From Bryobacterales bacterium (GTDB lineage: Bacteria; Acidobacteriota; Terriglobia; Bryobacterales; Bryobacteraceae), in assembly GCA_020851655.1 (NCBI GenBank), contig JADZCI010000096.1, positions 14,698 to 78,697 of the forward strand: a stretch of DNA of 64,000 nucleotides, written 5' to 3'. A program made the position numbers and the translations under genes. Below, in pieces: positions 1-64,000 of this stretch. The notes under the pieces were generated by a model. That model was given only the letters and a program-made list of their open reading frames with translations, had not been told where the DNA came from and ran no database searches. Numbering within the stretch: the stretch's first letter is position 1; each line of letters starts with the position of its first letter.

Positions 1-25
1 CGCCTGAGGTGGCGGTCATTCGACT

Positions 26-766
26 GTGCGCCGGCTGATCGTCAGCGACCTACACGCCAACTGGGAAGCGCTGCAGGCCGTTCTCGAGGACGCCGAAGGC
101 GCTTACGGCGAGATCTTTTGCTGCGGCGATATCGTGGGCTACGGCGCTTCGCCCGTTGAGGTGATCGACTGGTCCCGCAACGCGCTGACCAAAGTAGTGC
201 GCGGCAATCACGACAAGGCTTGTTGCGGGCTCGATGACCTGGAGTGGTTCAATGACGCAGCGGCGCGCGCCGCCAACTGGACCATGGCGGAGATCGGAGC
301 CGAAGGCCAGGCGTACCTGCTCAGCCTTCCGCAAGGACCGCTGCGGGAGGAGCACTTTCTCGTCGCGCATGGCTCGCCGCTGGATGAAGATGAATACCTT
401 GTCAACGACATTGATGTGGCCGGCTTTGAGACGGCGCTGGAGTTGCCGCTGAACTTCATCGGGCACACTCATTTGCAGGGCGGGTGGGTTTGGGGCTATG
501 GCGGGCACCGCCGGATTCCCAAGCCAGGATTAAAGGATATGGAAGTGGTGCTGGAACTGCGGCCGGACCACATCTACCTGATCAATCCGGGTTCGGTCGG
601 CCAACCGCGCGACAACGACGCGCGCGCCGCCTACGTGATTTGGGATTCCGATGAGAAGTTGATCCGGTTCCGTAGGGTGAAGTACGACGTTAAGTCGGCT
701 ATGAAACGCATTAGAGCAGCGAGGCTCCCGGACGTGCTCGCCGACAGGCTGCTAGTCGGCCGTTGA
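26..766 (+). CDS. metallophosphoesterase (calcineurin-like, YfcE/MJ0936 type)
   Basis: 246-aa ORF with GTG start. Metal-ligand motifs SDLHAN, GDIVGYG, GNHD and GHTH occur in canonical order. Confidence 0.8.
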   Translation: MRRLIVSDLHANWEALQAVLEDAEGAYGEIFCCGDIVGYGASPVEVIDWSRNALTKVVRGNHDKACCGLDDLEWFNDAAARAANWTMAEIGAEGQAYLLSLPQGPLREEHFLVAHGSPLDEDEYLVNDIDVAGFETALELPLNFIGHTHLQGGWVWGYGGHRRIPKPGLKDMEVVLELRPDHIYLINPGSVGQPRDNDARAAYVIWDSDEKLIRFRRVKYDVKSAMKRIRAARLPDVLADRLLVGR

Positions 767-2563
767 CATTTCCGGAGTGGCCAGCGCATGTTGCACGCGC
801 CGGGCCGCGGCGCCGCCGATCACGGCGGCCAACTCGGCTTCACTCGCGTCGCGAACCCGCTGCAGGCTGCCGAAGGTCTTCAGAAGCTTTTCCGCGGTCT
901 TGGGCCCCACACCCGGGATTTCCAGCAACTCCGATGTCAGGCGTCGAGAGTCGCGGCGGTTACGGTGGAAGGTGACTGCGAACCGGTGCGCCTCGTCACG
1001 AATCAGTTGGACCAGATGAAGCACCGGAGAACGCCGGTCGAGTACGACTGGCTCGTCTTCCTGTCCTAAGACGTAAATCATCTCCTCACGCTTGGCGATC
1101 GAGGCCAACGGCTGGTTGATGACGCCGAGCACCTCCAACGCCGCGGCGGCCGAGTGAAGTTGTCCCAAGCCGCCGTCGATCAGGATCAGGTTCGGGAAGG
1201 GCTGATTCTCTTCCAGCAGCCGCTGGTACCGCCGCGTCACCACTTCGCGGATCGACGCAAAATCGTCGTTGCCGATCACGGTACGAATAATGAACTTGCG
1301 GTAGCCGGATTTCTGCATCCGGCCGTTCTCCCACACCACCATGCTGGCGACCTTGTCGGTTCCCTGAACGTGGGAGACATCGAAGCACTCGATGCGTTTG
1401 GGCGTGTCGGGAAGCCCTAACGCGTCTTCGAGGGCTTCGGCAATCGCTTTGGAGGACGGCTTCATGACGCGGAAACGCTGCTCGAAGCTGTGGCGCGCGT
1501 TGGATCCGGCCAGCGCCAGCAGCGCCTTCTTCTGTCCGCGCTGGGGCGTGTGGATCTCGACCTTGCGCCCGCGCTTTTCGGAAAGCAGTTCCTCCAGCAC
1601 ATCACGGTCTTCAAAATCGGCCGGCACATGAAGATGCCGTGGTATGGGCTGCTGATCGGAGTACACCTGCATTAGAAGGGTTCGGAAGAACTCGCCTTCT
1701 TCGAAATCGTCGAGATCCTCCCAGAAGAATTCGCGGCGGTCCACAATCCGTCCGTTCCGAAGGTGAAATAAGTTGACGGCGACCAGCGGTGGTTCGGCGT
1801 GAAAGGCGAAGATGTCGGTGTCGTCTCCGGACACCGCGGCCATCTTCTGTTTCTCCTCCATCTCTTCCACGGTCGCGATCAGGTCGCGCAGCGCCGCCGC
1901 CTGCTCAAAACGCATCTCGGCGGAGGCTGCTTCCATGCGCTGACGCAGACCGCCGGCGAGGTCGCCCAGGCGCCCTTCCAGGAAGAGACGGACATCGTGG
2001 ACGTGGCGGGCGTAAATCTCAGGCGTGGTGAGTCCTTGTACGCACGGTCCCAGGCAGCGGTGGATGTGATACTCCAGGCACGGATGGGTGTGAGTCCGCG
2101 TGAGGTCCACCTTGCAGCTTGGAATCTTGAAATGACGGTGGATGAAGCGTACGAGCCGGTGCGCGAGATTGCCGGGAAAATACGGGCCAAAGTACTGGCC
2201 GTCTTTGCGTAGACGGCGGGTCACGTATACTCGCGGATACTCTTCATTAGTGATTTTGATGTACGGGTAGGTCTTGTCGTCACGCAGGAGTACGTTAAAG
2301 CGCGGCTTGTATTGCTTGATGAGGTTATTTTCGAGCGCCAGCGCCTCTTTTTCGTTGTCGACAAGAATATGGTCGATGTCCGAGGCTTCCCGGATCAGGC
2401 TGCCGGTCTTGGAATCGCCCAGGCGGTCGTCGTTGAAATAGCTGCGGACGCGGTTCCTCAGGCTCTTGGCTTTCCCGACGTACAGAACGGCGCCGTGGGC
2501 GTCTTTGTAGAGGTAGACACCGGGCGACGCGGGCAGTTGCATGACCTTTTCGCGCAGGTCCAT
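752..2563 (-). CDS. uvrC: excinuclease ABC subunit C
   Basis: GIY-YIG N-terminus (PGVYLYKD...LYVGKAKSLRNRVRSYF) and C-terminal (HhH)2 (PGVGPKTAEKLLKTFGS). Length is about 600 aa. The likely start is the internal ATG at 2563 (MDLREKV), not the ORF start at 2650. Confidence 0.95.
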   Translation of the reverse strand: MDLREKVMQLPASPGVYLYKDAHGAVLYVGKAKSLRNRVRSYFNDDRLGDSKTGSLIREASDIDHILVDNEKEALALENNLIKQYKPRFNVLLRDDKTYPYIKITNEEYPRVYVTRRLRKDGQYFGPYFPGNLAHRLVRFIHRHFKIPSCKVDLTRTHTHPCLEYHIHRCLGPCVQGLTTPEIYARHVHDVRLFLEGRLGDLAGGLRQRMEAASAEMRFEQAAALRDLIATVEEMEEKQKMAAVSGDDTDIFAFHAEPPLVAVNLFHLRNGRIVDRREFFWEDLDDFEEGEFFRTLLMQVYSDQQPIPRHLHVPADFEDRDVLEELLSEKRGRKVEIHTPQRGQKKALLALAGSNARHSFEQRFRVMKPSSKAIAEALEDALGLPDTPKRIECFDVSHVQGTDKVASMVVWENGRMQKSGYRKFIIRTVIGNDDFASIREVVTRRYQRLLEENQPFPNLILIDGGLGQLHSAAAALEVLGVINQPLASIAKREEMIYVLGQEDEPVVLDRRSPVLHLVQLIRDEAHRFAVTFHRNRRDSRRLTSELLEIPGVGPKTAEKLLKTFGSLQRVRDASEAELAAVIGGAAARRVQHALATPEMSTAD

Positions 2564-2587
2564 AGAGGCGGGCTTTATACTTTGATT

Positions 2588-2986
2588 GTGACACGCAAGT
2601 TCGTCTCGATCGTATTTGCGCTCACGCTCGCGCGGGGCGCAGCGGGACAAAAACCTGAGTCACGGGAGCCGCCCAAGGAGCAGGAACCGCCCGAGGAAGA
2701 TGTCACATCCAAGGAAAAGGAGTACTTGTTCAACCCTCTGCAGGCGGCCAACGAAGTCAAGATCGGGCAGTTTTACATGAAGCGCGGCAGCTACAAAGCC
2801 GCGGCGATGCGATTTGAAGAAGCGACCAAGTGGGACCCCGGCTCGGCGGAGGCGTATTACCGGTTAGGCGAAGCGCGCGAGAAGCTCAAGGACTCCAAGG
2901 GATCGCACGCAGCCTACGCGCGGTTTCTCGAACTGGCGCCTGACGACAAGAACGCTTCCGCGGTCCGCAAGAAGTTGGGCAAGTAG
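2588..2986 (+). CDS. small secreted/lipoprotein-like TPR protein
   Basis: The C-terminal part of ORF 2312-2986 has TPR-like helices (GSYKAAAMRFEEATKWDPGSAEAYYRLGEA). The upstream part overlaps uvrC. An in-frame GTG at 2588 (or TTG at 2582) gives a hydrophobic signal-like N-terminus, VTRKFVSIVFALTLA. Confidence 0.55.
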   Translation: MTRKFVSIVFALTLARGAAGQKPESREPPKEQEPPEEDVTSKEKEYLFNPLQAANEVKIGQFYMKRGSYKAAAMRFEEATKWDPGSAEAYYRLGEAREKLKDSKGSHAAYARFLELAPDDKNASAVRKKLGK

Positions 2987-2988
2987 AC

Positions 2989-3567
2989 TCAGAGGCGCTT
3001 ACGGCGCGCCAGTTCCTTCCGGATCATGGTTACAACGCGCTGCACCCCTTGCGCGAAATTGGGGAACAGGTCCACGTGATGCAGGTGCTGGGCGAGGTGC
3101 GACGGAGGGTCGCATGGCTCGATGCGGAGCGGAATGATGAAGACCGAGTCCAGCGGTTGCCGCCGCGCGCAATCGAGGGCATAACGCAATTCGCTCTGAA
3201 ACACGCTCCGCTTGACGAGCGACTTGCGGGACAGCAGCGCTACGAAGAAGTCGCTCACTTCAATTGAGCGTTCGATCGAACGTGGCCAGTTCTGCCCTGG
3301 CAGGAGGTCGCGCCGGTCCATCCACGGCGCGAAGCCTTCCGCTTCCAACCGGTCGTACAACGTCTCGGCCAAGGCAAGATCTTCCTCGACGTATGCAATA
3401 AAGATGCTCGTGCTCTGGTTCGGGATGAACTCGAAGCGGCCGGCCTCGACTGAGCGGAAAATACCGAGCCTGTCAATTTCGATGGACTTGCCCGCTTCGA
3501 GGCTCGCACGAACGATTCGCGCAACCTGTTCGAGGGTTGATGAGCTACTTTCGCCCACTGCGGCCAC
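2989..3567 (-). CDS. TIR-domain protein with HU-like N-terminal module
   Basis: TIR_2-type pattern: SIFIAYVEEDLALAETLYDRLEAEGFAPWMDRRDLLPGQNW...FFVALLSRKSL..SVFQSELRYAL...FIIPLRIEP, with the conserved Glu at codon 3190-3192. The N-terminus (LEQVARIVRASLEAGKSIEIDRLGIFRS) resembles the helical/first-strand part of HU. Start is uncertain: GTG at 3567 or 3558, ORF maximum 3681. Confidence 0.75.
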   Translation of the reverse strand: MAAVGESSSSTLEQVARIVRASLEAGKSIEIDRLGIFRSVEAGRFEFIPNQSTSIFIAYVEEDLALAETLYDRLEAEGFAPWMDRRDLLPGQNWPRSIERSIEVSDFFVALLSRKSLVKRSVFQSELRYALDCARRQPLDSVFIIPLRIEPCDPPSHLAQHLHHVDLFPNFAQGVQRVVTMIRKELARRKRL

Positions 3568-3775
3568 CCTTGCGCTTCGACTTGCCGGTAAAGACGAATG
3601 CCGGAGGAACGCCGGGGGTAAATTTGCCGATACCAGGGAGATGAGCGGTTCGTCCTTGGCGTAGTTTTTTGAGGATGGCACAGACAGCGCTGTCGACCTG
3701 GTCAGCCGCCGCGCCGGGCGGCAAGTCCGATACGCTCGCCAGCAGTTTTGCGAGTTCTTCCTTGCTCACGGCCAT
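3545..3775 (-). CDS. small HU-like (HU_HIG-like) protein with basic tail
   Basis: MAVSKEELAKLLASVSDLPPGAAADQVDSAVCAILKKLRQGRTAHLPGIGKF matches the HU/IHF N-terminal pattern but lacks the beta-arm. The C-terminus is KSKRKGGRSGRK. Its stop overlaps the predicted start of the TIR gene. Confidence 0.55.
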   Translation of the reverse strand: MAVSKEELAKLLASVSDLPPGAAADQVDSAVCAILKKLRQGRTAHLPGIGKFTPGVPPAFVFTGKSKRKGGRSGRK

Positions 3776-3912
3776 GAAACTACCGTCATGACCGCAGATG
3801 CTCCAGACCGGGCACGCCACCAGCAGGTTCGTTTCAATGGCTTACGGCTTCGCGGCAGCGGTGACCGCCTAAACCGGTAAACGAAGCTTAATCTGCTCGC
3901 TATTGAATGAGC

Positions 3913-4563
3913 CTACTTTACGGCAAACCAGCCAAGGAACAATCCGTCAGGCTCCACGTCGTCCCAGTACGAGATCAGGCGGCTTGATACTGAGCTACAG
4001 CGCTTACGGAGCCGATCTTCGAGATCAGCCCGGTGGAACCACTTCTCCCAGTGGGGTGTTTGGAGGCGTCCCCAGTGCTCGGCGTTCTTGTCGATGATGA
4101 CAAGATGTCCGCCGGGCTTCAGGACGCGGCAGATCTCGTCCAAAGCCCTATCGATATCTACGGCATGCTCAAGCGATTCGATTGCAAGGGCTCCGGAGAC
4201 GGAGGACGAGGCGAATGGAATCTCCAGCATGGATCCGCAAACCCTGCTTAGGGAGGCAGGAGCGGAAGCGAGCATGGCGCCGGCCAAATCAAACGCGACG
4301 ACGTGGGCCTGAGGGTAGTGACGCTTCACTACAGCCGCGAAACGTCCTTTTCCCGAGCCCACGTCGAGGATCACGCCCGTGGAGGCGGTTCGCATGTGTT
4401 CTATGACCACACGGACGTGTTGGATCCGTTCGTCGATGACCGAGGGAAAGTGGGCCTCGTCCGACGCGGCGGCTTCAAATGACCGGCGAATCTCGGTGGC
4501 GAGTTCCGGGTTTGCCTGTATGCGCGCGTCTTTACTCCGTTTGATCCGCTTGAGCCAGTCCAT
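3913..4563 (-). CDS. class I SAM-dependent methyltransferase
   Basis: Motif I is VILDVGSGKGRFA and the post-I acidic residue is VVAFDLA. LKPGGHLVIIDKN is also present. An ATGA start/stop overlap links it to the upstream pfk. Confidence 0.8.
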   Translation of the reverse strand: MDWLKRIKRSKDARIQANPELATEIRRSFEAAASDEAHFPSVIDERIQHVRVVIEHMRTASTGVILDVGSGKGRFAAVVKRHYPQAHVVAFDLAGAMLASAPASLSRVCGSMLEIPFASSSVSGALAIESLEHAVDIDRALDEICRVLKPGGHLVIIDKNAEHWGRLQTPHWEKWFHRADLEDRLRKRCSSVSSRLISYWDDVEPDGLFLGWFAVK

Positions 4564-5744
4564 CAGGCACGAGTCAGGAAGATTGGCAGTCCTACTTTAT
4601 TCGCGTAGTTCGGCCGGTAGCGTGCAGCGTTGTACATGGTCTCGATGTCAACCTTGCGCGGACCCTGTGCCGGATCGGGGATTGGTACAAGGCTGTAGCA
4701 GCCACTGTTGATGGCGGTCATGAAGCCGCTTTGACCGCTTGCAATCGCGTCCAAAGCCATGTTGCCGAATGTCGTGGCGACCATTTTGTCGACGAAGTCA
4801 GGGTCGCCGCTCCGAAGGTCGTACGTGAGATCGCTAACCGTCGTTTCAAGCTTGGCGCGGTTCTTGAATTCCTCGCTGAGGTCCTCGCCGACATTGGCTT
4901 TCTTCCTGTGGCCATACGCATCGGCTTCGCCGTACTCCCGGACCTGATAGCCATCCCACTCCGCACCTTCAGAGACCACGAGCAGGGCGTAGTTGCTGGG
5001 ATTGTTCTTCTTGTCGTTGGCCAGAAGGTCGATCAGCTTATCGAGGTCAAACTTGTGTTCGGGAATACAACAACGGATGGAGGTAACGTACGCCGTGTAG
5101 AGCGCCGTGTAGCCGGCGTCACGGCCGAAGATGCGGAAAATGCCGATGCGCTCATGGGAGCCGATGGTAGTCCGTTGCCGTTGGATCGCGTCCACCGCCC
5201 GGGTTATGGCTGTCGAGAATCCGATGCAGTACTCGGTGTTTCTGACGTCGTTGTCCATCGTCTTGGGTATTGCGATGACATTGACGCCGGCCTTGTCGAG
5301 TCTGGCCGCGTAGCTGAGCGTATCGTCACCACCGATTGCCACCACGTACTCGGCGCCGAGTTGTTCGAGATTGCGGAGAACCTGGGAAGTCATATCGTAC
5401 GTGACGGTGGTCTTGCCATCCTTCACCGTTTCTGCCTTGGGGAATTCGCGCCCTTTCAGAAAGTCGGGCAAGGACTTCATCTTGGAGGGGTTGGTGCGCG
5501 TGGTGTGGAGGAAGGTTCCGCCGGTGCGGTCGATGGTGCGCGTGTTTTCCTTAGTCAACGGAAGGACATACAGCGACCGGCTTGCCGGATCCTCGAGGTT
5601 CACGTGTGTGAGGCCTTCCCACCCGCGACGGATCCCGATGACTTCGATGCCCATCTCGAGTCCGCGATAGGTCACACCTTTAATGACGGAATTCAAGCCG
5701 GGGACGTCGCCGCCGCCGGTCAAAATGACGATACGTTTAGGCAT
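4563..5744 (-). CDS. pfkA: 6-phosphofructokinase (PfkA family, possibly PPi-dependent)
   Basis: Motifs ILTGGGDVPGLNSVI, IGGDDTLS and PKTMDNDV. GGDD rather than GGDG is the signature usually associated with PPi-dependent enzymes. Confidence 0.9.
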   Translation of the reverse strand: MPKRIVILTGGGDVPGLNSVIKGVTYRGLEMGIEVIGIRRGWEGLTHVNLEDPASRSLYVLPLTKENTRTIDRTGGTFLHTTRTNPSKMKSLPDFLKGREFPKAETVKDGKTTVTYDMTSQVLRNLEQLGAEYVVAIGGDDTLSYAARLDKAGVNVIAIPKTMDNDVRNTEYCIGFSTAITRAVDAIQRQRTTIGSHERIGIFRIFGRDAGYTALYTAYVTSIRCCIPEHKFDLDKLIDLLANDKKNNPSNYALLVVSEGAEWDGYQVREYGEADAYGHRKKANVGEDLSEEFKNRAKLETTVSDLTYDLRSGDPDFVDKMVATTFGNMALDAIASGQSGFMTAINSGCYSLVPIPDPAQGPRKVDIETMYNAARYRPNYANKVGLPIFLTRA

Positions 5745-6026
5745 TTCAGCTCCTAAGAGACAGCTTGGTATGAAATCTGCACTCAGTATACCGTCTGATG
5801 CGGATCGGGCCGGCTTGCGATGAGGGGGGAGCCACGAGTGCTCTGCAAAGATCAGTCTCAGAGAAGCCTGAAAAAGAGGCGTTCACAATGACGGCGGGAG
5901 AACTTTTCCTTCGTTATCAAGCGGTTCGCGACAATGTTGGCGCCGGCCCACGTGCGATCTCCTACCTTGGGGCTGGCTAAGAAGTGAGCCGAGCCGGAGT
6001 TACCGGCAAAAAGAGCTCACAGAAGG

Positions 6027-6296
6027 TTGGCGATTGTTGTGAGTCAGACCAAGAAGGTAGTGCCGATACGGACTGCGCGCGAAAGCGAAAGCGGGGGAGC
6101 GAAAGGGTGTTGGACGCCTGAAGCGCGCCTGGAACGAATCAGAAGTCTGATCGAATCAATTCTGAAGACGTTCGATAGTGAAAAGCCGAAGGCTACGGTT
6201 GGAGACCTGATCCGCCTGATGCAGATCGAAGACGATCTGCTTGAGAGTCAGCCGAAAGACGTTACGGTGCAATGGATCGAACCGAAACAAGGCTAA
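6027..6296 (+). CDS. hypothetical phage protein; small terminase subunit candidate by position only
   Basis: 89-aa ORF with TTG start, immediately upstream of TerL and overlapping it by 25 nt. No recognisable motif. Confidence 0.35.
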   Translation: MAIVVSQTKKVVPIRTARESESGGAKGCWTPEARLERIRSLIESILKTFDSEKPKATVGDLIRLMQIEDDLLESQPKDVTVQWIEPKQG

Positions 6297-7582
6297 GGGT
6301 CGATCGCGCGATCCTTTACAAGCCTTTGCCATCGCAGAAACTCTTTCACGAGTCGACGTCGCGGTTCAAAGGGTTCTCCGGGCCGGTGGGTTCCGGAAAG
6401 AGCCAGGCCCTCTGCAACGAGGCCATCCGGTTGGCGTATCTCAATCCGGGACGCACTGGATTAGTCGGAGCGCCGACCTATCCGATGTTGCGGGACGCGA
6501 CGCTGACGTCGCTGACCGAGGTGCTGAACGAGAGCGCGATTCCGTTTGAACTGAACAAGGCGGAGAACGTGATCGAACTGCTCGACACCGGGTCGAGAAT
6601 TCTGCTGCGATCCCTGGAGGAATACGAGAGGCTTCGGGGAACCAACCTGGCGTGGTTCGGCGTCGATGAGTTGACCTACACGCATGGGGAGGCATGGCAG
6701 CGTCTTGAGGGGCGGCTTCGAGATCCCAAGGCAAGCGTTCTGCGAGGGTTCGCGGTCTGGACCCCGAAGGGCTTCGACTGGGTTTACCGGCGATTCATCG
6801 CCGCGCCAGTTGACGGATACGAGTGCATCAAGGCCAAGGCGTTTGAGAACCGGCACTTGCTTGACCGGATTCCGGATTACTACGAGCGCCTGAAGCGCAG
6901 TTATGACCAGGAGTTCTACGAGCAGGAAGTCCTGGGCGCCTACCTCGCTTACCAGACGGGTCTGGTCTACCGGGCCTTCGACCGGTCGCGCAATGTCGAG
7001 AAATTGAGGATTGACCGGAGCAAGAGATTGTATTGGGCGTTGGACTTTAACGTAGAACCGATGGCTTCGGTTGTCGCCCAAGTCGACGGCGACCAAGTGA
7101 ACGTGATTGAAGAGATCTTCCTGTCGCGAGCCAGCACGCGGGAGGTTTGCGAAGAGTTCGGACGCCGGTATCCATCGTGGCCAGCCGGTGTGACTGTGTA
7201 CGGTGACGCTTCCGCCAATCAGCGGTCGATTCCGGAAGGAAAATCGAGCCGCGAATACATCGAAGACTTCTTCCGGCACGGACCCTACCGGGCGAGCCAG
7301 GTCCGATTTCCCCGCTCGAACCCAGCGGTTAGGGACCGGGTTGGGCTGATGAACGCCAAGTTGAGAAACGCGGACGGCGACGTGAGCTTGCGCATCCATG
7401 AGGGCTGCGTGGAACTGATCGCCGACTTCGAGCAGGTGACGTATAGGAAGGGCTCGGCCGAGATTGACAAGACGAGCAACCCCAATCGCACACACGTTTC
7501 CGACGCACTGGGGTATCTGATCTGGCAGGAATTCGGAACGAGGCCGGCCACGATCGGCGAACGACCGAGGGGGCTGTTCTGA
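6272..7582 (+). CDS. terL: phage terminase large subunit
   Basis: Walker A is GPVGSGKS and Walker B is LAWFGVDELT. The C-terminal RNaseH-like nuclease acidic residues lie in ALDFNVEP, VYGDASA and HVSDALGY. Confidence 0.9.
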   Translation: MDRTETRLRVDRAILYKPLPSQKLFHESTSRFKGFSGPVGSGKSQALCNEAIRLAYLNPGRTGLVGAPTYPMLRDATLTSLTEVLNESAIPFELNKAENVIELLDTGSRILLRSLEEYERLRGTNLAWFGVDELTYTHGEAWQRLEGRLRDPKASVLRGFAVWTPKGFDWVYRRFIAAPVDGYECIKAKAFENRHLLDRIPDYYERLKRSYDQEFYEQEVLGAYLAYQTGLVYRAFDRSRNVEKLRIDRSKRLYWALDFNVEPMASVVAQVDGDQVNVIEEIFLSRASTREVCEEFGRRYPSWPAGVTVYGDASANQRSIPEGKSSREYIEDFFRHGPYRASQVRFPRSNPAVRDRVGLMNAKLRNADGDVSLRIHEGCVELIADFEQVTYRKGSAEIDKTSNPNRTHVSDALGYLIWQEFGTRPATIGERPRGLF

Positions 7583-7618
7583 GATGAGAGGCCATGTCGC
7601 GAATCACGAGGTAAGAGA

Positions 7619-8998
7619 GTGTTGAACCAAATCTTTCGAGAACATCCCGAGTATGGCAGCAGACTGGAGTCTCTGCAGCGCTTTCGCGATCTCTATGTCG
7701 GCGGAGAGCAGTTCAAGAACAACGTCGATCGCTACCTCGTCAAGCGGCAGCGCGAGCCAGGCGATGTCTACGGCGAGCGGCTGGGACGGGCCTTCTATGA
7801 AAACTACATTGGCTCGATCATTGATTGGTACACCACGACGCTGTTCCGTCGGGAACCAGTGCTGCAGTTTGAAGGCGCGACCGAACCGGCCCGCAAGTTC
7901 TACAACGAACTGACAGAAGACTGCGACTTACGCGGCACGGCGGTTACCGACTACTTGCGGAAACAACTCACCGAGGCCATGGTGACCGGTAAGTCGTACA
8001 CGCTTGTTGACTGTCCAAGAGTCGATATAACACCGGCCACTCGGGCTGACGAAGACCGCACCGGCCTGTCACGCGCCTACCTCTCTGAATTCGACGCAGA
8101 GAGCGCAGTCAATTGGGACCGTCAGCCGAACGGAGAACTGGACTGGATCGTTTTCAGGACCAAACGGATGTGTGCTTCGCCGGATGCTTCCTGGAAATGG
8201 GAGATGCAATGGCGGTATTTCGACCGCCAGAAGTTCGCAGTGTTCCGCAAAGTGGAGGGTGACAAGGGAGACCCCCAGCAGGTAGATGGCGGAAAGCACG
8301 CCCTCTCCGATGCAGGGATTGTGCCGGTTGTTGAGCTCTGTCTGCCCGAGGGGCTCTGGCTGATGAACCGGGCAGCCTATCTCCAGTTGGAGCACTTCAA
8401 CAAGTCCAACGCGCTTGCCTGGGCGCTGACGATGGGCCTGTTTGCCATGCCCGTCATCTTTTCGGACCGGGAGTGGAGCCGGGTGGTGGGCGAATCCTAC
8501 TACCTTCAACTCGGTCCCGAAGACAAGTTCGGATGGACCGAACCGGAAGGCCACGTCTACGAGATTGCGTTGTCCAACCTGGACCGGCTGAAGGAAGAGA
8601 TCTACCGGGTCTGCTATGTCCTACACCAAGCCGGAGGGTCGCTTTCGAAGAACTCGAGTCTGACGGGGCTGAGCAAGCTGCGGGATTACACGGTTACGCA
8701 AGAAATCCTCAGAGGCTACGGAGACGTTGCGAAGGATTTTCTCAAGAAGATCCTCAGGATGGTTGTCCTGGCGCGGAAAGACACCATGAGGATTGATGTG
8801 TCGGGCCTCGACGAATTCGACATCGGCGATTTCAGTAGTGAACTGGCTGACGCGCAACAACTCCTGAGCCTAGGAATTCAATCCGCGACTTTCAAGGGCC
8901 AGTTGTTTAAGAAGCTGGCGTTGAAGTTTCTGTGCGACGTCAATCAGACAGTGAAGGACCAGGTTTCGCGAGAAATCGAAGAGCAATTGAGCAAGTAA
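7619..8998 (+). CDS. putative portal protein
   Basis: 459 aa, directly after TerL and before the scaffold and capsid genes. The N-terminal pattern (YLVKRQRE..VYGERL..AFYENYIGSIIDWY) resembles DUF4055-type portals. This rests on recollection, not a search. Confidence 0.65.
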   Translation: MLNQIFREHPEYGSRLESLQRFRDLYVGGEQFKNNVDRYLVKRQREPGDVYGERLGRAFYENYIGSIIDWYTTTLFRREPVLQFEGATEPARKFYNELTEDCDLRGTAVTDYLRKQLTEAMVTGKSYTLVDCPRVDITPATRADEDRTGLSRAYLSEFDAESAVNWDRQPNGELDWIVFRTKRMCASPDASWKWEMQWRYFDRQKFAVFRKVEGDKGDPQQVDGGKHALSDAGIVPVVELCLPEGLWLMNRAAYLQLEHFNKSNALAWALTMGLFAMPVIFSDREWSRVVGESYYLQLGPEDKFGWTEPEGHVYEIALSNLDRLKEEIYRVCYVLHQAGGSLSKNSSLTGLSKLRDYTVTQEILRGYGDVAKDFLKKILRMVVLARKDTMRIDVSGLDEFDIGDFSSELADAQQLLSLGIQSATFKGQLFKKLALKFLCDVNQTVKDQVSREIEEQLSK

Positions 8999-9004
8999 AA
9001 GGAG

Positions 9005-9598
9005 ATGAGCATGGACGCGACAAATTCGAAATCCGCGGCCTCGGACGCAGCCGGCCTGCCGGACATTCGCAACCTTGTGAAGAACGTGCTGGAAGAGATG
9101 GCAGTGGTGGAACACCAGCGGGCGGAACCCGCATACAAGGTCGAGTTAACAGAAGAACGCCGGCGGCGGGAATCGCTCGAGAAGCGGGTTAACGAGCTGA
9201 TTGAAGAGAACAAGCGCAGCCGCGCCGCGGCGGACGAGGCCGATCGCGCCTCACAGATCAGGGCGGAACTGCAGCGATTGGGTGTGCAGAAAGTGGACCT
9301 GGCGTTCCGAGTCGTCAAGGATGACATCCGCCGCGGTGATGGAGGCGACCTGATCGCACGCGGCGGCGAGGGCGAGCAGCCGTACAAGGAATACCTGGCC
9401 TCCTTTGTGAGCCAGAATCCCGAGTTTCTGCCGCCTCGAATGGCCGGTGGATCGGGAAGCAGCTCCGCGAAGAAAGAATCGACCCACGGCGCAAGTATCG
9501 ACATTGAGCGAATCAGACCGGGCATGAGCCAGGAAGAACTCCAGCGAGTGCGAGATCAGATCGCTTTAGTCGCCTCACAGACACTGAGAGGCGAGTAA
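9005..9598 (+). CDS. putative scaffolding protein
   Basis: 197 aa, highly charged and coiled-coil-like (ERRRRESLEKRVNELIEENKRSRAAADEADRASQIRAELQRLG). It lies between the portal and the major capsid gene. Confidence 0.55.
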   Translation: MSMDATNSKSAASDAAGLPDIRNLVKNVLEEMAVVEHQRAEPAYKVELTEERRRRESLEKRVNELIEENKRSRAAADEADRASQIRAELQRLGVQKVDLAFRVVKDDIRRGDGGDLIARGGEGEQPYKEYLASFVSQNPEFLPPRMAGGSGSSSAKKESTHGASIDIERIRPGMSQEELQRVRDQIALVASQTLRGE

Positions 9599-9719
9599 CC
9601 CCGGAGCCCGTCTGAGATAGCCGAAGGGCCGGTGAAGGGCAGCGTCGGTGACGTAGGCCCGAAGTCTGCCGTAGAGCTAGGACTGTCGCTCCTAAACCAA
9701 GCCAAGAGAGGAAAGCTGA

Positions 9720-10631
9720 ATGGCTATTATCACTTCTGCAAACCTTGCGAACGCGATTGTCAAGCTGGTGGCCGCCGATGCGCTGCCCGCCTTGATGGGG
9801 AACCTTGTCATGGGGAACCTGGTCAACCGCGATTTCGAGCCGACGCTGGCGCAAGCCGGGGACACGGTCAACGTACCGATCCCGCCCGTCATGACCGCGA
9901 CGAACCTCATCGAGGGCGCTTCGGTTGTGGCGCAGAACGCCAACGTCGGTAACGCTCAGATCGTTCTCAGCACTCATGCTGAAGCGACGTTCCAGATTCC
10001 GGACGTGACCAAGATCATTGCCGTGCCCGATCTGCTGAAGCTGTACATGCAGCCGGCGATGATTGCGCTGGCCGAGAAAGTGGAATCGGACCTGCTCAAC
10101 CTGTATGCGCAGTTCACGGCCAACACTCCGGTCGGCACGGGCGGCGCCGCCATCACTGAAGCAGTCGTGGACTCGGCGGAGACGGCTTTGTTCAACGCCA
10201 AGGTGCCTGCCAGTGAGGGCCGGTTCCTCGTCGTCGACTCAAATGCATACGGCGCCCTGCGGCAGAACCCGCGGTTTAGCGAATACCAGAAGGCCGGTGA
10301 CGCCGGTCTGCGGGCGCTGATCGACGGCACACTGGGCAAGATCAAGGACTTCTATGTGTTCCGTTCCCAGTTTGTAGCCAAGACGGGCACTGGCCCCACG
10401 ACGACCAACAACCTTGCCTTTGCGCGCAGCGCGATTGGCCTAGCGGTTCGCCGCCTGCCGAAGCCGCTGCCGGGCACGGGCGCGATTGCCGAGTATGCGG
10501 AATTGGGCAACTTCGGCATGCGCGTGGTGATGAGCTATCAACCGAACACGCTCGCACAGCAGTTCACGGTAGACATGCTCTACGGGTGCGGTGTTCTTCG
10601 CAACAATTTCGGCGTCCAGGTTCGCAGCTAG
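9720..10631 (+). CDS. major capsid protein (P22-coat-protein-like family)
   Basis: The N-terminus (ITSANLANAIVKLVAADALPALMGNLVMGNLVNRDFEP..AGDTVNVPIP) matches the characteristic start of the roughly 300-aa P22_CoatProtein family (..VNRDY...GDTV.V.P). The position is consistent. Confidence 0.75.
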   Translation: MAIITSANLANAIVKLVAADALPALMGNLVMGNLVNRDFEPTLAQAGDTVNVPIPPVMTATNLIEGASVVAQNANVGNAQIVLSTHAEATFQIPDVTKIIAVPDLLKLYMQPAMIALAEKVESDLLNLYAQFTANTPVGTGGAAITEAVVDSAETALFNAKVPASEGRFLVVDSNAYGALRQNPRFSEYQKAGDAGLRALIDGTLGKIKDFYVFRSQFVAKTGTGPTTTNNLAFARSAIGLAVRRLPKPLPGTGAIAEYAELGNFGMRVVMSYQPNTLAQQFTVDMLYGCGVLRNNFGVQVRS

Positions 10632-10641
10632 GAGCCATAGC

Positions 10642-10667
10642 GGGACCCGATCCCGGGATCGGGTCCC
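10642..10667 (+). terminator. perfect 26-bp palindrome (GGGACCCGATCCC/GGGATCGGGTCCC) 11 nt after the capsid stop codon; possible attenuator or RNA-stabilising hairpin
   Basis: Read directly from the sequence. The arms are exact reverse complements with CCCGGG at the centre. No downstream T-run, so it is not a canonical intrinsic terminator. Confidence 0.4.
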
Positions 10668-10702
10668 ATCCACCGAAGTGATCGGCAAGAAGGGACAAGA
10701 AG

Positions 10703-11011
10703 ATGGACGTCAAGAGTTACTTTCGAAAGATCCGGGACATGGAAGCCTCGATCGAGGACCGTTTCCTGGTGGTGATCAGCAATGCGACGGTCGACGGCGG
10801 GAGGGAGGGGATCTACAGCGAGGTTCCCCGCTTCGTGGCTTGTCAACTCGCCGTGGAGGGCCGCGCCAGGCTCGCGTCGGCAGAAGAGGCCGAACAGTAC
10901 CGGGTGGAACAAAGGGCGGCCTGCGAGGAGTTTGAGCGGACAAGAGAGGACAATCGCGGCAACGCGAGCCGGCCTGGTCCCAAGCCGTCCGGGAAGGTCA
11001 TCCGGAACTAA
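10703..11011 (+). CDS. hypothetical phage head-associated protein
   Basis: 102-aa ORF in the operon between the capsid and connector genes. No motif recognised. Confidence 0.4.
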   Translation: MDVKSYFRKIRDMEASIEDRFLVVISNATVDGGREGIYSEVPRFVACQLAVEGRARLASAEEAEQYRVEQRAACEEFERTREDNRGNASRPGPKPSGKVIRN

Positions 11012-11026
11012 AGGGGACGGATAACA

Positions 11027-11779
11027 ATGGCTCTCTTTGCGGACCACGATCTGACTACGATTGAAGACTTGGCCGGAGTCGATCATAACGTCCTTTCCAT
11101 CGCCGCAGTCGAAGGGATTGACCTAACCAAGAAACTCGCACTCGCCCAGCAGTTACTGATACAGGACATCTCGCGAGTCCTGGCGAAGGATCCAGGGCAG
11201 GGTGCGACTTATGACGCCGGACAAGTTGTACGCACCCCAAGTCTCCGGCTGTGCCATGCGTTGAAAGCGATTGAGCTCACATATCAAGAAGCTTTCGCCG
11301 GCCAGGGCGTGGACAGATTCGAACGCTGCCGGGTCACATATTCGGCAGAGGCAAAGAGAGTCCTGACGGCGGAGTTGGAGCGAGGGCTGCCGGTAGTGCT
11401 CAACCCGCTCCCGCGACCCACGGGCCCCGTTGTAACGTCGAGCGCCGGGACAGGGCCTGCCGGCCCAATCGACTTTGCTGTCAGTTGGATAAACCAAGCA
11501 GGGGAGGAGAGCAGTCTCGGGACGCTGGTAGCGATTGAGAACAGCAGCGGCGAGATGATCACTGTTACGCCGCCCACCGCGCCGCCATTTGCGACGGGAT
11601 GGATTGTGTACGCAAGCCTACCGGGTGAACGTCCCGGAAGGCAGTATGGGCCGCTCGGACTGAATGAGTCCTGGCGCGCGCCCGATCAACTGTCGAGCCT
11701 GGGGCCAGCCGGGGAAGGGCAGACGGGGAACGTTGTCTTGCGGCTTTCGCCTGGCACGAATCTCCTTTGGAGGGGCTAG
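11027..11779 (+). CDS. putative head-tail connector/adaptor with C-terminal FN3/Ig-like domain
   Basis: Position in the cluster. The N-terminus is gp6-like (LTTIEDLAGVD...KKLALAQQLLIQDI). The C-terminus is beta-rich (IDFAVSWINQAGEESSLG..ITVTPP..WIVYAS). Confidence 0.45.
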   Translation: MALFADHDLTTIEDLAGVDHNVLSIAAVEGIDLTKKLALAQQLLIQDISRVLAKDPGQGATYDAGQVVRTPSLRLCHALKAIELTYQEAFAGQGVDRFERCRVTYSAEAKRVLTAELERGLPVVLNPLPRPTGPVVTSSAGTGPAGPIDFAVSWINQAGEESSLGTLVAIENSSGEMITVTPPTAPPFATGWIVYASLPGERPGRQYGPLGLNESWRAPDQLSSLGPAGEGQTGNVVLRLSPGTNLLWRG

Positions 11780-12276
11780 AAATGGCACTTGTTCGAGAAG
11801 TGGTAACGCTCCTGCACACCCTACTGTCATCCGAGCGAGGGATCGCGAAGGGATGGGCCGCAGGTTCGGAAGCGCTGGAATCCGGACTGCCAAGGGTGGG
11901 CGCCGACCAAATTATCACCAACCACATTCCAGCCAACCTGCTGGCGCAACAAAACGCTGTGCGATATCCCCGCTTCCAGATCTATTGCGCGCGTGTCGAG
12001 AATCAGATGAGAGAGAAGTTCAACCGGTTCTCCGGGACGGCGCAATTGACGGTGGAGATCCACCACTCCGGGGAGAAATGGGACAGCGTGTCGTCGGGTC
12101 TCAGCCTCTATGTTCAGGCGGTAACCGACGTGGTCGAAGCGAACCGAGGGGAGTTAGGGGCCGGCGTACACCTGCCGGGCCGGTACTCCGTGGAGATCGA
12201 TGCTCCAAAGGCAGGCGGACGAGGGTATCTGCAATCGGCCAGGATCCTAGTCCCGGTGGAAATAGTCAGGTCATAG
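11767..12276 (+). CDS. putative head-closure/tail-terminator protein
   Basis: 169 aa. Overlaps the previous gene by 13 nt and precedes the major tail gene. Assigned by position only. Confidence 0.4.
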   Translation: MEGLEMALVREVVTLLHTLLSSERGIAKGWAAGSEALESGLPRVGADQIITNHIPANLLAQQNAVRYPRFQIYCARVENQMREKFNRFSGTAQLTVEIHHSGEKWDSVSSGLSLYVQAVTDVVEANRGELGAGVHLPGRYSVEIDAPKAGGRGYLQSARILVPVEIVRS

Positions 12277-12296
12277 TCTAACTACTGGAACAAGCA

Positions 12297-13466
12297 ATGT
12301 CCTCATACATATCCTCAGTAAACAATCGTCTGTACGCAGCACTAGAAAGCACGTACGGCACTATTCCGCCTCCAACGCCAGGCGACCGGACTCCGTTCGT
12401 TCAGCTTCGCACGACGCAAAAGATGATCGTTCCCCAGCGACGTGATAAGACGGGGACGCGCTCCTTTAACGGAGTACCGGGCATACCGAAGCGGGACACA
12501 AGCTTCACACTGACCAGCCATCTGTTCGGTGGAACCAGTCCAGCGGCCACCGGCCTAAGAGCCCTCCTTCAGAGCGCGTTTGCCGGCCCGGTACTGGAGT
12601 TCAGCGGCGCCCGGGTTGCCGCGGCACAAAGGGCCAGCACAATTCAGACAATCGCGCCACACAGGCTGACGGTGGGACAAGGGATCATCTACGGGGACGA
12701 GATTCGCTTTGTCGCGGCGGTGATGGACAGTATGACCATCCAGCTTTCCGCGCCGTTCAGTAACGGAATATCCTCCGGCGCAGTGTTGAATCCATCCTAT
12801 ACATTCTGCCTGGGCGATACCGTGCCGAGTGTGAGTATCTTCGATTATTGGGACCCGCAGAGCGCCGTCCACAGGATCCTCCGAGGCGCCGGAGTGAATG
12901 AATTGAAGGTTGCGATTAACGGCGACTTTCATTCGATGGAATTCTCCGGGATTGCGGCCGACCTTGCCGATAGCGTCAGCTTCGAGAGCGGCGAAGGGGG
13001 GCTGCCGCAGTTTCCGCCGGAACCCGAGGCCGGATCGTTGCCTTATGACGTAATTCCAGGACATCTGGGTCAGATTTGGATCGGGGCGGCGCCGGCCAGG
13101 TTCTGTACGGTTACCGAAGGCGTTATCCGTCTCAACAACTCCCTGGACACAAGGAAGGACGAGTTTGGGTGTCCCATCCCGAAAGCCCTGGTTCCCGGAG
13201 CGCGGATTGTCGACGTTGCGTTCTCCTTGTACGAGCAAGACGACGCGGAGACAGCAGCGCTGTATCAAGCAGCACGGCAACGGTCACCTATAACGCTTAC
13301 GCTGCAGCTTGGCCAGTCGGCCGGACAATTGTGCGGGCTGTATGTTCCCAGTTTTGTTCCTGAAGTGCCGTCGTTCGATGATAGTGAACCACGGCTGACG
13401 TGGAAGTTCGACGGATCACGAGCTCAGGGAGCTGTCAATGATGAATTGTTCATCGCCTTTGGATGA
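12297..13466 (+). CDS. putative major tail (tube) protein
   Basis: 389 aa, immediately upstream of the G/GT frameshift chaperone pair. That position is the conserved location of the major tail gene in siphoviruses. Confidence 0.5.
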   Translation: MSSYISSVNNRLYAALESTYGTIPPPTPGDRTPFVQLRTTQKMIVPQRRDKTGTRSFNGVPGIPKRDTSFTLTSHLFGGTSPAATGLRALLQSAFAGPVLEFSGARVAAAQRASTIQTIAPHRLTVGQGIIYGDEIRFVAAVMDSMTIQLSAPFSNGISSGAVLNPSYTFCLGDTVPSVSIFDYWDPQSAVHRILRGAGVNELKVAINGDFHSMEFSGIAADLADSVSFESGEGGLPQFPPEPEAGSLPYDVIPGHLGQIWIGAAPARFCTVTEGVIRLNNSLDTRKDEFGCPIPKALVPGARIVDVAFSLYEQDDAETAALYQAARQRSPITLTLQLGQSAGQLCGLYVPSFVPEVPSFDDSEPRLTWKFDGSRAQGAVNDELFIAFG

Positions 13467-13836
13467 GAGCGCTGAATACTCCAGCACAAAGTGGGTTACC
13501 TCAGCCACTCACCCTGGCGTTCGATTTCGGTTGGCCCGTCTCTCTCTTGGCAGGCGGATCGCTCTGGCGAGGAGCGTTCGCGCGCTGTGGCAGCGTCTGG
13601 AGTATCACGGCGCTGGTGAATCGATCGATGACAGGCTGTCGGAGGCTGTCCTGGCCGCCGAGTTGGATGCGGACTACCTCAAGTGGGGACTGGTGGCGGT
13701 TGAGGGCCTGGTCATCGATGGATGCCCAGCCAGCGTCCAACAACTCATCGAGACCGGCCCCGAGGCATTGTGCAGGGAGATTGTCGCGGCTATCCGGGCT
13801 GAACTGGGGTTGTCTGAAGACGAACGAAAAAACTGA
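13438..13836 (+). CDS. tail assembly chaperone (G-like)
   Basis: 132-aa acidic ORF between the major tail and tape measure genes. It ends ...EDERKN* with the slippery heptamer A_AAA_AAC directly before the stop. Confidence 0.6.
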   Translation: MMNCSSPLDESAEYSSTKWVTSATHPGVRFRLARLSLGRRIALARSVRALWQRLEYHGAGESIDDRLSEAVLAAELDADYLKWGLVAVEGLVIDGCPASVQQLIETGPEALCREIVAAIRAELGLSEDERKN

Positions 13837-14186
13837 TTCTCGCATTCCACTTTTTCACATCGAATCCAGCCGGGTGGAACTGCGAAGATTGCCGGCGACA
13901 ACGGCTGGAGATCAAGCGCAACTGCAGTCTGCATAGCACTTTCGACCCAAACGCGACGCGTGTCGTGTGGACGGCAAGGGGGTTCGCCTCAACGTCGTGT
14001 CCACGGTCGGTGATTACGGCTGACAGTTTGGGCTGGATAGAGCTGTTTGAACACTGGCTGTCGTTCGGTTCGACTGCTGATGACGAGTTAGCGGCGAAAG
14101 ACCAACACGCCCTGCGGGTGTTGATGGCAGAGCACAGAACGCGGCTTGAACAGGACAGAAATGAACGGAGCCGTCCGGCGAGGTAA
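13438..14186 (+). CDS. tail assembly chaperone frameshift product (GT-like, about 249 aa, -1 shift at 13827-13833)
   Basis: I translated the -1 frame from 13833 (LILAFHFFTSNPAGWNCEDCRRQRLEIKRNCSLHSTFDPNATRVVWTARGF...). It has no stop until TAA/TGA at 14184-14186, 18 nt before the tape-measure-like gene. Confidence 0.5.
13827..13833 (+). promoter_or_regulatory. candidate -1 programmed ribosomal frameshift site A_AAA_AAC
   Basis: An X_XXY_YYZ heptamer in the correct phase (AAA at 13828-13830, AAC at 13831-13833 in the G frame). The -1 frame is open from here to 14186. Confidence 0.5.
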
Positions 14187-14203
14187 GAACCAAGGACTGG
14201 GGA

Positions 14204-14845
14204 ATGAGACGAAGCAAACCGATTGATGCCTTCATAGAGCGCTTTGGAGCGACGACGCAATCCTCGAGTGGCTTGCTGGCCGGCACGGCTGGCACTCCGC
14301 GGCAAACGGACGCTACGGTTACAGAGGCGGCCCCTGCCGGCACGATGAATGAACTGTCGGTTCTCGTTCAGAGCCTGGCGCAGCAAACGAAAGCGGTTGG
14401 GGACAACACGGCGGCACTGGGTCAAGCGACTCAAAGCGTTGACTCCATGGGGGCGAACTTTTTGTCGTTTGCCCGCCAAGCGCTGACCAGCGTGTCTTCT
14501 GGTGGGGGATTTCTGGGCCTGAGTCCGATCGTCTCGCTCATTGGGGGACTATTTCGCCGCTCAAAGACTCCGGAAGCGCAGCCAGAATTACCCAAGTTCA
14601 ACATGCCGGACCCGCTGTCCTGGAACCTAGTTACCAGCCCATCGTCGAGTCCTGCCACGCAAGCGGTGACTTATACAGACGCCGGAGTTCCCAAGGCTCC
14701 GGCTGTGAACAACCAAGTTACCGTACACATTCAGGCGATGGACGCCAGATCCTTTCTGGAGCGCAGCAGTGAGATTGCTGGCGCTCTTCGATCCGCGATG
14801 CTTCACTCCAGTTCAGTCAACGATGTTATGGCGGAGATGGAATGA
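14204..14845 (+). CDS. short tape-measure-like protein
   Basis: 213 aa, directly downstream of the G/GT pair. It has a helical N-half and a glycine-rich hydrophobic segment (GGGFLGLSPIVSLIGGLF) typical of tape measure proteins. Confidence 0.5.
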   Translation: MRRSKPIDAFIERFGATTQSSSGLLAGTAGTPRQTDATVTEAAPAGTMNELSVLVQSLAQQTKAVGDNTAALGQATQSVDSMGANFLSFARQALTSVSSGGGFLGLSPIVSLIGGLFRRSKTPEAQPELPKFNMPDPLSWNLVTSPSSSPATQAVTYTDAGVPKAPAVNNQVTVHIQAMDARSFLERSSEIAGALRSAMLHSSSVNDVMAEME

Positions 14846-15201
14846 GCGCCGTACGATTCCCCAACCTGAAGACGGGCCTGCCGGTTCAGCACCCGTATCG
14901 TCGATTGACGCACTATTCGACGCGGCTTCTCGAGTTCCTCGACGGAAGTGAGCAACGAATTCCGTTGCAAGGTTCCGCCCGGCCTGAGTGGCGGATCGCC
15001 TTGTCGAAGCTGGACGAGACCGAGTTGAGCCGATTCTCCGACCTGTTCGACGCCAGCCTGGCTGGCACGAGAGATATCCAACTGACGGATCCCATTGACG
15101 GACAGGAGTACACCTGCGACTTCGCAGAGCCGGAACTGGACGTCGAGAGCGATGCCCTGGGCAGCGGCAGTGTCGAGATCCGCCTTGTAGGGAAGAAGTG
15201 A
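14842..15201 (+). CDS. distal tail protein-like (DUF2460/gpM-position) paralogue 1
   Basis: 119 aa. Shares the pattern FP.L.TG..VQ...R......DG.......W.....L...E.....LF....G.......DP with the next gene. ATGA overlap with the tape-measure-like gene. Confidence 0.5.
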   Translation: MSAVRFPNLKTGLPVQHPYRRLTHYSTRLLEFLDGSEQRIPLQGSARPEWRIALSKLDETELSRFSDLFDASLAGTRDIQLTDPIDGQEYTCDFAEPELDVESDALGSGSVEIRLVGKK

Positions 15202-15202
15202 C

Positions 15203-15991
15203 ATGCTGATCTTCCCTCAGCTACAGACTGGCGGCGTCGTGCAGCAAGTGCGCAGGATCAAGCGGAGCAGGGTGGTTGATGTAGCGCGCGCCGACGGTGA
15301 CCGTACACGATACCTTGATCCGCGTGGAGACACGATCTCCTGGACCCTCCAGTTCGATAACTTGTCCGGTGAGGAATGGGGGGCCATAGAAGGGCTCTTC
15401 CGGGAGTGCCAGGGACGGTTCCGGTCATTCGTCTTCATCGATCCGCTGGGGAATATGTTGAGTCACAGCGAAGCACTGACGGAAAGTGTCTGGAGTCCTG
15501 ACCCGTATGTGGATGTTGCAGACTCTCAGGCAGACGCATGGGAAGGGCAAAGCGGCAGCAGGATGTTGAACACGGGCCAGCAGGACGGGTCAATCAGCCA
15601 AGTCGTTCCAGTCACGGCCGCACTGCAGTACACACTGAGCGCTTTCTTGCGGGGATCGGGCACAGGAAGCGTGGAACTGTTCATTGAAGGGGCCGGCACG
15701 CAGAGGCGAACCTCGACCCAAGTCAGCACGCAGTGGAAGAGGCACAGCCTTACGGCAGGTCTCGGTTTGGACAGCCCGGATTGCCGATTTGGAGTCTCGA
15801 TTCCGGCCGGATACGCAATTGATTGTTGCGGTTTTCAAGCAGAGGCGCAGCCATCGCCATCCGCGTACAAGCCAACTCTCAAAGGAGGTGTCTACCTGGA
15901 GACAAGGTTCGACACCGACACGCTTTCCGTTGAGTCACGTTCGCCGGGTTGCTTCACCACCGCATTGCAACTGATCAGCCGAGGGAACTGA
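15203..15991 (+). CDS. distal tail protein-like paralogue 2 with C-terminal beta-rich extension
   Basis: 262 aa. The N-terminal roughly 90 aa align with the preceding ORF (IFPQLQTGGVVQQVRR...DG...WTLQFDNLSGEEWGAIEGLFRECQGRFRSFVFIDPLG). The extension may be a carbohydrate-binding-like domain. Confidence 0.55.
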   Translation: MLIFPQLQTGGVVQQVRRIKRSRVVDVARADGDRTRYLDPRGDTISWTLQFDNLSGEEWGAIEGLFRECQGRFRSFVFIDPLGNMLSHSEALTESVWSPDPYVDVADSQADAWEGQSGSRMLNTGQQDGSISQVVPVTAALQYTLSAFLRGSGTGSVELFIEGAGTQRRTSTQVSTQWKRHSLTAGLGLDSPDCRFGVSIPAGYAIDCCGFQAEAQPSPSAYKPTLKGGVYLETRFDTDTLSVESRSPGCFTTALQLISRGN

Positions 15992-16000
15992 GGAATCGCG

Positions 16001-19000
16001 ATGCAGGACATTTTCTTGACCAAAGAGCAGGTTGAACTGCCCACTCCCATATTGGCGTTCGATTGCACTCTCGCCGACGGGCGGACCGAACGCTGGGCAT
16101 CTCATCGTGTGGTAGTCGAAGGGGAGGTATACGAACCCCGGGTCTTGGACCAAAGCCGGTTCGAGATGCGCGCGGCCGGCGATTCCGCCGAGAGCCGGTC
16201 CACCCTGACCCTGTCACTCGATAACCTTGACTCACATTTCTCAGAAGTCGAATCTGTTCTGGGATGGAAGGGCGCGAAGCTGCTAGCAAGGTTCGTATTT
16301 TACGACCTCGTTACCGATCAGGCGGTGACTGCACCGACGGCGGTCTACACCGGAACAGCAGATCCTCCCGTGGAGATCACAGAGTCCACGATGACCCTCA
16401 CGTTTCGCAGCCGGCTAGAGTTCAGCCGTAGTCTGTTGCCGCAAGTGAGAGTGCAAGCGCGGTGTCCCTGGCTCTTTCCTCGAACTCCAGAAGAGAGGCA
16501 ACTGGCGTTAGATGGGGCCGCACAGGAGAAATATTCGCCGTTTTACCGGTGTGGATACTCTCCTGATGTCGAGGGTGGAGTGGGGAACCTTGCCGTCGAT
16601 CAACCGTTCACGTCCTGCGATGGCACCCGAAAGTCCTGCATGGAACGAGGGATGTTTGACCGGGACCGCGTGGGAAACGAAACGAGGCGCTTCGGCGGCA
16701 TCGAGTTTGTGCCTGCCTCGATTCTTGTGCGGTCGTACGGCGACAAGACCCAACATGTCAGCGAGTCGTCGGCAAGCGCAACCAAGTACAACGACTTTGT
16801 ACCGCTTATCTACGGCACCGCCTGGCATAAGCCTTCGATCGTGTTCTCTCGAAATGACGGAAACCTGCTTCACCTGGAAGTGTTGTTGGGAACCGGTCCG
16901 ATTGAAGGAGTGCGGCGGGTTGTCGTAAATGACGTCGAGATGCCGCTGGGTATTAGTGGCGCAGACATGACGTCAACGGGCTGGTACAACGTTTGCAGCT
17001 ACGGCAACCGGAACGGTGGATTCAACCTAGACTTCACAGCGGCTGATGGAACTCCAGGGGGAGACCCCTACGGGGGAATGGCTTTCCTTTCGATTGTCGT
17101 TCCGAACCGGGTCGTGTCAGGGAGCAGCCAGCCGAAGATTCAGGTACTCCTTGACGGGCTTCGAGTACCTACTTTCTCTGACGACGGTCCCATTGCGGAG
17201 TTGTTCAGCCGGAACCCGGCATGGATCATGCTGGACATCTTGCGGCGAACCGGATGGACCTTGCATGAGATCGACCTGGGGTCTTTCGTTCGAGCCGCCA
17301 GCGTGTGTGACGAGCTGATCCAGGTGCTGAATCTGAATCAGGAGACCGTCTCCGTACCGCGCTTCGAAGTGAACCTGGTGCTGGCGCGCCGGCGAACCGT
17401 GGCGGAAGTGCTTCGCGGGATCCGAGCCACTGCCGGTCTGCTTCTGCGCTTGGGGCAGGATGGCAGGTTGGAACTGGCCGCAGAAGGAACGCTTCGAGCG
17501 CAGCATGCGGCAAAACCGGCCGGCAGTAACAGCACCACGACACTGTCAGGCGGGTGGCCTGCTTATGAGTTTGGCGACGGGACGGACGGTACATCGGGGA
17601 TCTTGAAGCGCCCGGGCGGCGGTCCCACACTGCGGATGTGGTCTAACCCCACCGCCGAAACTCCCAACCGGTACAGCGTCGAATTTCAGGACGCGTTCAA
17701 TGGCTATCAGCAAGACAGCATCTCGCTGGTAGACGTCGATGATGCGATTCGAGTGGGGTACGAGATCAGCGCCCCGCTGCCAGCTTTGGGCATTCCAACT
17801 TGTGAACAAGCACTTCGAGTCGTCAAGTTTCAATTGGCTCGTTCGGTTAACGGCAACCGGTTTATTGAACTGGCGACCAGTGTCCGAGGCCTCGCGATTC
17901 GTCCCGGGGACATCATCGCGATCACGTACGGCAAAGAGGGTTTCGACAGGACGCCTTTCCGCGTACTGTCCGTGCAGCCAACGTTCGACTATCAGACGGT
18001 ATCGATCCAGGCGCAGAAACATGAAGATGCCTGGTATGACGAGCTTGGATCTCCCAGCGGCGGGCTATCGTCCGAGCCTCGCCGCGGCGGGGTAGGCAAT
18101 GGCATTCCGCGCCCGTTGGTCCCGACGCTGATCGATCAGGACGGGAAGCCGGGTTTTGGAATCGAGGAAGAGGAAATCATCGGGACCGATGGCGGCGGCC
18201 AAGTGATGTTGCACGTCAACTTCACTCCACCGAAGCGTCCTTCCGGCGAGGCTTGGCGCCGCCCCCTAGTAAGCATGATTCCCACGATTACAGACGGAGG
18301 TTCACTTGAACCGGGGCGCATTTACTACTACGCCGTCAGTGGAATCGCCGGCAACGGTGACGAGAGCGGGCTATCGTTTGTGGTGACTGTCGAGACACCA
18401 TCGGCTCCCGGCGGTTACACGGTGACCCTGTCAGGGATGTGGTTTCCGGGAGGCTACCGCGGTTTTCGCCTCTATCGAGGCGACAGCCCGGCAACTCTGG
18501 TCTCGGTGGCGGAGTCAGACACGTTGTCCACGGAGGTCACCGATGCGGGAGATACTCCGATGGGCGATGTTCCGCCGGACGAGAATTATGACCATGCGAA
18601 CTTCTATTCGCGCATGGAGATTGTGCCTCCGGTCTCGGTCGAGTCGTCAGGGCCAGACTGGGTGAGCGCCAGCGCCATCGGCTTGCCTGACGACGCCTTG
18701 AAGGGATACATCGTCCGCATCACGGAGGGTCGCGGTGCGGGCCAGGAAGTTCGAATCCTGTCGAATTCCGGCCAGACAATCACGGTGGCTCAGCCGTGGA
18801 CTGTGGGTCTCGATGCGGGCAGCCGATTTGCCGTTGTTGAGGCCGGATGGCAGTTTGCCGGAACCACCAACACCAGCGATATCCGGTTCACGGCGCCGAA
18901 CCGGCGCTGCAGTGTCATCCAGATTGTAGGCCGGTCGGCGAATTTCGAGGATGTGGAATGTGACCCGGCGCGATGCTTTGTGGCGCGGTGGACCATTGGC

Positions 19001-19921
19001 GGATCGGCGGGTGGGGAAGCCGACGGAGACATTCCGCCCAAACCGACGTTTTCCGTCAAAGCCGGACAAGCGCAGTCGGTCGAAGTCAGCGGGATCGGAT
19101 TCGACAGCTTGGAAAATACGGAATCGATCCAGGCCGGGACACTGATCCTATACTACTGGGATGAACTCACAGCGGGCACGTGTCCGCAACTGAACCTCGG
19201 ATTCGCTCCGGCGGATGAAGTCCTTGAGCTCCAGAGTGACGCGGAGTTTGTTGTGGGCGACATGCTCCAAGTCGATCAAGAACTGGTGCAGGTCCTGAGC
19301 GTTGACGGTTCGCGACACTATCAGGTGGACCGGGGCAAACTCGGCACTCCAATAGCCGGTCATGCCGCGGGGGCGATGGTCGAATTGCTCGCTCGGAACA
19401 TTGCCATCACGGCATTTCCGAAACAATTCTTTGCCAGTTCAGCCAGTTCTGCGTTCATGTGGCCGGTGAGCGCCGGGACATGGCGAATCGCCGCAGCGGA
19501 GTTGTACGTGACAAACTCGATGGGGAACAGTCCTACCGCTGCTCTCCATTTCACCTCGACAACCGATCGTGGGCTGAAGGTCCTGTCCGGCGGTCAATAC
19601 ACGCTCCAGGTTCCTGGGCAACTTGCTGTTCGATCGAATTGCGTTCCTCCTGTACTCGTCACGGAACCGAAGGTGGTTCGCGATGTCCAGGCGACGATTC
19701 TTGTTGCACCGCAGGGCGCACCTCTAGTTGTTCGCCTGACCGCCGACGGATCACCGCTGGCTGAACTGACGATTCAGGGCGGACAGACCGGTTCCGATCC
19801 GCTGTCTGGCGCACTGCCGGTGCTGCCGGCTGGCTCAAAACTCAATGTCGATATTCTTTCAGTGGGTTCTGGTGGCGGAGTGGAGACGGGTAGGGACCTG
19901 ACGGTAACCGTATTGCTTTGA
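16001..19921 (+). CDS. host-specificity / central tail hub protein (lambda gpJ-like, Phage-tail_3 + FN3)
   Basis: 1306 aa. NPAWIMLDILRRTGWTLHEIDLGSFVRAASVCDE matches the gpJ/Phage-tail_3 signature. An FN3-like segment is present (GRIYYYAVSGIAGNGDESG...YRGFRLYRG). The N-terminal roughly 250 aa resemble hub proteins (DUF2163/gpL-like). Confidence 0.85.
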   Translation: MQDIFLTKEQVELPTPILAFDCTLADGRTERWASHRVVVEGEVYEPRVLDQSRFEMRAAGDSAESRSTLTLSLDNLDSHFSEVESVLGWKGAKLLARFVFYDLVTDQAVTAPTAVYTGTADPPVEITESTMTLTFRSRLEFSRSLLPQVRVQARCPWLFPRTPEERQLALDGAAQEKYSPFYRCGYSPDVEGGVGNLAVDQPFTSCDGTRKSCMERGMFDRDRVGNETRRFGGIEFVPASILVRSYGDKTQHVSESSASATKYNDFVPLIYGTAWHKPSIVFSRNDGNLLHLEVLLGTGPIEGVRRVVVNDVEMPLGISGADMTSTGWYNVCSYGNRNGGFNLDFTAADGTPGGDPYGGMAFLSIVVPNRVVSGSSQPKIQVLLDGLRVPTFSDDGPIAELFSRNPAWIMLDILRRTGWTLHEIDLGSFVRAASVCDELIQVLNLNQETVSVPRFEVNLVLARRRTVAEVLRGIRATAGLLLRLGQDGRLELAAEGTLRAQHAAKPAGSNSTTTLSGGWPAYEFGDGTDGTSGILKRPGGGPTLRMWSNPTAETPNRYSVEFQDAFNGYQQDSISLVDVDDAIRVGYEISAPLPALGIPTCEQALRVVKFQLARSVNGNRFIELATSVRGLAIRPGDIIAITYGKEGFDRTPFRVLSVQPTFDYQTVSIQAQKHEDAWYDELGSPSGGLSSEPRRGGVGNGIPRPLVPTLIDQDGKPGFGIEEEEIIGTDGGGQVMLHVNFTPPKRPSGEAWRRPLVSMIPTITDGGSLEPGRIYYYAVSGIAGNGDESGLSFVVTVETPSAPGGYTVTLSGMWFPGGYRGFRLYRGDSPATLVSVAESDTLSTEVTDAGDTPMGDVPPDENYDHANFYSRMEIVPPVSVESSGPDWVSASAIGLPDDALKGYIVRITEGRGAGQEVRILSNSGQTITVAQPWTVGLDAGSRFAVVEAGWQFAGTTNTSDIRFTAPNRRCSVIQIVGRSANFEDVECDPARCFVARWTIGGSAGGEADGDIPPKPTFSVKAGQAQSVEVSGIGFDSLENTESIQAGTLILYYWDELTAGTCPQLNLGFAPADEVLELQSDAEFVVGDMLQVDQELVQVLSVDGSRHYQVDRGKLGTPIAGHAAGAMVELLARNIAITAFPKQFFASSASSAFMWPVSAGTWRIAAAELYVTNSMGNSPTAALHFTSTTDRGLKVLSGGQYTLQVPGQLAVRSNCVPPVLVTEPKVVRDVQATILVAPQGAPLVVRLTADGSPLAELTIQGGQTGSDPLSGALPVLPAGSKLNVDILSVGSGGGVETGRDLTVTVLL

Positions 19922-19995
19922 ACAGCGATCGACGGGGCTTGCCGGGATCGAGCAATCGAGTCTATACTCGGATTTTCGAACTCGAACTTGCTGGG

Positions 19996-20271
19996 ATGGT
20001 TCGGATGACAGGCCACGACGATTTCGATCCGATCACGGTTCAGCGCGAAGCGGCTATGTTCTACGGACTCTTTTTGCGCGGCCACTCGGCCGACAAACTG
20101 AGGCGAGACATAGACATTCCGCGCGAGACACTCGATCGGTGGCTCAGCCGGCCTCATTACGAGGGTGATTTTCGTGATAACGCCCGGCGTGTCTATGAGT
20201 TCCGCAAGCAGGTGCTGGCCGTGTTTGAAGAATTGGTCTGCCAAGCGCGGTCCAAGGCGCGCCTCCAATAG
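19996..20271 (+). CDS. hypothetical small protein at the distal end of the phage-like cluster
   Basis: The ORF track gives 19918-20271 with a TTG start overlapping the J stop. An internal ATG at 19996 (MVRMTGHDD) is more plausible. It has helical, weakly HTH-like content (DIPRETLDRWLSRP). Confidence 0.3.
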   Translation: MVRMTGHDDFDPITVQREAAMFYGLFLRGHSADKLRRDIDIPRETLDRWLSRPHYEGDFRDNARRVYEFRKQVLAVFEELVCQARSKARLQ

Positions 20272-20276
20272 AGAGA

Positions 20277-22424
20277 CTACGGTTTCAACGCGTCGATGAA
20301 GAAGTCGGTCGCAGTCTCAAGCATGTGCGCGCGAGCTTTTCCGGACACGCCGTGGCTTTTCTGCGGATAGACTTGCAGGTCAAATTCCCGTCCAGCGAGT
20401 TGGAAAGCGTTCGTCATCTGCAAGGCATTAGCAAAAAGGACATTGTCGTCGCCGATATTGTGAATCAAAAGTAGCTTGCCTTTGAGGTTGGCAGCCGCGG
20501 AAACCGGCGAACTCGACTTGTAGCCTTCCTCGTTGTCCTGCGGCAGCCCAAGGTAACGCTCCGTGTAGATGGTGTCGTAGTTGCGCCAATCGGTGACGGC
20601 GGCCCCCGCGACGCCGGCAGCAAAGGTTTCCGGGGCGTGTAGCAACGCGTAGAGCGTCATGAATCCGCCGTAGCTCCAGCCATAGATTCCGATGCGAGCA
20701 GGGTCGACGAATCCAAGCGACAGGAGGTATTTCACCCCCTGTTGTTGATCGCCGAGTTCCTGCTTGCCGAAGCGGCGATACAGCTTTGATTCCCAAAGGT
20801 GTCCGCGCCCGGACGACCCGCGATTGTCCATTTGCCAGATAACGAAACCTTTGTGAGCCAGCACCTGATCCCACGTGACGCCTGAGAATGAATTGCGTAC
20901 AGTCTGCGCGCCCGGCCCGCCATAGACCATGACAATCGCCGGGTATCGCTTCGTGGGGTCGAAGCCAGCAGGCTTGATCAGGCGGGCATAGAATTGAGCG
21001 CCATCATCGGACTTGAAAGTATGGATCTCTGACTTGAGGATGTCGTATTCGTCCAGGTCTTTGCGATCGGATTCTTTCAGGACGGCAATCTCAGTGCCGT
21101 CCTCGCCGCGATTCAGCGTCCTTCGCGCCGGTGTATCGGCGTTGCTAAATGAATCCACGAAGAATTCGCATGTAGGACTCATCGACACAAGATGTGAGCC
21201 TTCGAGCCGGGTTAGCTGCCGCTTCTTCCTGCCCTCGAAGTTGATCGAATAGAGGTGGCGCTCCAGCGGGTTTTTCTCGGTGGATACGTAATAGATGCGC
21301 TCGTTGCGTTCGTCCACACATGCGATGTTGGAGACTTCCCAGTCGCCTTTAGTGAGTTGGCGCGCGTGATTCGAATCAGCGGGGTAGCGGTAGATGTGCC
21401 GATACCCGTCCTTTTCGCTGGTCAGAAGGAAACCGCCTTTTGACAGATAGCGGAAATCGTCATTGACGTTGATCCACGCGGGATCCGATTCCTGAACCAG
21501 CGTGCGGGCGCTATTGGCTTCCACATCGTTCGCCAGAATCTGCAACCTGTTCTGCACCCGGTTCAACCTGTGAACCGTCACGTCGCGGCTATTGGGTGAC
21601 CAGTGCAATCTGGCGATCAGATGGTCTCTCGACTCACCAAAGTCCAACCACTTGGTTGTCCCCCCTGTGAAGCCGACGACACCGATTCGGACATCGGCAT
21701 TTGGGGTGCCCGCCTTCGGATAACGCTGGGGTTCAAAAACCGCCTTGATGGGCAAGGGGTCCACATGCGGATAGATGGGCTCCCGGCTGACGTCAAATTG
21801 CATATAAGCGATGCTTCTTGAATCGGGCGCCCACCAGTGTGCTGTGCCAAGGTTGAGCTCTTCAGGGTAGACCCAATCCAGCATTCCATTCCAAAGGGTC
21901 GCGGAACCGTCAGTCGTCAGCATTGTCGTCTTGTTCGAGGCGATATCGAGGAGGTACAGGTTGTGGTCAATCCGGAACGATACCTTTGTCGCATCGGGCG
22001 ACAACTTCGCATCCCGTTCCGCGGTTGAGGTCCTAGTGAGCTGACGCGTCTCCTCCCCTTCTTTCCACAGAAACAAATCCCCATTCAGGATCAGCAGGAT
22101 CGCATCACCGTTTTGGGACCACTGAATCGGACGTTCGGCGACCCGGCGGTTCTCCCACTCCATTGCTTTCGCATCAGGCGGCTGAACCGCGCTCTTCTGT
22201 AGCGTGTCGAGTGACAGCAACTCCTTTTCTGTTCTTGCCGCAACGTCGTAAAGCATCAGGCGCTGGCCTTGCCGCGAAACAAAACTATTCCCGCCAGGAG
22301 ACCAAATAGCGCCTCCGCCGAATTCCGGCATCCGCGTGCGCTGCAGAGCATCGAGCGTCACGGGTTTCTTGTCAGCCGCCAGTACGGGAAAAAGCGCGAG
22401 ACCACAGAGGATAGAACGAAACAT
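20277..22424 (-). CDS. dipeptidyl-peptidase IV / S9B prolyl oligopeptidase family serine peptidase
   Basis: Signal peptide MFRSILCGLALFPVLAA, a DPP-IV N-terminal beta-propeller region, and a catalytic Ser in GIYGWSYGGFM. The C-terminal Asp/His region is HNIGDDNV...KSHG. Confidence 0.9.
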   Translation of the reverse strand: MFRSILCGLALFPVLAADKKPVTLDALQRTRMPEFGGGAIWSPGGNSFVSRQGQRLMLYDVAARTEKELLSLDTLQKSAVQPPDAKAMEWENRRVAERPIQWSQNGDAILLILNGDLFLWKEGEETRQLTRTSTAERDAKLSPDATKVSFRIDHNLYLLDIASNKTTMLTTDGSATLWNGMLDWVYPEELNLGTAHWWAPDSRSIAYMQFDVSREPIYPHVDPLPIKAVFEPQRYPKAGTPNADVRIGVVGFTGGTTKWLDFGESRDHLIARLHWSPNSRDVTVHRLNRVQNRLQILANDVEANSARTLVQESDPAWINVNDDFRYLSKGGFLLTSEKDGYRHIYRYPADSNHARQLTKGDWEVSNIACVDERNERIYYVSTEKNPLERHLYSINFEGRKKRQLTRLEGSHLVSMSPTCEFFVDSFSNADTPARRTLNRGEDGTEIAVLKESDRKDLDEYDILKSEIHTFKSDDGAQFYARLIKPAGFDPTKRYPAIVMVYGGPGAQTVRNSFSGVTWDQVLAHKGFVIWQMDNRGSSGRGHLWESKLYRRFGKQELGDQQQGVKYLLSLGFVDPARIGIYGWSYGGFMTLYALLHAPETFAAGVAGAAVTDWRNYDTIYTERYLGLPQDNEEGYKSSSPVSAAANLKGKLLLIHNIGDDNVLFANALQMTNAFQLAGREFDLQVYPQKSHGVSGKARAHMLETATDFFIDALKP

Positions 22425-22475
22425 AGCCAGTATTAGTGATTGTATCGGTTGCGCTCACGCTACAATTGCACTGTA

Positions 22476-22916
22476 GTGACAGGGCGGATACTTGCGCTCG
22501 ATGTCGGCCGGCGTCGAATTGGCTTGGCGGTCAGTGATCCGTTAGGGCTGACGGCTCAAGGGCTGCCGACTTTGGAGCGCGTGCGCATGCGGACCGATCT
22601 CTCGCAACTTGCCCGTACCGCGCGCGAGAATGAAGTCGAACGTATCCTGGTCGGCCTACCGTTGCAGATGAGCGGAACCGAAGGCCGGCAAGCAGAGTAC
22701 GTGCGCGAGTTTGCGGGCCGGCTGGAACGGGAGACGGGATTGCCAATCGTGTTTTGGGATGAGCGGTTCACGACGGTGGAGGCAAACCGGGTTCTGCGCG
22801 AAAGCGGAATCGGCCTTGAAAAGCGAGTGAAGGCAGTTGACAAGCTTGCCGCCGTGATTCTGTTGGAGAGCTATCTGGAAGCGCTGGCCTTGAGTGACGA
22901 GCCCACTGAAGTATGA
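22476..22916 (+). CDS. ruvX: Holliday junction resolvase-like protein RuvX (YqgF)
   Basis: ILALDVGRRRIGLAVSD N-terminal motif, about 146 aa from the GTG at 22476. The ORF track start at 22440 is TTG. Confidence 0.85.
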   Translation: MTGRILALDVGRRRIGLAVSDPLGLTAQGLPTLERVRMRTDLSQLARTARENEVERILVGLPLQMSGTEGRQAEYVREFAGRLERETGLPIVFWDERFTTVEANRVLRESGIGLEKRVKAVDKLAAVILLESYLEALALSDEPTEV

Positions 22917-23974
22917 AGGCTATAGTCCGCCTGGGAATACTGGTATTGCTGGTTGTGGCGGCGGGAATCGCCGTTCTGGTCTTCAAGTCACAACTGTTCG
23001 AGCAGAAGTATGCCGGCTTTCAGAAACCCGTCTTCGTCGAAATCGTAAAAGGAACTGGAACCCTCAGAATCGCGGAGCAACTAGCATCTTCTGGTGTGAT
23101 CCGCGATTCGTGGCAATTCGTCGCGATGCGGTTGCTCCGAATGGGCAAAGCGCCGCAAGCCGGAGACTATCAGTTCAAGAATGCGGCCAGCGCCGCCGAA
23201 GTATTTGATCGTATCGCGCGGGGCGATGTCTTCTATCACGAACTGCGCGTGCCCGAAGGCAGCAACATTTGGGATATCGCGGCTCTGGTTGAAGACCACC
23301 AAATTGTAAGATCGGTGGATTTCCTGGTTGCGGCCCGAAATTCCCAGATGATTCGCGACCTTGTACCAACCGCAAGCTCACTTGAGGGGTATCTGTTTCC
23401 GGCCACGTACAAGTTCAAACGGCACGTGACAGCGGAGCAAATCTGCCGCACGATGACCGGACATTTTCGCAAGGTTTGGAAGGAACTTGGAGCCGAACGA
23501 AACATCCACGAAGTGGTAACGCTCGCGTCCATGGTTGAGAAGGAGGCGAAGTTGCCGGCGGAGCGGGCTTTGATCGCAGGGGTATATGCAAACCGCCTTG
23601 GAAAAGGGATGAGGATGGATTGCGACCCCACGGTGATCTACGCCGCTCTTCTCGAAGACCGCTACCGGGGCGCAATCTACCAGTCCGACCTGAACAGTGA
23701 AAACCCCTACAACACATACAAGAAGACTGGCTTGCCGCCTGGCCCAATCGCAAACCCGGGCTTGCTGGCGTTAGAAGCGGCGCTCCATCCTCAGGAGACG
23801 CAGAACTTGTTCTTTGTGGCCAAGCCCGATGGTTCGGGTGGTCACGTTTTTTCGGCGTCTATGAAGGCGCACAACGCGGCCGTGGCAGAGTATCGCAAAG
23901 GCGCTGACGGTGAGAAACAAGAGAAGCCGAATTCTGGCGCACCTTCAAACGCGCGGCGAAGCAGCCGTCGATGA
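22913..23974 (+). CDS. mltG: endolytic murein transglycosylase MltG (YceG-like)
   Basis: N-terminal TM helix, then YceG-family blocks (LASMVEKEA, YANRLGKGMRLDCDPTVIYA, NPYNTYKKTGLPPGPIANPG). Overlaps the ruvX stop. Confidence 0.9.
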   Translation: MKAIVRLGILVLLVVAAGIAVLVFKSQLFEQKYAGFQKPVFVEIVKGTGTLRIAEQLASSGVIRDSWQFVAMRLLRMGKAPQAGDYQFKNAASAAEVFDRIARGDVFYHELRVPEGSNIWDIAALVEDHQIVRSVDFLVAARNSQMIRDLVPTASSLEGYLFPATYKFKRHVTAEQICRTMTGHFRKVWKELGAERNIHEVVTLASMVEKEAKLPAERALIAGVYANRLGKGMRMDCDPTVIYAALLEDRYRGAIYQSDLNSENPYNTYKKTGLPPGPIANPGLLALEAALHPQETQNLFFVAKPDGSGGHVFSASMKAHNAAVAEYRKGADGEKQEKPNSGAPSNARRSSRR

Positions 23975-24326
23975 GCGCGAGTTCGCGGAGTTGAAGCGGG
24001 TTTTTCCCGACTGTTCCGAACGCCTCCTGCGATCTGTCCTGCGTGATTCCGGACTGCCTTTGCGGCCGATGGTGGAGGGTGTGCGCCAGGACAATCTGGA
24101 CAACTTGGAGAGATCGCTCCTCGCCCTGTTATCCGAATATGAGGCCGGAGGTCAAGATCGAAGGAAGCGAATTCGAAGTCTTGTGATTAGCGCAAAGGCT
24201 CATGCCCGTTGGGCCAGCCGCAGCAAACCACAGAAGACCGAAATGGTGTTATGGCTCCAGACCTGGCTCGAGAATCCAGCGGTCTTTCCGGTCTGGGCAG
24301 ACTTGAGGAGGCGGGCGAGAGAGTGA
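23910..24326 (+). CDS. hypothetical protein
   Basis: 138-aa ORF overlapping the mltG 3' end by 65 nt. No motif recognised; coding status is uncertain. Confidence 0.3.
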   Translation: MRNKRSRILAHLQTRGEAAVDEREFAELKRVFPDCSERLLRSVLRDSGLPLRPMVEGVRQDNLDNLERSLLALLSEYEAGGQDRRKRIRSLVISAKAHARWASRSKPQKTEMVLWLQTWLENPAVFPVWADLRRRARE

Positions 24327-24334
24327 TGCTTTTC

Positions 24335-25222
24335 CTACCTTTCGGCGGCTGCCGAGGCTCGCGGTTGGCGGCCTGACGCCAGGATGCTTGCCACTGTTGC
24401 CGCCAGGATCAGCGCCCCTCCAGTCAGACCCCAGCCGGACGGTCTTTCGCCGTGGGTGAGCCACGACCAAAAGGGATTCAGCACCGGCTCAACCAGGAGA
24501 AACGCCGAGGTCTCAAATGCCCTTGTGACACGCATCCCCCGCGTCAGGAGCCAATATGCCGCCGCAATCTGGATGCAGCCAAGATAGAGGATTACAGTCA
24601 GGTCGGTGTTGGACCACGCCATGACCGGCCACGCCTGGGGAAGTGCAAAGAGGAAGACCAAGGCGTTGCCGGCAGCCACTGTGGCCAAAGCCGAGTTGTC
24701 AGTTGATTTCCTGGCCAGCCATCTCAACCCGGTCAAGGTAAGCGCATAGGTGAATCCGGAAGCCGCCGCCAGCAGGTTGCCGAGAGGCGGGTTCGATGCC
24801 GTACGCAGCGGTGTGTCCGTTCCACGAAACAACAACACCATGCCGGCCGCCAGCATCGCGGCGAGCCAAACGTCGGCGCGCCGGATCCTTTCATGCAGCA
24901 AGAGGGGGCCCAGCAGGAGCAGATACGCCGGCGCGGTGGACTGCAAGAAGATCGTATTGGCGGAAGTGGTGAGCTTGTTGGCAAGGACGAAAAGGATCAG
25001 AGTCGCCGCATAGGCGGATGCGACGGGCAGCACTCGCCAAGACCACCCTCGTCGAGACTCAGGAAGCAGGATGAGCAAGGCGACTGCCGCCACCAGGCTG
25101 CGCGCGGACGCCGCCTGCCAGCCTGTCAGGGTGGTAGCTTTGATCGCGGCCCCGCCGGTGGAGAATAACACGGCCGCTCCAACTACCATGAGCCGCGCGG
25201 CGGGCGCGCTTGCCGGAAACAT
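24335..25222 (-). CDS. EamA/DMT family transporter
   Basis: 295 aa, about 10 hydrophobic helices, two EamA-like halves. Confidence 0.8.
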   Translation of the reverse strand: MFPASAPAARLMVVGAAVLFSTGGAAIKATTLTGWQAASARSLVAAVALLILLPESRRGWSWRVLPVASAYAATLILFVLANKLTTSANTIFLQSTAPAYLLLLGPLLLHERIRRADVWLAAMLAAGMVLLFRGTDTPLRTASNPPLGNLLAAASGFTYALTLTGLRWLARKSTDNSALATVAAGNALVFLFALPQAWPVMAWSNTDLTVILYLGCIQIAAAYWLLTRGMRVTRAFETSAFLLVEPVLNPFWSWLTHGERPSGWGLTGGALILAATVASILASGRQPRASAAAER

Positions 25223-25318
25223 GGGGATTCTTTACGCTAGCACGTGGTAGCGGGCCGGAATCAGACGCGTGTTGGTACACTAGTAGCTTGTTAGCCCGAC
25301 GCGTCTAACAGCACACGC

Positions 25319-26782
25319 ATGCGCACACTCTTCCTGAACCCCCCGTCTTTTGAGGGCTTTGACGGCGGCGCGAGCTCGCGCTGGCCGGCCACGCGCGAGA
25401 TCGAGTCCTACTGGTACCCGGTCTGGCTCTGCTACCCCGCGGGTATGCTGCCCGATTCAAGGGTCGTGGATGCGCCGCCCCATAAGATCTCGATTCAGCA
25501 GACTGTCGAGATTGCTAAAGACTTCGAGTTGCTGGTGCTGTTCACCTCAACGCCCGGCTTTAGCGTCGACGTCAAGATGGCTGAGATGATGCGCGATGCG
25601 AACCCGAAGCTCAAGGTTTGCTTTGTGGGTCCGCCGGTCACGGTTGATCCGGAGCGGACGCTTCGGTCGACCAGCGCGATTGATTTCGTCGTGCGCAGGG
25701 AGTTCGACAACCAGATCGTCAGCTATGCCAAGGGCGCCCGGCTTGAGGAGCTGCCCAATGTGAGCTTCCGGCGGAATGGAGAAATTGTTCACACTCCGGA
25801 CGGCGGATACATCGAAAATCTCGATGAAATGCCGTGGGTCACGAAAGTTTACAAACGTGACCTGGACTTCCGGCGCTACAACGTTCCCTTTCTCAAGAAC
25901 CCTTTCATCTCGCTGTACACCTCGCGTGGCTGCCCCGCGCTTTGCACATTCTGTCTCTGGCCGCAAACCCATTCCGGACACCGCTGGCGCCTGCGTTCAG
26001 ATGACGACGTCGTGAACGAGTGCAAGTGGGCAATTGAGAATTTCCCGGGACTGAAAGAGATTTTTTTTGACGACGACACGTTCAATTACAAGGGCAAGCG
26101 AACCATCGAGCTTTGTAAGAAACTTGCGCCGCTGAATTTCACTTTTTCCTGTACGTCGCGAGTGACAACGGACGAGGACACACTCAAAGCCATGAAGGAT
26201 GCCGGCTTTCGTCTGATGATTGTGGGCTACGAGACCGGTGATCCGCAGATCCTGAAGAACATCAAGAAGGGCGCCACCGTGGAGATGGCGCGCCGATTCA
26301 CCCAGAACGCTCACAAGCTGGGCTTGACGATTCACGCCGATTTCATTGTCGGCCTGCCCGGTGAATCGCGCGAGTCGATCAGACGGACCGTCGACTTTGC
26401 CAAGGAACTGGACTGCGAAACGATACAAGTATCCATCGCGCATCCGTATCCCGGGACGGAGTTTTACGACTATGCCGAGACTAACGGGCTGATCCAGATC
26501 AACGCCTCAATGACCGACGAGACGGGCCATCAACTGCCCAACATCGTGTATCCGGGATTAGACCGCGCCGAACTGGTCGACTGGGTTGAGCGCTTCTACG
26601 GCGAATACTACTTCCGTCCCAAGGCCGCGTGGCGAGTGATGCGCAAGGCATTGTTCAACGGCGAGGAACGCAAGCGCCTCTATAAGGAGGCCCGGGAGTA
26701 CCTGGCGCTGCGCAGTAAGCGTAAGAAGTTTGTGGAAGACGAGCGCCGCCAAACCGCGGCAGCCTCTGCCGCCGGAGATTGA
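25319..26782 (+). CDS. hpnJ: hopanoid-associated B12-binding radical SAM protein HpnJ
   Basis: The N-terminus (MRTLFLNPPSFEGFDGGASSRWPATREIESYWYPVWL) is the characteristic HpnJ start. A CxxxCxxC cluster is present (GCPALCTFCLWP). About 487 aa. Confidence 0.8.
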   Translation: MRTLFLNPPSFEGFDGGASSRWPATREIESYWYPVWLCYPAGMLPDSRVVDAPPHKISIQQTVEIAKDFELLVLFTSTPGFSVDVKMAEMMRDANPKLKVCFVGPPVTVDPERTLRSTSAIDFVVRREFDNQIVSYAKGARLEELPNVSFRRNGEIVHTPDGGYIENLDEMPWVTKVYKRDLDFRRYNVPFLKNPFISLYTSRGCPALCTFCLWPQTHSGHRWRLRSDDDVVNECKWAIENFPGLKEIFFDDDTFNYKGKRTIELCKKLAPLNFTFSCTSRVTTDEDTLKAMKDAGFRLMIVGYETGDPQILKNIKKGATVEMARRFTQNAHKLGLTIHADFIVGLPGESRESIRRTVDFAKELDCETIQVSIAHPYPGTEFYDYAETNGLIQINASMTDETGHQLPNIVYPGLDRAELVDWVERFYGEYYFRPKAAWRVMRKALFNGEERKRLYKEAREYLALRSKRKKFVEDERRQTAAASAAGD

Positions 26783-27150
26783 TGCGCGTCAAGACTGGCC
26801 TGTTACTGGCATTCGTCGTCCTCAGCAACGCGATCGGGAATTTCCTCTTGAGCTTGGGCATGCACCACGCCGAACCCGGCTCCATCGGCGCCTACTTTCA
26901 GCCGGCGGTTGTGAGCGGCATAGCGCTGCTGGTGGCGTGGACTGTCAGCCGGCTCTACCTGCTCGGGGTCGCCGACTTGAGCTACGTACTTCCCGTAACC
27001 TCGGTTGGTTTTGTGATCAACGCGTGGATGGGCGCTGTCTTCCTGCGCGAGAGCGTGTCCCCGGCGCGGTGGGCGGGGGTGTTTCTCATCTGCGCAGGCG
27101 CCGCACTGGCCGGATGGACCCGGCCTGATACTGCTAAGCAACCGGTATGA
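26782..27150 (+). CDS. small single-EamA-domain membrane protein (half-transporter 1)
   Basis: About 122 aa with 4 hydrophobic helices and the EamA-like end motif FLRESVSPARWAGVFLICAGAAL. Its ATG overlaps the hpnJ stop (TGATG). Confidence 0.6.
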   Translation: MRVKTGLLLAFVVLSNAIGNFLLSLGMHHAEPGSIGAYFQPAVVSGIALLVAWTVSRLYLLGVADLSYVLPVTSVGFVINAWMGAVFLRESVSPARWAGVFLICAGAALAGWTRPDTAKQPV

Positions 27151-27455
27151 AATGGACGTTGCTCGGGATGGTTGTCCTCTCCACGGTCCTGGCGGATCTG
27201 CTCCAGAGCCACGCCATGCGCCAGGGAGGCAAGAAGTGGAAACTGCCTCTTGCTATCGCAGCCATGGCGGTTTCGTTTTTCTCCTTTACTGAATTGTTGA
27301 AAGTCGCCGATCTCAGTTTTGCGGTTCCGGCCAGCGCGGCCAGTCTGTCGCTCGAGATTCTTCTGGCGCGGCTGATACTCAGAGAGTCTGTGGACAGCCG
27401 CCGTTGGGCAGGCGCGGCGCTCGTGGCCTTTGGCGTAATCCTGTTGGCGCGGTGA
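27147..27455 (+). CDS. small single-EamA-domain membrane protein (half-transporter 2)
   Basis: 102 aa with LRESVDSRRWAGAALVAFGVILL. ATGA overlap with the previous gene. Confidence 0.6.
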   Translation: MKWTLLGMVVLSTVLADLLQSHAMRQGGKKWKLPLAIAAMAVSFFSFTELLKVADLSFAVPASAASLSLEILLARLILRESVDSRRWAGAALVAFGVILLAR

Positions 27456-28558
27456 CGATCGTCGTACTCATCGCGGGTCTGGTCTCGGCCGCCTATCACG
27501 TCATTGCGATGGTTGCCGCCCTGGTCCACAAGAGCCGGACACACCGGGCAGCAACCGCGTGTCCGCCGGTATCCATTCTCAAGCCGGTATACGGGCTGGA
27601 CGACGGGTTTTTCGAAGCGATTCGCGGTCATGCGCTTCAGGACTATCCCGAATTCGAGATCATATTTGGAGTCCACAATCTACACGATCCCGCGGTTGCC
27701 GCCGTCCGGCGCCTGATCGCCGAGTATCCGAAGGTTCCAATCAGCCTGGTTGAAGCCGGTTCGGGCGCTCCGAATGGAAAAGTCCACATCCTGACCCGCC
27801 TGGCCGCAGAGGCGAAATACTCGGTGTTACTGGTTAATGACAGCGACATCAGTGTCCCGCGGCATTACCTCAGGAATGTCACTGAGCCGCTTTCGGATCC
27901 TTCAGTGGGCTTGGTGACGTGTCTCTATAGGGCGGAATCCTCCTCTCTCGCGGGTAAGTGGGAAGCGCTGGGGATCGCAACCGACTTCATTCCCAGTACG
28001 CTAGTCGCTCCGCTGGCCGGAATTCGGGAGTTCGGCCTCGGTTCCACACTTTGCTTCCGGCGGAGCGACCTTGAGCACATCGGAGGCTTTGCCGCGATAG
28101 CCGACTACATCGCCGACGACTACCAGCTCGCGAAGCGACTTACTTCTTTGGGTCTTAACGCTTATCTCTCCGATGTGGTCGTTTCCACGCACTTGTCCGA
28201 TCCGGATTGGAAGTCCGTGTGGAACCATCAAGTGCGCTGGGCGCGAACCATCCGTGTTTCGAGAGGCGACGGCTACGCGGGGTTGCCGGTCACTCACGCG
28301 GGACTCTGGGCGTTGCTCGCGGCCTGTGCGGGGAATGCCTGGCTGGCGCTCTTGCTTATCGCCGCGCGCTTGGCAAGCGGGCTGTTTGGCGGGGTCGGAA
28401 TCCTGGGCCAAAAGCGGTTGCTCTATCTATTCCCCTTGATTCCCCTGTGGGATCTTTGGGCGTTTGCCGTGTGGATTGCGGGCTGGGCGGGCAACACGGT
28501 CGTGTGGCGAGGCCGACACTACCGGCTGACTCAGGACGGCCGCCTCTTTCCTGTGTGA
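27452..28558 (+). CDS. hpnI: HpnI-like family 21/2 glycosyltransferase (ceramide-glucosyltransferase-like)
   Basis: Motifs VSILKPVYGLDDG, FEIIFGV, VNDSDISV, VGLVTCLY and the Q/RxxRW motif HQVRWARTIR. Likely GTG start at 27452, in a GTGA overlap with the upstream stop. Confidence 0.75.
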   Translation: MTIVVLIAGLVSAAYHVIAMVAALVHKSRTHRAATACPPVSILKPVYGLDDGFFEAIRGHALQDYPEFEIIFGVHNLHDPAVAAVRRLIAEYPKVPISLVEAGSGAPNGKVHILTRLAAEAKYSVLLVNDSDISVPRHYLRNVTEPLSDPSVGLVTCLYRAESSSLAGKWEALGIATDFIPSTLVAPLAGIREFGLGSTLCFRRSDLEHIGGFAAIADYIADDYQLAKRLTSLGLNAYLSDVVVSTHLSDPDWKSVWNHQVRWARTIRVSRGDGYAGLPVTHAGLWALLAACAGNAWLALLLIAARLASGLFGGVGILGQKRLLYLFPLIPLWDLWAFAVWIAGWAGNTVVWRGRHYRLTQDGRLFPV

Positions 28559-28571
28559 TAGACAGGGCAGG

Positions 28572-29294
28572 CTAATGCGTTACCCGTTCCGGGTGAGAGT
28601 AGACGTTGAGCCGGCCTTCCCGGAGGAAGCCGATCAGGGCTAAGCCGCTCTGCTCGGCGAACTCGGCGGCAAGGGAAGAAGGCGCGGAGACCGCCGCGAC
28701 GACTGGGATTCGAGCGGCCAGCGCTTTTTGGACGATCTCGAAGCTCGCCCGTCCGCTGACCATCAGGATGTGGCGGTCAAGCGGCAGGCGTTTTGCCATC
28801 AAAGCGTGCCCAACTACCTTGTCGACCGCGTTATGACGGCCGGCATCTTCGCGCACCACCACCAAGTCGCCCTCAATGGTAAAGAGAGCCGCGGCATGCA
28901 GTCCACCGGTTCGCGCGAACGCCGCTTGTTCTTTGCGGAGTTTTTCGGGCAACGCCATGAGGTCGCCAGCCTTGACGCCGGGCGCATCCGTGATGGGCGG
29001 AAAGCGCAGGTGGACCGCGTCGATGCTCGCCTTACCGCAAATCCCGCAACTGGACGAGACCATGATGCCGCGCGATGGGACTCCGCGGCCTGACGAGTTC
29101 AGGCTCACGTTGATGATGTTGCAGTTCTCCTTCCGCATCAGAGGCCGGATACCGCTCACGTCCTGTGCGCCGCGGATAAATCCTTCGGTGAGGAGAAATC
29201 CCGCCGCCAGTTCCTGATCATGCCCCGGAGTTCGCATCACCACGCAGATGGGTTTGCGGCCGGCGCGGATTTCCAGCGGCTCCTCTACGGCCAA
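28572..29294 (-). CDS. fdhD: formate dehydrogenase accessory sulfurtransferase FdhD
   Basis: FdhD/NarQ blocks: RTPGHDQELAAGFLLTEG, SSCGICGK, GGLHAAALF, GRHNAVDKVVG. Confidence 0.85.
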   Translation of the reverse strand: MAVEEPLEIRAGRKPICVVMRTPGHDQELAAGFLLTEGFIRGAQDVSGIRPLMRKENCNIINVSLNSSGRGVPSRGIMVSSSCGICGKASIDAVHLRFPPITDAPGVKAGDLMALPEKLRKEQAAFARTGGLHAAALFTIEGDLVVVREDAGRHNAVDKVVGHALMAKRLPLDRHILMVSGRASFEIVQKALAARIPVVAAVSAPSSLAAEFAEQSGLALIGFLREGRLNVYSHPERVTH

Positions 29295-29359
29295 CTGATC
29301 GAACCTGCCGGTCCACTGTCCGTTTTCGCAGGCAAGGATTTCCCAACGCGAGGTCGCTT

Positions 29360-31609
29360 TCAGAGAGGTTGCGCCTCCAATCTCACTGTGGCGTTGTAGT
29401 CCGGAACGCCGCCGGTTGCATCCACACGTCCGCGTGGGAGGAGCAGATTTCCTTCGGGCCAGTGAATCTGGAGGCTCCCCGGGGCCACTGCCGCCGGGAA
29501 AGCCCGCCCCTCGAACGTTCCGTGACCGTTGCGAAGCAGAACCGGATCGCCACGTTTCAAGTGCAGCCGGGCAGCATCGTCCGGATTGATCAAGACGGCG
29601 TCACGCGAAGCGCCGGTGATCGGGTCGGTCTCGCCGTAGATCAGCGTGTTGAACTGCTTCCCGCGCCGCGTGCTCACAATGAACTCGCCGTCCTGCCTCG
29701 ATCGGTCGGGCAGGTCGACCACTGCAAAATGCGCTTTTCTGTCCGGCGTTGGGAACACTCCTCCCTCGCACAGGTGGGGGCCGCCGTATTGGAACGAGTC
29801 ACCTGTGGCACGCAACGTCTGAATGCCGTCGTAGGCCGGGATAACGCTGGCAATTTCTTGCCGGATCTCCTGGCCGGAAGAGCATCCGAACACACGGCTT
29901 CGATCCGGATCAACAGCTACGGCCAGTTCGCGAAAGATTTTCCACTCGGCCTTCGCTTCTCCGACTTGCCTTGGGATTTCTGGGCTGTACATCACACGTC
30001 TTTCCGTGGACGTCTGAGTACCTCCTCCATCCTGCTCATAGCGCGTCTTTGCGGGGAGCAGAATCACCTCCTCGGCGGGGTCGAGCAGCATCTGGTCTGT
30101 GACGATCAGGTCCTGGTGCACCCGTAGCGGGACCTTGCGCATCGCCGCACTCACGTAATCGGGATCGGGGAGCGTGCGCAGAAAGTTTCCTCCCACGCAA
30201 TACAGCATCTCCAACTCGCCGCGCGCGGCTGCTTCCACCATCTCAGCCGCCATCAGGCCGGGCCGGTCAGGCACCTTGAAACCATACGCTTCAGAGAGCT
30301 TAAGGGCATTGTCCCGATTCAGCGGCAGTCCGCCGGGGAAAGCGGTGGCGTATGCGCCCATCTCGGCTCCACCTTGCACGCCGGAGTGTCCCCGGATGGG
30401 CATCAGTCCGCACTTATCCCGCCCGATGTAGCCGCGGGCCAACCCAAGGTTGACGATCATGCGTACGGCGTCACCGCCAAACACATGCTGGGTAATTCCC
30501 ATGCTCCACACGAGCACCGCGTTCCGCGCCTTGGCGACCAAGGTTGCAAAGTCCTCCATGTCGCTCCGCTTCTGGCCGCTGTCGCGTTCGAGCCTGTCCC
30601 AATCCGCCGCCAGGCACGCCGCGCGCAATCCGTCCACGCCGGTGGTCGATCGGGAAACGAACTCCTTGTCCTCCCATCCACGCTCGAAGACCACCTTGAG
30701 GACACCGTGGAGGAACGCAATATCACCTCCGGGGGCGACTCGGAACCAATGGTCCATGATCTCGGTGCCGAACAACGCACTGCTCACGATGGAGGGCACC
30801 CAAAACGTGTCCATGCCGGGTTCGCGATAGGGGTTGACCAAGACGACCTTCGTGCCGCCCCGCTTCACGTCGTGGAGGTACTTGATGGTGACCGGTTGGT
30901 CATTAGCGGGGTTCGAGCCGAAAAACACAATCAAATCGGCGCCAAACCAGTCCTTGTAGCTGCACGTCGTTGCCGCCACCCCAAGCGTGCTCTTCATGGC
31001 GCCGGTTGACGGGGAATGACAAAGACGCGCCGCGTTATCGACGTTGTTGGTGCCCAGGAACCGCGCGAATTTCTGCGCTACGTAATAGGTCTCATTCGTG
31101 AGCGCACGCGACGTCAGGTAGAACGCGAGGCGCTCCGGCGCAGCCGCCCTGATCCCGCGGGCGATGCGATCGTAGGCTTCCTGCCAAGCGATTCGGCGAA
31201 ATCCTGGCTCACCCCTCTGGCGGACCATCGGAAAAGCAAGGCGTCCCATCTCACGCAGTTCGGCATTGCCGCGCTGCGCAAGCAGACTGACATCGGATAG
31301 GCATTCCGTGGGCAGTTCCGGCATGGTGTTCAGGCGCAGCAGGTTCAGCCGCGTCATGCACAGATGAATGCCGTCGATTGTCCAGTCACGGAAACCTGCC
31401 ACGCCGAGAGCGCATCCGTCGCATACGCCCTGCTGAAGGACCTTCCATCCATAGGCCGCATTATCGCGGTTTTTCCACGCGATCTTGGCCATATCGGTGA
31501 ACGATTTGGGCTTAGTTCGTCCCAATCCCAGCGGGACGGCTCTCATCAGGCGGTCGCGCCAGGTTCGCCGGATCTCCATTATGACTTTGATACCACGAGT
31601 CAGTTCCAT
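29360..31609 (-). CDS. FdhF/YdeP-family molybdopterin oxidoreductase
   Basis: The N-terminal YdeP-type block is GLGRTKPKSFTDMAKIAWKNRDN..YGWKVLQQGVCDGCALG...HLCMTRLNLLRLNT. MopB and C-terminal molybdopterin-binding regions follow. The start may be an internal Met. Confidence 0.85.
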   Translation of the reverse strand: MELTRGIKVIMEIRRTWRDRLMRAVPLGLGRTKPKSFTDMAKIAWKNRDNAAYGWKVLQQGVCDGCALGVAGFRDWTIDGIHLCMTRLNLLRLNTMPELPTECLSDVSLLAQRGNAELREMGRLAFPMVRQRGEPGFRRIAWQEAYDRIARGIRAAAPERLAFYLTSRALTNETYYVAQKFARFLGTNNVDNAARLCHSPSTGAMKSTLGVAATTCSYKDWFGADLIVFFGSNPANDQPVTIKYLHDVKRGGTKVVLVNPYREPGMDTFWVPSIVSSALFGTEIMDHWFRVAPGGDIAFLHGVLKVVFERGWEDKEFVSRSTTGVDGLRAACLAADWDRLERDSGQKRSDMEDFATLVAKARNAVLVWSMGITQHVFGGDAVRMIVNLGLARGYIGRDKCGLMPIRGHSGVQGGAEMGAYATAFPGGLPLNRDNALKLSEAYGFKVPDRPGLMAAEMVEAAARGELEMLYCVGGNFLRTLPDPDYVSAAMRKVPLRVHQDLIVTDQMLLDPAEEVILLPAKTRYEQDGGGTQTSTERRVMYSPEIPRQVGEAKAEWKIFRELAVAVDPDRSRVFGCSSGQEIRQEIASVIPAYDGIQTLRATGDSFQYGGPHLCEGGVFPTPDRKAHFAVVDLPDRSRQDGEFIVSTRRGKQFNTLIYGETDPITGASRDAVLINPDDAARLHLKRGDPVLLRNGHGTFEGRAFPAAVAPGSLQIHWPEGNLLLPRGRVDATGGVPDYNATVRLEAQPL

Positions 31610-31628
31610 TCGCCTTGCGCCTTGAACT

Positions 31629-32129
31629 TTGCTATTGTTCTACTCCAAGGGGGTTGCAATGACTCAGCCGATCCGCGTAACGATCAACGGAACCGCACAC
31701 CAGCATTCTGTTGAACCGAGACTGTTACTCATCCACTATTTGCGCGACGTGGCTGGACTTACCGGACCTCACGTCGGCTGCGAGACTTCCATATGTGGCG
31801 CCTGTACGGTCATGGTCGACGGCAAGGCGGTCAAGGCGTGTACGATGTTCGCAGTCCAGGCCGATGGACGGGAGGTGCTGACGATTGAGGGTCTGGCCTC
31901 CAACGGCGTCCTGCATCCCATCCAGGAGGCGTTCTGGAACGAGCATGGTTTGCAATGCGGCTATTGCACGCCGGGCATGATCATGGCGGTCAAGCAATTG
32001 CTTGACCGGAACCCCAACCCGGACGAGGCGGGCATCCGGCATGCCATCGAAGGCAATCTCTGCCGCTGCACCGGCTATCAACACATTGTCAATGCCGTCA
32101 AGGCGGCTGCCAAGAGCATGGGGGCTTAA
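31629..32129 (+). CDS. coxS: (2Fe-2S)-binding small subunit of xanthine dehydrogenase/CODH family
   Basis: Two cluster motifs: [12 protein letters not shown] and [10 protein letters not shown]...CRCTGY. Confidence 0.9.
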
Positions 32130-32132
32130 GCG

Positions 32133-34463
32133 ATGGGCACGACACTTACTGAAACAAAGACCCTGGTCGGCCAGAGTGTCCGGCGCAAAGAAGACCCACG
32201 CTTGATCACGGGCACCGCCACCTACGTGGACGATATTCAACAGCCCGGCATGAACTACGCGGCCGTCGTCCGCAGCCCGCATGCGGCCGCCCGAATCAAG
32301 GGCGTCGACACCAAGGCGGCGCGGGAGTTGCCGGGAGTCGTTGCGGTCTTCACGGGCAGCGACGTCGCCGAGCTGGGCCCTGTGCCGTGCGGAGCGTCCC
32401 TTCCCGGTCTGCGAGTTCCTTACCACCATCTTCTGGCGCAGGACCGGGTCTACTTTGTGGGGCACCCTGTGGCTGTCGTCGTCGCGCATGACCGCTACAT
32501 TGCAAGAGACGCCGCCGAGCGTGTTGAGGTCGATTACGAAACGGTTGCCGCCGTAACCGATTCGGAGAAGGCGTTGGCGCCCGGCGCTCCGGCCGTCCAT
32601 CCGCAATGGCCGGACAACCTGGCATTTACGTTTGAACAAAACGGCGGGGATTTCGCCCAGGCGGCGAGAGATGCCGATGTTGTCGTCAGGCAACGCATCA
32701 CGAGCCAGAGGCTCATCCCAATGGCGCTCGAACCGCGCGGTGTCGTCGCCGAGTGGCGTAGTGGCGACAAGGCGCTGACCATTTACTCGTCGTCGCAGAT
32801 TCCGCACCTGATGCGAACTCTGGTAGCGCAAATTCTGGGAATTGCCGAGAACCGCCTGCGAGTGGTGGCTCCGGAAGTGGGTGGAGGGTTTGGCAGCAAG
32901 CTCAACGTTTACGCCGAAGAGGCCTTGATGGGTTTTGTCGCCATGAAGACCGGCAAACCGGTCAAGTGGATCGAATCACGGCGTGAAAACTTCCTTGCCA
33001 CGACACATGGCAGGGGCCACGTCGATTACCTGGAGATCGCCGCCAAGAAGGATGGCACGATTCTCGGTCTCAGCCTGAAGTTGATCCAAGACTTGGGCGC
33101 CTATCATCAGTTGCTGACTCCGGCGGTTCCCACGCTGTCGGTTTTGATGATGCCGGGGCTGTATCGCTTCCGCAACATCCATGCGACGATCCTGGGCGTG
33201 TTCACCAACTGCGTTCCGACCGACGCGTATCGTGGCGCGGGCCGCCCTGAGGCGACTCACGCGATCGAGCGCATCGTCGACTGCCTCGCGGCGGAACTCA
33301 AGATGGATCCCGCTGAAATCCGCTTCAAGAACTTTGTCCACAACGACGAGTTCCCGTACCTGACAGCGACGGGGCTGTCCTACGACAGCGGGAACTATGC
33401 GGCTCCGCTCGAAAAGGCGCTCGATCTGGTGTCGTACTCCGAACTTCGCAACCAGCAGGCGGAGGCTCGCGCCGCCGGGCGCCTGATGGGGATTGGGATT
33501 GCCACGTACGGCGAGATTTGCGCGATCGGACCGTCACCGGCGACACCTGCCGGTGGTTGGGAAAGCGCGACCGTTAAGATCGAGCCCTCGGGCAAGGTCA
33601 CCGTGATGTCCGGCGTCAAGGTGCACGGTCAGGGCGAGGAGACCACGTTCTCGCAGATTGTCGCCGACGAGTTAGGCGTGGATATGGACGACATCGTTGT
33701 CCTCCACGGCGATACGACACTCGTGCAGTATGGCATCGGCACCTTTGGCAGCCGGGCGACCGCCATTGGCGGTACGGCGCTCTATTTCGCCGTGCAGGAC
33801 CTCAAGGCGAAGATCAAGAAGTTTGGGGCGATGATGCTCAACTCGGACGATGTGTCATTTGTGGGCGGGCGCTGCGTCTGCAACCGGTCCGGCAAGAGCG
33901 TGTCGCTCGCTGAAGTCGCGGGCGCTTCCCACCGGGCGCTGGCGCTGCCTCCCGGCACCGATCCTGGGCTGGTTGCCACAAAGTTCTGGGAGCCTCCGAA
34001 TTTCACCTTCCCCTTTGGCGCACACATCGTGGTCACGGAGGTCGACCGCGAGACCGGCGGCATCAAGATCAATCGTTATGTGGCGGTGGATGACTGCGGC
34101 AGGATCATCAACCCGATGATCGTGGCTGGGCAGATTCACGGCGGCGTTGCTCAAGGACTGGGTCAGGCACTGTTCGAGCAAGCTGTGTATGACGAGTCGG
34201 GACAATTGGTCACTGGCGAACTGACCGATTACGCCGTTCCGAAAGCGACGATGATGCCATGGATCGAGACCGGTCACACGGTCACTCCGTCGCCGGTGAA
34301 TCCGCTGGGTGTGAAAGGCGTGGGCGAAGCGGGAACCATCGGCTGTTCCCCTGCTGTGGTCAACTCGGTCGTCGACGCACTGAGTCCGTTGGGCGTCCGT
34401 CATATCGACATGCCGCTGACGCCGGAAAAGATTTGGACCCTGATTCAAGGAGGCGCGGCCTGA
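32133..34463 (+). CDS. coxL: molybdopterin-binding large subunit, form II CODH-like (CoxL-II)
   Basis: 776 aa of the aldehyde oxidase/XDH family. The active-site loop is AYRGAGR (33225-33245), the motif used to define form II (putative) CoxL, as opposed to VAYRCSFR in form I. Confidence 0.9.
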   Translation: MGTTLTETKTLVGQSVRRKEDPRLITGTATYVDDIQQPGMNYAAVVRSPHAAARIKGVDTKAARELPGVVAVFTGSDVAELGPVPCGASLPGLRVPYHHLLAQDRVYFVGHPVAVVVAHDRYIARDAAERVEVDYETVAAVTDSEKALAPGAPAVHPQWPDNLAFTFEQNGGDFAQAARDADVVVRQRITSQRLIPMALEPRGVVAEWRSGDKALTIYSSSQIPHLMRTLVAQILGIAENRLRVVAPEVGGGFGSKLNVYAEEALMGFVAMKTGKPVKWIESRRENFLATTHGRGHVDYLEIAAKKDGTILGLSLKLIQDLGAYHQLLTPAVPTLSVLMMPGLYRFRNIHATILGVFTNCVPTDAYRGAGRPEATHAIERIVDCLAAELKMDPAEIRFKNFVHNDEFPYLTATGLSYDSGNYAAPLEKALDLVSYSELRNQQAEARAAGRLMGIGIATYGEICAIGPSPATPAGGWESATVKIEPSGKVTVMSGVKVHGQGEETTFSQIVADELGVDMDDIVVLHGDTTLVQYGIGTFGSRATAIGGTALYFAVQDLKAKIKKFGAMMLNSDDVSFVGGRCVCNRSGKSVSLAEVAGASHRALALPPGTDPGLVATKFWEPPNFTFPFGAHIVVTEVDRETGGIKINRYVAVDDCGRIINPMIVAGQIHGGVAQGLGQALFEQAVYDESGQLVTGELTDYAVPKATMMPWIETGHTVTPSPVNPLGVKGVGEAGTIGCSPAVVNSVVDALSPLGVRHIDMPLTPEKIWTLIQGGAA

Positions 34464-35305
34464 TGATCTCACAACCGTTCGAATACTCTCGCCCTGGCAC
34501 ACTGGCCGAGGCGTTGGAACTGCTGTCCGGCGGGTCCACCAAGCCGCTCGCCGGAGGCATGAGCTTGATCCCGATGATGAAACTGCGGCTGGCCGCGCCG
34601 GAGCATCTGATCGACCTGAGCCGGATACCCGGTCTGGACGCCATTTCGGAAGGCGGTGGAAGCATTCGCATCGGCGCGTTGGCGACGCACTATGGAATCG
34701 AGTCGTCTGCGCTAATCCGGGCCAAGTGCCCCCTACTGGCCGAAACGGCGGGCCGCATCGGCGACGTTCAGGTCCGTAATAGCGGCACTATTGGCGGAAG
34801 CGTTGCTCATGCCGACCCATCGTCGGACTACGCGGCGGCGCTGCTTGCTCTTGATGCAACGGTCCACATCGCGGGGCGGAGAGGCAACCGAAGTCTTCCG
34901 TACGCGGAATTTCTCGTCGACACGTTCACGACGCTACTCGAACCCGGCGAGCTGGTTGAAGCCATCGAGATTCCCGCTGAGAATCCGTCCACCGGATCGA
35001 GCTACCAGAAGATGGTTCAGCCCGCTTCGGGCTTTGCGATCGTAGGCGTTGCGGCGCGCGTCGCGCGAATCGCCGGCAAGATCACTTTCGCGCGAATCGG
35101 CATTACCGGACTGGGCTCGAAAGCCTTTCGCGCCGTCAACGTGGAGGCGCTTCTTCTTGCGGGCAACGCCGCGGCGGCTGCCGCAGCCGCCGGCGACGGG
35201 ATTGAAGCCAACTCCGACCTGCATGCCTCCTCACACTACCGCTCGCAAATGGTGAAGGTGTATTGTGCTCGCGCCATTTCGACAGCGCTCTCGAGGGCGG
35301 CGTGA
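34463..35305 (+). CDS. coxM: FAD-binding medium subunit (CoxM/CutM-like)
   Basis: The ATG at 34463 overlaps the coxL stop (TGATG). FAD_binding_5 pattern: FEYSRPGTLAEALELL..KPLAGGMSLIPMMKLR, GTIGGSVAHADP. Confidence 0.85.
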   Translation: MISQPFEYSRPGTLAEALELLSGGSTKPLAGGMSLIPMMKLRLAAPEHLIDLSRIPGLDAISEGGGSIRIGALATHYGIESSALIRAKCPLLAETAGRIGDVQVRNSGTIGGSVAHADPSSDYAAALLALDATVHIAGRRGNRSLPYAEFLVDTFTTLLEPGELVEAIEIPAENPSTGSSYQKMVQPASGFAIVGVAARVARIAGKITFARIGITGLGSKAFRAVNVEALLLAGNAAAAAAAAGDGIEANSDLHASSHYRSQMVKVYCARAISTALSRAA

Positions 35306-35754
35306 AGATCGCCGGCTATTACACGCTCCCGGTCGCCCGGGAACGTGCCTACGACGCGCTTCAGGATCCGGTCTTGCTGGCGCAATGCATGCCAGGGTGC
35401 GAGTCGCTGGAGCCGCTTGGCGAGGACACCTACCGCATGCGGATGAAGATGATTCTGGCCAGCATGAACGGGCTGTTCGAAGGCAAAGTGAAAATTGCCG
35501 AGCCCAGCAAGCCCGAGGAGTTCCGGCTCGTCGTTGAAGGGAATGGGAAGATCGGCTTCATGAAAGGTGACGGGCTTCTTCGTCTGTCCGAGACCGATGG
35601 CGGTACGGATGTCCATTTCGAGGGAGATGTGACGATTGGCGGAACCATTGCCGCCGTTGGCAACCGCCTGGTGGACACCACCGCGAAGATGATGATCAGG
35701 AAGTTCTTCGAGAGGATGACCGAAAAGGTGCGCTCAGAAGCGGCCACTGCCTGA
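35302..35754 (+). CDS. coxG: CoxG-family SRPBCC protein
   Basis: GTG at 35302 in a GTGA overlap with the coxM stop. VKIAGYYTLPVARERAYDALQDPVLLAQCMPGCESLE is the typical CoxG N-terminus. Confidence 0.8.
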   Translation: MKIAGYYTLPVARERAYDALQDPVLLAQCMPGCESLEPLGEDTYRMRMKMILASMNGLFEGKVKIAEPSKPEEFRLVVEGNGKIGFMKGDGLLRLSETDGGTDVHFEGDVTIGGTIAAVGNRLVDTTAKMMIRKFFERMTEKVRSEAATA

Positions 35755-35763
35755 TTGATCTGG

Positions 35764-37266
35764 TTAGTTCCGAGGGTAATTCGGCGAGTACAAGGTCGAA
35801 GTGGGCCGGAGAACCAGCTTCCCTCCGCTGACGAACGTCTCGCCTCGAATGGCAAGGTGTTCGACCATCCGGCGTCGCCATGCCCTCACCGCGGCGTTCC
35901 GGTTTGCGTCTCCGGCGAGATCCTTCAGTTCATGGGGGTCTGCTACCAGATCGAACAATTGCTCCGCGCCGTCTCGCGCGTGAAAGATGTACTTCTCCCG
36001 GCCATCGGTCAAGGCGTTCCAGTGGTTTTCCGGAGAGTAGCAGACGTCATGCTCGAGGTCGATCCAATCGCGCCATCCCTTGCCTTGGGACCGGACCAGA
36101 TCGAGCAGGCTGCGTCCATCCGGCGGCGTTGCGAGCGTGGCGCCGGCGCATTCGGCAAACGTGGGAAGCAAATCGCGCAGTTCCACCGGTTGGGCCATCA
36201 CTTGGCCGCGCGACGCGCTGAGCAACCCAGCCGGCCAGCGCATTAGCATCGGGATCCGCGCTGAAGGCTCATAAGCGTACGACTTGCGCCATAAGTCTTG
36301 ATCGCCGGTCATGTCTCCGTGATCGGACGTGTAAACCACCAGTGTGTTGCCGGTCCAACCCCGGCGGTCCAGCGCGCCGAGAACACGCCCAATCTGCTCA
36401 TCGATGAAACTCACCGATCCGTAGTAAGCCTGCCGGGCAGTCCTCACTTCGGCGGGATCCAGCCGTCCGCGCCACAAGTCATCGCGGAGGGTATTTCGCT
36501 CGACGTTACGCGCAGCCCATGCGCCGGTTGAGGGTTCCGGAATCCGCGCTCCGGCATAGGCGTTCATCCAACGCGGCGCCGGATCGTACGGGCTGTGCGG
36601 CCGGGCGAACGAGACCTTCAGAAAGAAGGGTTCAGGCCGTTGATAGGTTTCCAGGAACCTCACCGCAACATCAGCGGTCCAGCGCGTGGGATGAAGCTCC
36701 TCAGGCAAGACATAGGCCTTTCCCTTGTAGTCGTTCCACCCGACACCGGTTGCGTCGGGGTCAAGATTGGGCGCTTGGGTAGCGAACCAGGCTCTGTAAT
36801 CGCTCTTAAAGTCGATAGACTCGACGCGTCCCGATTCGTCGAGCAAGGCTGCCTGATAGCCATGCAGGTTGCGCTGCGGTTTGTAGTGCAGCTTGCCTAC
36901 GGCCATTGTGAAATAGCCCGAATCCCGCATGATGCGAGGCATCTCCAAAGGATATTTGGCCGCCACGGCGCCGTAGCCGAGCATTCCGTGACGCCAAGGA
37001 CCCATCCCCGTCAGCAGTCCCGCGCGCGCTGGTGTGCAGGTCGGAGTGGTGGAGTATGCGCTCCGGAAGCGCACCCCGTCACTGGCAATGCGGTCCAGGT
37101 TCGGCGTCTTCACCACCGGATGTCCGTCGCAGCTCAAACAATCGCCGCGATGTTGATCAGCCATCAGGAACAGGACGTTCGGCTTGCTGGTTGACTGCCA
37201 TCCGCGAGCCAGCGCGGGCACTGTTGAGACGGCTTCGAGCACTTGCCGCCGTGTCAGCGAGTTCAT
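35764..37266 (-). CDS. sulfatase (formylglycine-dependent, S1 family) with Tat-like signal
   Basis: Tat-like signal MNSLTRRQVLEAV. Motifs NVLFLMADQHRGD and the CxPxR motif TPTCTPARAGLLTG. Confidence 0.85.
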   Translation of the reverse strand: MNSLTRRQVLEAVSTVPALARGWQSTSKPNVLFLMADQHRGDCLSCDGHPVVKTPNLDRIASDGVRFRSAYSTTPTCTPARAGLLTGMGPWRHGMLGYGAVAAKYPLEMPRIMRDSGYFTMAVGKLHYKPQRNLHGYQAALLDESGRVESIDFKSDYRAWFATQAPNLDPDATGVGWNDYKGKAYVLPEELHPTRWTADVAVRFLETYQRPEPFFLKVSFARPHSPYDPAPRWMNAYAGARIPEPSTGAWAARNVERNTLRDDLWRGRLDPAEVRTARQAYYGSVSFIDEQIGRVLGALDRRGWTGNTLVVYTSDHGDMTGDQDLWRKSYAYEPSARIPMLMRWPAGLLSASRGQVMAQPVELRDLLPTFAECAGATLATPPDGRSLLDLVRSQGKGWRDWIDLEHDVCYSPENHWNALTDGREKYIFHARDGAEQLFDLVADPHELKDLAGDANRNAAVRAWRRRMVEHLAIRGETFVSGGKLVLRPTSTLYSPNYPRN

Positions 37267-37276
37267 CCCTTAAAGC

Positions 37277-38137
37277 TTAGCGTGCAAGGGGACGGACCTC
37301 GACCTCGACTTCCACCGTGTGACCGCCACCGCCGATTGCCACACCTTTCACCGGGGTGACATCACCATAGTCCCGCCCCCATGCCAGCGTGAGATGGTTC
37401 CCGGATGGGAGGACGTCGTTGGTAGGATCGAAAGCCTGCCATCCGCGACTTGGAACGAACACGGAAACCCAGGCGTGCGACGCTTCGGCGCCTTGATACT
37501 TCGTGCCGCTTCGAAGGTACCCGCTGACATAGCGCGCCGCCAGATGCAACGACCGGAGTGTGCCGATCATGATATGCGCGAAGTCCTGGCAGACGCCCGT
37601 TTTGAGCCGAAAGGCCTCAATCATCGGCATCTCGATCGACGTCGATTTCGGCTGGTAATGGAACTCGGTGTAGATCCGGTGCGAAAGCTCCTTCACCGCG
37701 TCGATCAGAGGACGCCGTGGAGTAAACGTGGGTGCGGCGAATTCGAGCAACTCAGGAGTCGTGGTTACGAAAGGCGAGTCGAAAACGAATTCGAGCGCTT
37801 CGAGGCACCCTGGTCCGGTATGATTCGCGATTTCGTTGCGCGCTTCTTCCCAGGTGACCGCCGGTTCGATGGTCGCGGGCTCGGCTTGAACCTCGACGAT
37901 GCTTGTCGCGGTCGTGGTCAGGCGGTCGTGGGTCTCGAAGACGGAGAACGTGGTGACGTCGTTGCCGAAATAGTCTTTCCGGAATTGAAATGAGGCGGGT
38001 TCCGGTTCTACGCGGATGGCCGACTCGTGCAATTGCTGATAGTCGAGGACACGAGGCGTCAGACGCACTTCGTTCAGGCTGTGCGAGACCGGACTTTCGT
38101 AAACATAACGCGTGACATGTCTGGCCCGGTACAGCAT
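37277..38137 (-). CDS. transglutaminase-family protein (Bact_transglu_N + transglutaminase core)
   Basis: N-terminus MLYRARHVTRYVYESPVS. The catalytic Cys region is GVCQDFAHIMIGTLRSLHLAARYVSGYL, followed by His/Asp in SHAWVSVF..GWQAFDPTN. An alternative GTG start lies at 38149. Confidence 0.85.
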   Translation of the reverse strand: MLYRARHVTRYVYESPVSHSLNEVRLTPRVLDYQQLHESAIRVEPEPASFQFRKDYFGNDVTTFSVFETHDRLTTTATSIVEVQAEPATIEPAVTWEEARNEIANHTGPGCLEALEFVFDSPFVTTTPELLEFAAPTFTPRRPLIDAVKELSHRIYTEFHYQPKSTSIEMPMIEAFRLKTGVCQDFAHIMIGTLRSLHLAARYVSGYLRSGTKYQGAEASHAWVSVFVPSRGWQAFDPTNDVLPSGNHLTLAWGRDYGDVTPVKGVAIGGGGHTVEVEVEVRPLAR

Positions 38138-38139
38138 TG

Positions 38140-40689
38140 CTAATCCCACGCCGAGCCGGACAAACGGGACGGCGTCAGGTGACTCAGGAACTTCGCCGTC
38201 AACGCCTCGGACAGTTCGGTCAGATCAGTCCTCAACTGCTTCAGCAGGCGTTCCAAATCACCTAACTGGCCGGCCGATTCGCGTAACGCCAGGTCGTCGA
38301 GACGGGCGAGCCGGACCGACGCAAGAGCCTTGAGAACCAGGCGTTGTTCCAGCGGATAGCGCTCGGTCTCATCACGCTCAGGCAAATGTTCGACGTGCTT
38401 TTGAAGTCTTGACAGTTGGAACGCGACTGACCTCGGATTCCCTTCGTCGGCCAACAGCAGATCCAGGACAAGGCCGGCCCGGAGAGTGGTCAGGTATCGA
38501 GTCCGGTACGTGATTGAGCTGTCGGCGATCTGCAACAGCATCTCGAGGTATGGATCCAAGTCCGCCGGGGCTTGCGCGATTCCGGACCGCAGCAGTTCCA
38601 CCATCTGCAAGGCGCGTTCGATTCGCCGCCCGATGTCCAGGAATCGCCAGCCGTGACCGCGAGTCATGTTCTCCATCAGCAGGCCGGCAAATGCCGACAG
38701 CGTAAAGATGGCATGGTCCAGCAGGTTCATTTCGGCAAAGGGCGGCTGCTCAGGAACGGCCGGCGGCGTTCGTGCGAACTCGGTCTCGAGTTCCTGGAGA
38801 ACGCGCCATGTGTCGGCGGAAAGCCGTTCCTTCAGCCGCCAGCTCAGCCGCCTGATTTGCTTAAGGTTCCAACCCAAACCCGAAATTCTCGCCGGGTCGT
38901 AAACCATGTCGGTCAGCAATCGCTGAACCTGCCAGCGCTGCTGGGCCAGCGACAACTTGGGCGATTCCGGCGGAAGCAGGTATAGGCCGGTGAGCAGACG
39001 GATACAGGTATCAAGCGACGCGGATCGTCCAAAATCCTCCTCGCCTGAAAGACCCGGCAGCAACACACGCACCAGCCTGACGCCGCCCTCGACGCGTTCG
39101 GTGTACCGGCCTAGCCAATAAAGGTTATCCGCGACCCTGCTTGGAAGATCTCCCTGGTTGCGGCGGGCGTCAACCTCGACATTCATGGGGCGAGAGGGAG
39201 ACACGTGCTCGTCGGCGCTGCCCAGCACCCAGGTATCCTTGCTACCGCCGCCCTGCTGCATAGTAACGACAAGCGACTGGTCCGCGGTCGAAACCCGCGT
39301 GAGCCCTCCCGGCATAACCGTGTAACCTTGCCCATCCCAGGCTGCGAAGACCCGCAGCGAAACGTGCCGCGGAACCAATCCCGTATCAGTCCGGACCGGC
39401 GCGCTGGAAAGCGCCACCTGCTCCTGCGCGACAAATTGCTCCGGCTCAGCCTGTATGCGATGTGCGAGTTCGCGCCGTTCGCCGTCCGGCATCGAAGCCG
39501 GAAAGTACGGATGATGGCCCAGCCGTGCGAACGCCGGCTTGATCACGACTTCTTCCAGGTGGTCCAGCACATACCGCAGCGGCGCATCCTGGCCGCACCA
39601 CCACGTGGCGACCGAGGGCATCAGCAGTTCTTCGCCCAGCAGGCGCTGGCACAGTCCTGGCAGAAACGCCATCTGTGCGGGGGTTTCCATCAACCCGCTG
39701 CCCACCGCGTTGGCCAAGGTCACCGTCCCGCTGCGTACCGCCTGCATCAACCCCGGAACACCCAGGAGCGAATCGCTGCGCAATTCCAGCGGATCGCAGT
39801 AGCTGTCGTCCAGGCGCCGCAAGATCAAGTCAACGGGATCCAGACCGGCTAACGTTTTCAGGTAGACCCGGTTATCGCGCACAGTGAGGTCCGCGCCTTC
39901 GACCAGCGGGAGTCCCCAGTACTTGGCTTGAAACGCGTGCTCGAAGTAGGTCTCGTTATTGGGTCCGGGTGTTAGCAACACCATGCGCGGGCTGCTCCGT
40001 CCGTTGGCCGCCGTAGCCAGGAGGCCGTTGCGCTGCGCATCGAAATACCGGCCCAACTGGCGCACCTGGTACTGTGAGAACACGTTGGGCAGCACCCGCG
40101 CGCTGACCAGCCGGTTCTCGAGTGCGTATCCCATGCCGGAAGGGGATTGGGTCCGGTCCGTGATCACCCACCAGCGGCCATCGGGGGAACGCGCCAGGTC
40201 GGCCGCGTAAGCGTGGAGGAACACGCCGCCCCGCGGTACAATCCCGGCCGCGGGCCGCGGAAAATGCGGATTTCCGTACAGCAGGGCCGGCGGGTAGCGA
40301 TTCTCATGAATCAACTCTTGCGGTCCGTATAAATCGCGCAACAACGAGTCGAGCAATTGCGCTCTTTGTGCGATGGCGCGCTCAATAAAAACCCATTCTT
40401 CCTCCGCGATGATGAGGGGAATCGGATCCATCGGCCACGGGCGTTCCTTCCCTTGCGGATCGCCGTACACGTTGTAGGTGATTCCGTTGCTCTGAATCAC
40501 CTGGATTCCGGTTTGCCAGCGGCGGCTGAGTTGCTGGAATCCCATGCGGCCTACGGCCACCACGAGTTTGCGCCAGTGTTTCCGAGGGAAGCCGGAAGGT
40601 AATAGCGCCTCGTCCCAGTGCCCCTCGATTGGGACGTATTGCCAACCTGGGGCCTCAGTCGTAGAGCCCAGTCTCAAGTTCCTCACCAA
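38140..40689 (-). CDS. fused circularly permuted type-2 ATP-grasp + alpha-E domain protein
   Basis: 849 aa. The N-half parallels the 482-aa ATP-grasp gene at 45045-46493 (same block order, e.g. [10 protein letters not shown]). The C-half parallels the alpha-E gene (ADNLYWLGRYTERVEG versus ADAVYWMARYIERAEN). Confidence 0.85.
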   Translation of the reverse strand: MVRNLRLGSTTEAPGWQYVPIEGHWDEALLPSGFPRKHWRKLVVAVGRMGFQQLSRRWQTGIQVIQSNGITYNVYGDPQGKERPWPMDPIPLIIAEEEWVFIERAIAQRAQLLDSLLRDLYGPQELIHENRYPPALLYGNPHFPRPAAGIVPRGGVFLHAYAADLARSPDGRWWVITDRTQSPSGMGYALENRLVSARVLPNVFSQYQVRQLGRYFDAQRNGLLATAANGRSSPRMVLLTPGPNNETYFEHAFQAKYWGLPLVEGADLTVRDNRVYLKTLAGLDPVDLILRRLDDSYCDPLELRSDSLLGVPGLMQAVRSGTVTLANAVGSGLMETPAQMAFLPGLCQRLLGEELLMPSVATWWCGQDAPLRYVLDHLEEVVIKPAFARLGHHPYFPASMPDGERRELAHRIQAEPEQFVAQEQVALSSAPVRTDTGLVPRHVSLRVFAAWDGQGYTVMPGGLTRVSTADQSLVVTMQQGGGSKDTWVLGSADEHVSPSRPMNVEVDARRNQGDLPSRVADNLYWLGRYTERVEGGVRLVRVLLPGLSGEEDFGRSASLDTCIRLLTGLYLLPPESPKLSLAQQRWQVQRLLTDMVYDPARISGLGWNLKQIRRLSWRLKERLSADTWRVLQELETEFARTPPAVPEQPPFAEMNLLDHAIFTLSAFAGLLMENMTRGHGWRFLDIGRRIERALQMVELLRSGIAQAPADLDPYLEMLLQIADSSITYRTRYLTTLRAGLVLDLLLADEGNPRSVAFQLSRLQKHVEHLPERDETERYPLEQRLVLKALASVRLARLDDLALRESAGQLGDLERLLKQLRTDLTELSEALTAKFLSHLTPSRLSGSAWD

Positions 40690-40732
40690 GCGAGTTCGAG
40701 ATTCCTAGCAACCATTGAATCACGTCCACGAT

Positions 40733-43700
40733 TCATGCCGGCGGCCGGCGTAGATCCAGGGTCGTGGGAAATTCGGGGTTGCGCTCCTCGGGCGCGAGGA
40801 CAACCGGCCCCGGCGTATGGCCAAACGAAAAGAATCGCGCCAGGCGCCGCGCCTCGGCTTCATTCGAGTTCACGGGAAACGTCTCGTAGTTCCGTCCTCC
40901 GGGATGAGCCGCGTGATAGGCGCACCCCCCGATGGACCGTCCCGCAAACGTGTCCACGACATCGAACACCAGCGGCGTATGCACCGGGATTGTGGGATGG
41001 AGACACCGTGGGGGCTGCCACGCCCGGTACCGGACCCCACACACAAATTCGCCATGTGTCCCGGTGGACTGAAGCGGGAGCCGCCGTTTGTTGCAGGTCA
41101 GCGCATACCGCTCCGGCAGCAATCCCTTGACTCGCACCTGCATGCGTTCCACCGAGGAATCCACGTACCGCGTCGTGCCTCCTCCGCCGGGCTCCTCTCC
41201 CAGCACATACCAGGGTTCAATCGCCTGGCGAAGCTCCACTTCGATGCCATCGTAGGAAACTCGTCCATAGAACGGAAACCGGAACTCGATGTGCGGCGCA
41301 AACCAGGCGGTTTCCAACGGGTAGCCGGCGCGATTCAGACCGGCGATCACCGCGCCGAAGTCGTGCTCGACAAAGTAAGGGAGAAGGAAGCGGTCGTGCA
41401 GCCGGGTCCCCCACCGGATAGGCCGCTCATTGTACGGCAGTTTCCAGAACCAGGCCACCAGAACCTGCACAAGCAACTGCTGTGTCAGGCTCATCCTGGC
41501 GTGCGGCGGCATTTCAAAGGCGCGCAATTCGAGAAGCCCCAGCCGGCCCGCGGAGCTATCCGGTGAGTACAGCTTGTCGATGCAGAACTCGGCCCGGTGG
41601 GTGTTGCCTGTCACGTCAACCAGCAGGTTGCGGAAGATCCGGTCCACCAGCCACGCGGGACAATCGCCAGCTATTCGGTTCAGCAGTTGGAACGCGATTT
41701 CCAGTTCATACACCGCGTCGGCGCGAGTCTCGTCGACACGCGGCGCCTGGCTTGTTGGACCGATAAACACGCTCGAAAACAGGTACGACAGGGACGGGTG
41801 ATTCAACCAGTAGCCCACAAAACTCTTCAGCAGATCGGGCCTTCTCAGGAAGGGGCTATCGGCGGGCGTGGGCCCGCCGAGAACCAGGTGGTTGCCGCCG
41901 CCGGTCCCGGTGTGCCGGCCGTCCAGCATGAACTTCTCCGCACCAAGCCGGCTGAGCCGCGCCTGCTCGTAGAGAGTCGTGGTGTTGTGAACCAGTTCGT
42001 TCCAGGTGTGCGACGGCTGAACGTTGACTTCAATGACTCCGGGGTCGGGGGTCACCTTGAGAAGCCGGAGCCGAGGATCGAAGGGCGGAGGATAGCCCTC
42101 AACCGATACGGGAACGCCCAAGTGCGCGGCCGTATCTTCGATCGCCGAGATCAGTTCGACATAGTCGCTGGCTTTTTCGAGCGGCGGAAGAAAGATGCAG
42201 AGCCTTCCTTTTCGAGCTTCCACCGCCAAGGCGGTACGAACCACCGCGCCCATCTGCTGCCCAGGTTTGTTGGCCCGTGTCTCCACCATTTGCTGGCGTG
42301 GTGTGACGGGGCTTCGAAACGTGCCTTCGTGAAACAGGCGGTGCGGAACCGGCAGCGGCGGAGCAGCGGGCGATAGCGGATCAATCGTCCAGACACGCTG
42401 CGCGCGGTCCTCGGGTTCCCAGGGCAGACTCTGCAGCGGGAGCCGGAATCCCACGGGCGAATCACCCGGAATCAGAAAAAGACGCCGCGCCCGCAGCATC
42501 CACAAGCCGCTCTGCCACTCCGGACCGGACTTGCCCCAAACCCGCATCAGAGGCAGGATGAACCCGGAAGGCTGCCCCAAACCATTTTCAAAGACCCGGC
42601 GCAGCCGTTCCCGTTCTTCCGGATCATCCAGGTTGTTGTCGATCGGGTCGACATTGACCGGCAGTTGCCGTTCTTTGAGCGAGTAAACAATGGGGTCCTC
42701 GTATGCCGCAATGACGTTGTCCGCATCGACTGAAAGGCGCTGCGCCAGAGTTTCGGCGAACCGTTGAGCATCGCTGGATTGAAAGCCGTAGTCGTGTCCC
42801 GGATCCGCAATCCACTTGGCGTCGTTCCACAGCGGTACGCCGTCGGCACGCCAGTAGCAGGCGAACGCCCAGCGGGGCAGCGATTCGCCCGGGTACCACT
42901 TGCCTTGCCCGAAGTGCAGCAGGCCTCCCGGCGCGAAACTCTCGTGCAGACGGCGGAGCAAGCCGCTCGCCAGGCGCAGTTTGGTGTCGCCCAACGCGGA
43001 TGTGTTCCACTCTTCTCCGTCCATGTCGTCGATGGACACGAAAGTGGGTTCGCCGCCCATCGTCAGCCGGACGTCGGCGGCGAGCAATTCAGCGTCGGTG
43101 CGTTCTCCCAACGCGCAGATTGACCGCCATTGTTCATCGGTGTACGGCTTGGTGACGCGAGGATCCTCGTGGATTCGTGTCACCTTCATGTCGTGTTCGA
43201 ACTCCACCTGCGATGCGCTCACCTTGCCGGACACCGGCGCCGCGGACATTGGGTCCGGCGTCGCCGCCAGGGGAATATGTCCCTCGCCGGCAAACAATCC
43301 CGAGGTCGGATCCAAGCCGACCCATCCGGCGCCCGGAAGGTAAGCCTCACACCACGCATGCAGGTCCGTGAAATCGTCATCGGCCCCGGCGGGACCGTCT
43401 AGCGGCTTCACGTCGGGCTTGAGTTGAATCAGATACCCCGAGACAAACCGCGCCGCCAGCCCGAGGTGGCGGAGGATCTGTGTCAGAAGCCATCCTGAAT
43501 CGCGGCAGGATCCGCTTCGCAACGACAGCGTCTCTTCCGGCGCCTGAACGCCAGGTTCCATCCGAATCAGGTAACGAATTTCGTGCTGGAGGCGCTGGTT
43601 GAGATCGACCAGGAAGGAAATCGCCGGCTGGGGCGTTAGGTCGATGGTTGCCAGGTACTCCCGAAGTCCCGGTCCGGCCGGCTCACACGCCAGAAACGGA

Positions 43701-44044
43701 CTCAGTTCAACCTTCTGCCAGTCCTCGTACGCGAACGGGAACTTCTCCGCATACGGCTCCAGAAAGAAGTCGAACGGGTTGATGACCGTCATTTCAGCGA
43801 CGAGATCGACTTCGACGGAGAAATACTGGGTGGGTTTCGGGAACACCAGCCGGGCCAGGAAATTGCCTTGTGGATCCTGCTGCCAGTTGATGAAGTGGTC
43901 CTTTGGTTGAATCTTGAGCGAATAACTGGAAACCGGCGTCCGGCTGTGTGGGGCGGGACGGAGGCGCACGATCTGCGGTGATAATGTCACCAGCCGGTCA
44001 TACTGATAGACCGTCTTGTGATGCAGGCCAACGCGAATCCCCAT
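40733..44044 (-). CDS. large transglutaminase-family protein (Bact_transglu_N + TGase core + DUF2126-like C-terminal region)
   Basis: About 1103 aa from the ATG at 44044 (MGIRVGLHHKTVYQYD), in an ATGA overlap with the alpha-E stop. The TGase Cys block is GSCRDSGWLLTQILRHLGLAARFVSGYL. Confidence 0.85.
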   Translation of the reverse strand: MGIRVGLHHKTVYQYDRLVTLSPQIVRLRPAPHSRTPVSSYSLKIQPKDHFINWQQDPQGNFLARLVFPKPTQYFSVEVDLVAEMTVINPFDFFLEPYAEKFPFAYEDWQKVELSPFLACEPAGPGLREYLATIDLTPQPAISFLVDLNQRLQHEIRYLIRMEPGVQAPEETLSLRSGSCRDSGWLLTQILRHLGLAARFVSGYLIQLKPDVKPLDGPAGADDDFTDLHAWCEAYLPGAGWVGLDPTSGLFAGEGHIPLAATPDPMSAAPVSGKVSASQVEFEHDMKVTRIHEDPRVTKPYTDEQWRSICALGERTDAELLAADVRLTMGGEPTFVSIDDMDGEEWNTSALGDTKLRLASGLLRRLHESFAPGGLLHFGQGKWYPGESLPRWAFACYWRADGVPLWNDAKWIADPGHDYGFQSSDAQRFAETLAQRLSVDADNVIAAYEDPIVYSLKERQLPVNVDPIDNNLDDPEERERLRRVFENGLGQPSGFILPLMRVWGKSGPEWQSGLWMLRARRLFLIPGDSPVGFRLPLQSLPWEPEDRAQRVWTIDPLSPAAPPLPVPHRLFHEGTFRSPVTPRQQMVETRANKPGQQMGAVVRTALAVEARKGRLCIFLPPLEKASDYVELISAIEDTAAHLGVPVSVEGYPPPFDPRLRLLKVTPDPGVIEVNVQPSHTWNELVHNTTTLYEQARLSRLGAEKFMLDGRHTGTGGGNHLVLGGPTPADSPFLRRPDLLKSFVGYWLNHPSLSYLFSSVFIGPTSQAPRVDETRADAVYELEIAFQLLNRIAGDCPAWLVDRIFRNLLVDVTGNTHRAEFCIDKLYSPDSSAGRLGLLELRAFEMPPHARMSLTQQLLVQVLVAWFWKLPYNERPIRWGTRLHDRFLLPYFVEHDFGAVIAGLNRAGYPLETAWFAPHIEFRFPFYGRVSYDGIEVELRQAIEPWYVLGEEPGGGGTTRYVDSSVERMQVRVKGLLPERYALTCNKRRLPLQSTGTHGEFVCGVRYRAWQPPRCLHPTIPVHTPLVFDVVDTFAGRSIGGCAYHAAHPGGRNYETFPVNSNEAEARRLARFFSFGHTPGPVVLAPEERNPEFPTTLDLRRPPA

Positions 44045-45045
44045 CAGAGGTTGCCCTGCGCCTGTATCTGCGCCTGCGCCGGCGGCTCCCATCCGAAGAA
44101 ATCCTTCGAAAGGCTGTCTCCGAGGCCATTGAGCTTCAGTTGCAGCCCGTCCAGATATTCGTGCAGCCCATCCCGAATGACATGATCGACGGACGTGAAG
44201 TCCAGCTCAGCCCGCAGGATCCCCATCAATTGTTCGGAACGGTAATGGAAGGACCCCAGGGGCGTGCCCGTGATGGCATGGAGGGACTGATCCGCGCACG
44301 CCACGCAGTACCGGATGGCGCGCGGAAATTCGTCGTCCATCACCAGGAACTGCACGATGTCTCTCGGACGCAGCCTGCCGTATTTCTTCCGGTACATCTC
44401 GAACCCGCTGACCGATTTCAGCACCGCGGACCAGTGGATATCGTCGTAAGGTGTTCCAACGTCCGTCACCGCCGGCAGCAGCATGAAGTACTTGACGTCA
44501 AGGATGCGGGACGTTTTGTCGGCGCGTTCCATCTTCCTTCCCAGCCGCACAAAGTGCCACGCCTCGCTGTGCGTCATGGTCGTATCCGTGATTCCCTGGA
44601 ACATGTGGCAGGACAACCGGATGTTGCGGAAGAATTCCGGCAGCCACTCCGGTTCCGGCATTTCATGCTGGCCCTGAAACTGCAGGTACATGCTGTTGAC
44701 CTGCTCCCACATCTCCGACGAAATCGTCTCGCGTACCGATCTTGCGTTTTCGCGCGCCGCCCGCAGGCACGAGCAGATGGAATTCGGATTGGCGGGATCA
44801 AACGTCAGAAATTCGATGACATGATCGAGCGACGGTTCGCCGTAACGCTCACAGAACATCTTGGCGTCGCCACTCGTATCGATCAGCGGGCGCCACTGAT
44901 AGGCGGGCGCAACCGGCAGGTCCAACTGCAGGTGCAGGTTCACACCGATGAACCGCGCCACGTTCTCGGCGCGCTCGATGTAGCGCGCCATCCAATACAC
45001 CGCGTCCGCAACGCGGCTGAGCAGCGGGCGGTAGGCGCTGTTCAT
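44044..45045 (-). CDS. alpha-E domain protein (DUF403)
   Basis: About 333 aa from the ATG at 45045 ([28 protein letters not shown]), in an ATGA overlap with the ATP-grasp stop. Confidence 0.85.
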   Translation of the reverse strand: MNSAYRPLLSRVADAVYWMARYIERAENVARFIGVNLHLQLDLPVAPAYQWRPLIDTSGDAKMFCERYGEPSLDHVIEFLTFDPANPNSICSCLRAARENARSVRETISSEMWEQVNSMYLQFQGQHEMPEPEWLPEFFRNIRLSCHMFQGITDTTMTHSEAWHFVRLGRKMERADKTSRILDVKYFMLLPAVTDVGTPYDDIHWSAVLKSVSGFEMYRKKYGRLRPRDIVQFLVMDDEFPRAIRYCVACADQSLHAITGTPLGSFHYRSEQLMGILRAELDFTSVDHVIRDGLHEYLDGLQLKLNGLGDSLSKDFFGWEPPAQAQIQAQGNL

Positions 45046-46493
45046 CAGGCGCCTCCGCGAGCGGACAGAACCCACGTGTCTTTGCTGCCCCCGCCCTGCG
45101 ACGAATTCACCACCAGTGAACCTTTGCGAAGAGCCACTCGCGTCAGCCCTCCCGGCAACACAAAAATGTCTTGCCCGTAAAGTATATAAGGCCGCAGGTC
45201 GACGTGACGCCCTTCCAGCCGGCCGTTGATCAGTGTCGGCACGCGGGAAAGCGCGAGCGTCGGCTGTGCGATGTAGTTTCGCGGGTTGGCTTCGATTTTC
45301 GCCGCGAAGTCCTCGCGCTGCGCCGCGGTCGAATGCGGGCCGACCAGCATTCCGTAGCCGCCGGCTTCGTTGGCCGACTTCACCACCAGCTTGTCGAGGT
45401 TGGCCAGCACATGCTGCCGGTCGGAGTCACGCCAGCAGAGATAGGTCGGAACGTTCGGCAGGATGGCGTCCTCGCCTTCGTAGTAGCGGATCATTTCAGG
45501 AACGTAGGAGTAGACAACCTTGTCGTCCGCCACACCGTTGCCCGGCGCGTTCGCCAGCGCCACGTTCCCCGCCCGGTAAGCCTCCAATAGACCTGGCACC
45601 CCCAGCATCGAGTCCTTGCGAAACGCCTCAGGATCCATGAAGTCGTCGTCAATCCGCCGGTAGATGACATCCACCTTGCGCAGTCCCTTGGTGGTGCGCA
45701 TCCACACCATGCGGTCATGCACCACCAGGTCGCGTCCCTCGACCAATTGGATACCCATTTGCTGCGCCAGAAAACTGTGCTCGAAATAGGCCGAGTTGTA
45801 CATGCCAGGCGTGAGCAGAACGACAATCGGTTTGCCGGAGGCGGTCTCAGGCGCAATGGACTCCAGCATCTCCAACAGTCGGCTTGGATACACGTCCACC
45901 GGCCGGACATCCAAACCTTCAAAAACCTGTGGGAACGTCCGCTTCATGATGTCGCGGTTTTCCAGGACGTAGGAAACGCCCGAGGGTACTCGCAGATTGT
46001 CCTCGAGGACATAAACCTGGCCGTCGCCATGGCGCACCAGGTCGGTGCCCGTAATGTGGCACCAAACCCGGCGCGGCGGGTCTATCCCGTGACACTGCGG
46101 CCGGAAGAACGTTGCCGACCGGATGATGTCTTCCGGGATCACCTTGTCTTTCAGAATTTTCTGGTCATGATAGATGTCGTCGATGAACTCGTTCAACGCG
46201 TGAATGCGCTGCTTGAGGCCTCGTTCGATCCATGCCCATTCTTGCGCGCCGACAATCCTGGGAACCAGATCGAACGGAAAGATCTTTTCAGCGCCCGCCG
46301 AGTCTCCGTAGACGTTGAAGGTGATGCCCATTTGCAGCAGCATTCGCTCCGCAACTTTTTGGCAGCGAACCAGTTGGCCGTCTTCTAGTGAAGCGAGGGT
46401 CTCCAGCAGCAGACGGGCTTCAGGGCGCGCCGTGCCACTCGCCTCAAACATCTCGTCGTGGAAACCTTCAGTTTGATAAGCGTCCAACCACAC
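45045..46493 (-). CDS. circularly permuted type-2 ATP-grasp protein
   Basis: 482 aa. Conserved blocks: [78 protein letters not shown]. Confidence 0.9.
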
Positions 46494-46576
46494 TTCACAC
46501 CCTCCCTGGGGAGCGGCACTTCTTCCCGAGCTAACCGATTCTCGCAGGAATCCGGTAATCCGGACAATCCAAAGAT

Positions 46577-48430
46577 CTAATGAGGCCTATAGATGGCATT
46601 CACCAGGCGAGTGGTGTATTCGGATTTCACACGGTCCGGCGCCTTGGGATCAGTCAGCGGAAGCGCCTTGACCTGGCTCCGGATCGAATCCGCCTTGTTG
46701 CCAAGCGCATCGATAGCGTTCAGCGCCTGTATCGCAACGTAGGCCCCGTTCCGGACACAATCGGCGAGCCCCAGGAGCAACGGCAGCACACTTTCGAGAT
46801 CCGTGGCGGACCCGAACCGTCCCAATGCCTCCGCGGCGGTAATCTGTACGCTCGGTGAGGTATCCTTCAACGCCTTCTCCAGCGACTCTCTCGTCGCGGC
46901 AACTTCGCTGGCGCCCCTCATCAATACACCCATGACGCCCCAGTACCGGACGCCACTGTCGGCATCCGAGATGGCTTTCTTCAGTTGGCTCGTAACCCCC
47001 GGTTTCAGCGATGCCGCCAATTCGGCCGCGGCGAGAACCCGCGCCGCGGGGTACGCCGCGGCGTCGTGGCCCATTTCATACGGCGCCCTGGCGCCCGCGC
47101 GCGAATGCATCTCGGCTTCAGGCAGCAGACCGGCATCCCGAATGTGCAATTCGTGCTCGTGGTGCACTTTTCGGAACCTCGCCATCACTGCTGCGTGGTC
47201 GGGCGCGGTGGCAAGGTTCTTGACCTCATCCGGGTCGGTTCGCAGGTCATACAACTCCTCGGCGGGCTTTGGCTCCCAGAAATAGGTTTGCGGAGGCTTG
47301 AGCTTGCCTTCTTTGTACAGCCGCTCCCAAACGCGTGTGGTGGGCGTCTCCCACATGTAAGCCAGGTATTGCCCGTAGATCTTGTGTGGCATGTAGTTCC
47401 TGACGTACACATAGTTCTGATCCCGCACCGAGCGGATGCAATCGTAACGCTCGTCCATCCGGCCCCGGAAGCCAAATGAATACGGGCGCGGAGACGTGTG
47501 ATGCGGCCCCATGAAGGCGTGTCCCTGGTAAAATTCCGGTGCTTTGAGGCCGGCAAGGCTCAGCATGGTTGGCGCGAGGTCGACGAAGCTTACCAGCCGG
47601 TTACTCTTGCCGCCCACCGCATACTCTTTGGGCGCCAGGGATCGGAACTTTTCTGGAATCGACGCCACAATCGACACGTTGAGACCGGAGTTGTATGGCC
47701 AGCGCTTGCTTCTTGGCATCCCGGATCCGTGGTCGCCGAAAAAGAAGACAATCGTGTCTCGCTCCAGACCGTCCTGCTCCAGTTCCGCCAGGATGCGGCC
47801 TGCCTGGCCATCCATGGTTGTGATGTTGTCGTAGTACTGCGCCCAATCCTGCCGGACTTCCAGGGCGTCTGGATGATAGGCCGGCACGCGCGCCTTGGCT
47901 GGATCGTGCACCCACTTGTGCGGCCGCGTCCGGATTTGACTCTCATGGGTGATGGTGAAGTTAAATACGGCAAAGAACGGCTGCCCCGGTGCGCGATTCC
48001 TCCAATGCGCCTTGGTGCTCGAATCGTCCCAGGTGCCCGGCGGTTTCTCCAGGTTGTAGTCTTCCTTCACGTTGTTCGAACAGTAGTAGCCGGCCTCCCG
48101 TAAGTACCCCGGAAACATCTTCCACCCCGCCGGCATCCGCGTCATCGATCGCATGTGTTCCGAGCCGGTGGAAGGCGGGTAGACACCCGAGATGATCGTA
48201 GTCCGCGCCGGAGCGCAGACGGGGGCGTTCGACCATGCGTTCATGTAGATGGTTCCACGGCTGCACAACTTGTCCAGGTTGGGCGTCACCGAGTAGGAGT
48301 CGCCGCAGGCGTGCAAGTGTGGCCCTGTATCCTCGCAGGTCAGCCAGAGAATGTTGGGCCGGGGTCCTGGCGCGCCGCTTATGGCGGTAGTGGATGCCAA
48401 CCCCGCGCTGAAGCGCCGCCGTGTAATCAA
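46577..48430 (-). CDS. sulfatase with C-terminal HEAT/PBS-lyase-like repeat region, Tat-like signal
   Basis: Tat-like signal [13 protein letters not shown]. Motifs [11 protein letters not shown] and the CxPxR motif [14 protein letters not shown]. The C-terminal roughly 160 aa carry HEAT-like repeats ([14 protein letters not shown]..., [18 protein letters not shown]). TTG start overlaps the GH78 stop. Confidence 0.85.
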
Positions 48431-51033
48431 TTGCCACCTCCGTGCCGTTTGATGATCCCTTGAAACTGATGCCGTCCTGAGCCGGTGCGTGAGATGGAAC
48501 CTCCAGGCAGGCGGACCGCGGCTGTCATCCCCGGCGGAATTTCAACATCCAGCTTCAACCGTTCCCCCTCGGTTTCCCAATTCACCTTAACCGGCCCGCG
48601 TGGCGAATTCCACTCGGCCTTGACCCACTTGACATCGCCCGCCGGGTCCGGCTCGATCAAGATATTTCTGAGCCCGGGCGACCGAGGGTCGGGCCGGATT
48701 CCCGCCAGCCCTCCGTAGAACCACTCCTCGATATGTCCGAGCATCAGGTGATTCTGCGAGCTATGAGGATTGGCGTCCCAAGCCTCGGTGAGCGAGGTCG
48801 CCCCAGCCGAAAGTTGAGCCGCATAGCTTGGCGCTACAGGATTGTTGGCCAGGTCAAAGACCACGTCGCTCCGCTTGGCTTCCAGTAAGGCGCGCAGCAC
48901 GTACCGGTAACCAATATCGCCGGCGCTCGTATGATTGCCGCGCCCGCGTATGTCGCTGGCCAGCTTTTCGACCAGCGATGCGCGCGCCTCCGGCGGAGCG
49001 AGGTTGAACGCCAGCGGCATCGCCAGGGATGTCTGGCTGCCCGTCGCGTAGGTCTTCCGCTGGGCATCATAATACTCGCGATTGAACCGGGCCCGCGTTT
49101 CCGCGGCGCGGCCAGCGTAGTGTTGCGCGTCGGCCTCGAACCCGAGCATCCTTGCCACCCGTTCCAGAACGCGCAGATCCTCGTAATAGGTAGCCGTGGC
49201 GGTCACACCTTGTGGCGTCAGTTGCGAATACCCTGGTCCTTTCGGACCGATGTCATACCAGTCCCCTAGTCCGTACTTAAGCAGTCCGTCCTCGGTTCTC
49301 GACCCCAGGTAATTCACATAGCCCTTCATCATCAGGTAGGAGTCCTTCAGCACTGAACGGTCGCCATACCAATTCCAAGCCTGCCACGGCACAAAGACCG
49401 AGGCGGAGCCCCATTCCGGCGAGTCACGGAAACCGCCTCGAAAGGCAACGTACTCCGGCGCAATGTCCGGCACCAGGCCGTTCACCATTTGCGACTCCCG
49501 CATGTCGCGAGATGTCTTGGGAAGCAGGGTCCGGAGATCCCAGTTGTACATGAGTGAGGCGCCCATCAAGTAGGTCTGCTCGAGCCATCCCAGCTTCTCC
49601 CGATGCGGACAGTCTGTGATCACATGCTGCAAATTGCTGCGGATCGCCGCATCGATCAATGCGTGAATCCGGTTGAACCGTTCGTTGGAACTCGAAAACG
49701 AGCCTACGCGCGGCGCGTCGAGATGAACGAATTGCCCCTCCAGCTTCTCAACCTTGGCGTCTCCCTCCACCTGTACGTACCGGAATCCGTAATAGCTGAA
49801 GCGCGGCGACCAGGTCTCCGATCCACGGCCGTTCAGCGTGTAGCTGAACCACACCGGACTTCCCGAAGACCTTTGGCTCACCAGTCCGGAGCCATCCAAC
49901 AGCTCGCCGGGCGTCATCTTTACCGCCGAGCCCGCCGGCCCGCTGACCGTGGCCCGGGGCCAGCCGGAGAAGTTCTGCCCCAAGTCATAGACCGTGATGC
50001 CAGGCTTTGGCTGCGTGATCCTGACAGCCTGGAAAGTCTGCTGCACGCGAATCGGCGGGCTGGATTGCGCTCTCATCGCGCCGCCGGGCGCCTCCACGGT
50101 CGTGACGCTTTGCCAGGCGGAAGCATCGAAGCCAGGCTGGTCCCAGCCGCTCAGCTCATTCCGTGCGTCATAGTCTTCGCCTCCAAAGATGCACGAGAAC
50201 GTCACCGGACCTTCCCGCGTCCGCCAGGCGCTGTCCGTAGCGACGTCAGTGGTTTTCCCGTCGGAAAATTCGATGTGCAGCATCATCCAAAGCCGCGGAT
50301 GACCGAATGAGCCTGTGTATTTCGTGTACCGCCCGCCGGCCACGTTGTAGAAGCCGTTTCCCAGCATCACTCCCACGGCGTTCGGACCCGGCCTTAACCG
50401 CTCCGTAATGTCGAATGTCTCGTACATCACCGTCGCCCGGTAATTCGTCCAAGCGGGCGCCAGCACATGGTCGCCGATGCGCGCACCATTCACATGCAGT
50501 TCGTGGAAACCGGCGCCCGCCACCATGGCCACAGCCCGCCGCACGGGCTTGTCTGCCGTAAACTCCCTGCGAAACAACGGCAGAGGACCGGAGCGCAGGC
50601 TGTGGTCGGGATGAGCGATCCATGCGCCTTTCATGTCGCCCGGGCTTAACATCGCCGTCGTCCACGACGCTGCTGCGCTCCACTCGGATGGCTTCAGACT
50701 TTGGTCCCATACCCGAACCCGCCACCAATACTGTTGGAATGGGTGCATCGCGGAACCGCGATACTCGATCCACAGGCTCTCCGGGGACGCCACCCGCCCT
50801 GAGTCCCACATGCCGGGTGAATTCAGCCCTTCAGGGCTCGTCGCAACCACGATCTGATAAGCCGTCTGGCCGAGGCCGGCTTGGTCCGCCGCCAGTTTCC
50901 ACGACAAGCGGGGACGGAGGTTGTCGATGCCGGCGGGATTGACGCGCGCCTCACACTCCAGGCCGTAGGGTGTGAGGCCCGCGGCCGCCGTGGACGCCGC
51001 AATGCAAATTAAACCGGCGAAGCGAAAATTCAT
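48427..51033 (-). CDS. alpha-L-rhamnosidase (GH78)
   Basis: 868 aa with a signal peptide. LECEARVNPAGIDNLRPRLSWKL is the typical GH78 N-terminal block. The six-hairpin catalytic region contains TDCPHREKLGWLE. Confidence 0.85.
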   Translation of the reverse strand: MNFRFAGLICIAASTAAAGLTPYGLECEARVNPAGIDNLRPRLSWKLAADQAGLGQTAYQIVVATSPEGLNSPGMWDSGRVASPESLWIEYRGSAMHPFQQYWWRVRVWDQSLKPSEWSAAASWTTAMLSPGDMKGAWIAHPDHSLRSGPLPLFRREFTADKPVRRAVAMVAGAGFHELHVNGARIGDHVLAPAWTNYRATVMYETFDITERLRPGPNAVGVMLGNGFYNVAGGRYTKYTGSFGHPRLWMMLHIEFSDGKTTDVATDSAWRTREGPVTFSCIFGGEDYDARNELSGWDQPGFDASAWQSVTTVEAPGGAMRAQSSPPIRVQQTFQAVRITQPKPGITVYDLGQNFSGWPRATVSGPAGSAVKMTPGELLDGSGLVSQRSSGSPVWFSYTLNGRGSETWSPRFSYYGFRYVQVEGDAKVEKLEGQFVHLDAPRVGSFSSSNERFNRIHALIDAAIRSNLQHVITDCPHREKLGWLEQTYLMGASLMYNWDLRTLLPKTSRDMRESQMVNGLVPDIAPEYVAFRGGFRDSPEWGSASVFVPWQAWNWYGDRSVLKDSYLMMKGYVNYLGSRTEDGLLKYGLGDWYDIGPKGPGYSQLTPQGVTATATYYEDLRVLERVARMLGFEADAQHYAGRAAETRARFNREYYDAQRKTYATGSQTSLAMPLAFNLAPPEARASLVEKLASDIRGRGNHTSAGDIGYRYVLRALLEAKRSDVVFDLANNPVAPSYAAQLSAGATSLTEAWDANPHSSQNHLMLGHIEEWFYGGLAGIRPDPRSPGLRNILIEPDPAGDVKWVKAEWNSPRGPVKVNWETEGERLKLDVEIPPGMTAAVRLPGGSISRTGSGRHQFQGIIKRHGGGN

Positions 51034-51157
51034 TCTGGTCTGCCTCTCATGGGACGGGCGTGCGAAGCCACTGTGCGAAACTGCAGCGTATCACTCGCCG
51101 CTGGGCGATGAAGGCAATCACCCTGGAAACCTCGAAAGCCGTTATGATCTTCTTGTC

Positions 51158-52531
51158 GTGCCTCCCTCCAACCGCCGGGATTTCTTGCGTCTCTGTGCCG
51201 CCGGCGCCGCCCAGCCGGCCCCGCCACGCAAACCGAATTTCGTCGTCATTGTCACCGATGACCATGGGATCGGTGACGTGGGATGCTACGGAGTTCCCGA
51301 AGCGCGAACACCCAACCTCGACCGCCTGGCCGCTTCCGGTGTCCGGTTCTCCCAGTGGTACTCGAATGCTCCAGTCTGCTCCGCATCCCGCGCCGCCATC
51401 ATGACCGGCAAGTACCCGGACCGCACGGGTGTCCAGGGCGCCTTGCCGTCACAACCGTCCTGGGACGTTCCGGGACTCCGCCAGGGAGAGACCACGCTCC
51501 CCAGGCTGCTCCGCGCGCATGGCTACCGCACTGGCGCGGTTGGAAAGTGGCATTTGGGCAGCGCCCCGCCGAGCCGCCCTATGGCGCAAGGATTCGACGA
51601 GTTCTTTGGCTGGTACTCCGGCTGGCTCGATGCCTATTCGCACCGCTACTACCAGTTGGGTTCTCCGCCGGGCAAGATTTTTCACGACCTCTGGCGCAAC
51701 GGCAAAGAGGTATTTGAAGAGCCCGCCTACATGACCGAACTTCTGGGGCGTGAAGCGCAGGCCTTCTTGTCGCGCCAGAGCGCGCGCCAGCCCTTCTTCC
51801 TCTACCTCGCCTTCGGCGCGCCGCATTACACCATGATGGCCCCCGCCAGGTATCTCAATCGCTTTCCCGCTTCCATGGAACGCGACCGGCGGACACACCT
51901 TGCCATGGTCGCCGCCGTCGATGACGTAGTGGGTTCTGTTCTGGACCAGCTCAAGAAACAAGGACTGGAACAAGACACGGTCGTTTTCTTTCAGGCTGAC
52001 AACGGAGCCACTCGCGAAGTGCGGGCCTCAAGCTACGGAGAGCCCTACATCGGCGGGAGCAACGGCCGGTACCGTGGTTACAAGCTGGGGCTTTTCGATG
52101 GCGGCATGCACGTTCCCGCGCTCTTGCGAATCCCTGGCGTGACCAAGCCTGGACAGGTCTGGGACCGCCCCATGGCCTCGATGGACCTGTTGCCGACATT
52201 CCTGTCTCTGGCCGCGCCGCAGGCGCCCAAGCCTGCCGGCACAGACGGCCAGAACATCCTACCCGTCCTGGCCGGAAAGGCGCCGCCGCACGAGAACCTG
52301 TTCTGGAGCTTCAACAAAGAGCGCGCGGTACGCCATGGTGATTGGAAGCTCATTCTCAACCCTCCAAGGTTTCCCGGCGACCCGGATCCTGGCGCCGTCT
52401 GGCTCTCCAACCTCGAAGCAGACCCATCGGAGAAAACCAACCTTGCCGCATCCGAGCCTGATCGTGTTCGGGCACTGACCGGTATGATTCATCAGTGGGA
52501 GTTGGACGTCGGCATGCCGCGAGTGGACTAA
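51158..52531 (+). CDS. sulfatase (S1 family)
   Basis: Motifs NFVVIVTDDHGIGD and the C-x-A-x-R motif APVCSASRAAIMTG. Probable GTG start at 51158 gives a Tat-like NRRDFLRLCAAGAA. The ORF-track start at 50972 would overlap the divergent GH78 gene. Confidence 0.8.
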   Translation: MPPSNRRDFLRLCAAGAAQPAPPRKPNFVVIVTDDHGIGDVGCYGVPEARTPNLDRLAASGVRFSQWYSNAPVCSASRAAIMTGKYPDRTGVQGALPSQPSWDVPGLRQGETTLPRLLRAHGYRTGAVGKWHLGSAPPSRPMAQGFDEFFGWYSGWLDAYSHRYYQLGSPPGKIFHDLWRNGKEVFEEPAYMTELLGREAQAFLSRQSARQPFFLYLAFGAPHYTMMAPARYLNRFPASMERDRRTHLAMVAAVDDVVGSVLDQLKKQGLEQDTVVFFQADNGATREVRASSYGEPYIGGSNGRYRGYKLGLFDGGMHVPALLRIPGVTKPGQVWDRPMASMDLLPTFLSLAAPQAPKPAGTDGQNILPVLAGKAPPHENLFWSFNKERAVRHGDWKLILNPPRFPGDPDPGAVWLSNLEADPSEKTNLAASEPDRVRALTGMIHQWELDVGMPRVD

Positions 52532-52552
52532 CTTTGAGAGCCTGAGAGCAGA

Positions 52553-53767
52553 TTGTTCCTGCTGATCGACATTTCGCGGGTTGCATTGTTTGCGCTGGCT
52601 GCCGCCCACCAAAGCCCGGACGCGGCCGAGACAATTCGTCTCCTCGATTCAGGGCAACCAACCGAAGCCGCCCGGGTTCTCGGTCCGGCCCTTGTTCAGT
52701 CATCGGCGGACACTCTGCTCTTAGCGCTGAAGGCTCGCGTGCTCTGGGCGCAGGGTCAAAAAACCGGCGCCTTCACCGCCGCCCAGGCGGCGGAGAAAAC
52801 CGGTCTCAAGGACCCCTCCACCCAGCACCATCTGGCCCTCTACTATGCGCAGTCGGGCAACCGGAAGAGGGCGGCCGAGCTAGAGTCCATGTACGCTGTT
52901 TCGCCCGAAGCCGACCGGGCGGCGCCCGCGCGCGCGGCGCTGCTCAACTTCGAAACAGGCCGCCTGTCGCAGGCCATCTCGCTCGGCGAGCGCGCGCTCG
53001 CCATCGAAGACCGCGCCGAGATTCATCTCATGCTGGCCCGGGCCTACGAAAGAGCAGCCAGACCGGATGAGGCAATCCGGCACTACGATGCGCTGCTTGC
53101 CGCCAACCCCTTTGATGAGGAAACCTACGCGTCCTACGGGCAGGCTCTGCTGCGTATGGGACGGTTTCCGAAAGCTATCTCGGTTCTCGAAGAAGGCCAG
53201 GAGAAATTCGACAAGAGCCCGCAAATCACCCTTGCGCTTGGTGTCGCCTACTACGGACAGCGGCGTTTTGCCGAGGCCGGCGGCCGCTTCCTGCGAGTCA
53301 TCGACCTTTCTCCAGCGGTCCCACAGCCGTATCTCTTCCTGTCCAAGATGCTCGATCACCTGGAACCTCGCATGCCGGACGTCGTGAGCCGGTTCGAGGC
53401 CTGGAATCGAGCGGAGACCACCTCACCGTTTCCTCCCCTTGTCCTAGGCAAAGCTCTGGTGCTGGCAGGCCAAGCGGAACGTGCCGAGTCTCTCTTTCGT
53501 GAATCGATTCGCCGCCGCGACAATCTCTGGGAGTCCCACTTCGAGCTTGGCCAGGCCTTCGACGCCCGCGGAGACCTGGCCGGCGCCGCGCGCGAGTACC
53601 GGCGCGCCATCGAGATCAGCCCCAAACAGCCGCCGCCGCACTACAAACTGGCGCGTGTCTACGTGCGTCAGGGGTTGCTCAAGAAAGCCGAAGCGGAACG
53701 CCAGTTGCACAGCCGCCTTGTCGACGAGGAGAGCCACCGGGGACTCTCACCCGAGGGGGTCCCGTGA
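52553..53767 (+). CDS. TPR repeat protein (secreted)
   Basis: 404 aa with a hydrophobic N-terminus and multiple TPR-like helix pairs. Its stop overlaps the next gene. Confidence 0.7.
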   Translation: MFLLIDISRVALFALAAAHQSPDAAETIRLLDSGQPTEAARVLGPALVQSSADTLLLALKARVLWAQGQKTGAFTAAQAAEKTGLKDPSTQHHLALYYAQSGNRKRAAELESMYAVSPEADRAAPARAALLNFETGRLSQAISLGERALAIEDRAEIHLMLARAYERAARPDEAIRHYDALLAANPFDEETYASYGQALLRMGRFPKAISVLEEGQEKFDKSPQITLALGVAYYGQRRFAEAGGRFLRVIDLSPAVPQPYLFLSKMLDHLEPRMPDVVSRFEAWNRAETTSPFPPLVLGKALVLAGQAERAESLFRESIRRRDNLWESHFELGQAFDARGDLAGAAREYRRAIEISPKQPPPHYKLARVYVRQGLLKKAEAERQLHSRLVDEESHRGLSPEGVP

Positions 53768-56700
53768 CAAGCCGCCGCCAATTTCTCGCTGCCGCCGCGG
53801 CGTGGAGCTTTGCGCCCCGGTTCGCCCGGGCCGAATCTCTGCCCCCACACTACAGGCAACCGCCGCCCTACTTCCCCTACGTGGGCCTCATCGAGCCGGG
53901 CCATGACGAGTTTGCAGAAGAAGCCGCCGCCATGCGTCCTCGCACGCCCCGCGCGGCGCGCCCCGCGCACACGCGCTTCGCCGATATAACGGGCGCTGTC
54001 CTCAACGTTGAACAGTTCAGCCGGGGCACGCCGTACTGGATTGCCGCGCTCGACCCCGCCTCCGGAATCGACATCTACGCCAATCAGGGCATCGCCGCCG
54101 GTGACGCCGATGGCGACGGCGAGGACGAAATCTATGTTTGCCAGCCCGGAGGTTTGCCCAACAAGCTTCTGAAATGGTCCGGCAACCGGTTCCGGGATAT
54201 TACGCCGGGAACCGGATTGGACTTGCTCGACAATACCTCTTGCGCCTTGTTCCTGGACCTGCGCAACGGCGGCCGGCAGGATCTCGTCGTGCTTCTTGCC
54301 TCGGGCCCAATCCTCTTCCTCAACCTGGGAAACGGACGATTCCAACAGGTGGATGAAGCATTTCACTTCGCTACATCACCTGCCGGGGTCTTCACCGGGA
54401 TGGCCGCCGCCGACTACGACCGTGACGGCAAACTCGATCTGTATTGCTGCTGCTACAGCTTCTTTGAGACCGAAGCCCAGTTCCGCTATCCGGCGCCGTA
54501 TCACGACGCGCGGAACGGCCCACCGAATTTCCTGTTCCGCAACCGGCTGAACTCCGACGGCACCGGCATCTTCGAAGACGTGACGAAGGCGGTGGGACTC
54601 GACGAGAATAACAACCGCTTCAGCTTCGCGCCCGCCTGGTGCGATTACGACGGCTCCGGATGGCCGAGCCTGTATGTGGCCAATGACTTCGGCCGCAATA
54701 ACCTTTACCGCAACACGGGTGGCCGGTTCAAAGACATCGCCGGCAATGCCGGTGTCGAGGACATAGGCCCCGGGATGAGTGCGTGCTGGTTTGACGAGAA
54801 TGCCGATGGCCGCCCCGATCTCTATGTGTCGAACATGTGGAGTGAATCCGGCCAGCGGGTTGTCCAGTCGAAAGCCTTTAAGAACGCGCCGGCGCCGGAC
54901 CTTCGCCGCGCCTGGCATGGTCACACAAAAGGCAACTCCCTGTACCTCAACCGCGGCGACGGAACGTTTGAAGATGCCGGCGCCCGCCTCGGCGTCGAGA
55001 TGGGCCGTTGGGCCTGGAGCGCCGATGCGCACGACTTCGACAACGACACGCACCCGGAAATTCTGATCACCTGCGGCATGATCTCCGGCGGCAAAGAGCC
55101 CGATCTCATGAGCTTCTTCTGGCGTCAGGTCGTCGCCAAATCGCCGCTGGACAACCAGCCGAATGCCGCCTATGAGAATGGCTGGAATGCGATCAACCAG
55201 TTCATTCGCGAAGGCTACTCCTGGAACGGTCATGAGCCCAACGTCTTCTACGTTCGCGCGGGCGAGAAGTATCGCGACGCCTCACCGGAATCCGGATTGG
55301 ACATGCCGGCCGATTCCCGCTCGTTTGCCGTCCTGGACTTCGACAATGACGGCTGTCTCGATCTGGTCTTGAAAAATCGCCTCGGTCCCCAAGTGCAAGT
55401 CTTCCAGAATCACAGCGGGCAGGCGCGCCAGCGGGTCGGGTTTGTCCTTCGTGGCGCTGTCTCCAACCGTGACGCAATCGGCGCCAGGGTGCAAGCCGAT
55501 GGGCAAACCAAATGGGTCGTGGCCGGTTCAGGCTACCTGGCTCAGCACACCAAGCGCCTGTACTTTGGCTTGGACGGGCAACCAAGCGTCCGGAGCCTGA
55601 CCGTAACGTGGCCTTCGGGCGAAGAGCAACATTTTCGAGATGTCGCCGCCGGGGCGCTGTACGAGATTACCGAGCGGGGCGGTATCCGCCGTCTGCGCGC
55701 ATTCGATGCGCCAGCGCCCATCTCCCCCGCCTCGAGCGGCGCCGACAACAGGCCCCGCCTTCAGGACACTTGGCTGCGGGAGCCTCTGCCACTGCCCATC
55801 GAGGCCGCGGGAGCGCGCCTGCTCATCCTCCACGGCAAGGAGAAGCCGGCGGCCGGCCCGGCGCGCTACATCGACCTGTTGACGGCGCCGGACACGCTGG
55901 CCGCGTTCTCTCTGTTCCGGCGCTATCTTTTCGAGTACCGCGCTCCGCTCGATCTCCCCTTGGCTCTGCTCCTCAACCAGCAAGGCGAGGTGGTCAAAGT
56001 CTACGGAGCCATACCTTCCGCGGCTCAGCTCGAAATCGATCTCAAGAAACCTGGCGCCGCCTTGCCTTATGCGGGCCACTACTTCCACTCGCCGCGCAGG
56101 GATACGTTCAAGATCGGCGCCGCTCTGCTGTGGTCGGGCTATCCGGAACAGGCTCTTCCGTACCTGGAATCGGTGCTCCGCAACGATTCGGCCAACGTCC
56201 GCACGTTGGTGCTCGTGGCCCAGGTGCACCGTGAAGCGGGCCGCCTCGCCGAAGCCGAGCGCCGCCTCCAGCAGGCCCTCCGTGTCTCTCCGTCATCGGC
56301 GGAAGCCTGGAACGAGCAGGGAGGAGTGCATGTGGCCCGCCAGGAGACCGAGCAGGCGCTGCACTGCTTCGAGCGCGCGCTCGCCGGCAAGCAGGACCTG
56401 ACCTATGCGCTCCTCAATGCAGCGCAGGCCGCAAGCAAACTCGGCCGGCTCGCCGATGCCGAACGCTACTATCGCCGGGCGATTGCCGCCGACCCGAAAT
56501 CGCCCGATGCGCACAACGGCCTCGGCCTTGCATTGGCCCAGCAGAACCAGCCCAGCGAGGCGGAGGCGTCCCTTCGCGAGGCCATCCGCCTGAAGCCCGA
56601 TTTCTCGCCGGCCTGGAACAACCTCGGTGTTCTCTACTTGATGGCCGGCCGCCGCGAACAGGCAATCCGCACTCTGGAGGAGGGAATTCAGTCCGCTCCG

Positions 56701-56856
56701 GCCGACGACCTCCTGTACCTGAATCTTGGGCGCGCTTACCTCCAAACCGGAAACCGCGAGGCCGCGCTGGCCGCGATGCGCCGCCTGCTGGCCCAAAAAC
56801 CGGACAGCGAGACCGCGAAAAAGGCGCTTCGGGAACTCGGCGCTCCTCCACCTTAG
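53764..56856 (+). CDS. CRTAC1-family protein (FG-GAP/VCBS repeats + ASPIC/UnbV) fused to C-terminal TPR array
   Basis: 1030 aa. A Tat-like N-terminus (SRRQFLAAAAA), repeated D.DGDG/DxDxDG FG-GAP motifs, an UnbV_ASPIC block (NRDAIGARV....GSGYLAQH), and about 300 aa of TPR. Confidence 0.8.
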   Translation: MTSRRQFLAAAAAWSFAPRFARAESLPPHYRQPPPYFPYVGLIEPGHDEFAEEAAAMRPRTPRAARPAHTRFADITGAVLNVEQFSRGTPYWIAALDPASGIDIYANQGIAAGDADGDGEDEIYVCQPGGLPNKLLKWSGNRFRDITPGTGLDLLDNTSCALFLDLRNGGRQDLVVLLASGPILFLNLGNGRFQQVDEAFHFATSPAGVFTGMAAADYDRDGKLDLYCCCYSFFETEAQFRYPAPYHDARNGPPNFLFRNRLNSDGTGIFEDVTKAVGLDENNNRFSFAPAWCDYDGSGWPSLYVANDFGRNNLYRNTGGRFKDIAGNAGVEDIGPGMSACWFDENADGRPDLYVSNMWSESGQRVVQSKAFKNAPAPDLRRAWHGHTKGNSLYLNRGDGTFEDAGARLGVEMGRWAWSADAHDFDNDTHPEILITCGMISGGKEPDLMSFFWRQVVAKSPLDNQPNAAYENGWNAINQFIREGYSWNGHEPNVFYVRAGEKYRDASPESGLDMPADSRSFAVLDFDNDGCLDLVLKNRLGPQVQVFQNHSGQARQRVGFVLRGAVSNRDAIGARVQADGQTKWVVAGSGYLAQHTKRLYFGLDGQPSVRSLTVTWPSGEEQHFRDVAAGALYEITERGGIRRLRAFDAPAPISPASSGADNRPRLQDTWLREPLPLPIEAAGARLLILHGKEKPAAGPARYIDLLTAPDTLAAFSLFRRYLFEYRAPLDLPLALLLNQQGEVVKVYGAIPSAAQLEIDLKKPGAALPYAGHYFHSPRRDTFKIGAALLWSGYPEQALPYLESVLRNDSANVRTLVLVAQVHREAGRLAEAERRLQQALRVSPSSAEAWNEQGGVHVARQETEQALHCFERALAGKQDLTYALLNAAQAASKLGRLADAERYYRRAIAADPKSPDAHNGLGLALAQQNQPSEAEASLREAIRLKPDFSPAWNNLGVLYLMAGRREQAIRTLEEGIQSAPADDLLYLNLGRAYLQTGNREAALAAMRRLLAQKPDSETAKKALRELGAPPP

Positions 56857-56920
56857 CCCGTTCATACTGGGTACTCCCAGGACTAGATAGCGGCGAAGGA
56901 AAAGCAAAGAAAAAAAGAGC

Positions 56921-56949
56921 TTTACAGCGCTTTTTCAATGGCTTACTAT
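56921..56949 (+). promoter_or_regulatory. candidate sigma70-type promoter of the dcw cluster (TTTACA-17 nt-TACTAT)
   Basis: Read from the sequence in the AT-rich 140-bp gap upstream of mraZ. The -10 box ends about 48 nt before the mraZ ATG at 56997. Confidence 0.4.
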
Positions 56950-56996
56950 CTGAACTGTGGCCTGAATAGGCCGGAATCGTCTCTTATCGGACTAAA

Positions 56997-57482
56997 ATGG
57001 ACTTGGCAGCCAACAATTCGGTCCCGCCGCCGCGGCCTCCGCACGGCGCCATGGCCGCCAAAGTCGACGGTTCGGGCCGCCTGAAGCTGCCCGTCAAGGT
57101 GCAGGAGTACCTCAACGGGCTCACCGAAAAGAAGCTCTTTATCACCCTCAACGAGGGTATCGCGAAACTGTATACCAACGGTTCGTGGGACCGGAATCTG
57201 AAAGTTCTTCAGAGTTGCACTTCCGACCCGGATGCCGCCGACCGGGTGGCGCTGCTGGCCGACCACTACGGCAACGAATCCGAAATGGATTCCAGCGGGC
57301 GCGTTACTTTGCCCCAGGAGCTGCGCAGAGACCTTGGTCTTGAAGATCAGCCTGTGCAGCTCCGTTTTTTTGAGGACGTCATCAAGGTCTACAAGCAATC
57401 CGACTTCCAGGCGCTACTTGCCGACGCCCGCCGCAGCGAAAAGCCGGATCTCGATGTTGTCAAGCGGCAAGGATTCAAGTAA
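56997..57482 (+). CDS. mraZ: division/cell wall cluster transcriptional regulator MraZ
   Basis: Two SpoVT/AbrB-like halves (KVDGSGRLKLPVKV and MDSSGRVTLPQELR). First gene of the dcw cluster. Confidence 0.9.
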   Translation: MDLAANNSVPPPRPPHGAMAAKVDGSGRLKLPVKVQEYLNGLTEKKLFITLNEGIAKLYTNGSWDRNLKVLQSCTSDPDAADRVALLADHYGNESEMDSSGRVTLPQELRRDLGLEDQPVQLRFFEDVIKVYKQSDFQALLADARRSEKPDLDVVKRQGFK

Positions 57483-57485
57483 TGC

Positions 57486-58394
57486 ATGGACCACTTTCCC
57501 GTCCTGCTGTCCGAATCGATCGAGTACCTCGCGATTCGTCCGGACGGAACCTACGTCGATGCGACGTGTGGTTTGGGTGGTCACACCGCGTCCATTGCGC
57601 GGCGGCTGACTTCCGGGCGTGTGATCGCTCTCGACCGCGATGCCGAGTCGCTCGAGTTGGCCAAGACGCGGACAGCGGATTGTGCGGACCGGATCACGTT
57701 CCGGCAGAGCGCCTTTTCTCAGTTGAGAGAAACGCTCCTGGCCCTTGGCGTAGGGCCGGTTCACGGAATTTTGGGCGACCTCGGCGTCAACCGCGTTCAG
57801 CTCACCAGCGGAGACCGTGGCTTCTCGTTGCAGGAGCGCGGGCCTCTCGACATGCGTTTGGACCGCGGCCAGCCGCGTACGGCGTACCAGTTGGTCAATC
57901 ACAGTTCAGAAAAAGAACTGGCTGGATTGTTTTATCACCTTGGAGACGAAAGGAGACACTCGCGGAAAATAGCCAGAGCCATGGTTCGTGCGCGGCCGAT
58001 TCGAGACACGCTACACCTTGCGGAAGTCGTCGAATCGGTCGTGCCGCGGACCGGACGGATCCATCCGGCAACCCGAGTGTTCCAGTCTATCCGGATGGCG
58101 GTCAACGACGAGCCCCAGGAGCTACAAGCTTTTCTCGACTCCGCGCCACGCTTGCTGGCGGCGGAGGGACGTTTGGTGGTGATTGCGTTTCACTCCAACG
58201 ACGACCGCGCCGTGAAGCGGGCGTTTCAGGCGTTGGGCCGGTCGGGCGAATTCCGGATCTTGACCAAGCATGTCGTCAAGCCGGGGCTTGAGGAGATTCG
58301 AGTCAACCCGCCATCGCGGAGCGCGGTGCTGCGGGCTCTTGAGAGGCGGCGGTTGGATTCCGTGAGTGGCGGCGGAAAAGCGATCGGAGAGTAA
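57486..58394 (+). CDS. rsmH: 16S rRNA (cytosine1402-N4)-methyltransferase
   Basis: Motifs HFPVLLSESIEYL..DGTYVDATCGLGGHT, DRD, GDLGVN, and FHSNDDRAVK (FHSLEDR-type). Confidence 0.95.
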   Translation: MDHFPVLLSESIEYLAIRPDGTYVDATCGLGGHTASIARRLTSGRVIALDRDAESLELAKTRTADCADRITFRQSAFSQLRETLLALGVGPVHGILGDLGVNRVQLTSGDRGFSLQERGPLDMRLDRGQPRTAYQLVNHSSEKELAGLFYHLGDERRHSRKIARAMVRARPIRDTLHLAEVVESVVPRTGRIHPATRVFQSIRMAVNDEPQELQAFLDSAPRLLAAEGRLVVIAFHSNDDRAVKRAFQALGRSGEFRILTKHVVKPGLEEIRVNPPSRSAVLRALERRRLDSVSGGGKAIGE

Positions 58395-58400
58395 GAGACA

Positions 58401-58856
58401 ATGGCGACCTTTGCAGGGATTTGGGAATGGTTTATTGCTGGAAAGGCGGTGGCGGCTCACCCGGCCCATGGCGAATTTCGAGTTCGCCCGCTGCCGAAAG
58501 AGGACATCCACCTCTTTGTCAAGGACTTTGACAATAGCCGCGTGGCGAGGCTGGTGGATACCTCGGATCGTATGGCGACGTTTGGCGTGGCCACCACCGT
58601 CCCACTGGTGGCTCTCCTTTTCATTGCTTTGCTTCTCCCGGGCGGTTACAACCTCCTGGCCAGCCGGCGGATCGACCAGCTTCAAAAGGAGCGCGAAGTC
58701 CTGGTTAACCAGATTCGGGGACTCAAGGCTGAGTACTCGGCGCTAGTGAGCCCCAGGAATCTGGACGAGTGGGCTGGAAATCAGTACGAAACGCCCAAGG
58801 CTCAGGCCGTCGTGTATGCGCCTCCCTCCAAGGACGCGCAGGCTAAATTACAGTAG
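58401..58856 (+). CDS. ftsL: FtsL-like cell division protein
   Basis: 151 aa with a single TM helix (VPLVALLFIALLLPGG) followed by a coiled-coil. It occupies the conserved slot between rsmH and ftsI. Confidence 0.5.
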   Translation: MATFAGIWEWFIAGKAVAAHPAHGEFRVRPLPKEDIHLFVKDFDNSRVARLVDTSDRMATFGVATTVPLVALLFIALLLPGGYNLLASRRIDQLQKEREVLVNQIRGLKAEYSALVSPRNLDEWAGNQYETPKAQAVVYAPPSKDAQAKLQ

Positions 58857-58916
58857 GTCAGGCGGACGAGAGGGCTTCCAGACAGGAACTCTCTCTATGT
58901 TTGGGAGAACGAACCA

Positions 58917-61016
58917 ATGGCGCGGCCGGAAACAGGCGGGGCATCGCATCGCGCAGTCATCGTCGGCAGGATCATCTTTGTTTGGGCGGCCCTCGTCGCC
59001 GGGCGGCTCATTCAACTGCAGGTCTTCGAGCATGAGGAATGGTCGCGCGCCGCGCGCGGCCAGCAGCAGCACGTTGTTCCAGTGCCGTCGGACCGCGGAG
59101 AAATCCTGGACCGCACCGGCCAGACGCTGGCCGCCAGCGTTCGCACCCAAACCGCCGCGGTGAATCCGCAAAGAGTTCCCGATCCGGACTTCTTTGCCGG
59201 GAACGTAGCGCCGATTCTCGGCCTCGGCGTGCCGCAACTGGCGGAAGAGATTCGTGCCCTGCAACTGCGAAAACAGCGCAAGCTGGAAGCCAAGAAGAAC
59301 GGCCAGACCCTCCCGGCGGAAGGCGCCAATGCGCCTAGCCTCGAACAACTCATCCTGAAGCGCCACCTTAGTACCACCGAGCGCGCCGGCTTGGAGGCAT
59401 TGCGGTCGGGCGCCTTCCGGAACATCGAGATCCTGCGAGACTACAAGCGAATCTATCCCAACGACCGCCTGGCCATTCATGTGGTCGGCGGACTTGACGA
59501 AGATGGTGGCGGAAACTTCGGCATCGAAGCCCGCCTCAATGCCGACCTGCAGGGCCGCCCGGGCAAGATGCGGGTGTTGAGCGACAGCCGGCAGGATACC
59601 TACTACAGTTGGGTGGTCGATCCCGGACGGCAGGGCGCAAATATCACTCTGACCATCCACCGCCTCATTCAGCATGCCGCGGAAGTGGAACTCGTCAAAG
59701 CGATGGCGGCAAGCGGCGCCTGGAGCGGATCCGTCGTCGTCATGGATCCGCAGACAGGCGAGGTTCTGGCCATGGCCAACGCGCCGGATTTCGCCCGGGA
59801 CCTTGTCCCGAAAAGCGGCAGCGATCTCAAGCTGCGTACCAACATCGCGGTCCAGACTCCCTGCGAACCCGGTTCGGTGATGAAAATGATCACCGTCACC
59901 ATGGGGCTGGAAACCGGGAAGTTTACGCCGGAAACGCCGATCTACTGTGAAAACGGCGTCTTTCCGCGGCCCGGCCGAAGGCCCATACACGACGTTCATC
60001 ACTACGGTGTGCTGGACGTAGCGGGGGTGCTCATCAAGTCCAGCAACATTGGCGTCACGAAAATCTCCCTGGCAGTGGGACCCGACAAGCTTGCCGAATA
60101 CCTGGCCAAGTTCGGCATGGGGCGAAGGACGAACGTTGGGTTGCCGGGCGAATCCCGGGGTATGCTGCGCCCGCGTGAAAAGTGGGATCCCGCGTCGCAC
60201 GAGTACATGTCGTTCGGTCACGAGATCAGCGCGACAGCGATTCAATTGGCCCGCGCCGTGAGTGTGATTGCCAACGGCGGGTTGCTGGTCCAGCCTCACA
60301 TCGTGTTGAAGAAAGAGCGCCTTTCGCCGAAAGGCGGTCCCGCCGAAGTGGTGCCGGTAGATTACGACGACCCTGTCCGTTCCATTACCCCCGAGACGGC
60401 GTTTGTGGTCCGCCGTATTATGGAGCGTGTCGTGCTCGAAGGAACCGGTAAGGCGGCAAGAATTCCGGGTTACTCGGCGGGCGGCAAGACCGGGTCCGCC
60501 GAACTCTACGACCCCAAGCTCAAACGTTGGATCAACCGCCACAATTCGTCGTTCATTGGTTTCGCCCCGGTCACGAACCCGCGCATCGTCGTGGTCGTCA
60601 CGCTCAATGGCTCGGTGAAACTGGGCGGCGCCTCCGCGGCGCCTGTATTCAGCAAAGTCGCCGAGACGGCTCTCCGGGTGTTGCAGGTGCCGAAGGATGT
60701 GCCTGAAGATGAGGTTGCCCCCACGGGTCCGGACGCGATGCCCACCAAGGATGAAACCCTGCTGCTGGCTGCCGCCAAGCCCGGAGCTGACCTGCCGGCC
60801 GGGACGGACGAAGAAGTGACGGATCAGGGCAGGGATGTGGTCGGTCCCCGTGTTCCCGATTTTCGCGGAAAGTCCGCTCCGGCAGTCCTGCGTAAAGCGC
60901 TCGAGTTGGGTTTGCCGGTTCATGTCTCGGGTGAAGGACTTGTCCGCCGGCAAAGTCCCGCGCCCGGGCGGATCCTCTCGGCGGGGTCGGCCGTGGAGGT
61001 GAGTTGCCGCCGATGA
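58917..61016 (+). CDS. ftsI: peptidoglycan D,D-transpeptidase FtsI (class B PBP) with C-terminal PASTA domain
   Basis: Transpeptidase motifs SxxK (GSVMK), SxN (KSSN) and KTG (GKTGSA). The C-terminus (VPDFRGKSAPAVLRKALELGLPVHVSGEGLVRRQSPAPG) is PASTA-like. Confidence 0.9.
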   Translation: MARPETGGASHRAVIVGRIIFVWAALVAGRLIQLQVFEHEEWSRAARGQQQHVVPVPSDRGEILDRTGQTLAASVRTQTAAVNPQRVPDPDFFAGNVAPILGLGVPQLAEEIRALQLRKQRKLEAKKNGQTLPAEGANAPSLEQLILKRHLSTTERAGLEALRSGAFRNIEILRDYKRIYPNDRLAIHVVGGLDEDGGGNFGIEARLNADLQGRPGKMRVLSDSRQDTYYSWVVDPGRQGANITLTIHRLIQHAAEVELVKAMAASGAWSGSVVVMDPQTGEVLAMANAPDFARDLVPKSGSDLKLRTNIAVQTPCEPGSVMKMITVTMGLETGKFTPETPIYCENGVFPRPGRRPIHDVHHYGVLDVAGVLIKSSNIGVTKISLAVGPDKLAEYLAKFGMGRRTNVGLPGESRGMLRPREKWDPASHEYMSFGHEISATAIQLARAVSVIANGGLLVQPHIVLKKERLSPKGGPAEVVPVDYDDPVRSITPETAFVVRRIMERVVLEGTGKAARIPGYSAGGKTGSAELYDPKLKRWINRHNSSFIGFAPVTNPRIVVVVTLNGSVKLGGASAAPVFSKVAETALRVLQVPKDVPEDEVAPTGPDAMPTKDETLLLAAAKPGADLPAGTDEEVTDQGRDVVGPRVPDFRGKSAPAVLRKALELGLPVHVSGEGLVRRQSPAPGRILSAGSAVEVSCRR

Positions 61017-62497
61017 CTCTTGGCCGACTTCTCGCCGGCATTGCTCCAATACAGCTATCTTCCGAATTGCTTCGCCAGCCGGTTACGGGCCTTGAATACG
61101 ATTCGCGAAAAATCCAGCCCGGCAACATCTTTTTCGCATTCCCGGGGAAGTTGGCCGACGGCCGCGAATTTGCGCGCCAGGCGCTCGATCAAGGTGCGAT
61201 TCTTGTGGTGTCGGAGTCGGCCGCTCCAGGCGGTTTGGAACAGGTCTGGCTCACCGTGCCTCATGGACGGCAGGCCCTTGCGCTGGCCGCCCGGCGATTC
61301 TTTGGCGAACCCGATACGCACCTGGGACTGACCGGAGTCACCGGAACCAACGGTAAGACCACCTCGGCTTTTGCCGTTGACGCGTTGTTGCGCTCAGCCG
61401 GTTTCGTCACTGGTTTGGTGGGCACCATCGAGTACCGCGTTGCCGCGGAAGTCCGCCCCGCCATCAATACGACGCCTGAATCCGTTGACCTCATCCGTCT
61501 GTTCGCCGATCTCCAAGCGGCTCACGGAACTCACTGCACCATCGAAGTGTCCTCACATGCCCTGGCGCTGGGACGGGTCTACGGGATGCAATTCCATACG
61601 GCCGTATTCACCAACCTGACGCGCGACCATCTGGACTTCCACGGCACGATGGAGGAGTATTTCAAAGCCAAAGCGTCGTTGTTCCAGGGCGCCGGAGGTC
61701 TGCCTCCGAAGTTCGCCGTCATCAACGGTGACGATGCGTATGGCAGACGGATTCACGTTCTACCCGAGACGAGGACCCTGACGTATGGGGTGAATTCAAG
61801 GGCCGGCATCAGGGCTGTTGACCCGCGGTCCGGCTTCGATGGAATCCGCTTCACCGTTGAGCATCCTGGGGGTTCCGTACACGTCGAGTCGCCGCTTTCC
61901 GGCATCATCAACGTCTACAATCTCCTGGCCGCTTTTGGCGTGGGATTGAGCTACGATCTGTCGCCTGAGCGGATCGCTTCGGGCTTGGCGGAATGCCGCG
62001 CGGTGCCGGGCCGGTTCGAGAAGGTCGATGAAGGCCAGCCGTTCCTCGTTGTGGTCGACTATGCGCATACCGACGATGCGCTGCGCAACACGATCGCCAC
62101 CGCGCGAGATCTCAAGCCCCGGCGCGTGATCACCTTGTTTGGTTGCGGTGGAGACCGGGACCGCGCCAAACGTCCGCTAATGGGCCAGGCGGCAGGGGAA
62201 GCGAGCGACCTTGTGATTGTCACCTCTGACAACCCCCGCTCCGAGGATCCCCTGGCCATCATCAACGACGCCATGGTCGGTGTCCTCCGAACCGACGTGC
62301 GGCACATCGTCGAACCGGACCGGGAGAAGGCGATTCAGAAGGCGATCTCCGAAGCCGGCGCCGGAGACATTGTGCTGCTCGCCGGCAAAGGCCACGAGAC
62401 GTACCAGGTCCTTGGGGACCGCACGATTGCCTTCGACGACCGCGAGGCCGCCCGTGGAGCGCTGCGGCATTACGGTTACCGGAAGGCGGCCCCATGA
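61004..62497 (+). CDS. murE: UDP-N-acetylmuramoyl-L-alanyl-D-glutamate--2,6-diaminopimelate ligase
   Basis: P-loop GVTGTNGKTT, DYAHTDDAL, and the DNPR motif (TSDNPRSEDP) typical of meso-DAP-adding MurE. Confidence 0.95.
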   Translation: MPPMTLGRLLAGIAPIQLSSELLRQPVTGLEYDSRKIQPGNIFFAFPGKLADGREFARQALDQGAILVVSESAAPGGLEQVWLTVPHGRQALALAARRFFGEPDTHLGLTGVTGTNGKTTSAFAVDALLRSAGFVTGLVGTIEYRVAAEVRPAINTTPESVDLIRLFADLQAAHGTHCTIEVSSHALALGRVYGMQFHTAVFTNLTRDHLDFHGTMEEYFKAKASLFQGAGGLPPKFAVINGDDAYGRRIHVLPETRTLTYGVNSRAGIRAVDPRSGFDGIRFTVEHPGGSVHVESPLSGIINVYNLLAAFGVGLSYDLSPERIASGLAECRAVPGRFEKVDEGQPFLVVVDYAHTDDALRNTIATARDLKPRRVITLFGCGGDRDRAKRPLMGQAAGEASDLVIVTSDNPRSEDPLAIINDAMVGVLRTDVRHIVEPDREKAIQKAISEAGAGDIVLLAGKGHETYQVLGDRTIAFDDREAARGALRHYGYRKAAP

Positions 62498-63843
62498 GAA
62501 TCAGCTTGAGCGCCGCGTCGGAGGCTATGGACGCACGGGTCGCCGGCTTGCTGCCGGATCTAGCGGTCACATCCTTCAGCACGGACTCGCGGTCCATTGA
62601 GACAGGTGCGTTATTCTTCGCTCTTCGCGGAGAAAACCACGACGGACACGCGTATGTTCCGGCCGCGGCATCGGCCGGCGCGTCCGCCGTGGTTGTCGAT
62701 CACCAAGTCGAGTGCCCAAGCCCCCAGTTGGTGGTTTCCGACACGTTGAAGGCCCTGCAAACACTTGCGCGCTGGGCGCGAAAGCAGTGGGAGGGCGAAG
62801 TTGTCGCGGTAACCGGCAGTGCGGGCAAGACGACCACCAAGGACGCGATTGCCGCCGTTCTCGGCACGAAGATGCGCGTCGGCAAGACACAGGGAAACTT
62901 CAACAATCACGTCGGCGTTCCGCTCTCGGTCCTGCACGTGCCGCAGGATGCCCAGGTAGCGGTCTTAGAGATCGGCATGAACCATCCGGGCGAGATTCGG
63001 GACCTCGCCCGCATCGCCCGTCCCGGCATCGGCCTCGTCACCAATGTCGGAACCGCGCACATCGAGAACTTCGATGGCATTGAAGGCGTAGCCAAGGCCA
63101 AGCGCGAACTGATTGAGGCACTGCCTCCCGCGGGCACGGCCATCTTGAACGCCGACGATCCGCGGGTCGCCTCTTTCGCTTCCATACACCCGGGGAGAAC
63201 CATCACCTATGGCCACGCGGAGAGAGCCACGGTTCGCGCGGTGGGCGATTCCTTCGATGCACAGGGTTCCCGCTTCCATGTCGCCGGCGCCGGCGAGTTT
63301 GTCTGCGGCCTTCCCGGACCCGCCGGGATCATGACCGCCTTGGCCGCGCTGGCCTGCGCCAAAGCGTTCGATATTCCGCTGCCCCAACTGAAAGAAACAA
63401 TCGCCGCTCTCAAGCCGGGCAAGATGCGCCTGGAGCGCATTCAGCATGCGGGCATGACCCTCTGGAACGATTGCTACAACTCGAATCCGGAGGCGGCCAG
63501 GATGATGCTGGATCTGCTCAAGAGTACTCCGGCTCGCAGGCATATCGCGGTCCTGGGCGAAATGCTTGAGCTCGGCGCCTTTTCGCAGGACCTGCACGCC
63601 GAAGTCGGCAGGTATGCCGCTCAGTGCGGCGTCGACCTTCTGATCGGTATTCGCGGCGCGGCTCACCGAATGGTGGAATCCGCCGTCGACTCCGGCCTCC
63701 CGAGACAGGCGGCGCTATTCTTCGACAATCCGGCTGACGCCGGACGCCATCTGCGATCCCTGGCGCTCGATGGCGATGCGATCCTGTTTAAAGGATCGCG
63801 GGGAACCCGGGTCGAACTGGCTTTGGAGGAGTTTCTTCGCTAA
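62494..63843 (+). CDS. murF: UDP-N-acetylmuramoyl-tripeptide--D-alanyl-D-alanine ligase
   Basis: Motifs AVTGSAGKTTTKD, GMNHPGEI and NDCYNSNP. Overlaps the murE stop. Confidence 0.9.
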   Translation: MRISLSAASEAMDARVAGLLPDLAVTSFSTDSRSIETGALFFALRGENHDGHAYVPAAASAGASAVVVDHQVECPSPQLVVSDTLKALQTLARWARKQWEGEVVAVTGSAGKTTTKDAIAAVLGTKMRVGKTQGNFNNHVGVPLSVLHVPQDAQVAVLEIGMNHPGEIRDLARIARPGIGLVTNVGTAHIENFDGIEGVAKAKRELIEALPPAGTAILNADDPRVASFASIHPGRTITYGHAERATVRAVGDSFDAQGSRFHVAGAGEFVCGLPGPAGIMTALAALACAKAFDIPLPQLKETIAALKPGKMRLERIQHAGMTLWNDCYNSNPEAARMMLDLLKSTPARRHIAVLGEMLELGAFSQDLHAEVGRYAAQCGVDLLIGIRGAAHRMVESAVDSGLPRQAALFFDNPADAGRHLRSLALDGDAILFKGSRGTRVELALEEFLR

Positions 63844-63849
63844 CTCAAG

Positions 63850-64000
63850 ATGCTCTACTGGCTCTTCTACGAACGGCTCTTCCCGCAATTCAGCCCTTTT
63901 CGTGTCTTCAGCTACATCACATTTCGCACCGCGGCGGCCAGTCTTGCCGCTTTGTTGTTGTGTATCCTGCTCGGTCCGTGGATGATCTCGTGGCTGCGCC
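63850..64000 (+). CDS. mraY: phospho-N-acetylmuramoyl-pentapeptide transferase (5' partial, runs off the window)
   Basis: My own translation from the ATG at 63850: MLYWLFYERLFPQFSPFRVFSYITFRTAAASLAALLLCILLGPWMISWLR, the typical MraY N-terminus. This ORF is not in the ORF track because it is truncated. Confidence 0.85.
   Translation, partial: MLYWLFYERLFPQFSPFRVFSYITFRTAAASLAALLLCILLGPWMISWLR

Follow-up and report, generated by a model that had tools for sequence, protein, structure and literature searches.

What is a cluster of phage particle genes doing between the core genes of an acidobacterium: is it the remnant of a prophage, an element that still moves, or a structure that its host has made its own? 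The window, i.e. the whole 64-kb stretch of DNA analyzed here, contains 16 co-directional plus-strand ORFs spanning 6027-20271 of the ORF map, and 15 siphovirus morphogenesis genes, all co-directional, occupy 6027-19921. A first-pass annotation, made from the sequence alone, had described a co-directional cluster of ~14 kb in siphovirus gene order, and this description is upheld by the ORF map and profile matches. Its calls of a large terminase (TerL), portal, scaffold, P22-like capsid, tail tube, distal tail and J-like protein also held in Pfam and PHROG searches (the distal tail match to PF09343 being weaker than the Pfam cut-off), while its small terminase (g01) and connectors (g06-g08) are not backed by profiles and rest on position only. 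The cluster is flanked by pfk on the left and by DPP-IV, ruvX and YceG/mltG on the right. GC content is flat across the window (0.57-0.61) and the codon usage of the cluster is host-like (RSCU r = 0.91 vs host genes), in agreement with the earlier claims of core-gene flanks and no compositional break; the proposed acidobacterial lineage was likewise correct, the source being a Bryobacterales MAG. Pfam and PHROG annotation of the cluster ORFs returned no integrase, repressor, replication, lysis or prohead protease match. In the 64-kb window, no integrase, repressor, replication or lysis gene and no att repeat was found, the other large ORFs scanned with Pfam being cellular. A tRNA search of the window gave no hit and no direct repeats of ≥14 nt flank the cluster. 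All of these absences had been claimed, including that of a prohead protease next to a P22-coat-like capsid with scaffold, and all held. The gene set amounts to a complete-looking particle and DNA-packaging kit, consisting of TerL, portal, scaffold, capsid, tube, G/GT chaperones, tape measure and tail tip, in which the tape measure is no more than probable.

The head module, encoded like all genes of the cluster on the plus strand, begins with g01 (6039..6296; 85 aa, or 89 aa if the TTG at 6027 is the start), which overlaps the start of the TerL gene. It has no Pfam or PHROG match; homologues with a mean identity of 37% occupy this position in 41 of the first 80 loci (dN/dS 0.10), and it can tentatively be regarded, by position only, as a small terminase. 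TerL (6272..7582; 436 aa) is recognized by Terminase_6N PF03237 (1.4e-8), PF17289 and phrog_2 (5.7e-37), and its translation retains intact ATPase and nuclease motifs, namely Walker A GPVGSGKS, Walker B WFGVDE and the nuclease Asp residues (dN/dS 0.044). It is followed by the portal (7619..8998; 459 aa; phrog_145, 2.6e-45), with a mean identity of 55% across loci and a dN/dS of 0.039, and by the scaffolding protein (9005..9598; 197 aa; dN/dS 0.067), which is identified by phrog_206 (1.4e-5) and its location between portal and capsid. The major capsid protein (9720..10631; 303 aa) has the HK97 fold and is P22-coat-like (PF11651, 2.5e-19; phrog_283, 4e-46); its AF2 model (pLDDT 87) matches the capsids of mycobacteriophage Douge and P22 in Foldseek searches. 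Every one of its top 120 homologues is 303 aa long, with 79-100% identity, and its dN/dS is 0.022. Three genes of undetermined role follow. The first, g06 (10703..11011; 102 aa), lacks a significant profile match, is found in 58 of the first 80 loci (dN/dS 0.10) and might encode a head-completion or decoration protein. The conserved g07 (11027..11779; 250 aa) has no match in Pfam, PHROG or PDB profile searches and is present in 75 of these loci (dN/dS 0.17); the similarly conserved g08 (11782..12276; ~164 aa, or 169 aa as an ORF from the TTG at 11767) is also without profile match and is present in 78 (dN/dS 0.085). By position only, they are possible candidates for a head-tail connector and for a tail terminator or stopper, respectively.

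The tail module opens with a tail tube protein of the fused double-domain type (12297..13466; 389 aa; PF18906, 1.3e-9). Its AF2 model matches the P74-26 tail tube (8ed0, E 8e-12) and T5 pb6, so that a tube of the type forming trimeric rings is predicted. Three-frame translation then reveals the tail assembly chaperone pair G/GT (13438..14186): G extends from 13438 to 13836 (132 aa), and a slippery heptamer A_AAA_AAC at 13827-13833 leads into a -1 frame T extension from 13833 to 14186. In 165 of 172 loci (96%), the heptamer is in frame and a -1 open frame of ≥80 codons comes after it. The first-pass claim of a G/GT pair held; the ORF at 13463-13936 is spurious and is replaced by these coordinates. 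The tape measure claim held in part. The 213-aa product of 14204..14845, encoded between the chaperone and the distal tail gene, carries a hydrophobic Gly-rich segment, GGGFLGLSPIVSLIGGLF, and has a single weak PHROG match (phrog_3779, E 0.0024; dN/dS 0.11); position, segment and match together make its identification as tape measure likely, and from its length a short tail is inferred. The adjacent 119-aa distal tail protein (14842..15201) resembles lambda gpM and DUF2460 proteins: PF09343 (E 0.0011) misses the Pfam cut-off, the same family is an unflagged precomputed match in relatives, and among PDB profiles lambda tail tip protein M scores E 0.02 and a distal tail protein E 0.012. In the second tail-tip protein (15203..15991; 262 aa), a DUF2460-like N-terminus (PF09343, 3.5e-5, again missing the cut-off) precedes a beta-sandwich or CBM-like part with weak PDB profile matches to xylanase chains and the RcGTA head spike fibre (E 0.0025-0.03); the chains labelled only 'Xylanase' are what we take to be the CBM-like match. 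The J-like central tail fibre or host-specificity protein (g15, 16001..19921; 1306 aa) is supported by PF13550 (7.4e-9) and phrog_31 (1.6e-26), with a mean identity of 45% across loci and a dN/dS of 0.06. Neither Pfam nor PHROG detected a toxin or lysin domain in the tail-tip proteins. The final ORF, g16 (20005..20271; probably 88 aa), contains an HTH-like segment, is 95-97% identical in the relatives L081 and L082, and has no Pfam and only weak small-terminase PHROG matches (E 0.006). Its membership in the cluster is uncertain and it may not be part of the particle. It occupies the spot where most relatives have a tail gene of ~918 aa, which is present in 78 of 88 loci and absent from the lineage of the window. 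The ~918-aa protein is a TIM-barrel protein annotated as 'non-contractile tail sheath'.

Relatives of the tail tube protein are encoded in 489 species-representative genomes. The 80 of these that were examined, all different assemblies and all Bryobacterales-type Acidobacteriota MAGs, contain one cluster copy each, and g01-g15 are collinear across loci with a median span of 13.5 kb. The cluster also occurs in a cultured bacterium, Paludibaculum fermentans P105, where GH28/DUF362 and metallophosphatase genes enclose it, and on at least 595 IMG/VR contigs, many of which start exactly at g01; none of the 106 listed contigs among these matches exceeds about 24 kb. Close relatives (tube 73-94% identical) show the arrangement MTase-pfk / cluster / DPP-IV-ruvX-mltG wherever both flanks are visible. 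This same-position comparison comprises three relatives, of which L199 stops inside g15 and L082 lacks DPP-IV. More broadly, members of one clade of the cluster tree have flank gene families in common, deep clades share a Wzt-type ABC gene to the right of the cluster, and pairwise identity of cluster proteins correlates with Wzt identity (r = 0.65-0.85). A Pfam survey of 122 flanks assigned the nearest ORFs to cellular families; it shows only the 25 commonest families and a singleton integrase could escape it. No integrase or att site was found within ~3-6 kb around the cluster in ~60 other genomes. Left flanks vary between deep clades and rare relocation or transfer is therefore not excluded. 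Taken as a whole, the flanks are congruent with the cluster phylogeny, which probably reflects vertical inheritance.

Selection on the locus agrees with this picture. In comparison with a close relative, all 14 cluster genes compared (g01-g15, leaving out the -1 frame T extension and g16) have dN/dS values of 0.02-0.17, next to 0.04 for pfk and 0.10 for the methyltransferase in the flank, while dS is 0.24-0.56 in the cluster vs 0.37-0.42 in the flanks. The cluster is under purifying selection and its synonymous distance equals that of neighbouring host genes. Mean capsid identity is 81%, vs 75% for the adjoining ABC ATPase. Both comparisons proposed in the first-pass annotation thus turned out favourably: synteny, with the same pfk/DPP-IV locus in close relatives and collinear order throughout Bryobacterales, and selection, with values like those of the flanking genes. 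Of 59 complete loci, 52 have TerL, portal, capsid and tube genes without interruption, and core genes are split in the other seven. Most split loci bear MFD-type 'contig_' names, which we take to denote long-read assemblies; such assemblies often contain frameshift errors. One locus, L082, is decayed: its J-like gene is disrupted by IS elements, and TerL, g07 and g08 are fragmented. Upstream of the cluster, a leader (5880..6044, plus strand) was delineated by alignment and RNA folding, with blocks conserved among the window, L081 and L082 although synonymous divergence between them is saturated. It holds three complementary hexamers, GTGAGC (5984-5989), GCTCAC (6015-6020) and GTGAGT (6039-6044), the last of which includes the likely GTG start; between them lie an inner GCCGG/CCGGC hairpin and a GAAGG ribosome-binding site (6023-6027). 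The fold reaches -23.7 kcal/mol (z -3.2). This element is seen solely in the subclade of the window, and its function is only inferred, a translational switch being one possibility.

The nearest phage-like relative is L169 (Logan SRR21686420, 60 kb), in which TerL, portal, capsid, g07, g08 and tube occur in the same order with 26-58% identity (capsid 58%; g07 homologue at the same position 26%). In contrast to the cluster, it has extra genes between modules, a different tail-tip region and a GC content of 0.53; it also carries phage-type accessories such as PAPS reductase/DUF3440 and the anti-defence protein anti-Pycsar Apyc1, and it is likely a true virus of the ancestral type. The closest isolate relatives of the capsid are phages with genomes of 37-87 kb, and the head may therefore fit the whole 14-kb locus. 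This would be a difference from RcGTA, and the implied notion of a head too small for its own genes is not among the supported parts of the first-pass annotation. Both the RcGTA type of Alphaproteobacteria, named for Rhodobacter capsulatus, and the cluster comprise head-tail genes only, of ~14-16 kb in siphovirus order among core genes, and are conserved over an order-level clade under purifying selection. In both, the tape measure is short, a G/GT chaperone and a DUF2460-like distal tail protein are encoded, the host-specificity protein is a Phage-tail_3 protein of ~1300 aa, and lysis and regulatory genes lie outside the cluster. On the other hand, the cluster combines a P22-coat-like capsid (PF11651/PF25209) with a scaffold and no prohead protease, whereas RcGTA has an HK97-type capsid and a protease; its tube is a 389-aa fused T5/P74-26-type protein and not small and single-domain; neither an NlpC/P60 domain nor a BR0599-type hub was detected; most members have the additional TIM-barrel protein; and the host phylum is Acidobacteriota. 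The differences in capsid family, scaffold, protease and tube support the proposed independence from RcGTA and thus point to a separate domestication. BaGTA (Bartonella), VSH-1 (Brachyspira), Dd1, VTA and PBSX (Bacillus subtilis) are independently derived GTAs or GTA-like particles, all phage-derived, chromosomal, incapable of self-propagation and restricted to one host lineage each. PBSX and VSH-1 have lysis genes inside their clusters, unlike the Bryobacterales cluster, whose breadth of 489 species genomes is comparable only to that of RcGTA.

A locus of head-tail genes only, intact at fixed places over hundreds of species, is most readily explained as a domesticated particle. The cluster is very likely a host element maintained by selection. 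Whether it works as a gene transfer agent could go either way. There is no experimental evidence for particles, packaged DNA or transfer; of the earlier GTA-like reading, domestication is supported and random packaging and transfer of host DNA remain unproven. If the cluster does work in this way, the operon would be expressed by a subpopulation of cells under host control, the scaffold would support procapsid assembly, and headful packaging of DNA would be driven by TerL, possibly aided by the small g01 product. The head would receive a short tail, built of trimeric tube rings and ending in a lambda-like M/L/J tip, and lysis functions encoded elsewhere would release particles that deliver host DNA to related cells. 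The GTA reading needs lysis genes and regulators elsewhere, and these have not been identified. A sequence-specific small terminase, should g01 be one, might count against it.

Among the alternatives, a domesticated particle with a non-transfer function survives best, although it is unlikely. Examples would be a PBSX-like killer that packages host DNA yet serves as a bacteriocin, or a particle for DNA release, biofilm matrix or defence. Selection maintains an intact particle and packaging motor and says nothing of their purpose, and any cell-binding function would equally explain purifying selection on the J-like and tail-tip genes. Nowhere, however, does the sequence favour killing over transfer, the tail-tip proteins showing no toxin or lysin domain, and retention of TerL, portal and capsid indicates that DNA packaging matters. 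Much less probable is a non-autonomous mobile element, i.e. a satellite or prophage late module served in trans by a helper phage or distant locus. In its favour, virus-detection pipelines label these regions proviruses (IMG/VR; Demina et al., 2025), left flanks vary between deep clades, and related true phages exist. Against it stand the lack of integrase or att site in the window and within ~3-6 kb of the cluster in ~60 other genomes, the single copy per genome in the 80 examined, and the agreement of dS and flanks with host inheritance; known satellites, moreover, carry integrases and lack full tail modules. An ordinary, now functionless prophage remnant would account for the presence of structural genes only, the IS-disrupted L082 and the missing ~918-aa gene in the lineage of the window, but is all but ruled out by order-wide conservation in 489 species genomes at low dN/dS, a programmed frameshift kept in 96% of loci, and a capsid of invariant length and ~80% identity. 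Finally, an active temperate phage family integrating repeatedly into Bryobacterales genomes, as the Bryobacterales-specific 'provirus' group with common gene order (Demina et al., 2025) might suggest, can practically be dismissed, since 14-16 kb of morphogenesis genes alone provide no means of replication, integration or lysis, none of the 106 listed IMG/VR contigs out of at least 595 matches is a longer version, and synonymous divergence equals that of neighbouring host genes.

The locus is therefore best viewed, with modest confidence in the combined reading, as an anciently domesticated siphovirus head-tail cluster that is vertically inherited in Bryobacterales, a GTA-like viriform. Demina et al. 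(2025; Microbiome 13:79, PMC11924767) described a Bryobacterales-specific provirus 'group (i)' of shared sequence and gene order, with Bryobacteraceae-linked contigs and including P. fermentans P105, Ca. Solibacter usitatus Ellin6076 and strain KBS 96, and presented it as widespread putative proviruses, without mention in the text of gene transfer or of a defective, cryptic or domesticated status. These proviruses are likely the same elements as the cluster, which P105 carries; identity of the regions is unconfirmed. A domesticated, GTA-like reading of such regions is absent from that report and would apply to a block that stays intact over hundreds of species in this group of soil bacteria.

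The cluster comprises 16 ORFs (g01-g16 in order), which in the ORF listing of the window all lie on the forward strand between 6027 and 20271 and are separated by short gaps or overlap. Profile scans of all cluster ORFs against Pfam and PHROG form the basis of the assignments and identify the large terminase TerL (6272-7582; PF03237, 1.4e-8; phrog_2, 5.7e-37), the portal (7619-8998; phrog_145, 2.6e-45), a scaffold (9005-9598; phrog_206, 1.4e-5), a P22-coat-like capsid of 303 aa (9720-10631; PF11651, 2.5e-19; phrog_283, 4e-46), a tail tube protein of 389 aa (12297-13466; PF18906, 1.3e-9), two small tail-tip proteins with weak similarity to DUF2460 (g13 and g14; 14842-15201 and 15203-15991) and a J-like host-specificity protein of 1306 aa (16001-19921; PF13550, 7.4e-9; phrog_31, 1.6e-26). 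The motifs of TerL are intact (Walker A GPVGSGKS, Walker B WFGVDE and the nuclease aspartates). The PF13550 match reaches 36.1 bits for a cut-off of 23, and the PF09343 (DUF2460) matches in the window, at 18.9 and 23.8 bits, remain under the cut-off of 30.4; in relatives, the precomputed match to this family is unmarked. The terminase small subunit candidate g01, g06 and the connector candidates g07 and g08 have no Pfam or PHROG profile match and are placed by position alone. Profile searches against the PDB likewise returned no match for g07 and g08, and the word-indexed homologue search found six g07 homologues, too few for structure prediction. Neither a prohead protease nor an integrase, repressor, replication protein, holin or endolysin was detected among the cluster ORFs with Pfam and PHROG. 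The 88-aa ORF g16, located 3' of the J-like gene (20005-20271), contains an HTH-like segment and shows weak PHROG matches to small terminases (E 0.006). It is 95-97% identical in two close relatives of the window (loci L081 and L082), above the conservation of its neighbours, and could conceivably act as a regulator or as a second DNA-recognition subunit.

The listed ORF at 13463-13936 proved to be spurious, and the real G gene spans 13438-13836. Because this gene ends in ...CGA AAA AAC TGA, it contains a canonical -1 slippery heptamer (A_AAA_AAC, 13827-13833), after which the -1 frame is open to 14186, yielding a G-T fusion. Of 172 loci, 165 retain an in-frame A_AAA_AAY heptamer after which the -1 frame stays open for 80 codons or more. 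Structure prediction gives a capsid model (pLDDT 87) with the HK97 fold, whose closest counterparts are the capsids of mycobacteriophage Douge and P22, and a tube model (pTM 0.73) that resembles the tubes of P74-26 and T5, in which two domains are fused. Tubes of this type form trimeric rings. The tail tip is lambda-like, with g13, which weakly matches gpM, then a protein in the L position and finally J. PDB profile matches of g13 and g14 are weak only. In most relatives, J is followed by a protein of approximately 918 aa with tail-sheath-like domains, matching the 'non-contractile tail sheath TIM barrel' family (PF23845, 8.7e-16; e.g. 17678-20434 in the homologous locus L084). This gene occurs in 78 of 88 loci, is missing from the window, its close relatives and Paludibaculum fermentans, and has been lost in several lineages, that of the window among them. 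Packaged DNA shorter than the encoding locus is one criterion for a gene transfer agent. This may not hold here, since capsid relatives include phages with genomes of 37-87 kb, and it is possible that head capacity exceeds locus length.

The cluster is embedded between cellular genes, with uvrC, a TIR-domain gene, a methyltransferase gene and pfk on its left and DPP-IV, ruvX, YceG/mltG, an EamA transporter and a radical-SAM gene on its right. The other 37 kb of the window encode a glycosyltransferase, FdhD, molybdoenzymes, sulfatases, ATP-grasp/transglutaminase proteins, a rhamnosidase, TPR proteins and mraW-ftsI-murE-murF. No tRNA is present in the window, Rfam at gathering thresholds gave no match along its whole length, and no direct repeats of at least 14 nt bracketing the cluster were found. 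GC content is flat along the window, GC3 of the cluster is 0.69 versus 0.73 for host genes, and the RSCU values correlate with r = 0.91. Thus, profile scans, flank annotation, repeat search and GC analysis uphold the initial observation of a structural-genes-only cluster between cellular genes without tRNA, repeats or compositional break. A scan for sigma-70 promoters and terminators returned sites no more numerous than in shuffled sequence. Two further regions were noted. A gene for a TIR-domain protein with a HU-CCDC81-like N-terminal domain (2989-3681, reverse strand) lies between uvrC and the methyltransferase gene; it was not found at the corresponding position in the three closest relatives (L081, L082 and L199) and, given this absence, may be a recently acquired defence gene. 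In addition, genes for transglutaminase-like, circularly permuted ATP-grasp, Alpha-E and DUF2126 amidoligase proteins occur as a duplicated set at 37277-46493 (reverse strand), with no relation to the cluster.

Relatives of the cluster are numerous and concentrated in one bacterial order. Among 8,000 scored candidates from a collection of 5.8 billion proteins, 998 relatives of the tube were recovered; those listed are nearly all 387-391 aa long with 46-52% identity, many are located on contigs of 0.2-2 Mb, and those with names belong to Bryobacterales, Bryobacteraceae or Acidobacteriota. When each GTDB species was represented by a single genome, a tube relative was identified in 489 genomes; the 80 examined are separate assemblies of Bryobacterales/Solibacteraceae-type MAGs, with the exception of one labelled Bordetella. 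This MAG ('uncultured Bordetella sp.', CAZDGT010000031.1) carries the Bryobacterales cluster with 52% tube identity, and its label is likely a binning or taxonomy error. The capsid search yielded 5,240 protein clusters, and every one of the best 120 is 303 aa long with 79-100% identity; two of these entries stem from the cultured P. fermentans, one of them on a complete genome of 9.48 Mb (CP063849.1), where the cluster, within 1223630-1244541, is flanked by Fe-ADH, GH28 and DUF362 genes on one side and a metallophosphatase gene on the other. Across related loci, g01-g15 are collinear on a single strand with near-identical spacing and a median TerL-to-J span of 13.5 kb. Mean identity to the window is 76% for the capsid, 59% for TerL, 55% each for portal and scaffold, 48% for the tube and 45% for J. 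A split and rearranged version was observed in one locus (L063, 15900-20000), in which portal, scaffold and capsid are inverted and located downstream of the tail module. In IMG/VR, at least 595 contigs contain the cluster. Many of them begin exactly at g01 and none is listed with more than about 24 kb; therefore, virus callers cut out this block alone and never a larger phage genome.

Several lines of evidence, short of a full marker-gene tree, support vertical inheritance with the host: a shared locus, congruence of flanks and tree, correlation with an adjacent host gene and dS values equal to those of the flanks. In the three closest relatives (tube identity 94%, 79% and 73%), the cluster lies beside the methyltransferase and pfk genes, as in the window. 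The recovered right flanks agree as well, with DPP-IV-ruvX-mltG in L081 and ruvX-mltG, DPP-IV being lost, in L082; L199 stops within g15. Distant loci have other neighbours that are still cellular (peptidase M20, LpxD, isocitrate dehydrogenase, PQQ dehydrogenase). Clustering of 401 flanking ORFs places the gene of approximately 918 aa directly after J in 53 loci, followed by the same gene for a Wzt-type polysaccharide ABC transporter in 26. Pfam annotation of the 122 nearest flanking ORFs yields ABC_tran, Peptidase_M24, TPP enzymes, PMT, riboflavin synthesis and the like, and the 25 most frequent families include no integrase, recombinase or lysozyme. Replication, integration and immunity genes are likewise lacking in approximately 60 related loci. 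In a neighbour-joining tree built from the joined sequences of capsid, tube, TerL and portal, loci with a common flank family form clades, and the Wzt context crosses deep branches. The cluster proteins and the adjacent Wzt fragment show correlated pairwise identities (Pearson r 0.65-0.85), and the mean identity of the capsid (81%) exceeds that of the Wzt ATPase (75%).

Selection was assessed against L199, which is closer to the window than L081, for which synonymous sites are saturated in cluster and flanks alike. The dN/dS values of every cluster gene tested range from 0.022 (capsid) to 0.173 (g07), with 0.038 for pfk and 0.104 for the methyltransferase gene, so that the check for purifying selection proposed in the first-pass annotation is favourable (0.02-0.17). 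dS spans 0.24-0.56 in the cluster and 0.37-0.42 in the flanking genes, and this similarity indicates that both diverged together. TerL, portal, capsid and tube each give one unbroken match in 52 of 59 complete loci. The seven exceptions are five loci with MFD-type 'contig_' names, which are taken to be long-read assemblies, plus L082 and L050. In L082 (13715-20603), two IS elements, one with an rve family transposase and one with a Transposase_mut, interrupt the J-like gene. TerL, g07 and g08 occur there only in pieces and the DPP-IV gene is gone; the cluster is decaying in that lineage.

No isolate phage is close to the cluster. Neither megablast of the complete cluster against 50,697 phage genomes nor tblastn of the tube against isolate phages returned a match, and the best isolate capsid match is Streptomyces phage Keanu at 30% identity. 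An exhaustive capsid search produced 188 representatives at E <=1e-30, forming a full-length continuum down to about 33% identity. The nearest capsid outside the conserved group (about 58-59% identity) is encoded on a phage-like contig of 60 kb (L169; Logan SRR21686420) together with PAPS-reductase/DUF3440 and anti-Pycsar Apyc1 genes. TerL, portal, capsid, g07, g08 and tube occur there in identical order with 26-58% identity, and the tail tip is not common to both. This contig provides a plausible image of the ancestral virus. Two remoter capsid relatives (P0131 and P0142) are on contigs whose short length precludes interpretation.

Upstream of g01, the leader at 5984-6044 contains an inner GCCGG/CCGGC hairpin and three complementary hexamers, GTGAGC (5984), GCTCAC (6015) and GTGAGT (6039), the last of which spans the GTG start. 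The ability of GCTCAC to pair with either flanking hexamer suggests a switch that would hide or expose the ribosome-binding site and start codon, a function that is inferred. This arrangement is kept in L081 and L082, although synonymous divergence is saturated, and is not kept in distant loci. No universal upstream k-mer or hairpin was detected across 69 loci, the leader hairpins being limited to the subclade of the window. The alternative hairpins are the sole, and tentative, lead on host regulation of production.

The cluster encodes a full head, packaging motor and tail that are maintained by selection, and no genes that would let it propagate on its own. In genomic terms, this is the signature of a gene transfer agent (GTA); the corresponding function is inferred. 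Single-copy, order-wide occurrence and vertical inheritance also belong to this signature. Of the features that define GTAs and viriforms, a chromosomal phage-like structural cluster without replication, integration and immunity genes, vertical inheritance and purifying selection apply here, whereas packaging of essentially random host DNA without preference for the particle's own genes, host-regulated production and delivery to recipient cells are inferred. The sequence data fit a PBSX-like or other non-transfer role equally well. A decaying remnant can be considered excluded and is highly improbable, because purifying selection at low dN/dS, dS equal to the flanks, intact core genes in 52/59 loci and retention of the frameshift in 165/172 speak against it. 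For the two domains typical of the RcGTA type, named after the Rhodobacter capsulatus GTA, the picture is mixed: Phage-tail_3 (PF13550) exceeds its cut-off, and DUF2460 (PF09343) stays under it in the window. Both domains are widespread in ordinary siphophages. Membership in the RcGTA type is rejected, since RcGTA has an HK97-type capsid, a prohead protease and a small single-domain major tail protein, whereas the cluster has a PF11651/PF25209 capsid, a scaffold without any protease match and a 389-aa PF18906 tube like the fused tubes of P74-26/T5. An integrated prophage is rejected in the absence of integrase, att repeats, repressor, and replication or lysis modules from the cluster profiles, the large ORFs of the window and the nearest flanks. 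A capsid-forming satellite of the cf-PICI type is not compatible with the full tail module and the lack of any detected integrase or replication gene. A tailocin, which comprises tail genes without capsid, portal and terminase, is dismissed by the conserved presence of capsid, portal, scaffold and intact TerL.

An independent domestication of the GTA/viriform kind in Bryobacterales is therefore indicated by the differences from RcGTA in capsid family, scaffold in place of protease and tube type, and it is favoured by a modest margin, while particles, random packaging of host DNA, a lysis route, regulation and transfer are all inferred. The initial proposal of a domesticated, GTA-like acidobacterial locus independent of RcGTA thus holds as far as computation reaches. 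A bolder reading, with the balance tipped slightly against it, is that of an ancient, order-wide Bryobacterales GTA of an origin independent of all known GTAs and the first in Acidobacteriota, whose particles would move host DNA between cells and which would explain part of the 'proviruses' and non-viral DNA in soil viromes. Bryobacterales rank among the most abundant bacterial lineages of soil. In purified soil viromes, a large part of the assembled sequence was reported to be non-viral, with GTAs as a possible source (Trubl et al., 2018; PMC6172770). Independent GTA lineages are few and, to our knowledge, only that of Alphaproteobacteria is widespread; how prevalent GTAs are is a question raised in a recent review (PMC11841831). 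The full-text literature searched contains no description of such an element as a GTA in Acidobacteria, Acidobacteriota or Bryobacter. Bryobacterales-specific 'group (i)' putative proviruses with a common gene order, including those of P. fermentans P105, Ca. Solibacter usitatus Ellin6076 and strain KBS 96, were newly reported as widespread, with no word on whether they are defective or domesticated (Demina et al., 2025; PMC11924767). These regions likely correspond to the cluster, although their coordinates are unverified; the isolate UViGs were absent from the IMG/VR matches to the P. fermentans tube.

If true, this would add a second case of a head-tail cluster inherited vertically across a whole order, in another phylum and with other capsid and tube families, and domestication of phages into DNA-carrying particles would represent a recurrent outcome. 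A cultured and fully sequenced host exists in P. fermentans P105, and probably also in Ca. Solibacter usitatus and strain KBS 96. At least 595 'viral genomes' in IMG/VR, and probably a published 'provirus' group, would then be host genes rather than viruses, and estimates of lysogeny in Acidobacteriota as well as virus-host links would be inflated by such calls.

Follow-up and report, generated by a model that had tools for sequence, protein, structure and literature searches.

Gene Organisation of the Locus

The window, that is, the whole 64,000-nucleotide stretch of DNA that was analysed, carries five co-directional genes (G1 to G5) on the minus strand between positions 37277 and 46493, as judged from the open reading frame (ORF) list and the Pfam domains. 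An earlier note had proposed these five genes and their domain content, and both are borne out by very strong Pfam matches and by the retention of conserved and catalytic residues. In the order of transcription, the cluster and its surroundings comprise the following features:

48427–51033, minus strand: GH78 rhamnosidase gene, upstream of the cluster, with a 4-nt overlap with the sulfatase gene that follows
46577–48430, minus strand: sulfatase gene with HEAT, upstream of G1
46567–46581, minus strand: conserved 15-nt motif ATTAGATCTTTGGAT ahead of the operon (consensus ATWRRWKYTWTSRAT), which overlaps the stop codon of the preceding sulfatase gene
46538–46546, minus strand: extended -10-like element TGCGAGAAT, about 20 nt past the motif and 44 nt ahead of the GTG of G1
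45045–46493, minus strand: G1, ATP-grasp ligase of 482 aa (circularly permuted, stand-alone) with a GTG start and the ribosome-binding site GGGAGGG
44044–45045, minus strand: G2, alpha-E protein of 333 aa counted from the ATG at 45045, which overlaps the stop of G1 in TGATG
40733–44044, minus strand: G3, protein of 1103 aa with a transglutaminase-like domain fused to DUF2126, its start overlapping the stop of G2 in TGATG
38140–40689, minus strand: G4, fused circularly permuted ATP-grasp and alpha-E, about 849 aa
37277–38137, minus strand: G5, small transglutaminase-like protein of 286 aa (ATG at 38137, end at 37277)
35764–37266, minus strand: arylsulfatase (604 bits to NCBIfam arylsulfatase PRK13759), whose leader is Tat/Sec-like

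The ORFs of G2 and G3 were listed as 44044–45075 and 40733–44092, and the real ATG codons were placed at 45045 and 44044, respectively. The start of G4 is uncertain by a few codons (TTG 40689, GTG 40686 or TTG 40677). Direct reading of the sequence corrects the junctions of the first three genes, which had been described as ATGA overlaps of 4 nt. The stop TGA and the start ATG share a single base within TGATG, at 45047–45043 between G1 and G2 and at 44046–44042 between G2 and G3. A gap of 43 nt separates G3 from G4, and only 2 nt lie between G4 and G5, which agrees with the earlier placement of a transglutaminase gene 2 nt downstream of the fused gene.

Domains and Predicted Folds

The profile check proposed for CP_ATPgrasp_2, Alpha-E, Bact_transglu_N, Transglut_core and DUF2126 was run, and Pfam confirmed all of these domains. 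G1 matches CP_ATPgrasp_2 over its full length (E 2.7e-172), keeps all 88 residues that are conserved in at least 95% of its relatives, and matches PDB entry 3n6x with 572 bits in a PDB sequence search. The latter, the closest solved relative of G1, is a structural-genomics protein that its depositors named putative glutathionylspermidine synthase. G4 likewise contains a full-length CP_ATPgrasp_2 domain (E 5e-148), followed by Alpha-E at its C-terminus (E 4.8e-69), and keeps 140 of 142 conserved residues. It is 38% identical to G1 and 23% identical to G2; these proteins are therefore old paralogues.

G2 consists of an Alpha-E domain (E 2.9e-101) with the invariant residues R11, W18, R21, Y22, E24, R25, R31 and R174, and the two Glu-Arg motifs of the family, E24-R25 and E173-R174, are conserved. 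Its AlphaFold2 model is all-helical (pLDDT 87), and a Foldseek search with this model returned no significant fold neighbour in the PDB. Neither alpha-E nor the DUF2126 domain had a match in PDB sequence searches.

G3 combines Bact_transglu_N and Transglut_core with DUF2126, which is covered almost completely (profile positions 3–826 of 826, 1319 bits). C180, H229 and D245 are invariant across 54 sequences. In a fold search with the model of G3, the N-terminal part matches the transglutaminase-like protein 3isr (E 2.4e-13), and the matches of the C-terminal part, to glutamine synthetase and GmaS, are weak (E 0.01–0.1, probability 0.9–0.99, TM about 0.3). The latter lend weak support to a glutamine-synthetase-like fold of the DUF2126 domain. 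The small protein G5 (Bact_transglu_N and Transglut_core) also matches 3isr (E 2.5e-9) and aligns with the N-terminus of G3 at 27% identity, with Cys, His and Asp in register. It keeps 43 of 43 conserved residues, including the triad C187, H225 and D241 (ORF numbering).

The locus thus unites an ATP-grasp ligase, an adjacent or fused alpha-E protein and a transglutaminase-like domain with an intact Cys-His-Asp triad, as is typical of the circularly permuted ATP-grasp/alpha-E/transglutaminase amidoligase type. The domain assignments support its framing as one of the amidoligase–peptidase systems predicted by Iyer, Aravind and colleagues. G3, with an N-terminal transglutaminase-like domain and a C-terminal carboxylate-amine ligase domain, belongs to the Rv2566/DUF2126 family.

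Occurrence in Related Bacteria and the Absence of Anbu

The same collinear five-gene order was found in 40 of 62 evaluable related loci (Acidobacteriota, Verrucomicrobiota, Planctomycetota) and is the commonest form among them. Ten loci have G3-G4-G5 without the other genes, and three have G1-G2-G4-G5 without G3. The split into the modules G1-G2-G3 and G4-G5 made in the earlier note is hence a natural grouping, but one of two, since G3-G4-G5 occurs on its own. A metagenome-assembled genome labelled Mycobacteriaceae (L043) carries homologues of G4 and G5 at 48% and 44% identity. Four Verrucomicrobiota loci (L035, L039, L054 and L065) share the G1–G5 core and add a gene for a zinc peptidase (Peptidase_Mx with a zinc ribbon) directly after G5, whereas the window genome has no Peptidase_Mx gene.

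The canonical Anbu operon (Valas & Bourne 2008; Fuchs et al. 2017; Piasecka et al. 2018) consists of a COG2308 ATP-grasp gene, a COG2307 alpha-E gene, a COG1305 transglutaminase-like gene and Anbu. G1 and G2 correspond to it in family, order and translational coupling, and a transglutaminase-like domain comes next. In contrast to it, this domain is fused to a GS-like ligase domain of 820 residues in the window, a second ATP-grasp/alpha-E/transglutaminase set follows, and Anbu is missing from both the operon and the genome. A PF00227 profile search of the 96.9%-complete genome revealed no Anbu gene in the operon or elsewhere; the only match is hslV, located beside hslU on another contig. The same model matched Synechococcus elongatus among the controls, and this match was taken as Anbu. 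No Proteasome domain appeared among 117 neighbouring ORFs of related loci, within the 25 most frequent Pfam families listed per scan. The presence of COG2308 in genomes without Anbu has been noted before by Valas & Bourne (PMC3235984). The description of the locus as a double operon lacking Anbu is correct but not distinctive. Since 40 of the 62 loci are collinear and no Proteasome domain is listed among their neighbours, "double" and "Anbu-less" describe what such clusters normally look like.

The distribution of DUF2126 is patchy. It occurs in three of 24 other genera of the same family and in none of 16 genomes from elsewhere in the order; of 200 genomes sampled across the phylum, none scored above the Pfam cut-off. 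Such patchiness would suit an anti-phage defence or other conflict system built from ATP-dependent ligases and peptidases. This explanation is nevertheless the hardest of all to credit: PADLOC returned no match for any of the five proteins, relatives possess a nitrogen-type (sigma-54) promoter, and the very high conservation and a tree that is largely coherent by phylum are unlike fast-evolving defence genes. The window cluster is an ordinary, intact and vertically coherent copy of a widely conserved five-gene operon, and it brings no component that is new to the cluster type.

The Flanking Sulfatase and Rhamnosidase Genes

The eight genes from the GH78 rhamnosidase to the arylsulfatase form a co-directional array with short gaps. 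The arylsulfatase gene begins 10 nt after G5, with AAGGG before its ATG, and a terminator scan detected no convincing terminator inside the array. A terminator-like hairpin is located on the arylsulfatase side, at 35510–35495. From this layout, the arylsulfatase gene is probably co-transcribed with G5 in the window genome, although it lies outside the conserved cassette, and the 10-nt gap could reflect a real functional link in this organism.

The same features might suggest that the cassette is tied to its neighbours, either processing amino-sugar or peptide moieties from a sulfated rhamnose-containing glycan or maturing the sulfatases. This is highly improbable in view of the relatives. Sulfatase or GH78 homologues stand beside the cluster in none of 80 related loci and in none of three same-family genomes that carry it, and the sulfatase-HEAT orthologues of six relatives are placed away from the cluster, in unrelated contexts. 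Furthermore, the operon has retained a conserved upstream motif of its own at the point where the sulfatase gene ends, and the flanking enzymes look exported, whereas the cassette proteins look cytoplasmic: read by eye, G1–G5 have no obvious signal peptides, unlike the flanking enzymes with their signal-peptide-like N-termini. The conserved linkage of the cassette with sulfatases and glycoside hydrolases that characterises a sulfated-glycan utilisation locus was not found in these genomes.

The earlier view of an operon embedded in a glycan-degradation array therefore holds for the flanks themselves, which are real and on the same strand, but offers no functional clue, because no relative shares such flanks. 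The place of the cassette among sulfatase genes looks accidental. A search for the empty site of an insertion event, represented by a relative with GH78-sulfatase-sulfatase and no cassette, yielded none: all sulfatase-HEAT orthologues are found in unrelated contexts.

Upstream Elements and Regulation

The motif ATWRRWKYTWTSRAT has 11 matches in 1.63 Mb of related loci, compared with 0.25 expected from composition. Ten of them lie approximately 55–120 nt upstream of the first gene of the cluster, including a locus that starts with G3. The site in the window, ATTAGATCTTTGGAT, may accordingly serve the operon as an operator or promoter element. With this conserved upstream element of its own, the operon is probably transcribed independently of the sulfatase and GH78 genes that precede it. 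The window genome has no further copy of the ATWRRWKYTWTSRAT type beyond this single site, and thus no regulon can be defined. Downstream of the motif, TGCGAGAAT may act as an extended -10 element, judging by its sequence; TGnGAnAAT-like elements occur at equal spacing in four related loci (L004, L075, L090 and L010). A generic promoter and terminator scan yielded nothing above chance. An Rfam search over 35000–52000 identified no RNA family, and the conserved leader is therefore not a known riboswitch.

Sigma-54 promoters were sought with the pattern TGGCAC-N5-TTGCW. Sites upstream of the cluster were detected in 17 Verrucomicrobiota/Phycisphaera loci and in the acidobacterial locus L024, and those of the Verrucomicrobiota lie 70–100 nt upstream of G1. 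In the window, no site with three or fewer mismatches precedes G1, G4 or GH78, and the Bryobacterales relatives have no such promoter either. A sigma-54-dependent, nitrogen-regulated version of the operon was consequently rejected for the window, although the promoter was confirmed in Verrucomicrobiota. New here is that the window and its Bryobacterales relatives carry a specific 15-nt motif where Verrucomicrobiota have a predicted sigma-54 promoter.

It is conceivable, albeit rather improbable, that Bryobacterales swapped the sigma-54 promoter of other phyla for a lineage-specific operator, ATAAGATCTTTGAAT, with an extended -10 element, and that the operon in the window captured the gene of an exported arylsulfatase into its transcription unit. 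The amide-ligase system would then answer to an unknown regulator within a wider scavenging response to nutrients (sulfur or nitrogen). If true, the motif would provide a direct handle on the regulator and the inducing condition of a system that has been an orphan for 15 years.

Possible Function

G3 resembles the giant protein Rv2566 of M. tuberculosis, with its transglutaminase-like and carboxylate-amine-ligase parts. Rv2567 (fused ATP-grasp/alpha-E) and Rv2569c (small transglutaminase-like) are presumably the counterparts of G4 and G5, which follow the Rv2566-type G3. Unlike the M. tuberculosis cluster, the window has the stand-alone ATP-grasp and alpha-E pair G1-G2 before this triad, in one operon; we take Rv2411c-Rv2410c, elsewhere in the M. 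tuberculosis genome, to be the equivalent of this pair. Rv2411c and Rv2567 had no activity in GABA-trehalose synthesis, the sole assay tried. The Rv2566 family was described as a transglutaminase-like domain with a carboxylate-amine ligase by Iyer, Burroughs & Aravind (2008, PMC2588565), and the fold matches of G3 agree with this description. A 2024 paper presents Rv2569c as a serine protease that cleaves E-cadherin and does not mention the transglutaminase fold (PMC11081392). A Y. bercovieri ATP-grasp homologue of the G1 family releases Pi from ATP (PMC6376114).

The cassette encodes three domains predicted to act as ATP-dependent carboxylate-amine ligases, of which two are circularly permuted ATP-grasp domains and one is the glutamine-synthetase-like DUF2126. 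Alpha-E is present twice, as is the transglutaminase-like domain with its papain fold and Cys-His-Asp triad. With a probability of about 60%, it is a cytoplasmic amide-ligase/thiol-enzyme operon in its normal Anbu-less double form, representing its own transcription unit, with a metabolite or peptide as substrate and the arylsulfatase as a passenger. Each ATP-grasp module would work with an alpha-E partner, which is a separate protein for G1 (G2) and part of the same chain in G4. These modules and the GS-like domain of G3 may jointly create amide bonds of the gamma-glutamyl or isopeptide type on a cellular metabolite or peptide that is highly conserved. Bonds of this kind may in turn be hydrolysed or transferred by the two thiol domains.

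Such logic would resemble that of the bifunctional glutathionylspermidine synthetase/amidase (GspSA), in which an ATP-dependent carboxylate-amine ligase is coupled to a papain-like thiol amidase able to undo the bond that the ligase makes. The naming of 3n6x, the relative of G1, links to this enzyme. GspSA is a mechanistic analogue, not a family assignment: the thiol domain of the window is transglutaminase-like instead of CHAP, the fused ligase is GS-like instead of ATP-grasp, and alpha-E has no counterpart there.

Protein tagging like that by Pup or ubiquitin is the original proposal for the family, at least as cited in PMC5666114 and PMC6376114. The ligases would modify side chains of target proteins with a short peptide or one amino acid, alpha-E would serve as adaptor or acceptor, and the transglutaminase-like domains would de-conjugate. 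The GS-like ligase fold is common to the Pup ligase PafA (PMC2588565), and proteins are the usual targets of transglutaminase-fold enzymes. Tagging is nonetheless unlikely, if worth keeping in mind. The cluster has no small tag gene and, as all gaps are at most 83 nt, no room for one; Iyer et al. found no Pup-like ORFs either (PMC2588565). Stable complexes among the operon proteins were not detected in Y. bercovieri (PMC6376114). The very high conservation across phyla, with G3 being 59–66% identical to homologues from Verrucomicrobiota, Planctomycetota and Myxococcota, fits a metabolite substrate equally well.

For the preferred amide-ligase/thiol-enzyme reading, a role in the response to nutrient (nitrogen) starvation is probable. 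An Anbu-type operon was the most upregulated one under nitrogen limitation in P. putida (PMC3235984), and the sigma-54 promoters of Verrucomicrobiota relatives also point to nitrogen. The lack of such a promoter in the window and its Bryobacterales relatives speaks against nitrogen control in this lineage. The arylsulfatase downstream of G5 would be a lineage-specific passenger.

The family, predicted in 2008–2009, ranks among the most conserved and widespread bacterial operons without known chemistry and ranges from M. tuberculosis, pseudomonads and cyanobacteria to soil phyla. The Anbu-less five-gene form emerges as a standard architecture. Alpha-E, with a confidently predicted fold and no solved structural relative, is a pointer for work on the family. 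Regulation of the operon appears to differ between phyla: Verrucomicrobiota rely on a predicted sigma-54 promoter, and Bryobacterales carry another conserved motif.

Gene organisation and integrity

ORF calling and Pfam searches place five minus-strand genes in 37277-46493 of the window, named G1 to G5 in the order of transcription. All five domain assignments made in the earlier note were upheld with very high Pfam scores when the profiles were run (CP_ATPgrasp_2, Alpha-E, Bact_transglu_N, Transglut_core and DUF2126 were all matched); NCBIfam, searched with all five proteins, has a model for none of them. The true starts of G2, G3 and G5 were set by the junction sequences and by where relatives begin to align, and the corrected lengths equal those first proposed.

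Genes of the operon
G1: minus strand, 482 aa, CP_ATPgrasp_2 (E 2.7e-172)
G2: start ATG 45045, minus strand, 333 aa, Alpha-E (E 2.9e-101)
G3: start ATG 44044, minus strand, 1103 aa, Bact_transglu_N + Transglut_core + DUF2126 (1319 bits)
G4: minus strand, 849 aa, CP_ATPgrasp_2 + Alpha-E
G5: start ATG 38137, minus strand, 286 aa, Bact_transglu_N + Transglut_core

The G1/G2 and G2/G3 junctions, previously read as ATGA overlaps, are TGATG, in which the last base of the stop TGA is also the first of the start ATG. G3 and G4 are spaced by 43 nt and G4 and G5 by 2 nt, and the ATG of an arylsulfatase gene, preceded by AAGGG, lies 10 nt past the G5 stop.

Each protein was aligned with 50-75 homologues from related loci. 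Positions conserved in at least 95% of sequences are retained at 88/88 in G1, 140/142 in G4 and 43/43 in G5. The Cys-His-Asp triads of G3 and G5 are intact and in register, that of G3 (C180/H229/D245) being invariant in 54 sequences. G1 is 38% identical to the N-terminus of G4, and G2 23% to its C-terminus, values that mark the two modules as ancient paralogues rather than the outcome of a recent duplication.

Structural relatives

G1 matches PDB entry 3n6x, a structural-genomics "putative glutathionylspermidine synthase", with 572 bits, while G5 and the G3 N-terminus match 3isr (a transglutaminase-like putative cysteine protease) and TgpA. In a fold search with the AlphaFold2 model of G3 (pLDDT 78.5), the C-terminal part gave weak, consistent matches to glutamine synthetases and gamma-glutamylmethylamide synthetase (E 0.01-0.1, probability 0.9-0.99). 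These matches agree with the description of the Rv2566 family as a transglutaminase-like domain plus a carboxylate-amine ligase (Iyer, Burroughs and Aravind 2008, PMC2588565). The alpha-E model is confident and all-helical (pLDDT 87, pTM 0.86); a fold search of the PDB with it gave nothing significant (best E 0.38), and a PDB sequence search found no relative.

Gene order and the absence of Anbu

With each species represented by one genome, a scan gave 562 relatives of G4, the best 80 of which were examined as numbered loci; 62 of these have sufficient flank for gene order to be counted. The collinear order G1-G2-G3-G4-G5 occurs in 40/62 (Acidobacteriota, Verrucomicrobiota and one Phycisphaera), and no Proteasome domain was found among the 25 top Pfam families listed per scan for 49 immediately downstream and 68 other neighbouring ORFs. 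On these counts the double layout without Anbu, a proteasome-like peptidase subunit, is not unusual. The absence itself stands: in the 96.9%-complete genome of the window, the sole match to the proteasome profile PF00227 is hslV beside hslU. This genome has exactly two CP-ATP-grasp, two alpha-E and one DUF2126 domain, all within the operon. COG2308 is already reported from genomes lacking Anbu (Valas and Bourne, PMC3235984).

G3-G4-G5 stands by itself in 10 loci and G1-G2-G4-G5 in three; some loci have divergent G1-G2, that of L079 with a small transglutaminase of its own, and L030 has only a short transglutaminase at the G3 position. G4-G5 is therefore the constant core, and the module split proposed earlier, with G3 assigned to G1-G2, is one of two natural groupings.

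L030:6706-13317 encodes a divergent ATP-grasp (39% identical), alpha-E and the short transglutaminase, followed by G4-G5; the short transglutaminase matches G3 residues 14-307 without DUF2126, and the locus seems to hold two genuine canonical triads. Two Bryobacteraceae MAGs (L028:10001-16001 and L029) have the permuted order G4-G5-G1-G2 without G3. In L027 and L028, tblastn matches G1 as two or three separate fragments, perhaps because of frameshifts or errors of assembly. A gene of ~355 aa with Peptidase_Mx and zinc-ribbon (Zn_ribbon_DZR_6) domains directly follows G5 in four Verrucomicrobiota loci, at the position of the extra peptidase in Anbu-type operons; a search of the window's genome found no Peptidase_Mx.

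Peptidase_Mx/zinc-ribbon genes
L035:13363-14433
L039:13371-14438
L054:6672-7748
L065:10035-11102

Genomic surroundings and upstream regulation

Pfam and NCBIfam identify the flanking genes as the arylsulfatase, a sulfatase with a HEAT-repeat tail and a GH78 rhamnosidase. Their adjacency had suggested a glycan-degradation setting. The adjacency is real, and its conservation fails: apart from one distant, weak sulfatase match, homologues of these flanks adjoin the cluster in none of the 80 loci. Two same-family genomes have all five genes without these flanks; in a third, an insert of 3 kb separates G3 from G4-G5. Sulfatase-HEAT orthologues occur in 28/41 related genomes, in unrelated neighbourhoods in all six inspected, and N-termini resembling signal peptides were seen by eye in the flanking enzymes and in none of G1-G5. 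The embedding is thus read as a lineage-specific juxtaposition, and a functional tie to glycan degradation is unlikely. The sulfatase-HEAT gene itself (46577-48430, minus strand) has full-length orthologues, 56-69% identical to it, in many of these 28 genomes, so the fusion is an established family in Bryobacterales and no one-off. The downstream arylsulfatase is likely co-transcribed with the operon because of its 10-nt distance from G5. A terminator-like hairpin (TTGCTGGGCTCGGCAA, then a T-run; 35495-35510, minus strand) ~250 nt past its stop could end the transcription unit.

Clear sigma-54 sites, with 0-2 mismatches to TGGCAC-N5-TTGCW, precede G1 by 70-100 nt in 17 Verrucomicrobiota/Phycisphaera loci, where the distance is fixed, and in one acidobacterial locus. 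The same search found none in the window or its Bryobacterales relatives.

Sigma-54 sites, perfect or near-perfect (position from G1 start)
L024: -101
L048: -88
L050: -92
L060: -102
13 other loci

The Bryobacterales relatives share instead the motif ATWRRWKYTWTSRAT (typically ATAAGATCTTTGAAT), with a TGnGAnAAT element ~20 nt downstream; it matched no Rfam family. The pattern has 11 matches in 1.63 Mb of related loci, against 0.25 expected from composition, and 10/11 precede the first gene of the cluster by 55-120 nt, including that of L015, where this gene is G3. The genome has a single copy of the motif, in the window at 46567-46581, which overlaps the upstream sulfatase gene's stop codon. 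This argues that the operon begins its own transcript there.

Distribution and descent

DUF2126 is patchily distributed, as it was found in 3/24 other genera of the family, in 0/16 genomes of the order outside that family and in 0/200 sampled high-quality genomes of the phylum at scores above the Pfam cut-off. A FastTree phylogeny of G3 places the window inside an acidobacterial clade (support 99), and a second acidobacterial group adjoins Verrucomicrobiota. Together, patchiness and tree suggest that descent was largely vertical, accompanied by some transfer and frequent loss.

Possible function

We favour a cytoplasmic system in which amide bonds of the gamma-glutamyl or isopeptide type would be formed and broken on a metabolite or peptide that is itself conserved, alpha-E being an obligate partner of ATP-grasp. 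This reading is based on the alpha-E/ATP-grasp fusion in G4, the extreme conservation across phyla, the absence of a tag gene and the likeness to glutathionylspermidine synthetase/amidase, which likewise couples a ligase to a thiol amidase. Protein tagging, in which the bonds would be formed on proteins, is a serious rival despite the missing tag gene. Phage defence is unlikely, as PADLOC gave no matches.

A glutaminase gene (PF04960, E ~1e-112) adjoins the cluster in one related locus and ACT-domain proteins in up to two, which hints faintly at a tie with glutamine or nitrogen metabolism. M. tuberculosis Rv2569c is the homologue of the small transglutaminase-like protein (G5 type). It has been described as a cell-surface "serine protease" cleaving E-cadherin, in a text that does not mention the transglutaminase fold (PMC11081392); such a role sits oddly with a cytoplasmic Cys-His-Asp enzyme that is part of an operon. 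The Y. bercovieri ATP-grasp protein released Pi from ATP, and neither complexes nor Anbu activity were found (PMC6376114). In P. putida, the Anbu-type operon was the most upregulated gene set under nitrogen limitation (PMC3235984). Neither Rv2411c nor Rv2567 showed GABA-trehalose synthesis (bioRxiv 10.64898/2026.04.15.718621).

With genes and domains as first described, the operon is an unremarkable representative of a known system that is still orphan, and its only novelties are local: a Bryobacterales-specific upstream motif replacing the sigma-54 promoter, and an arylsulfatase that is probably co-transcribed.
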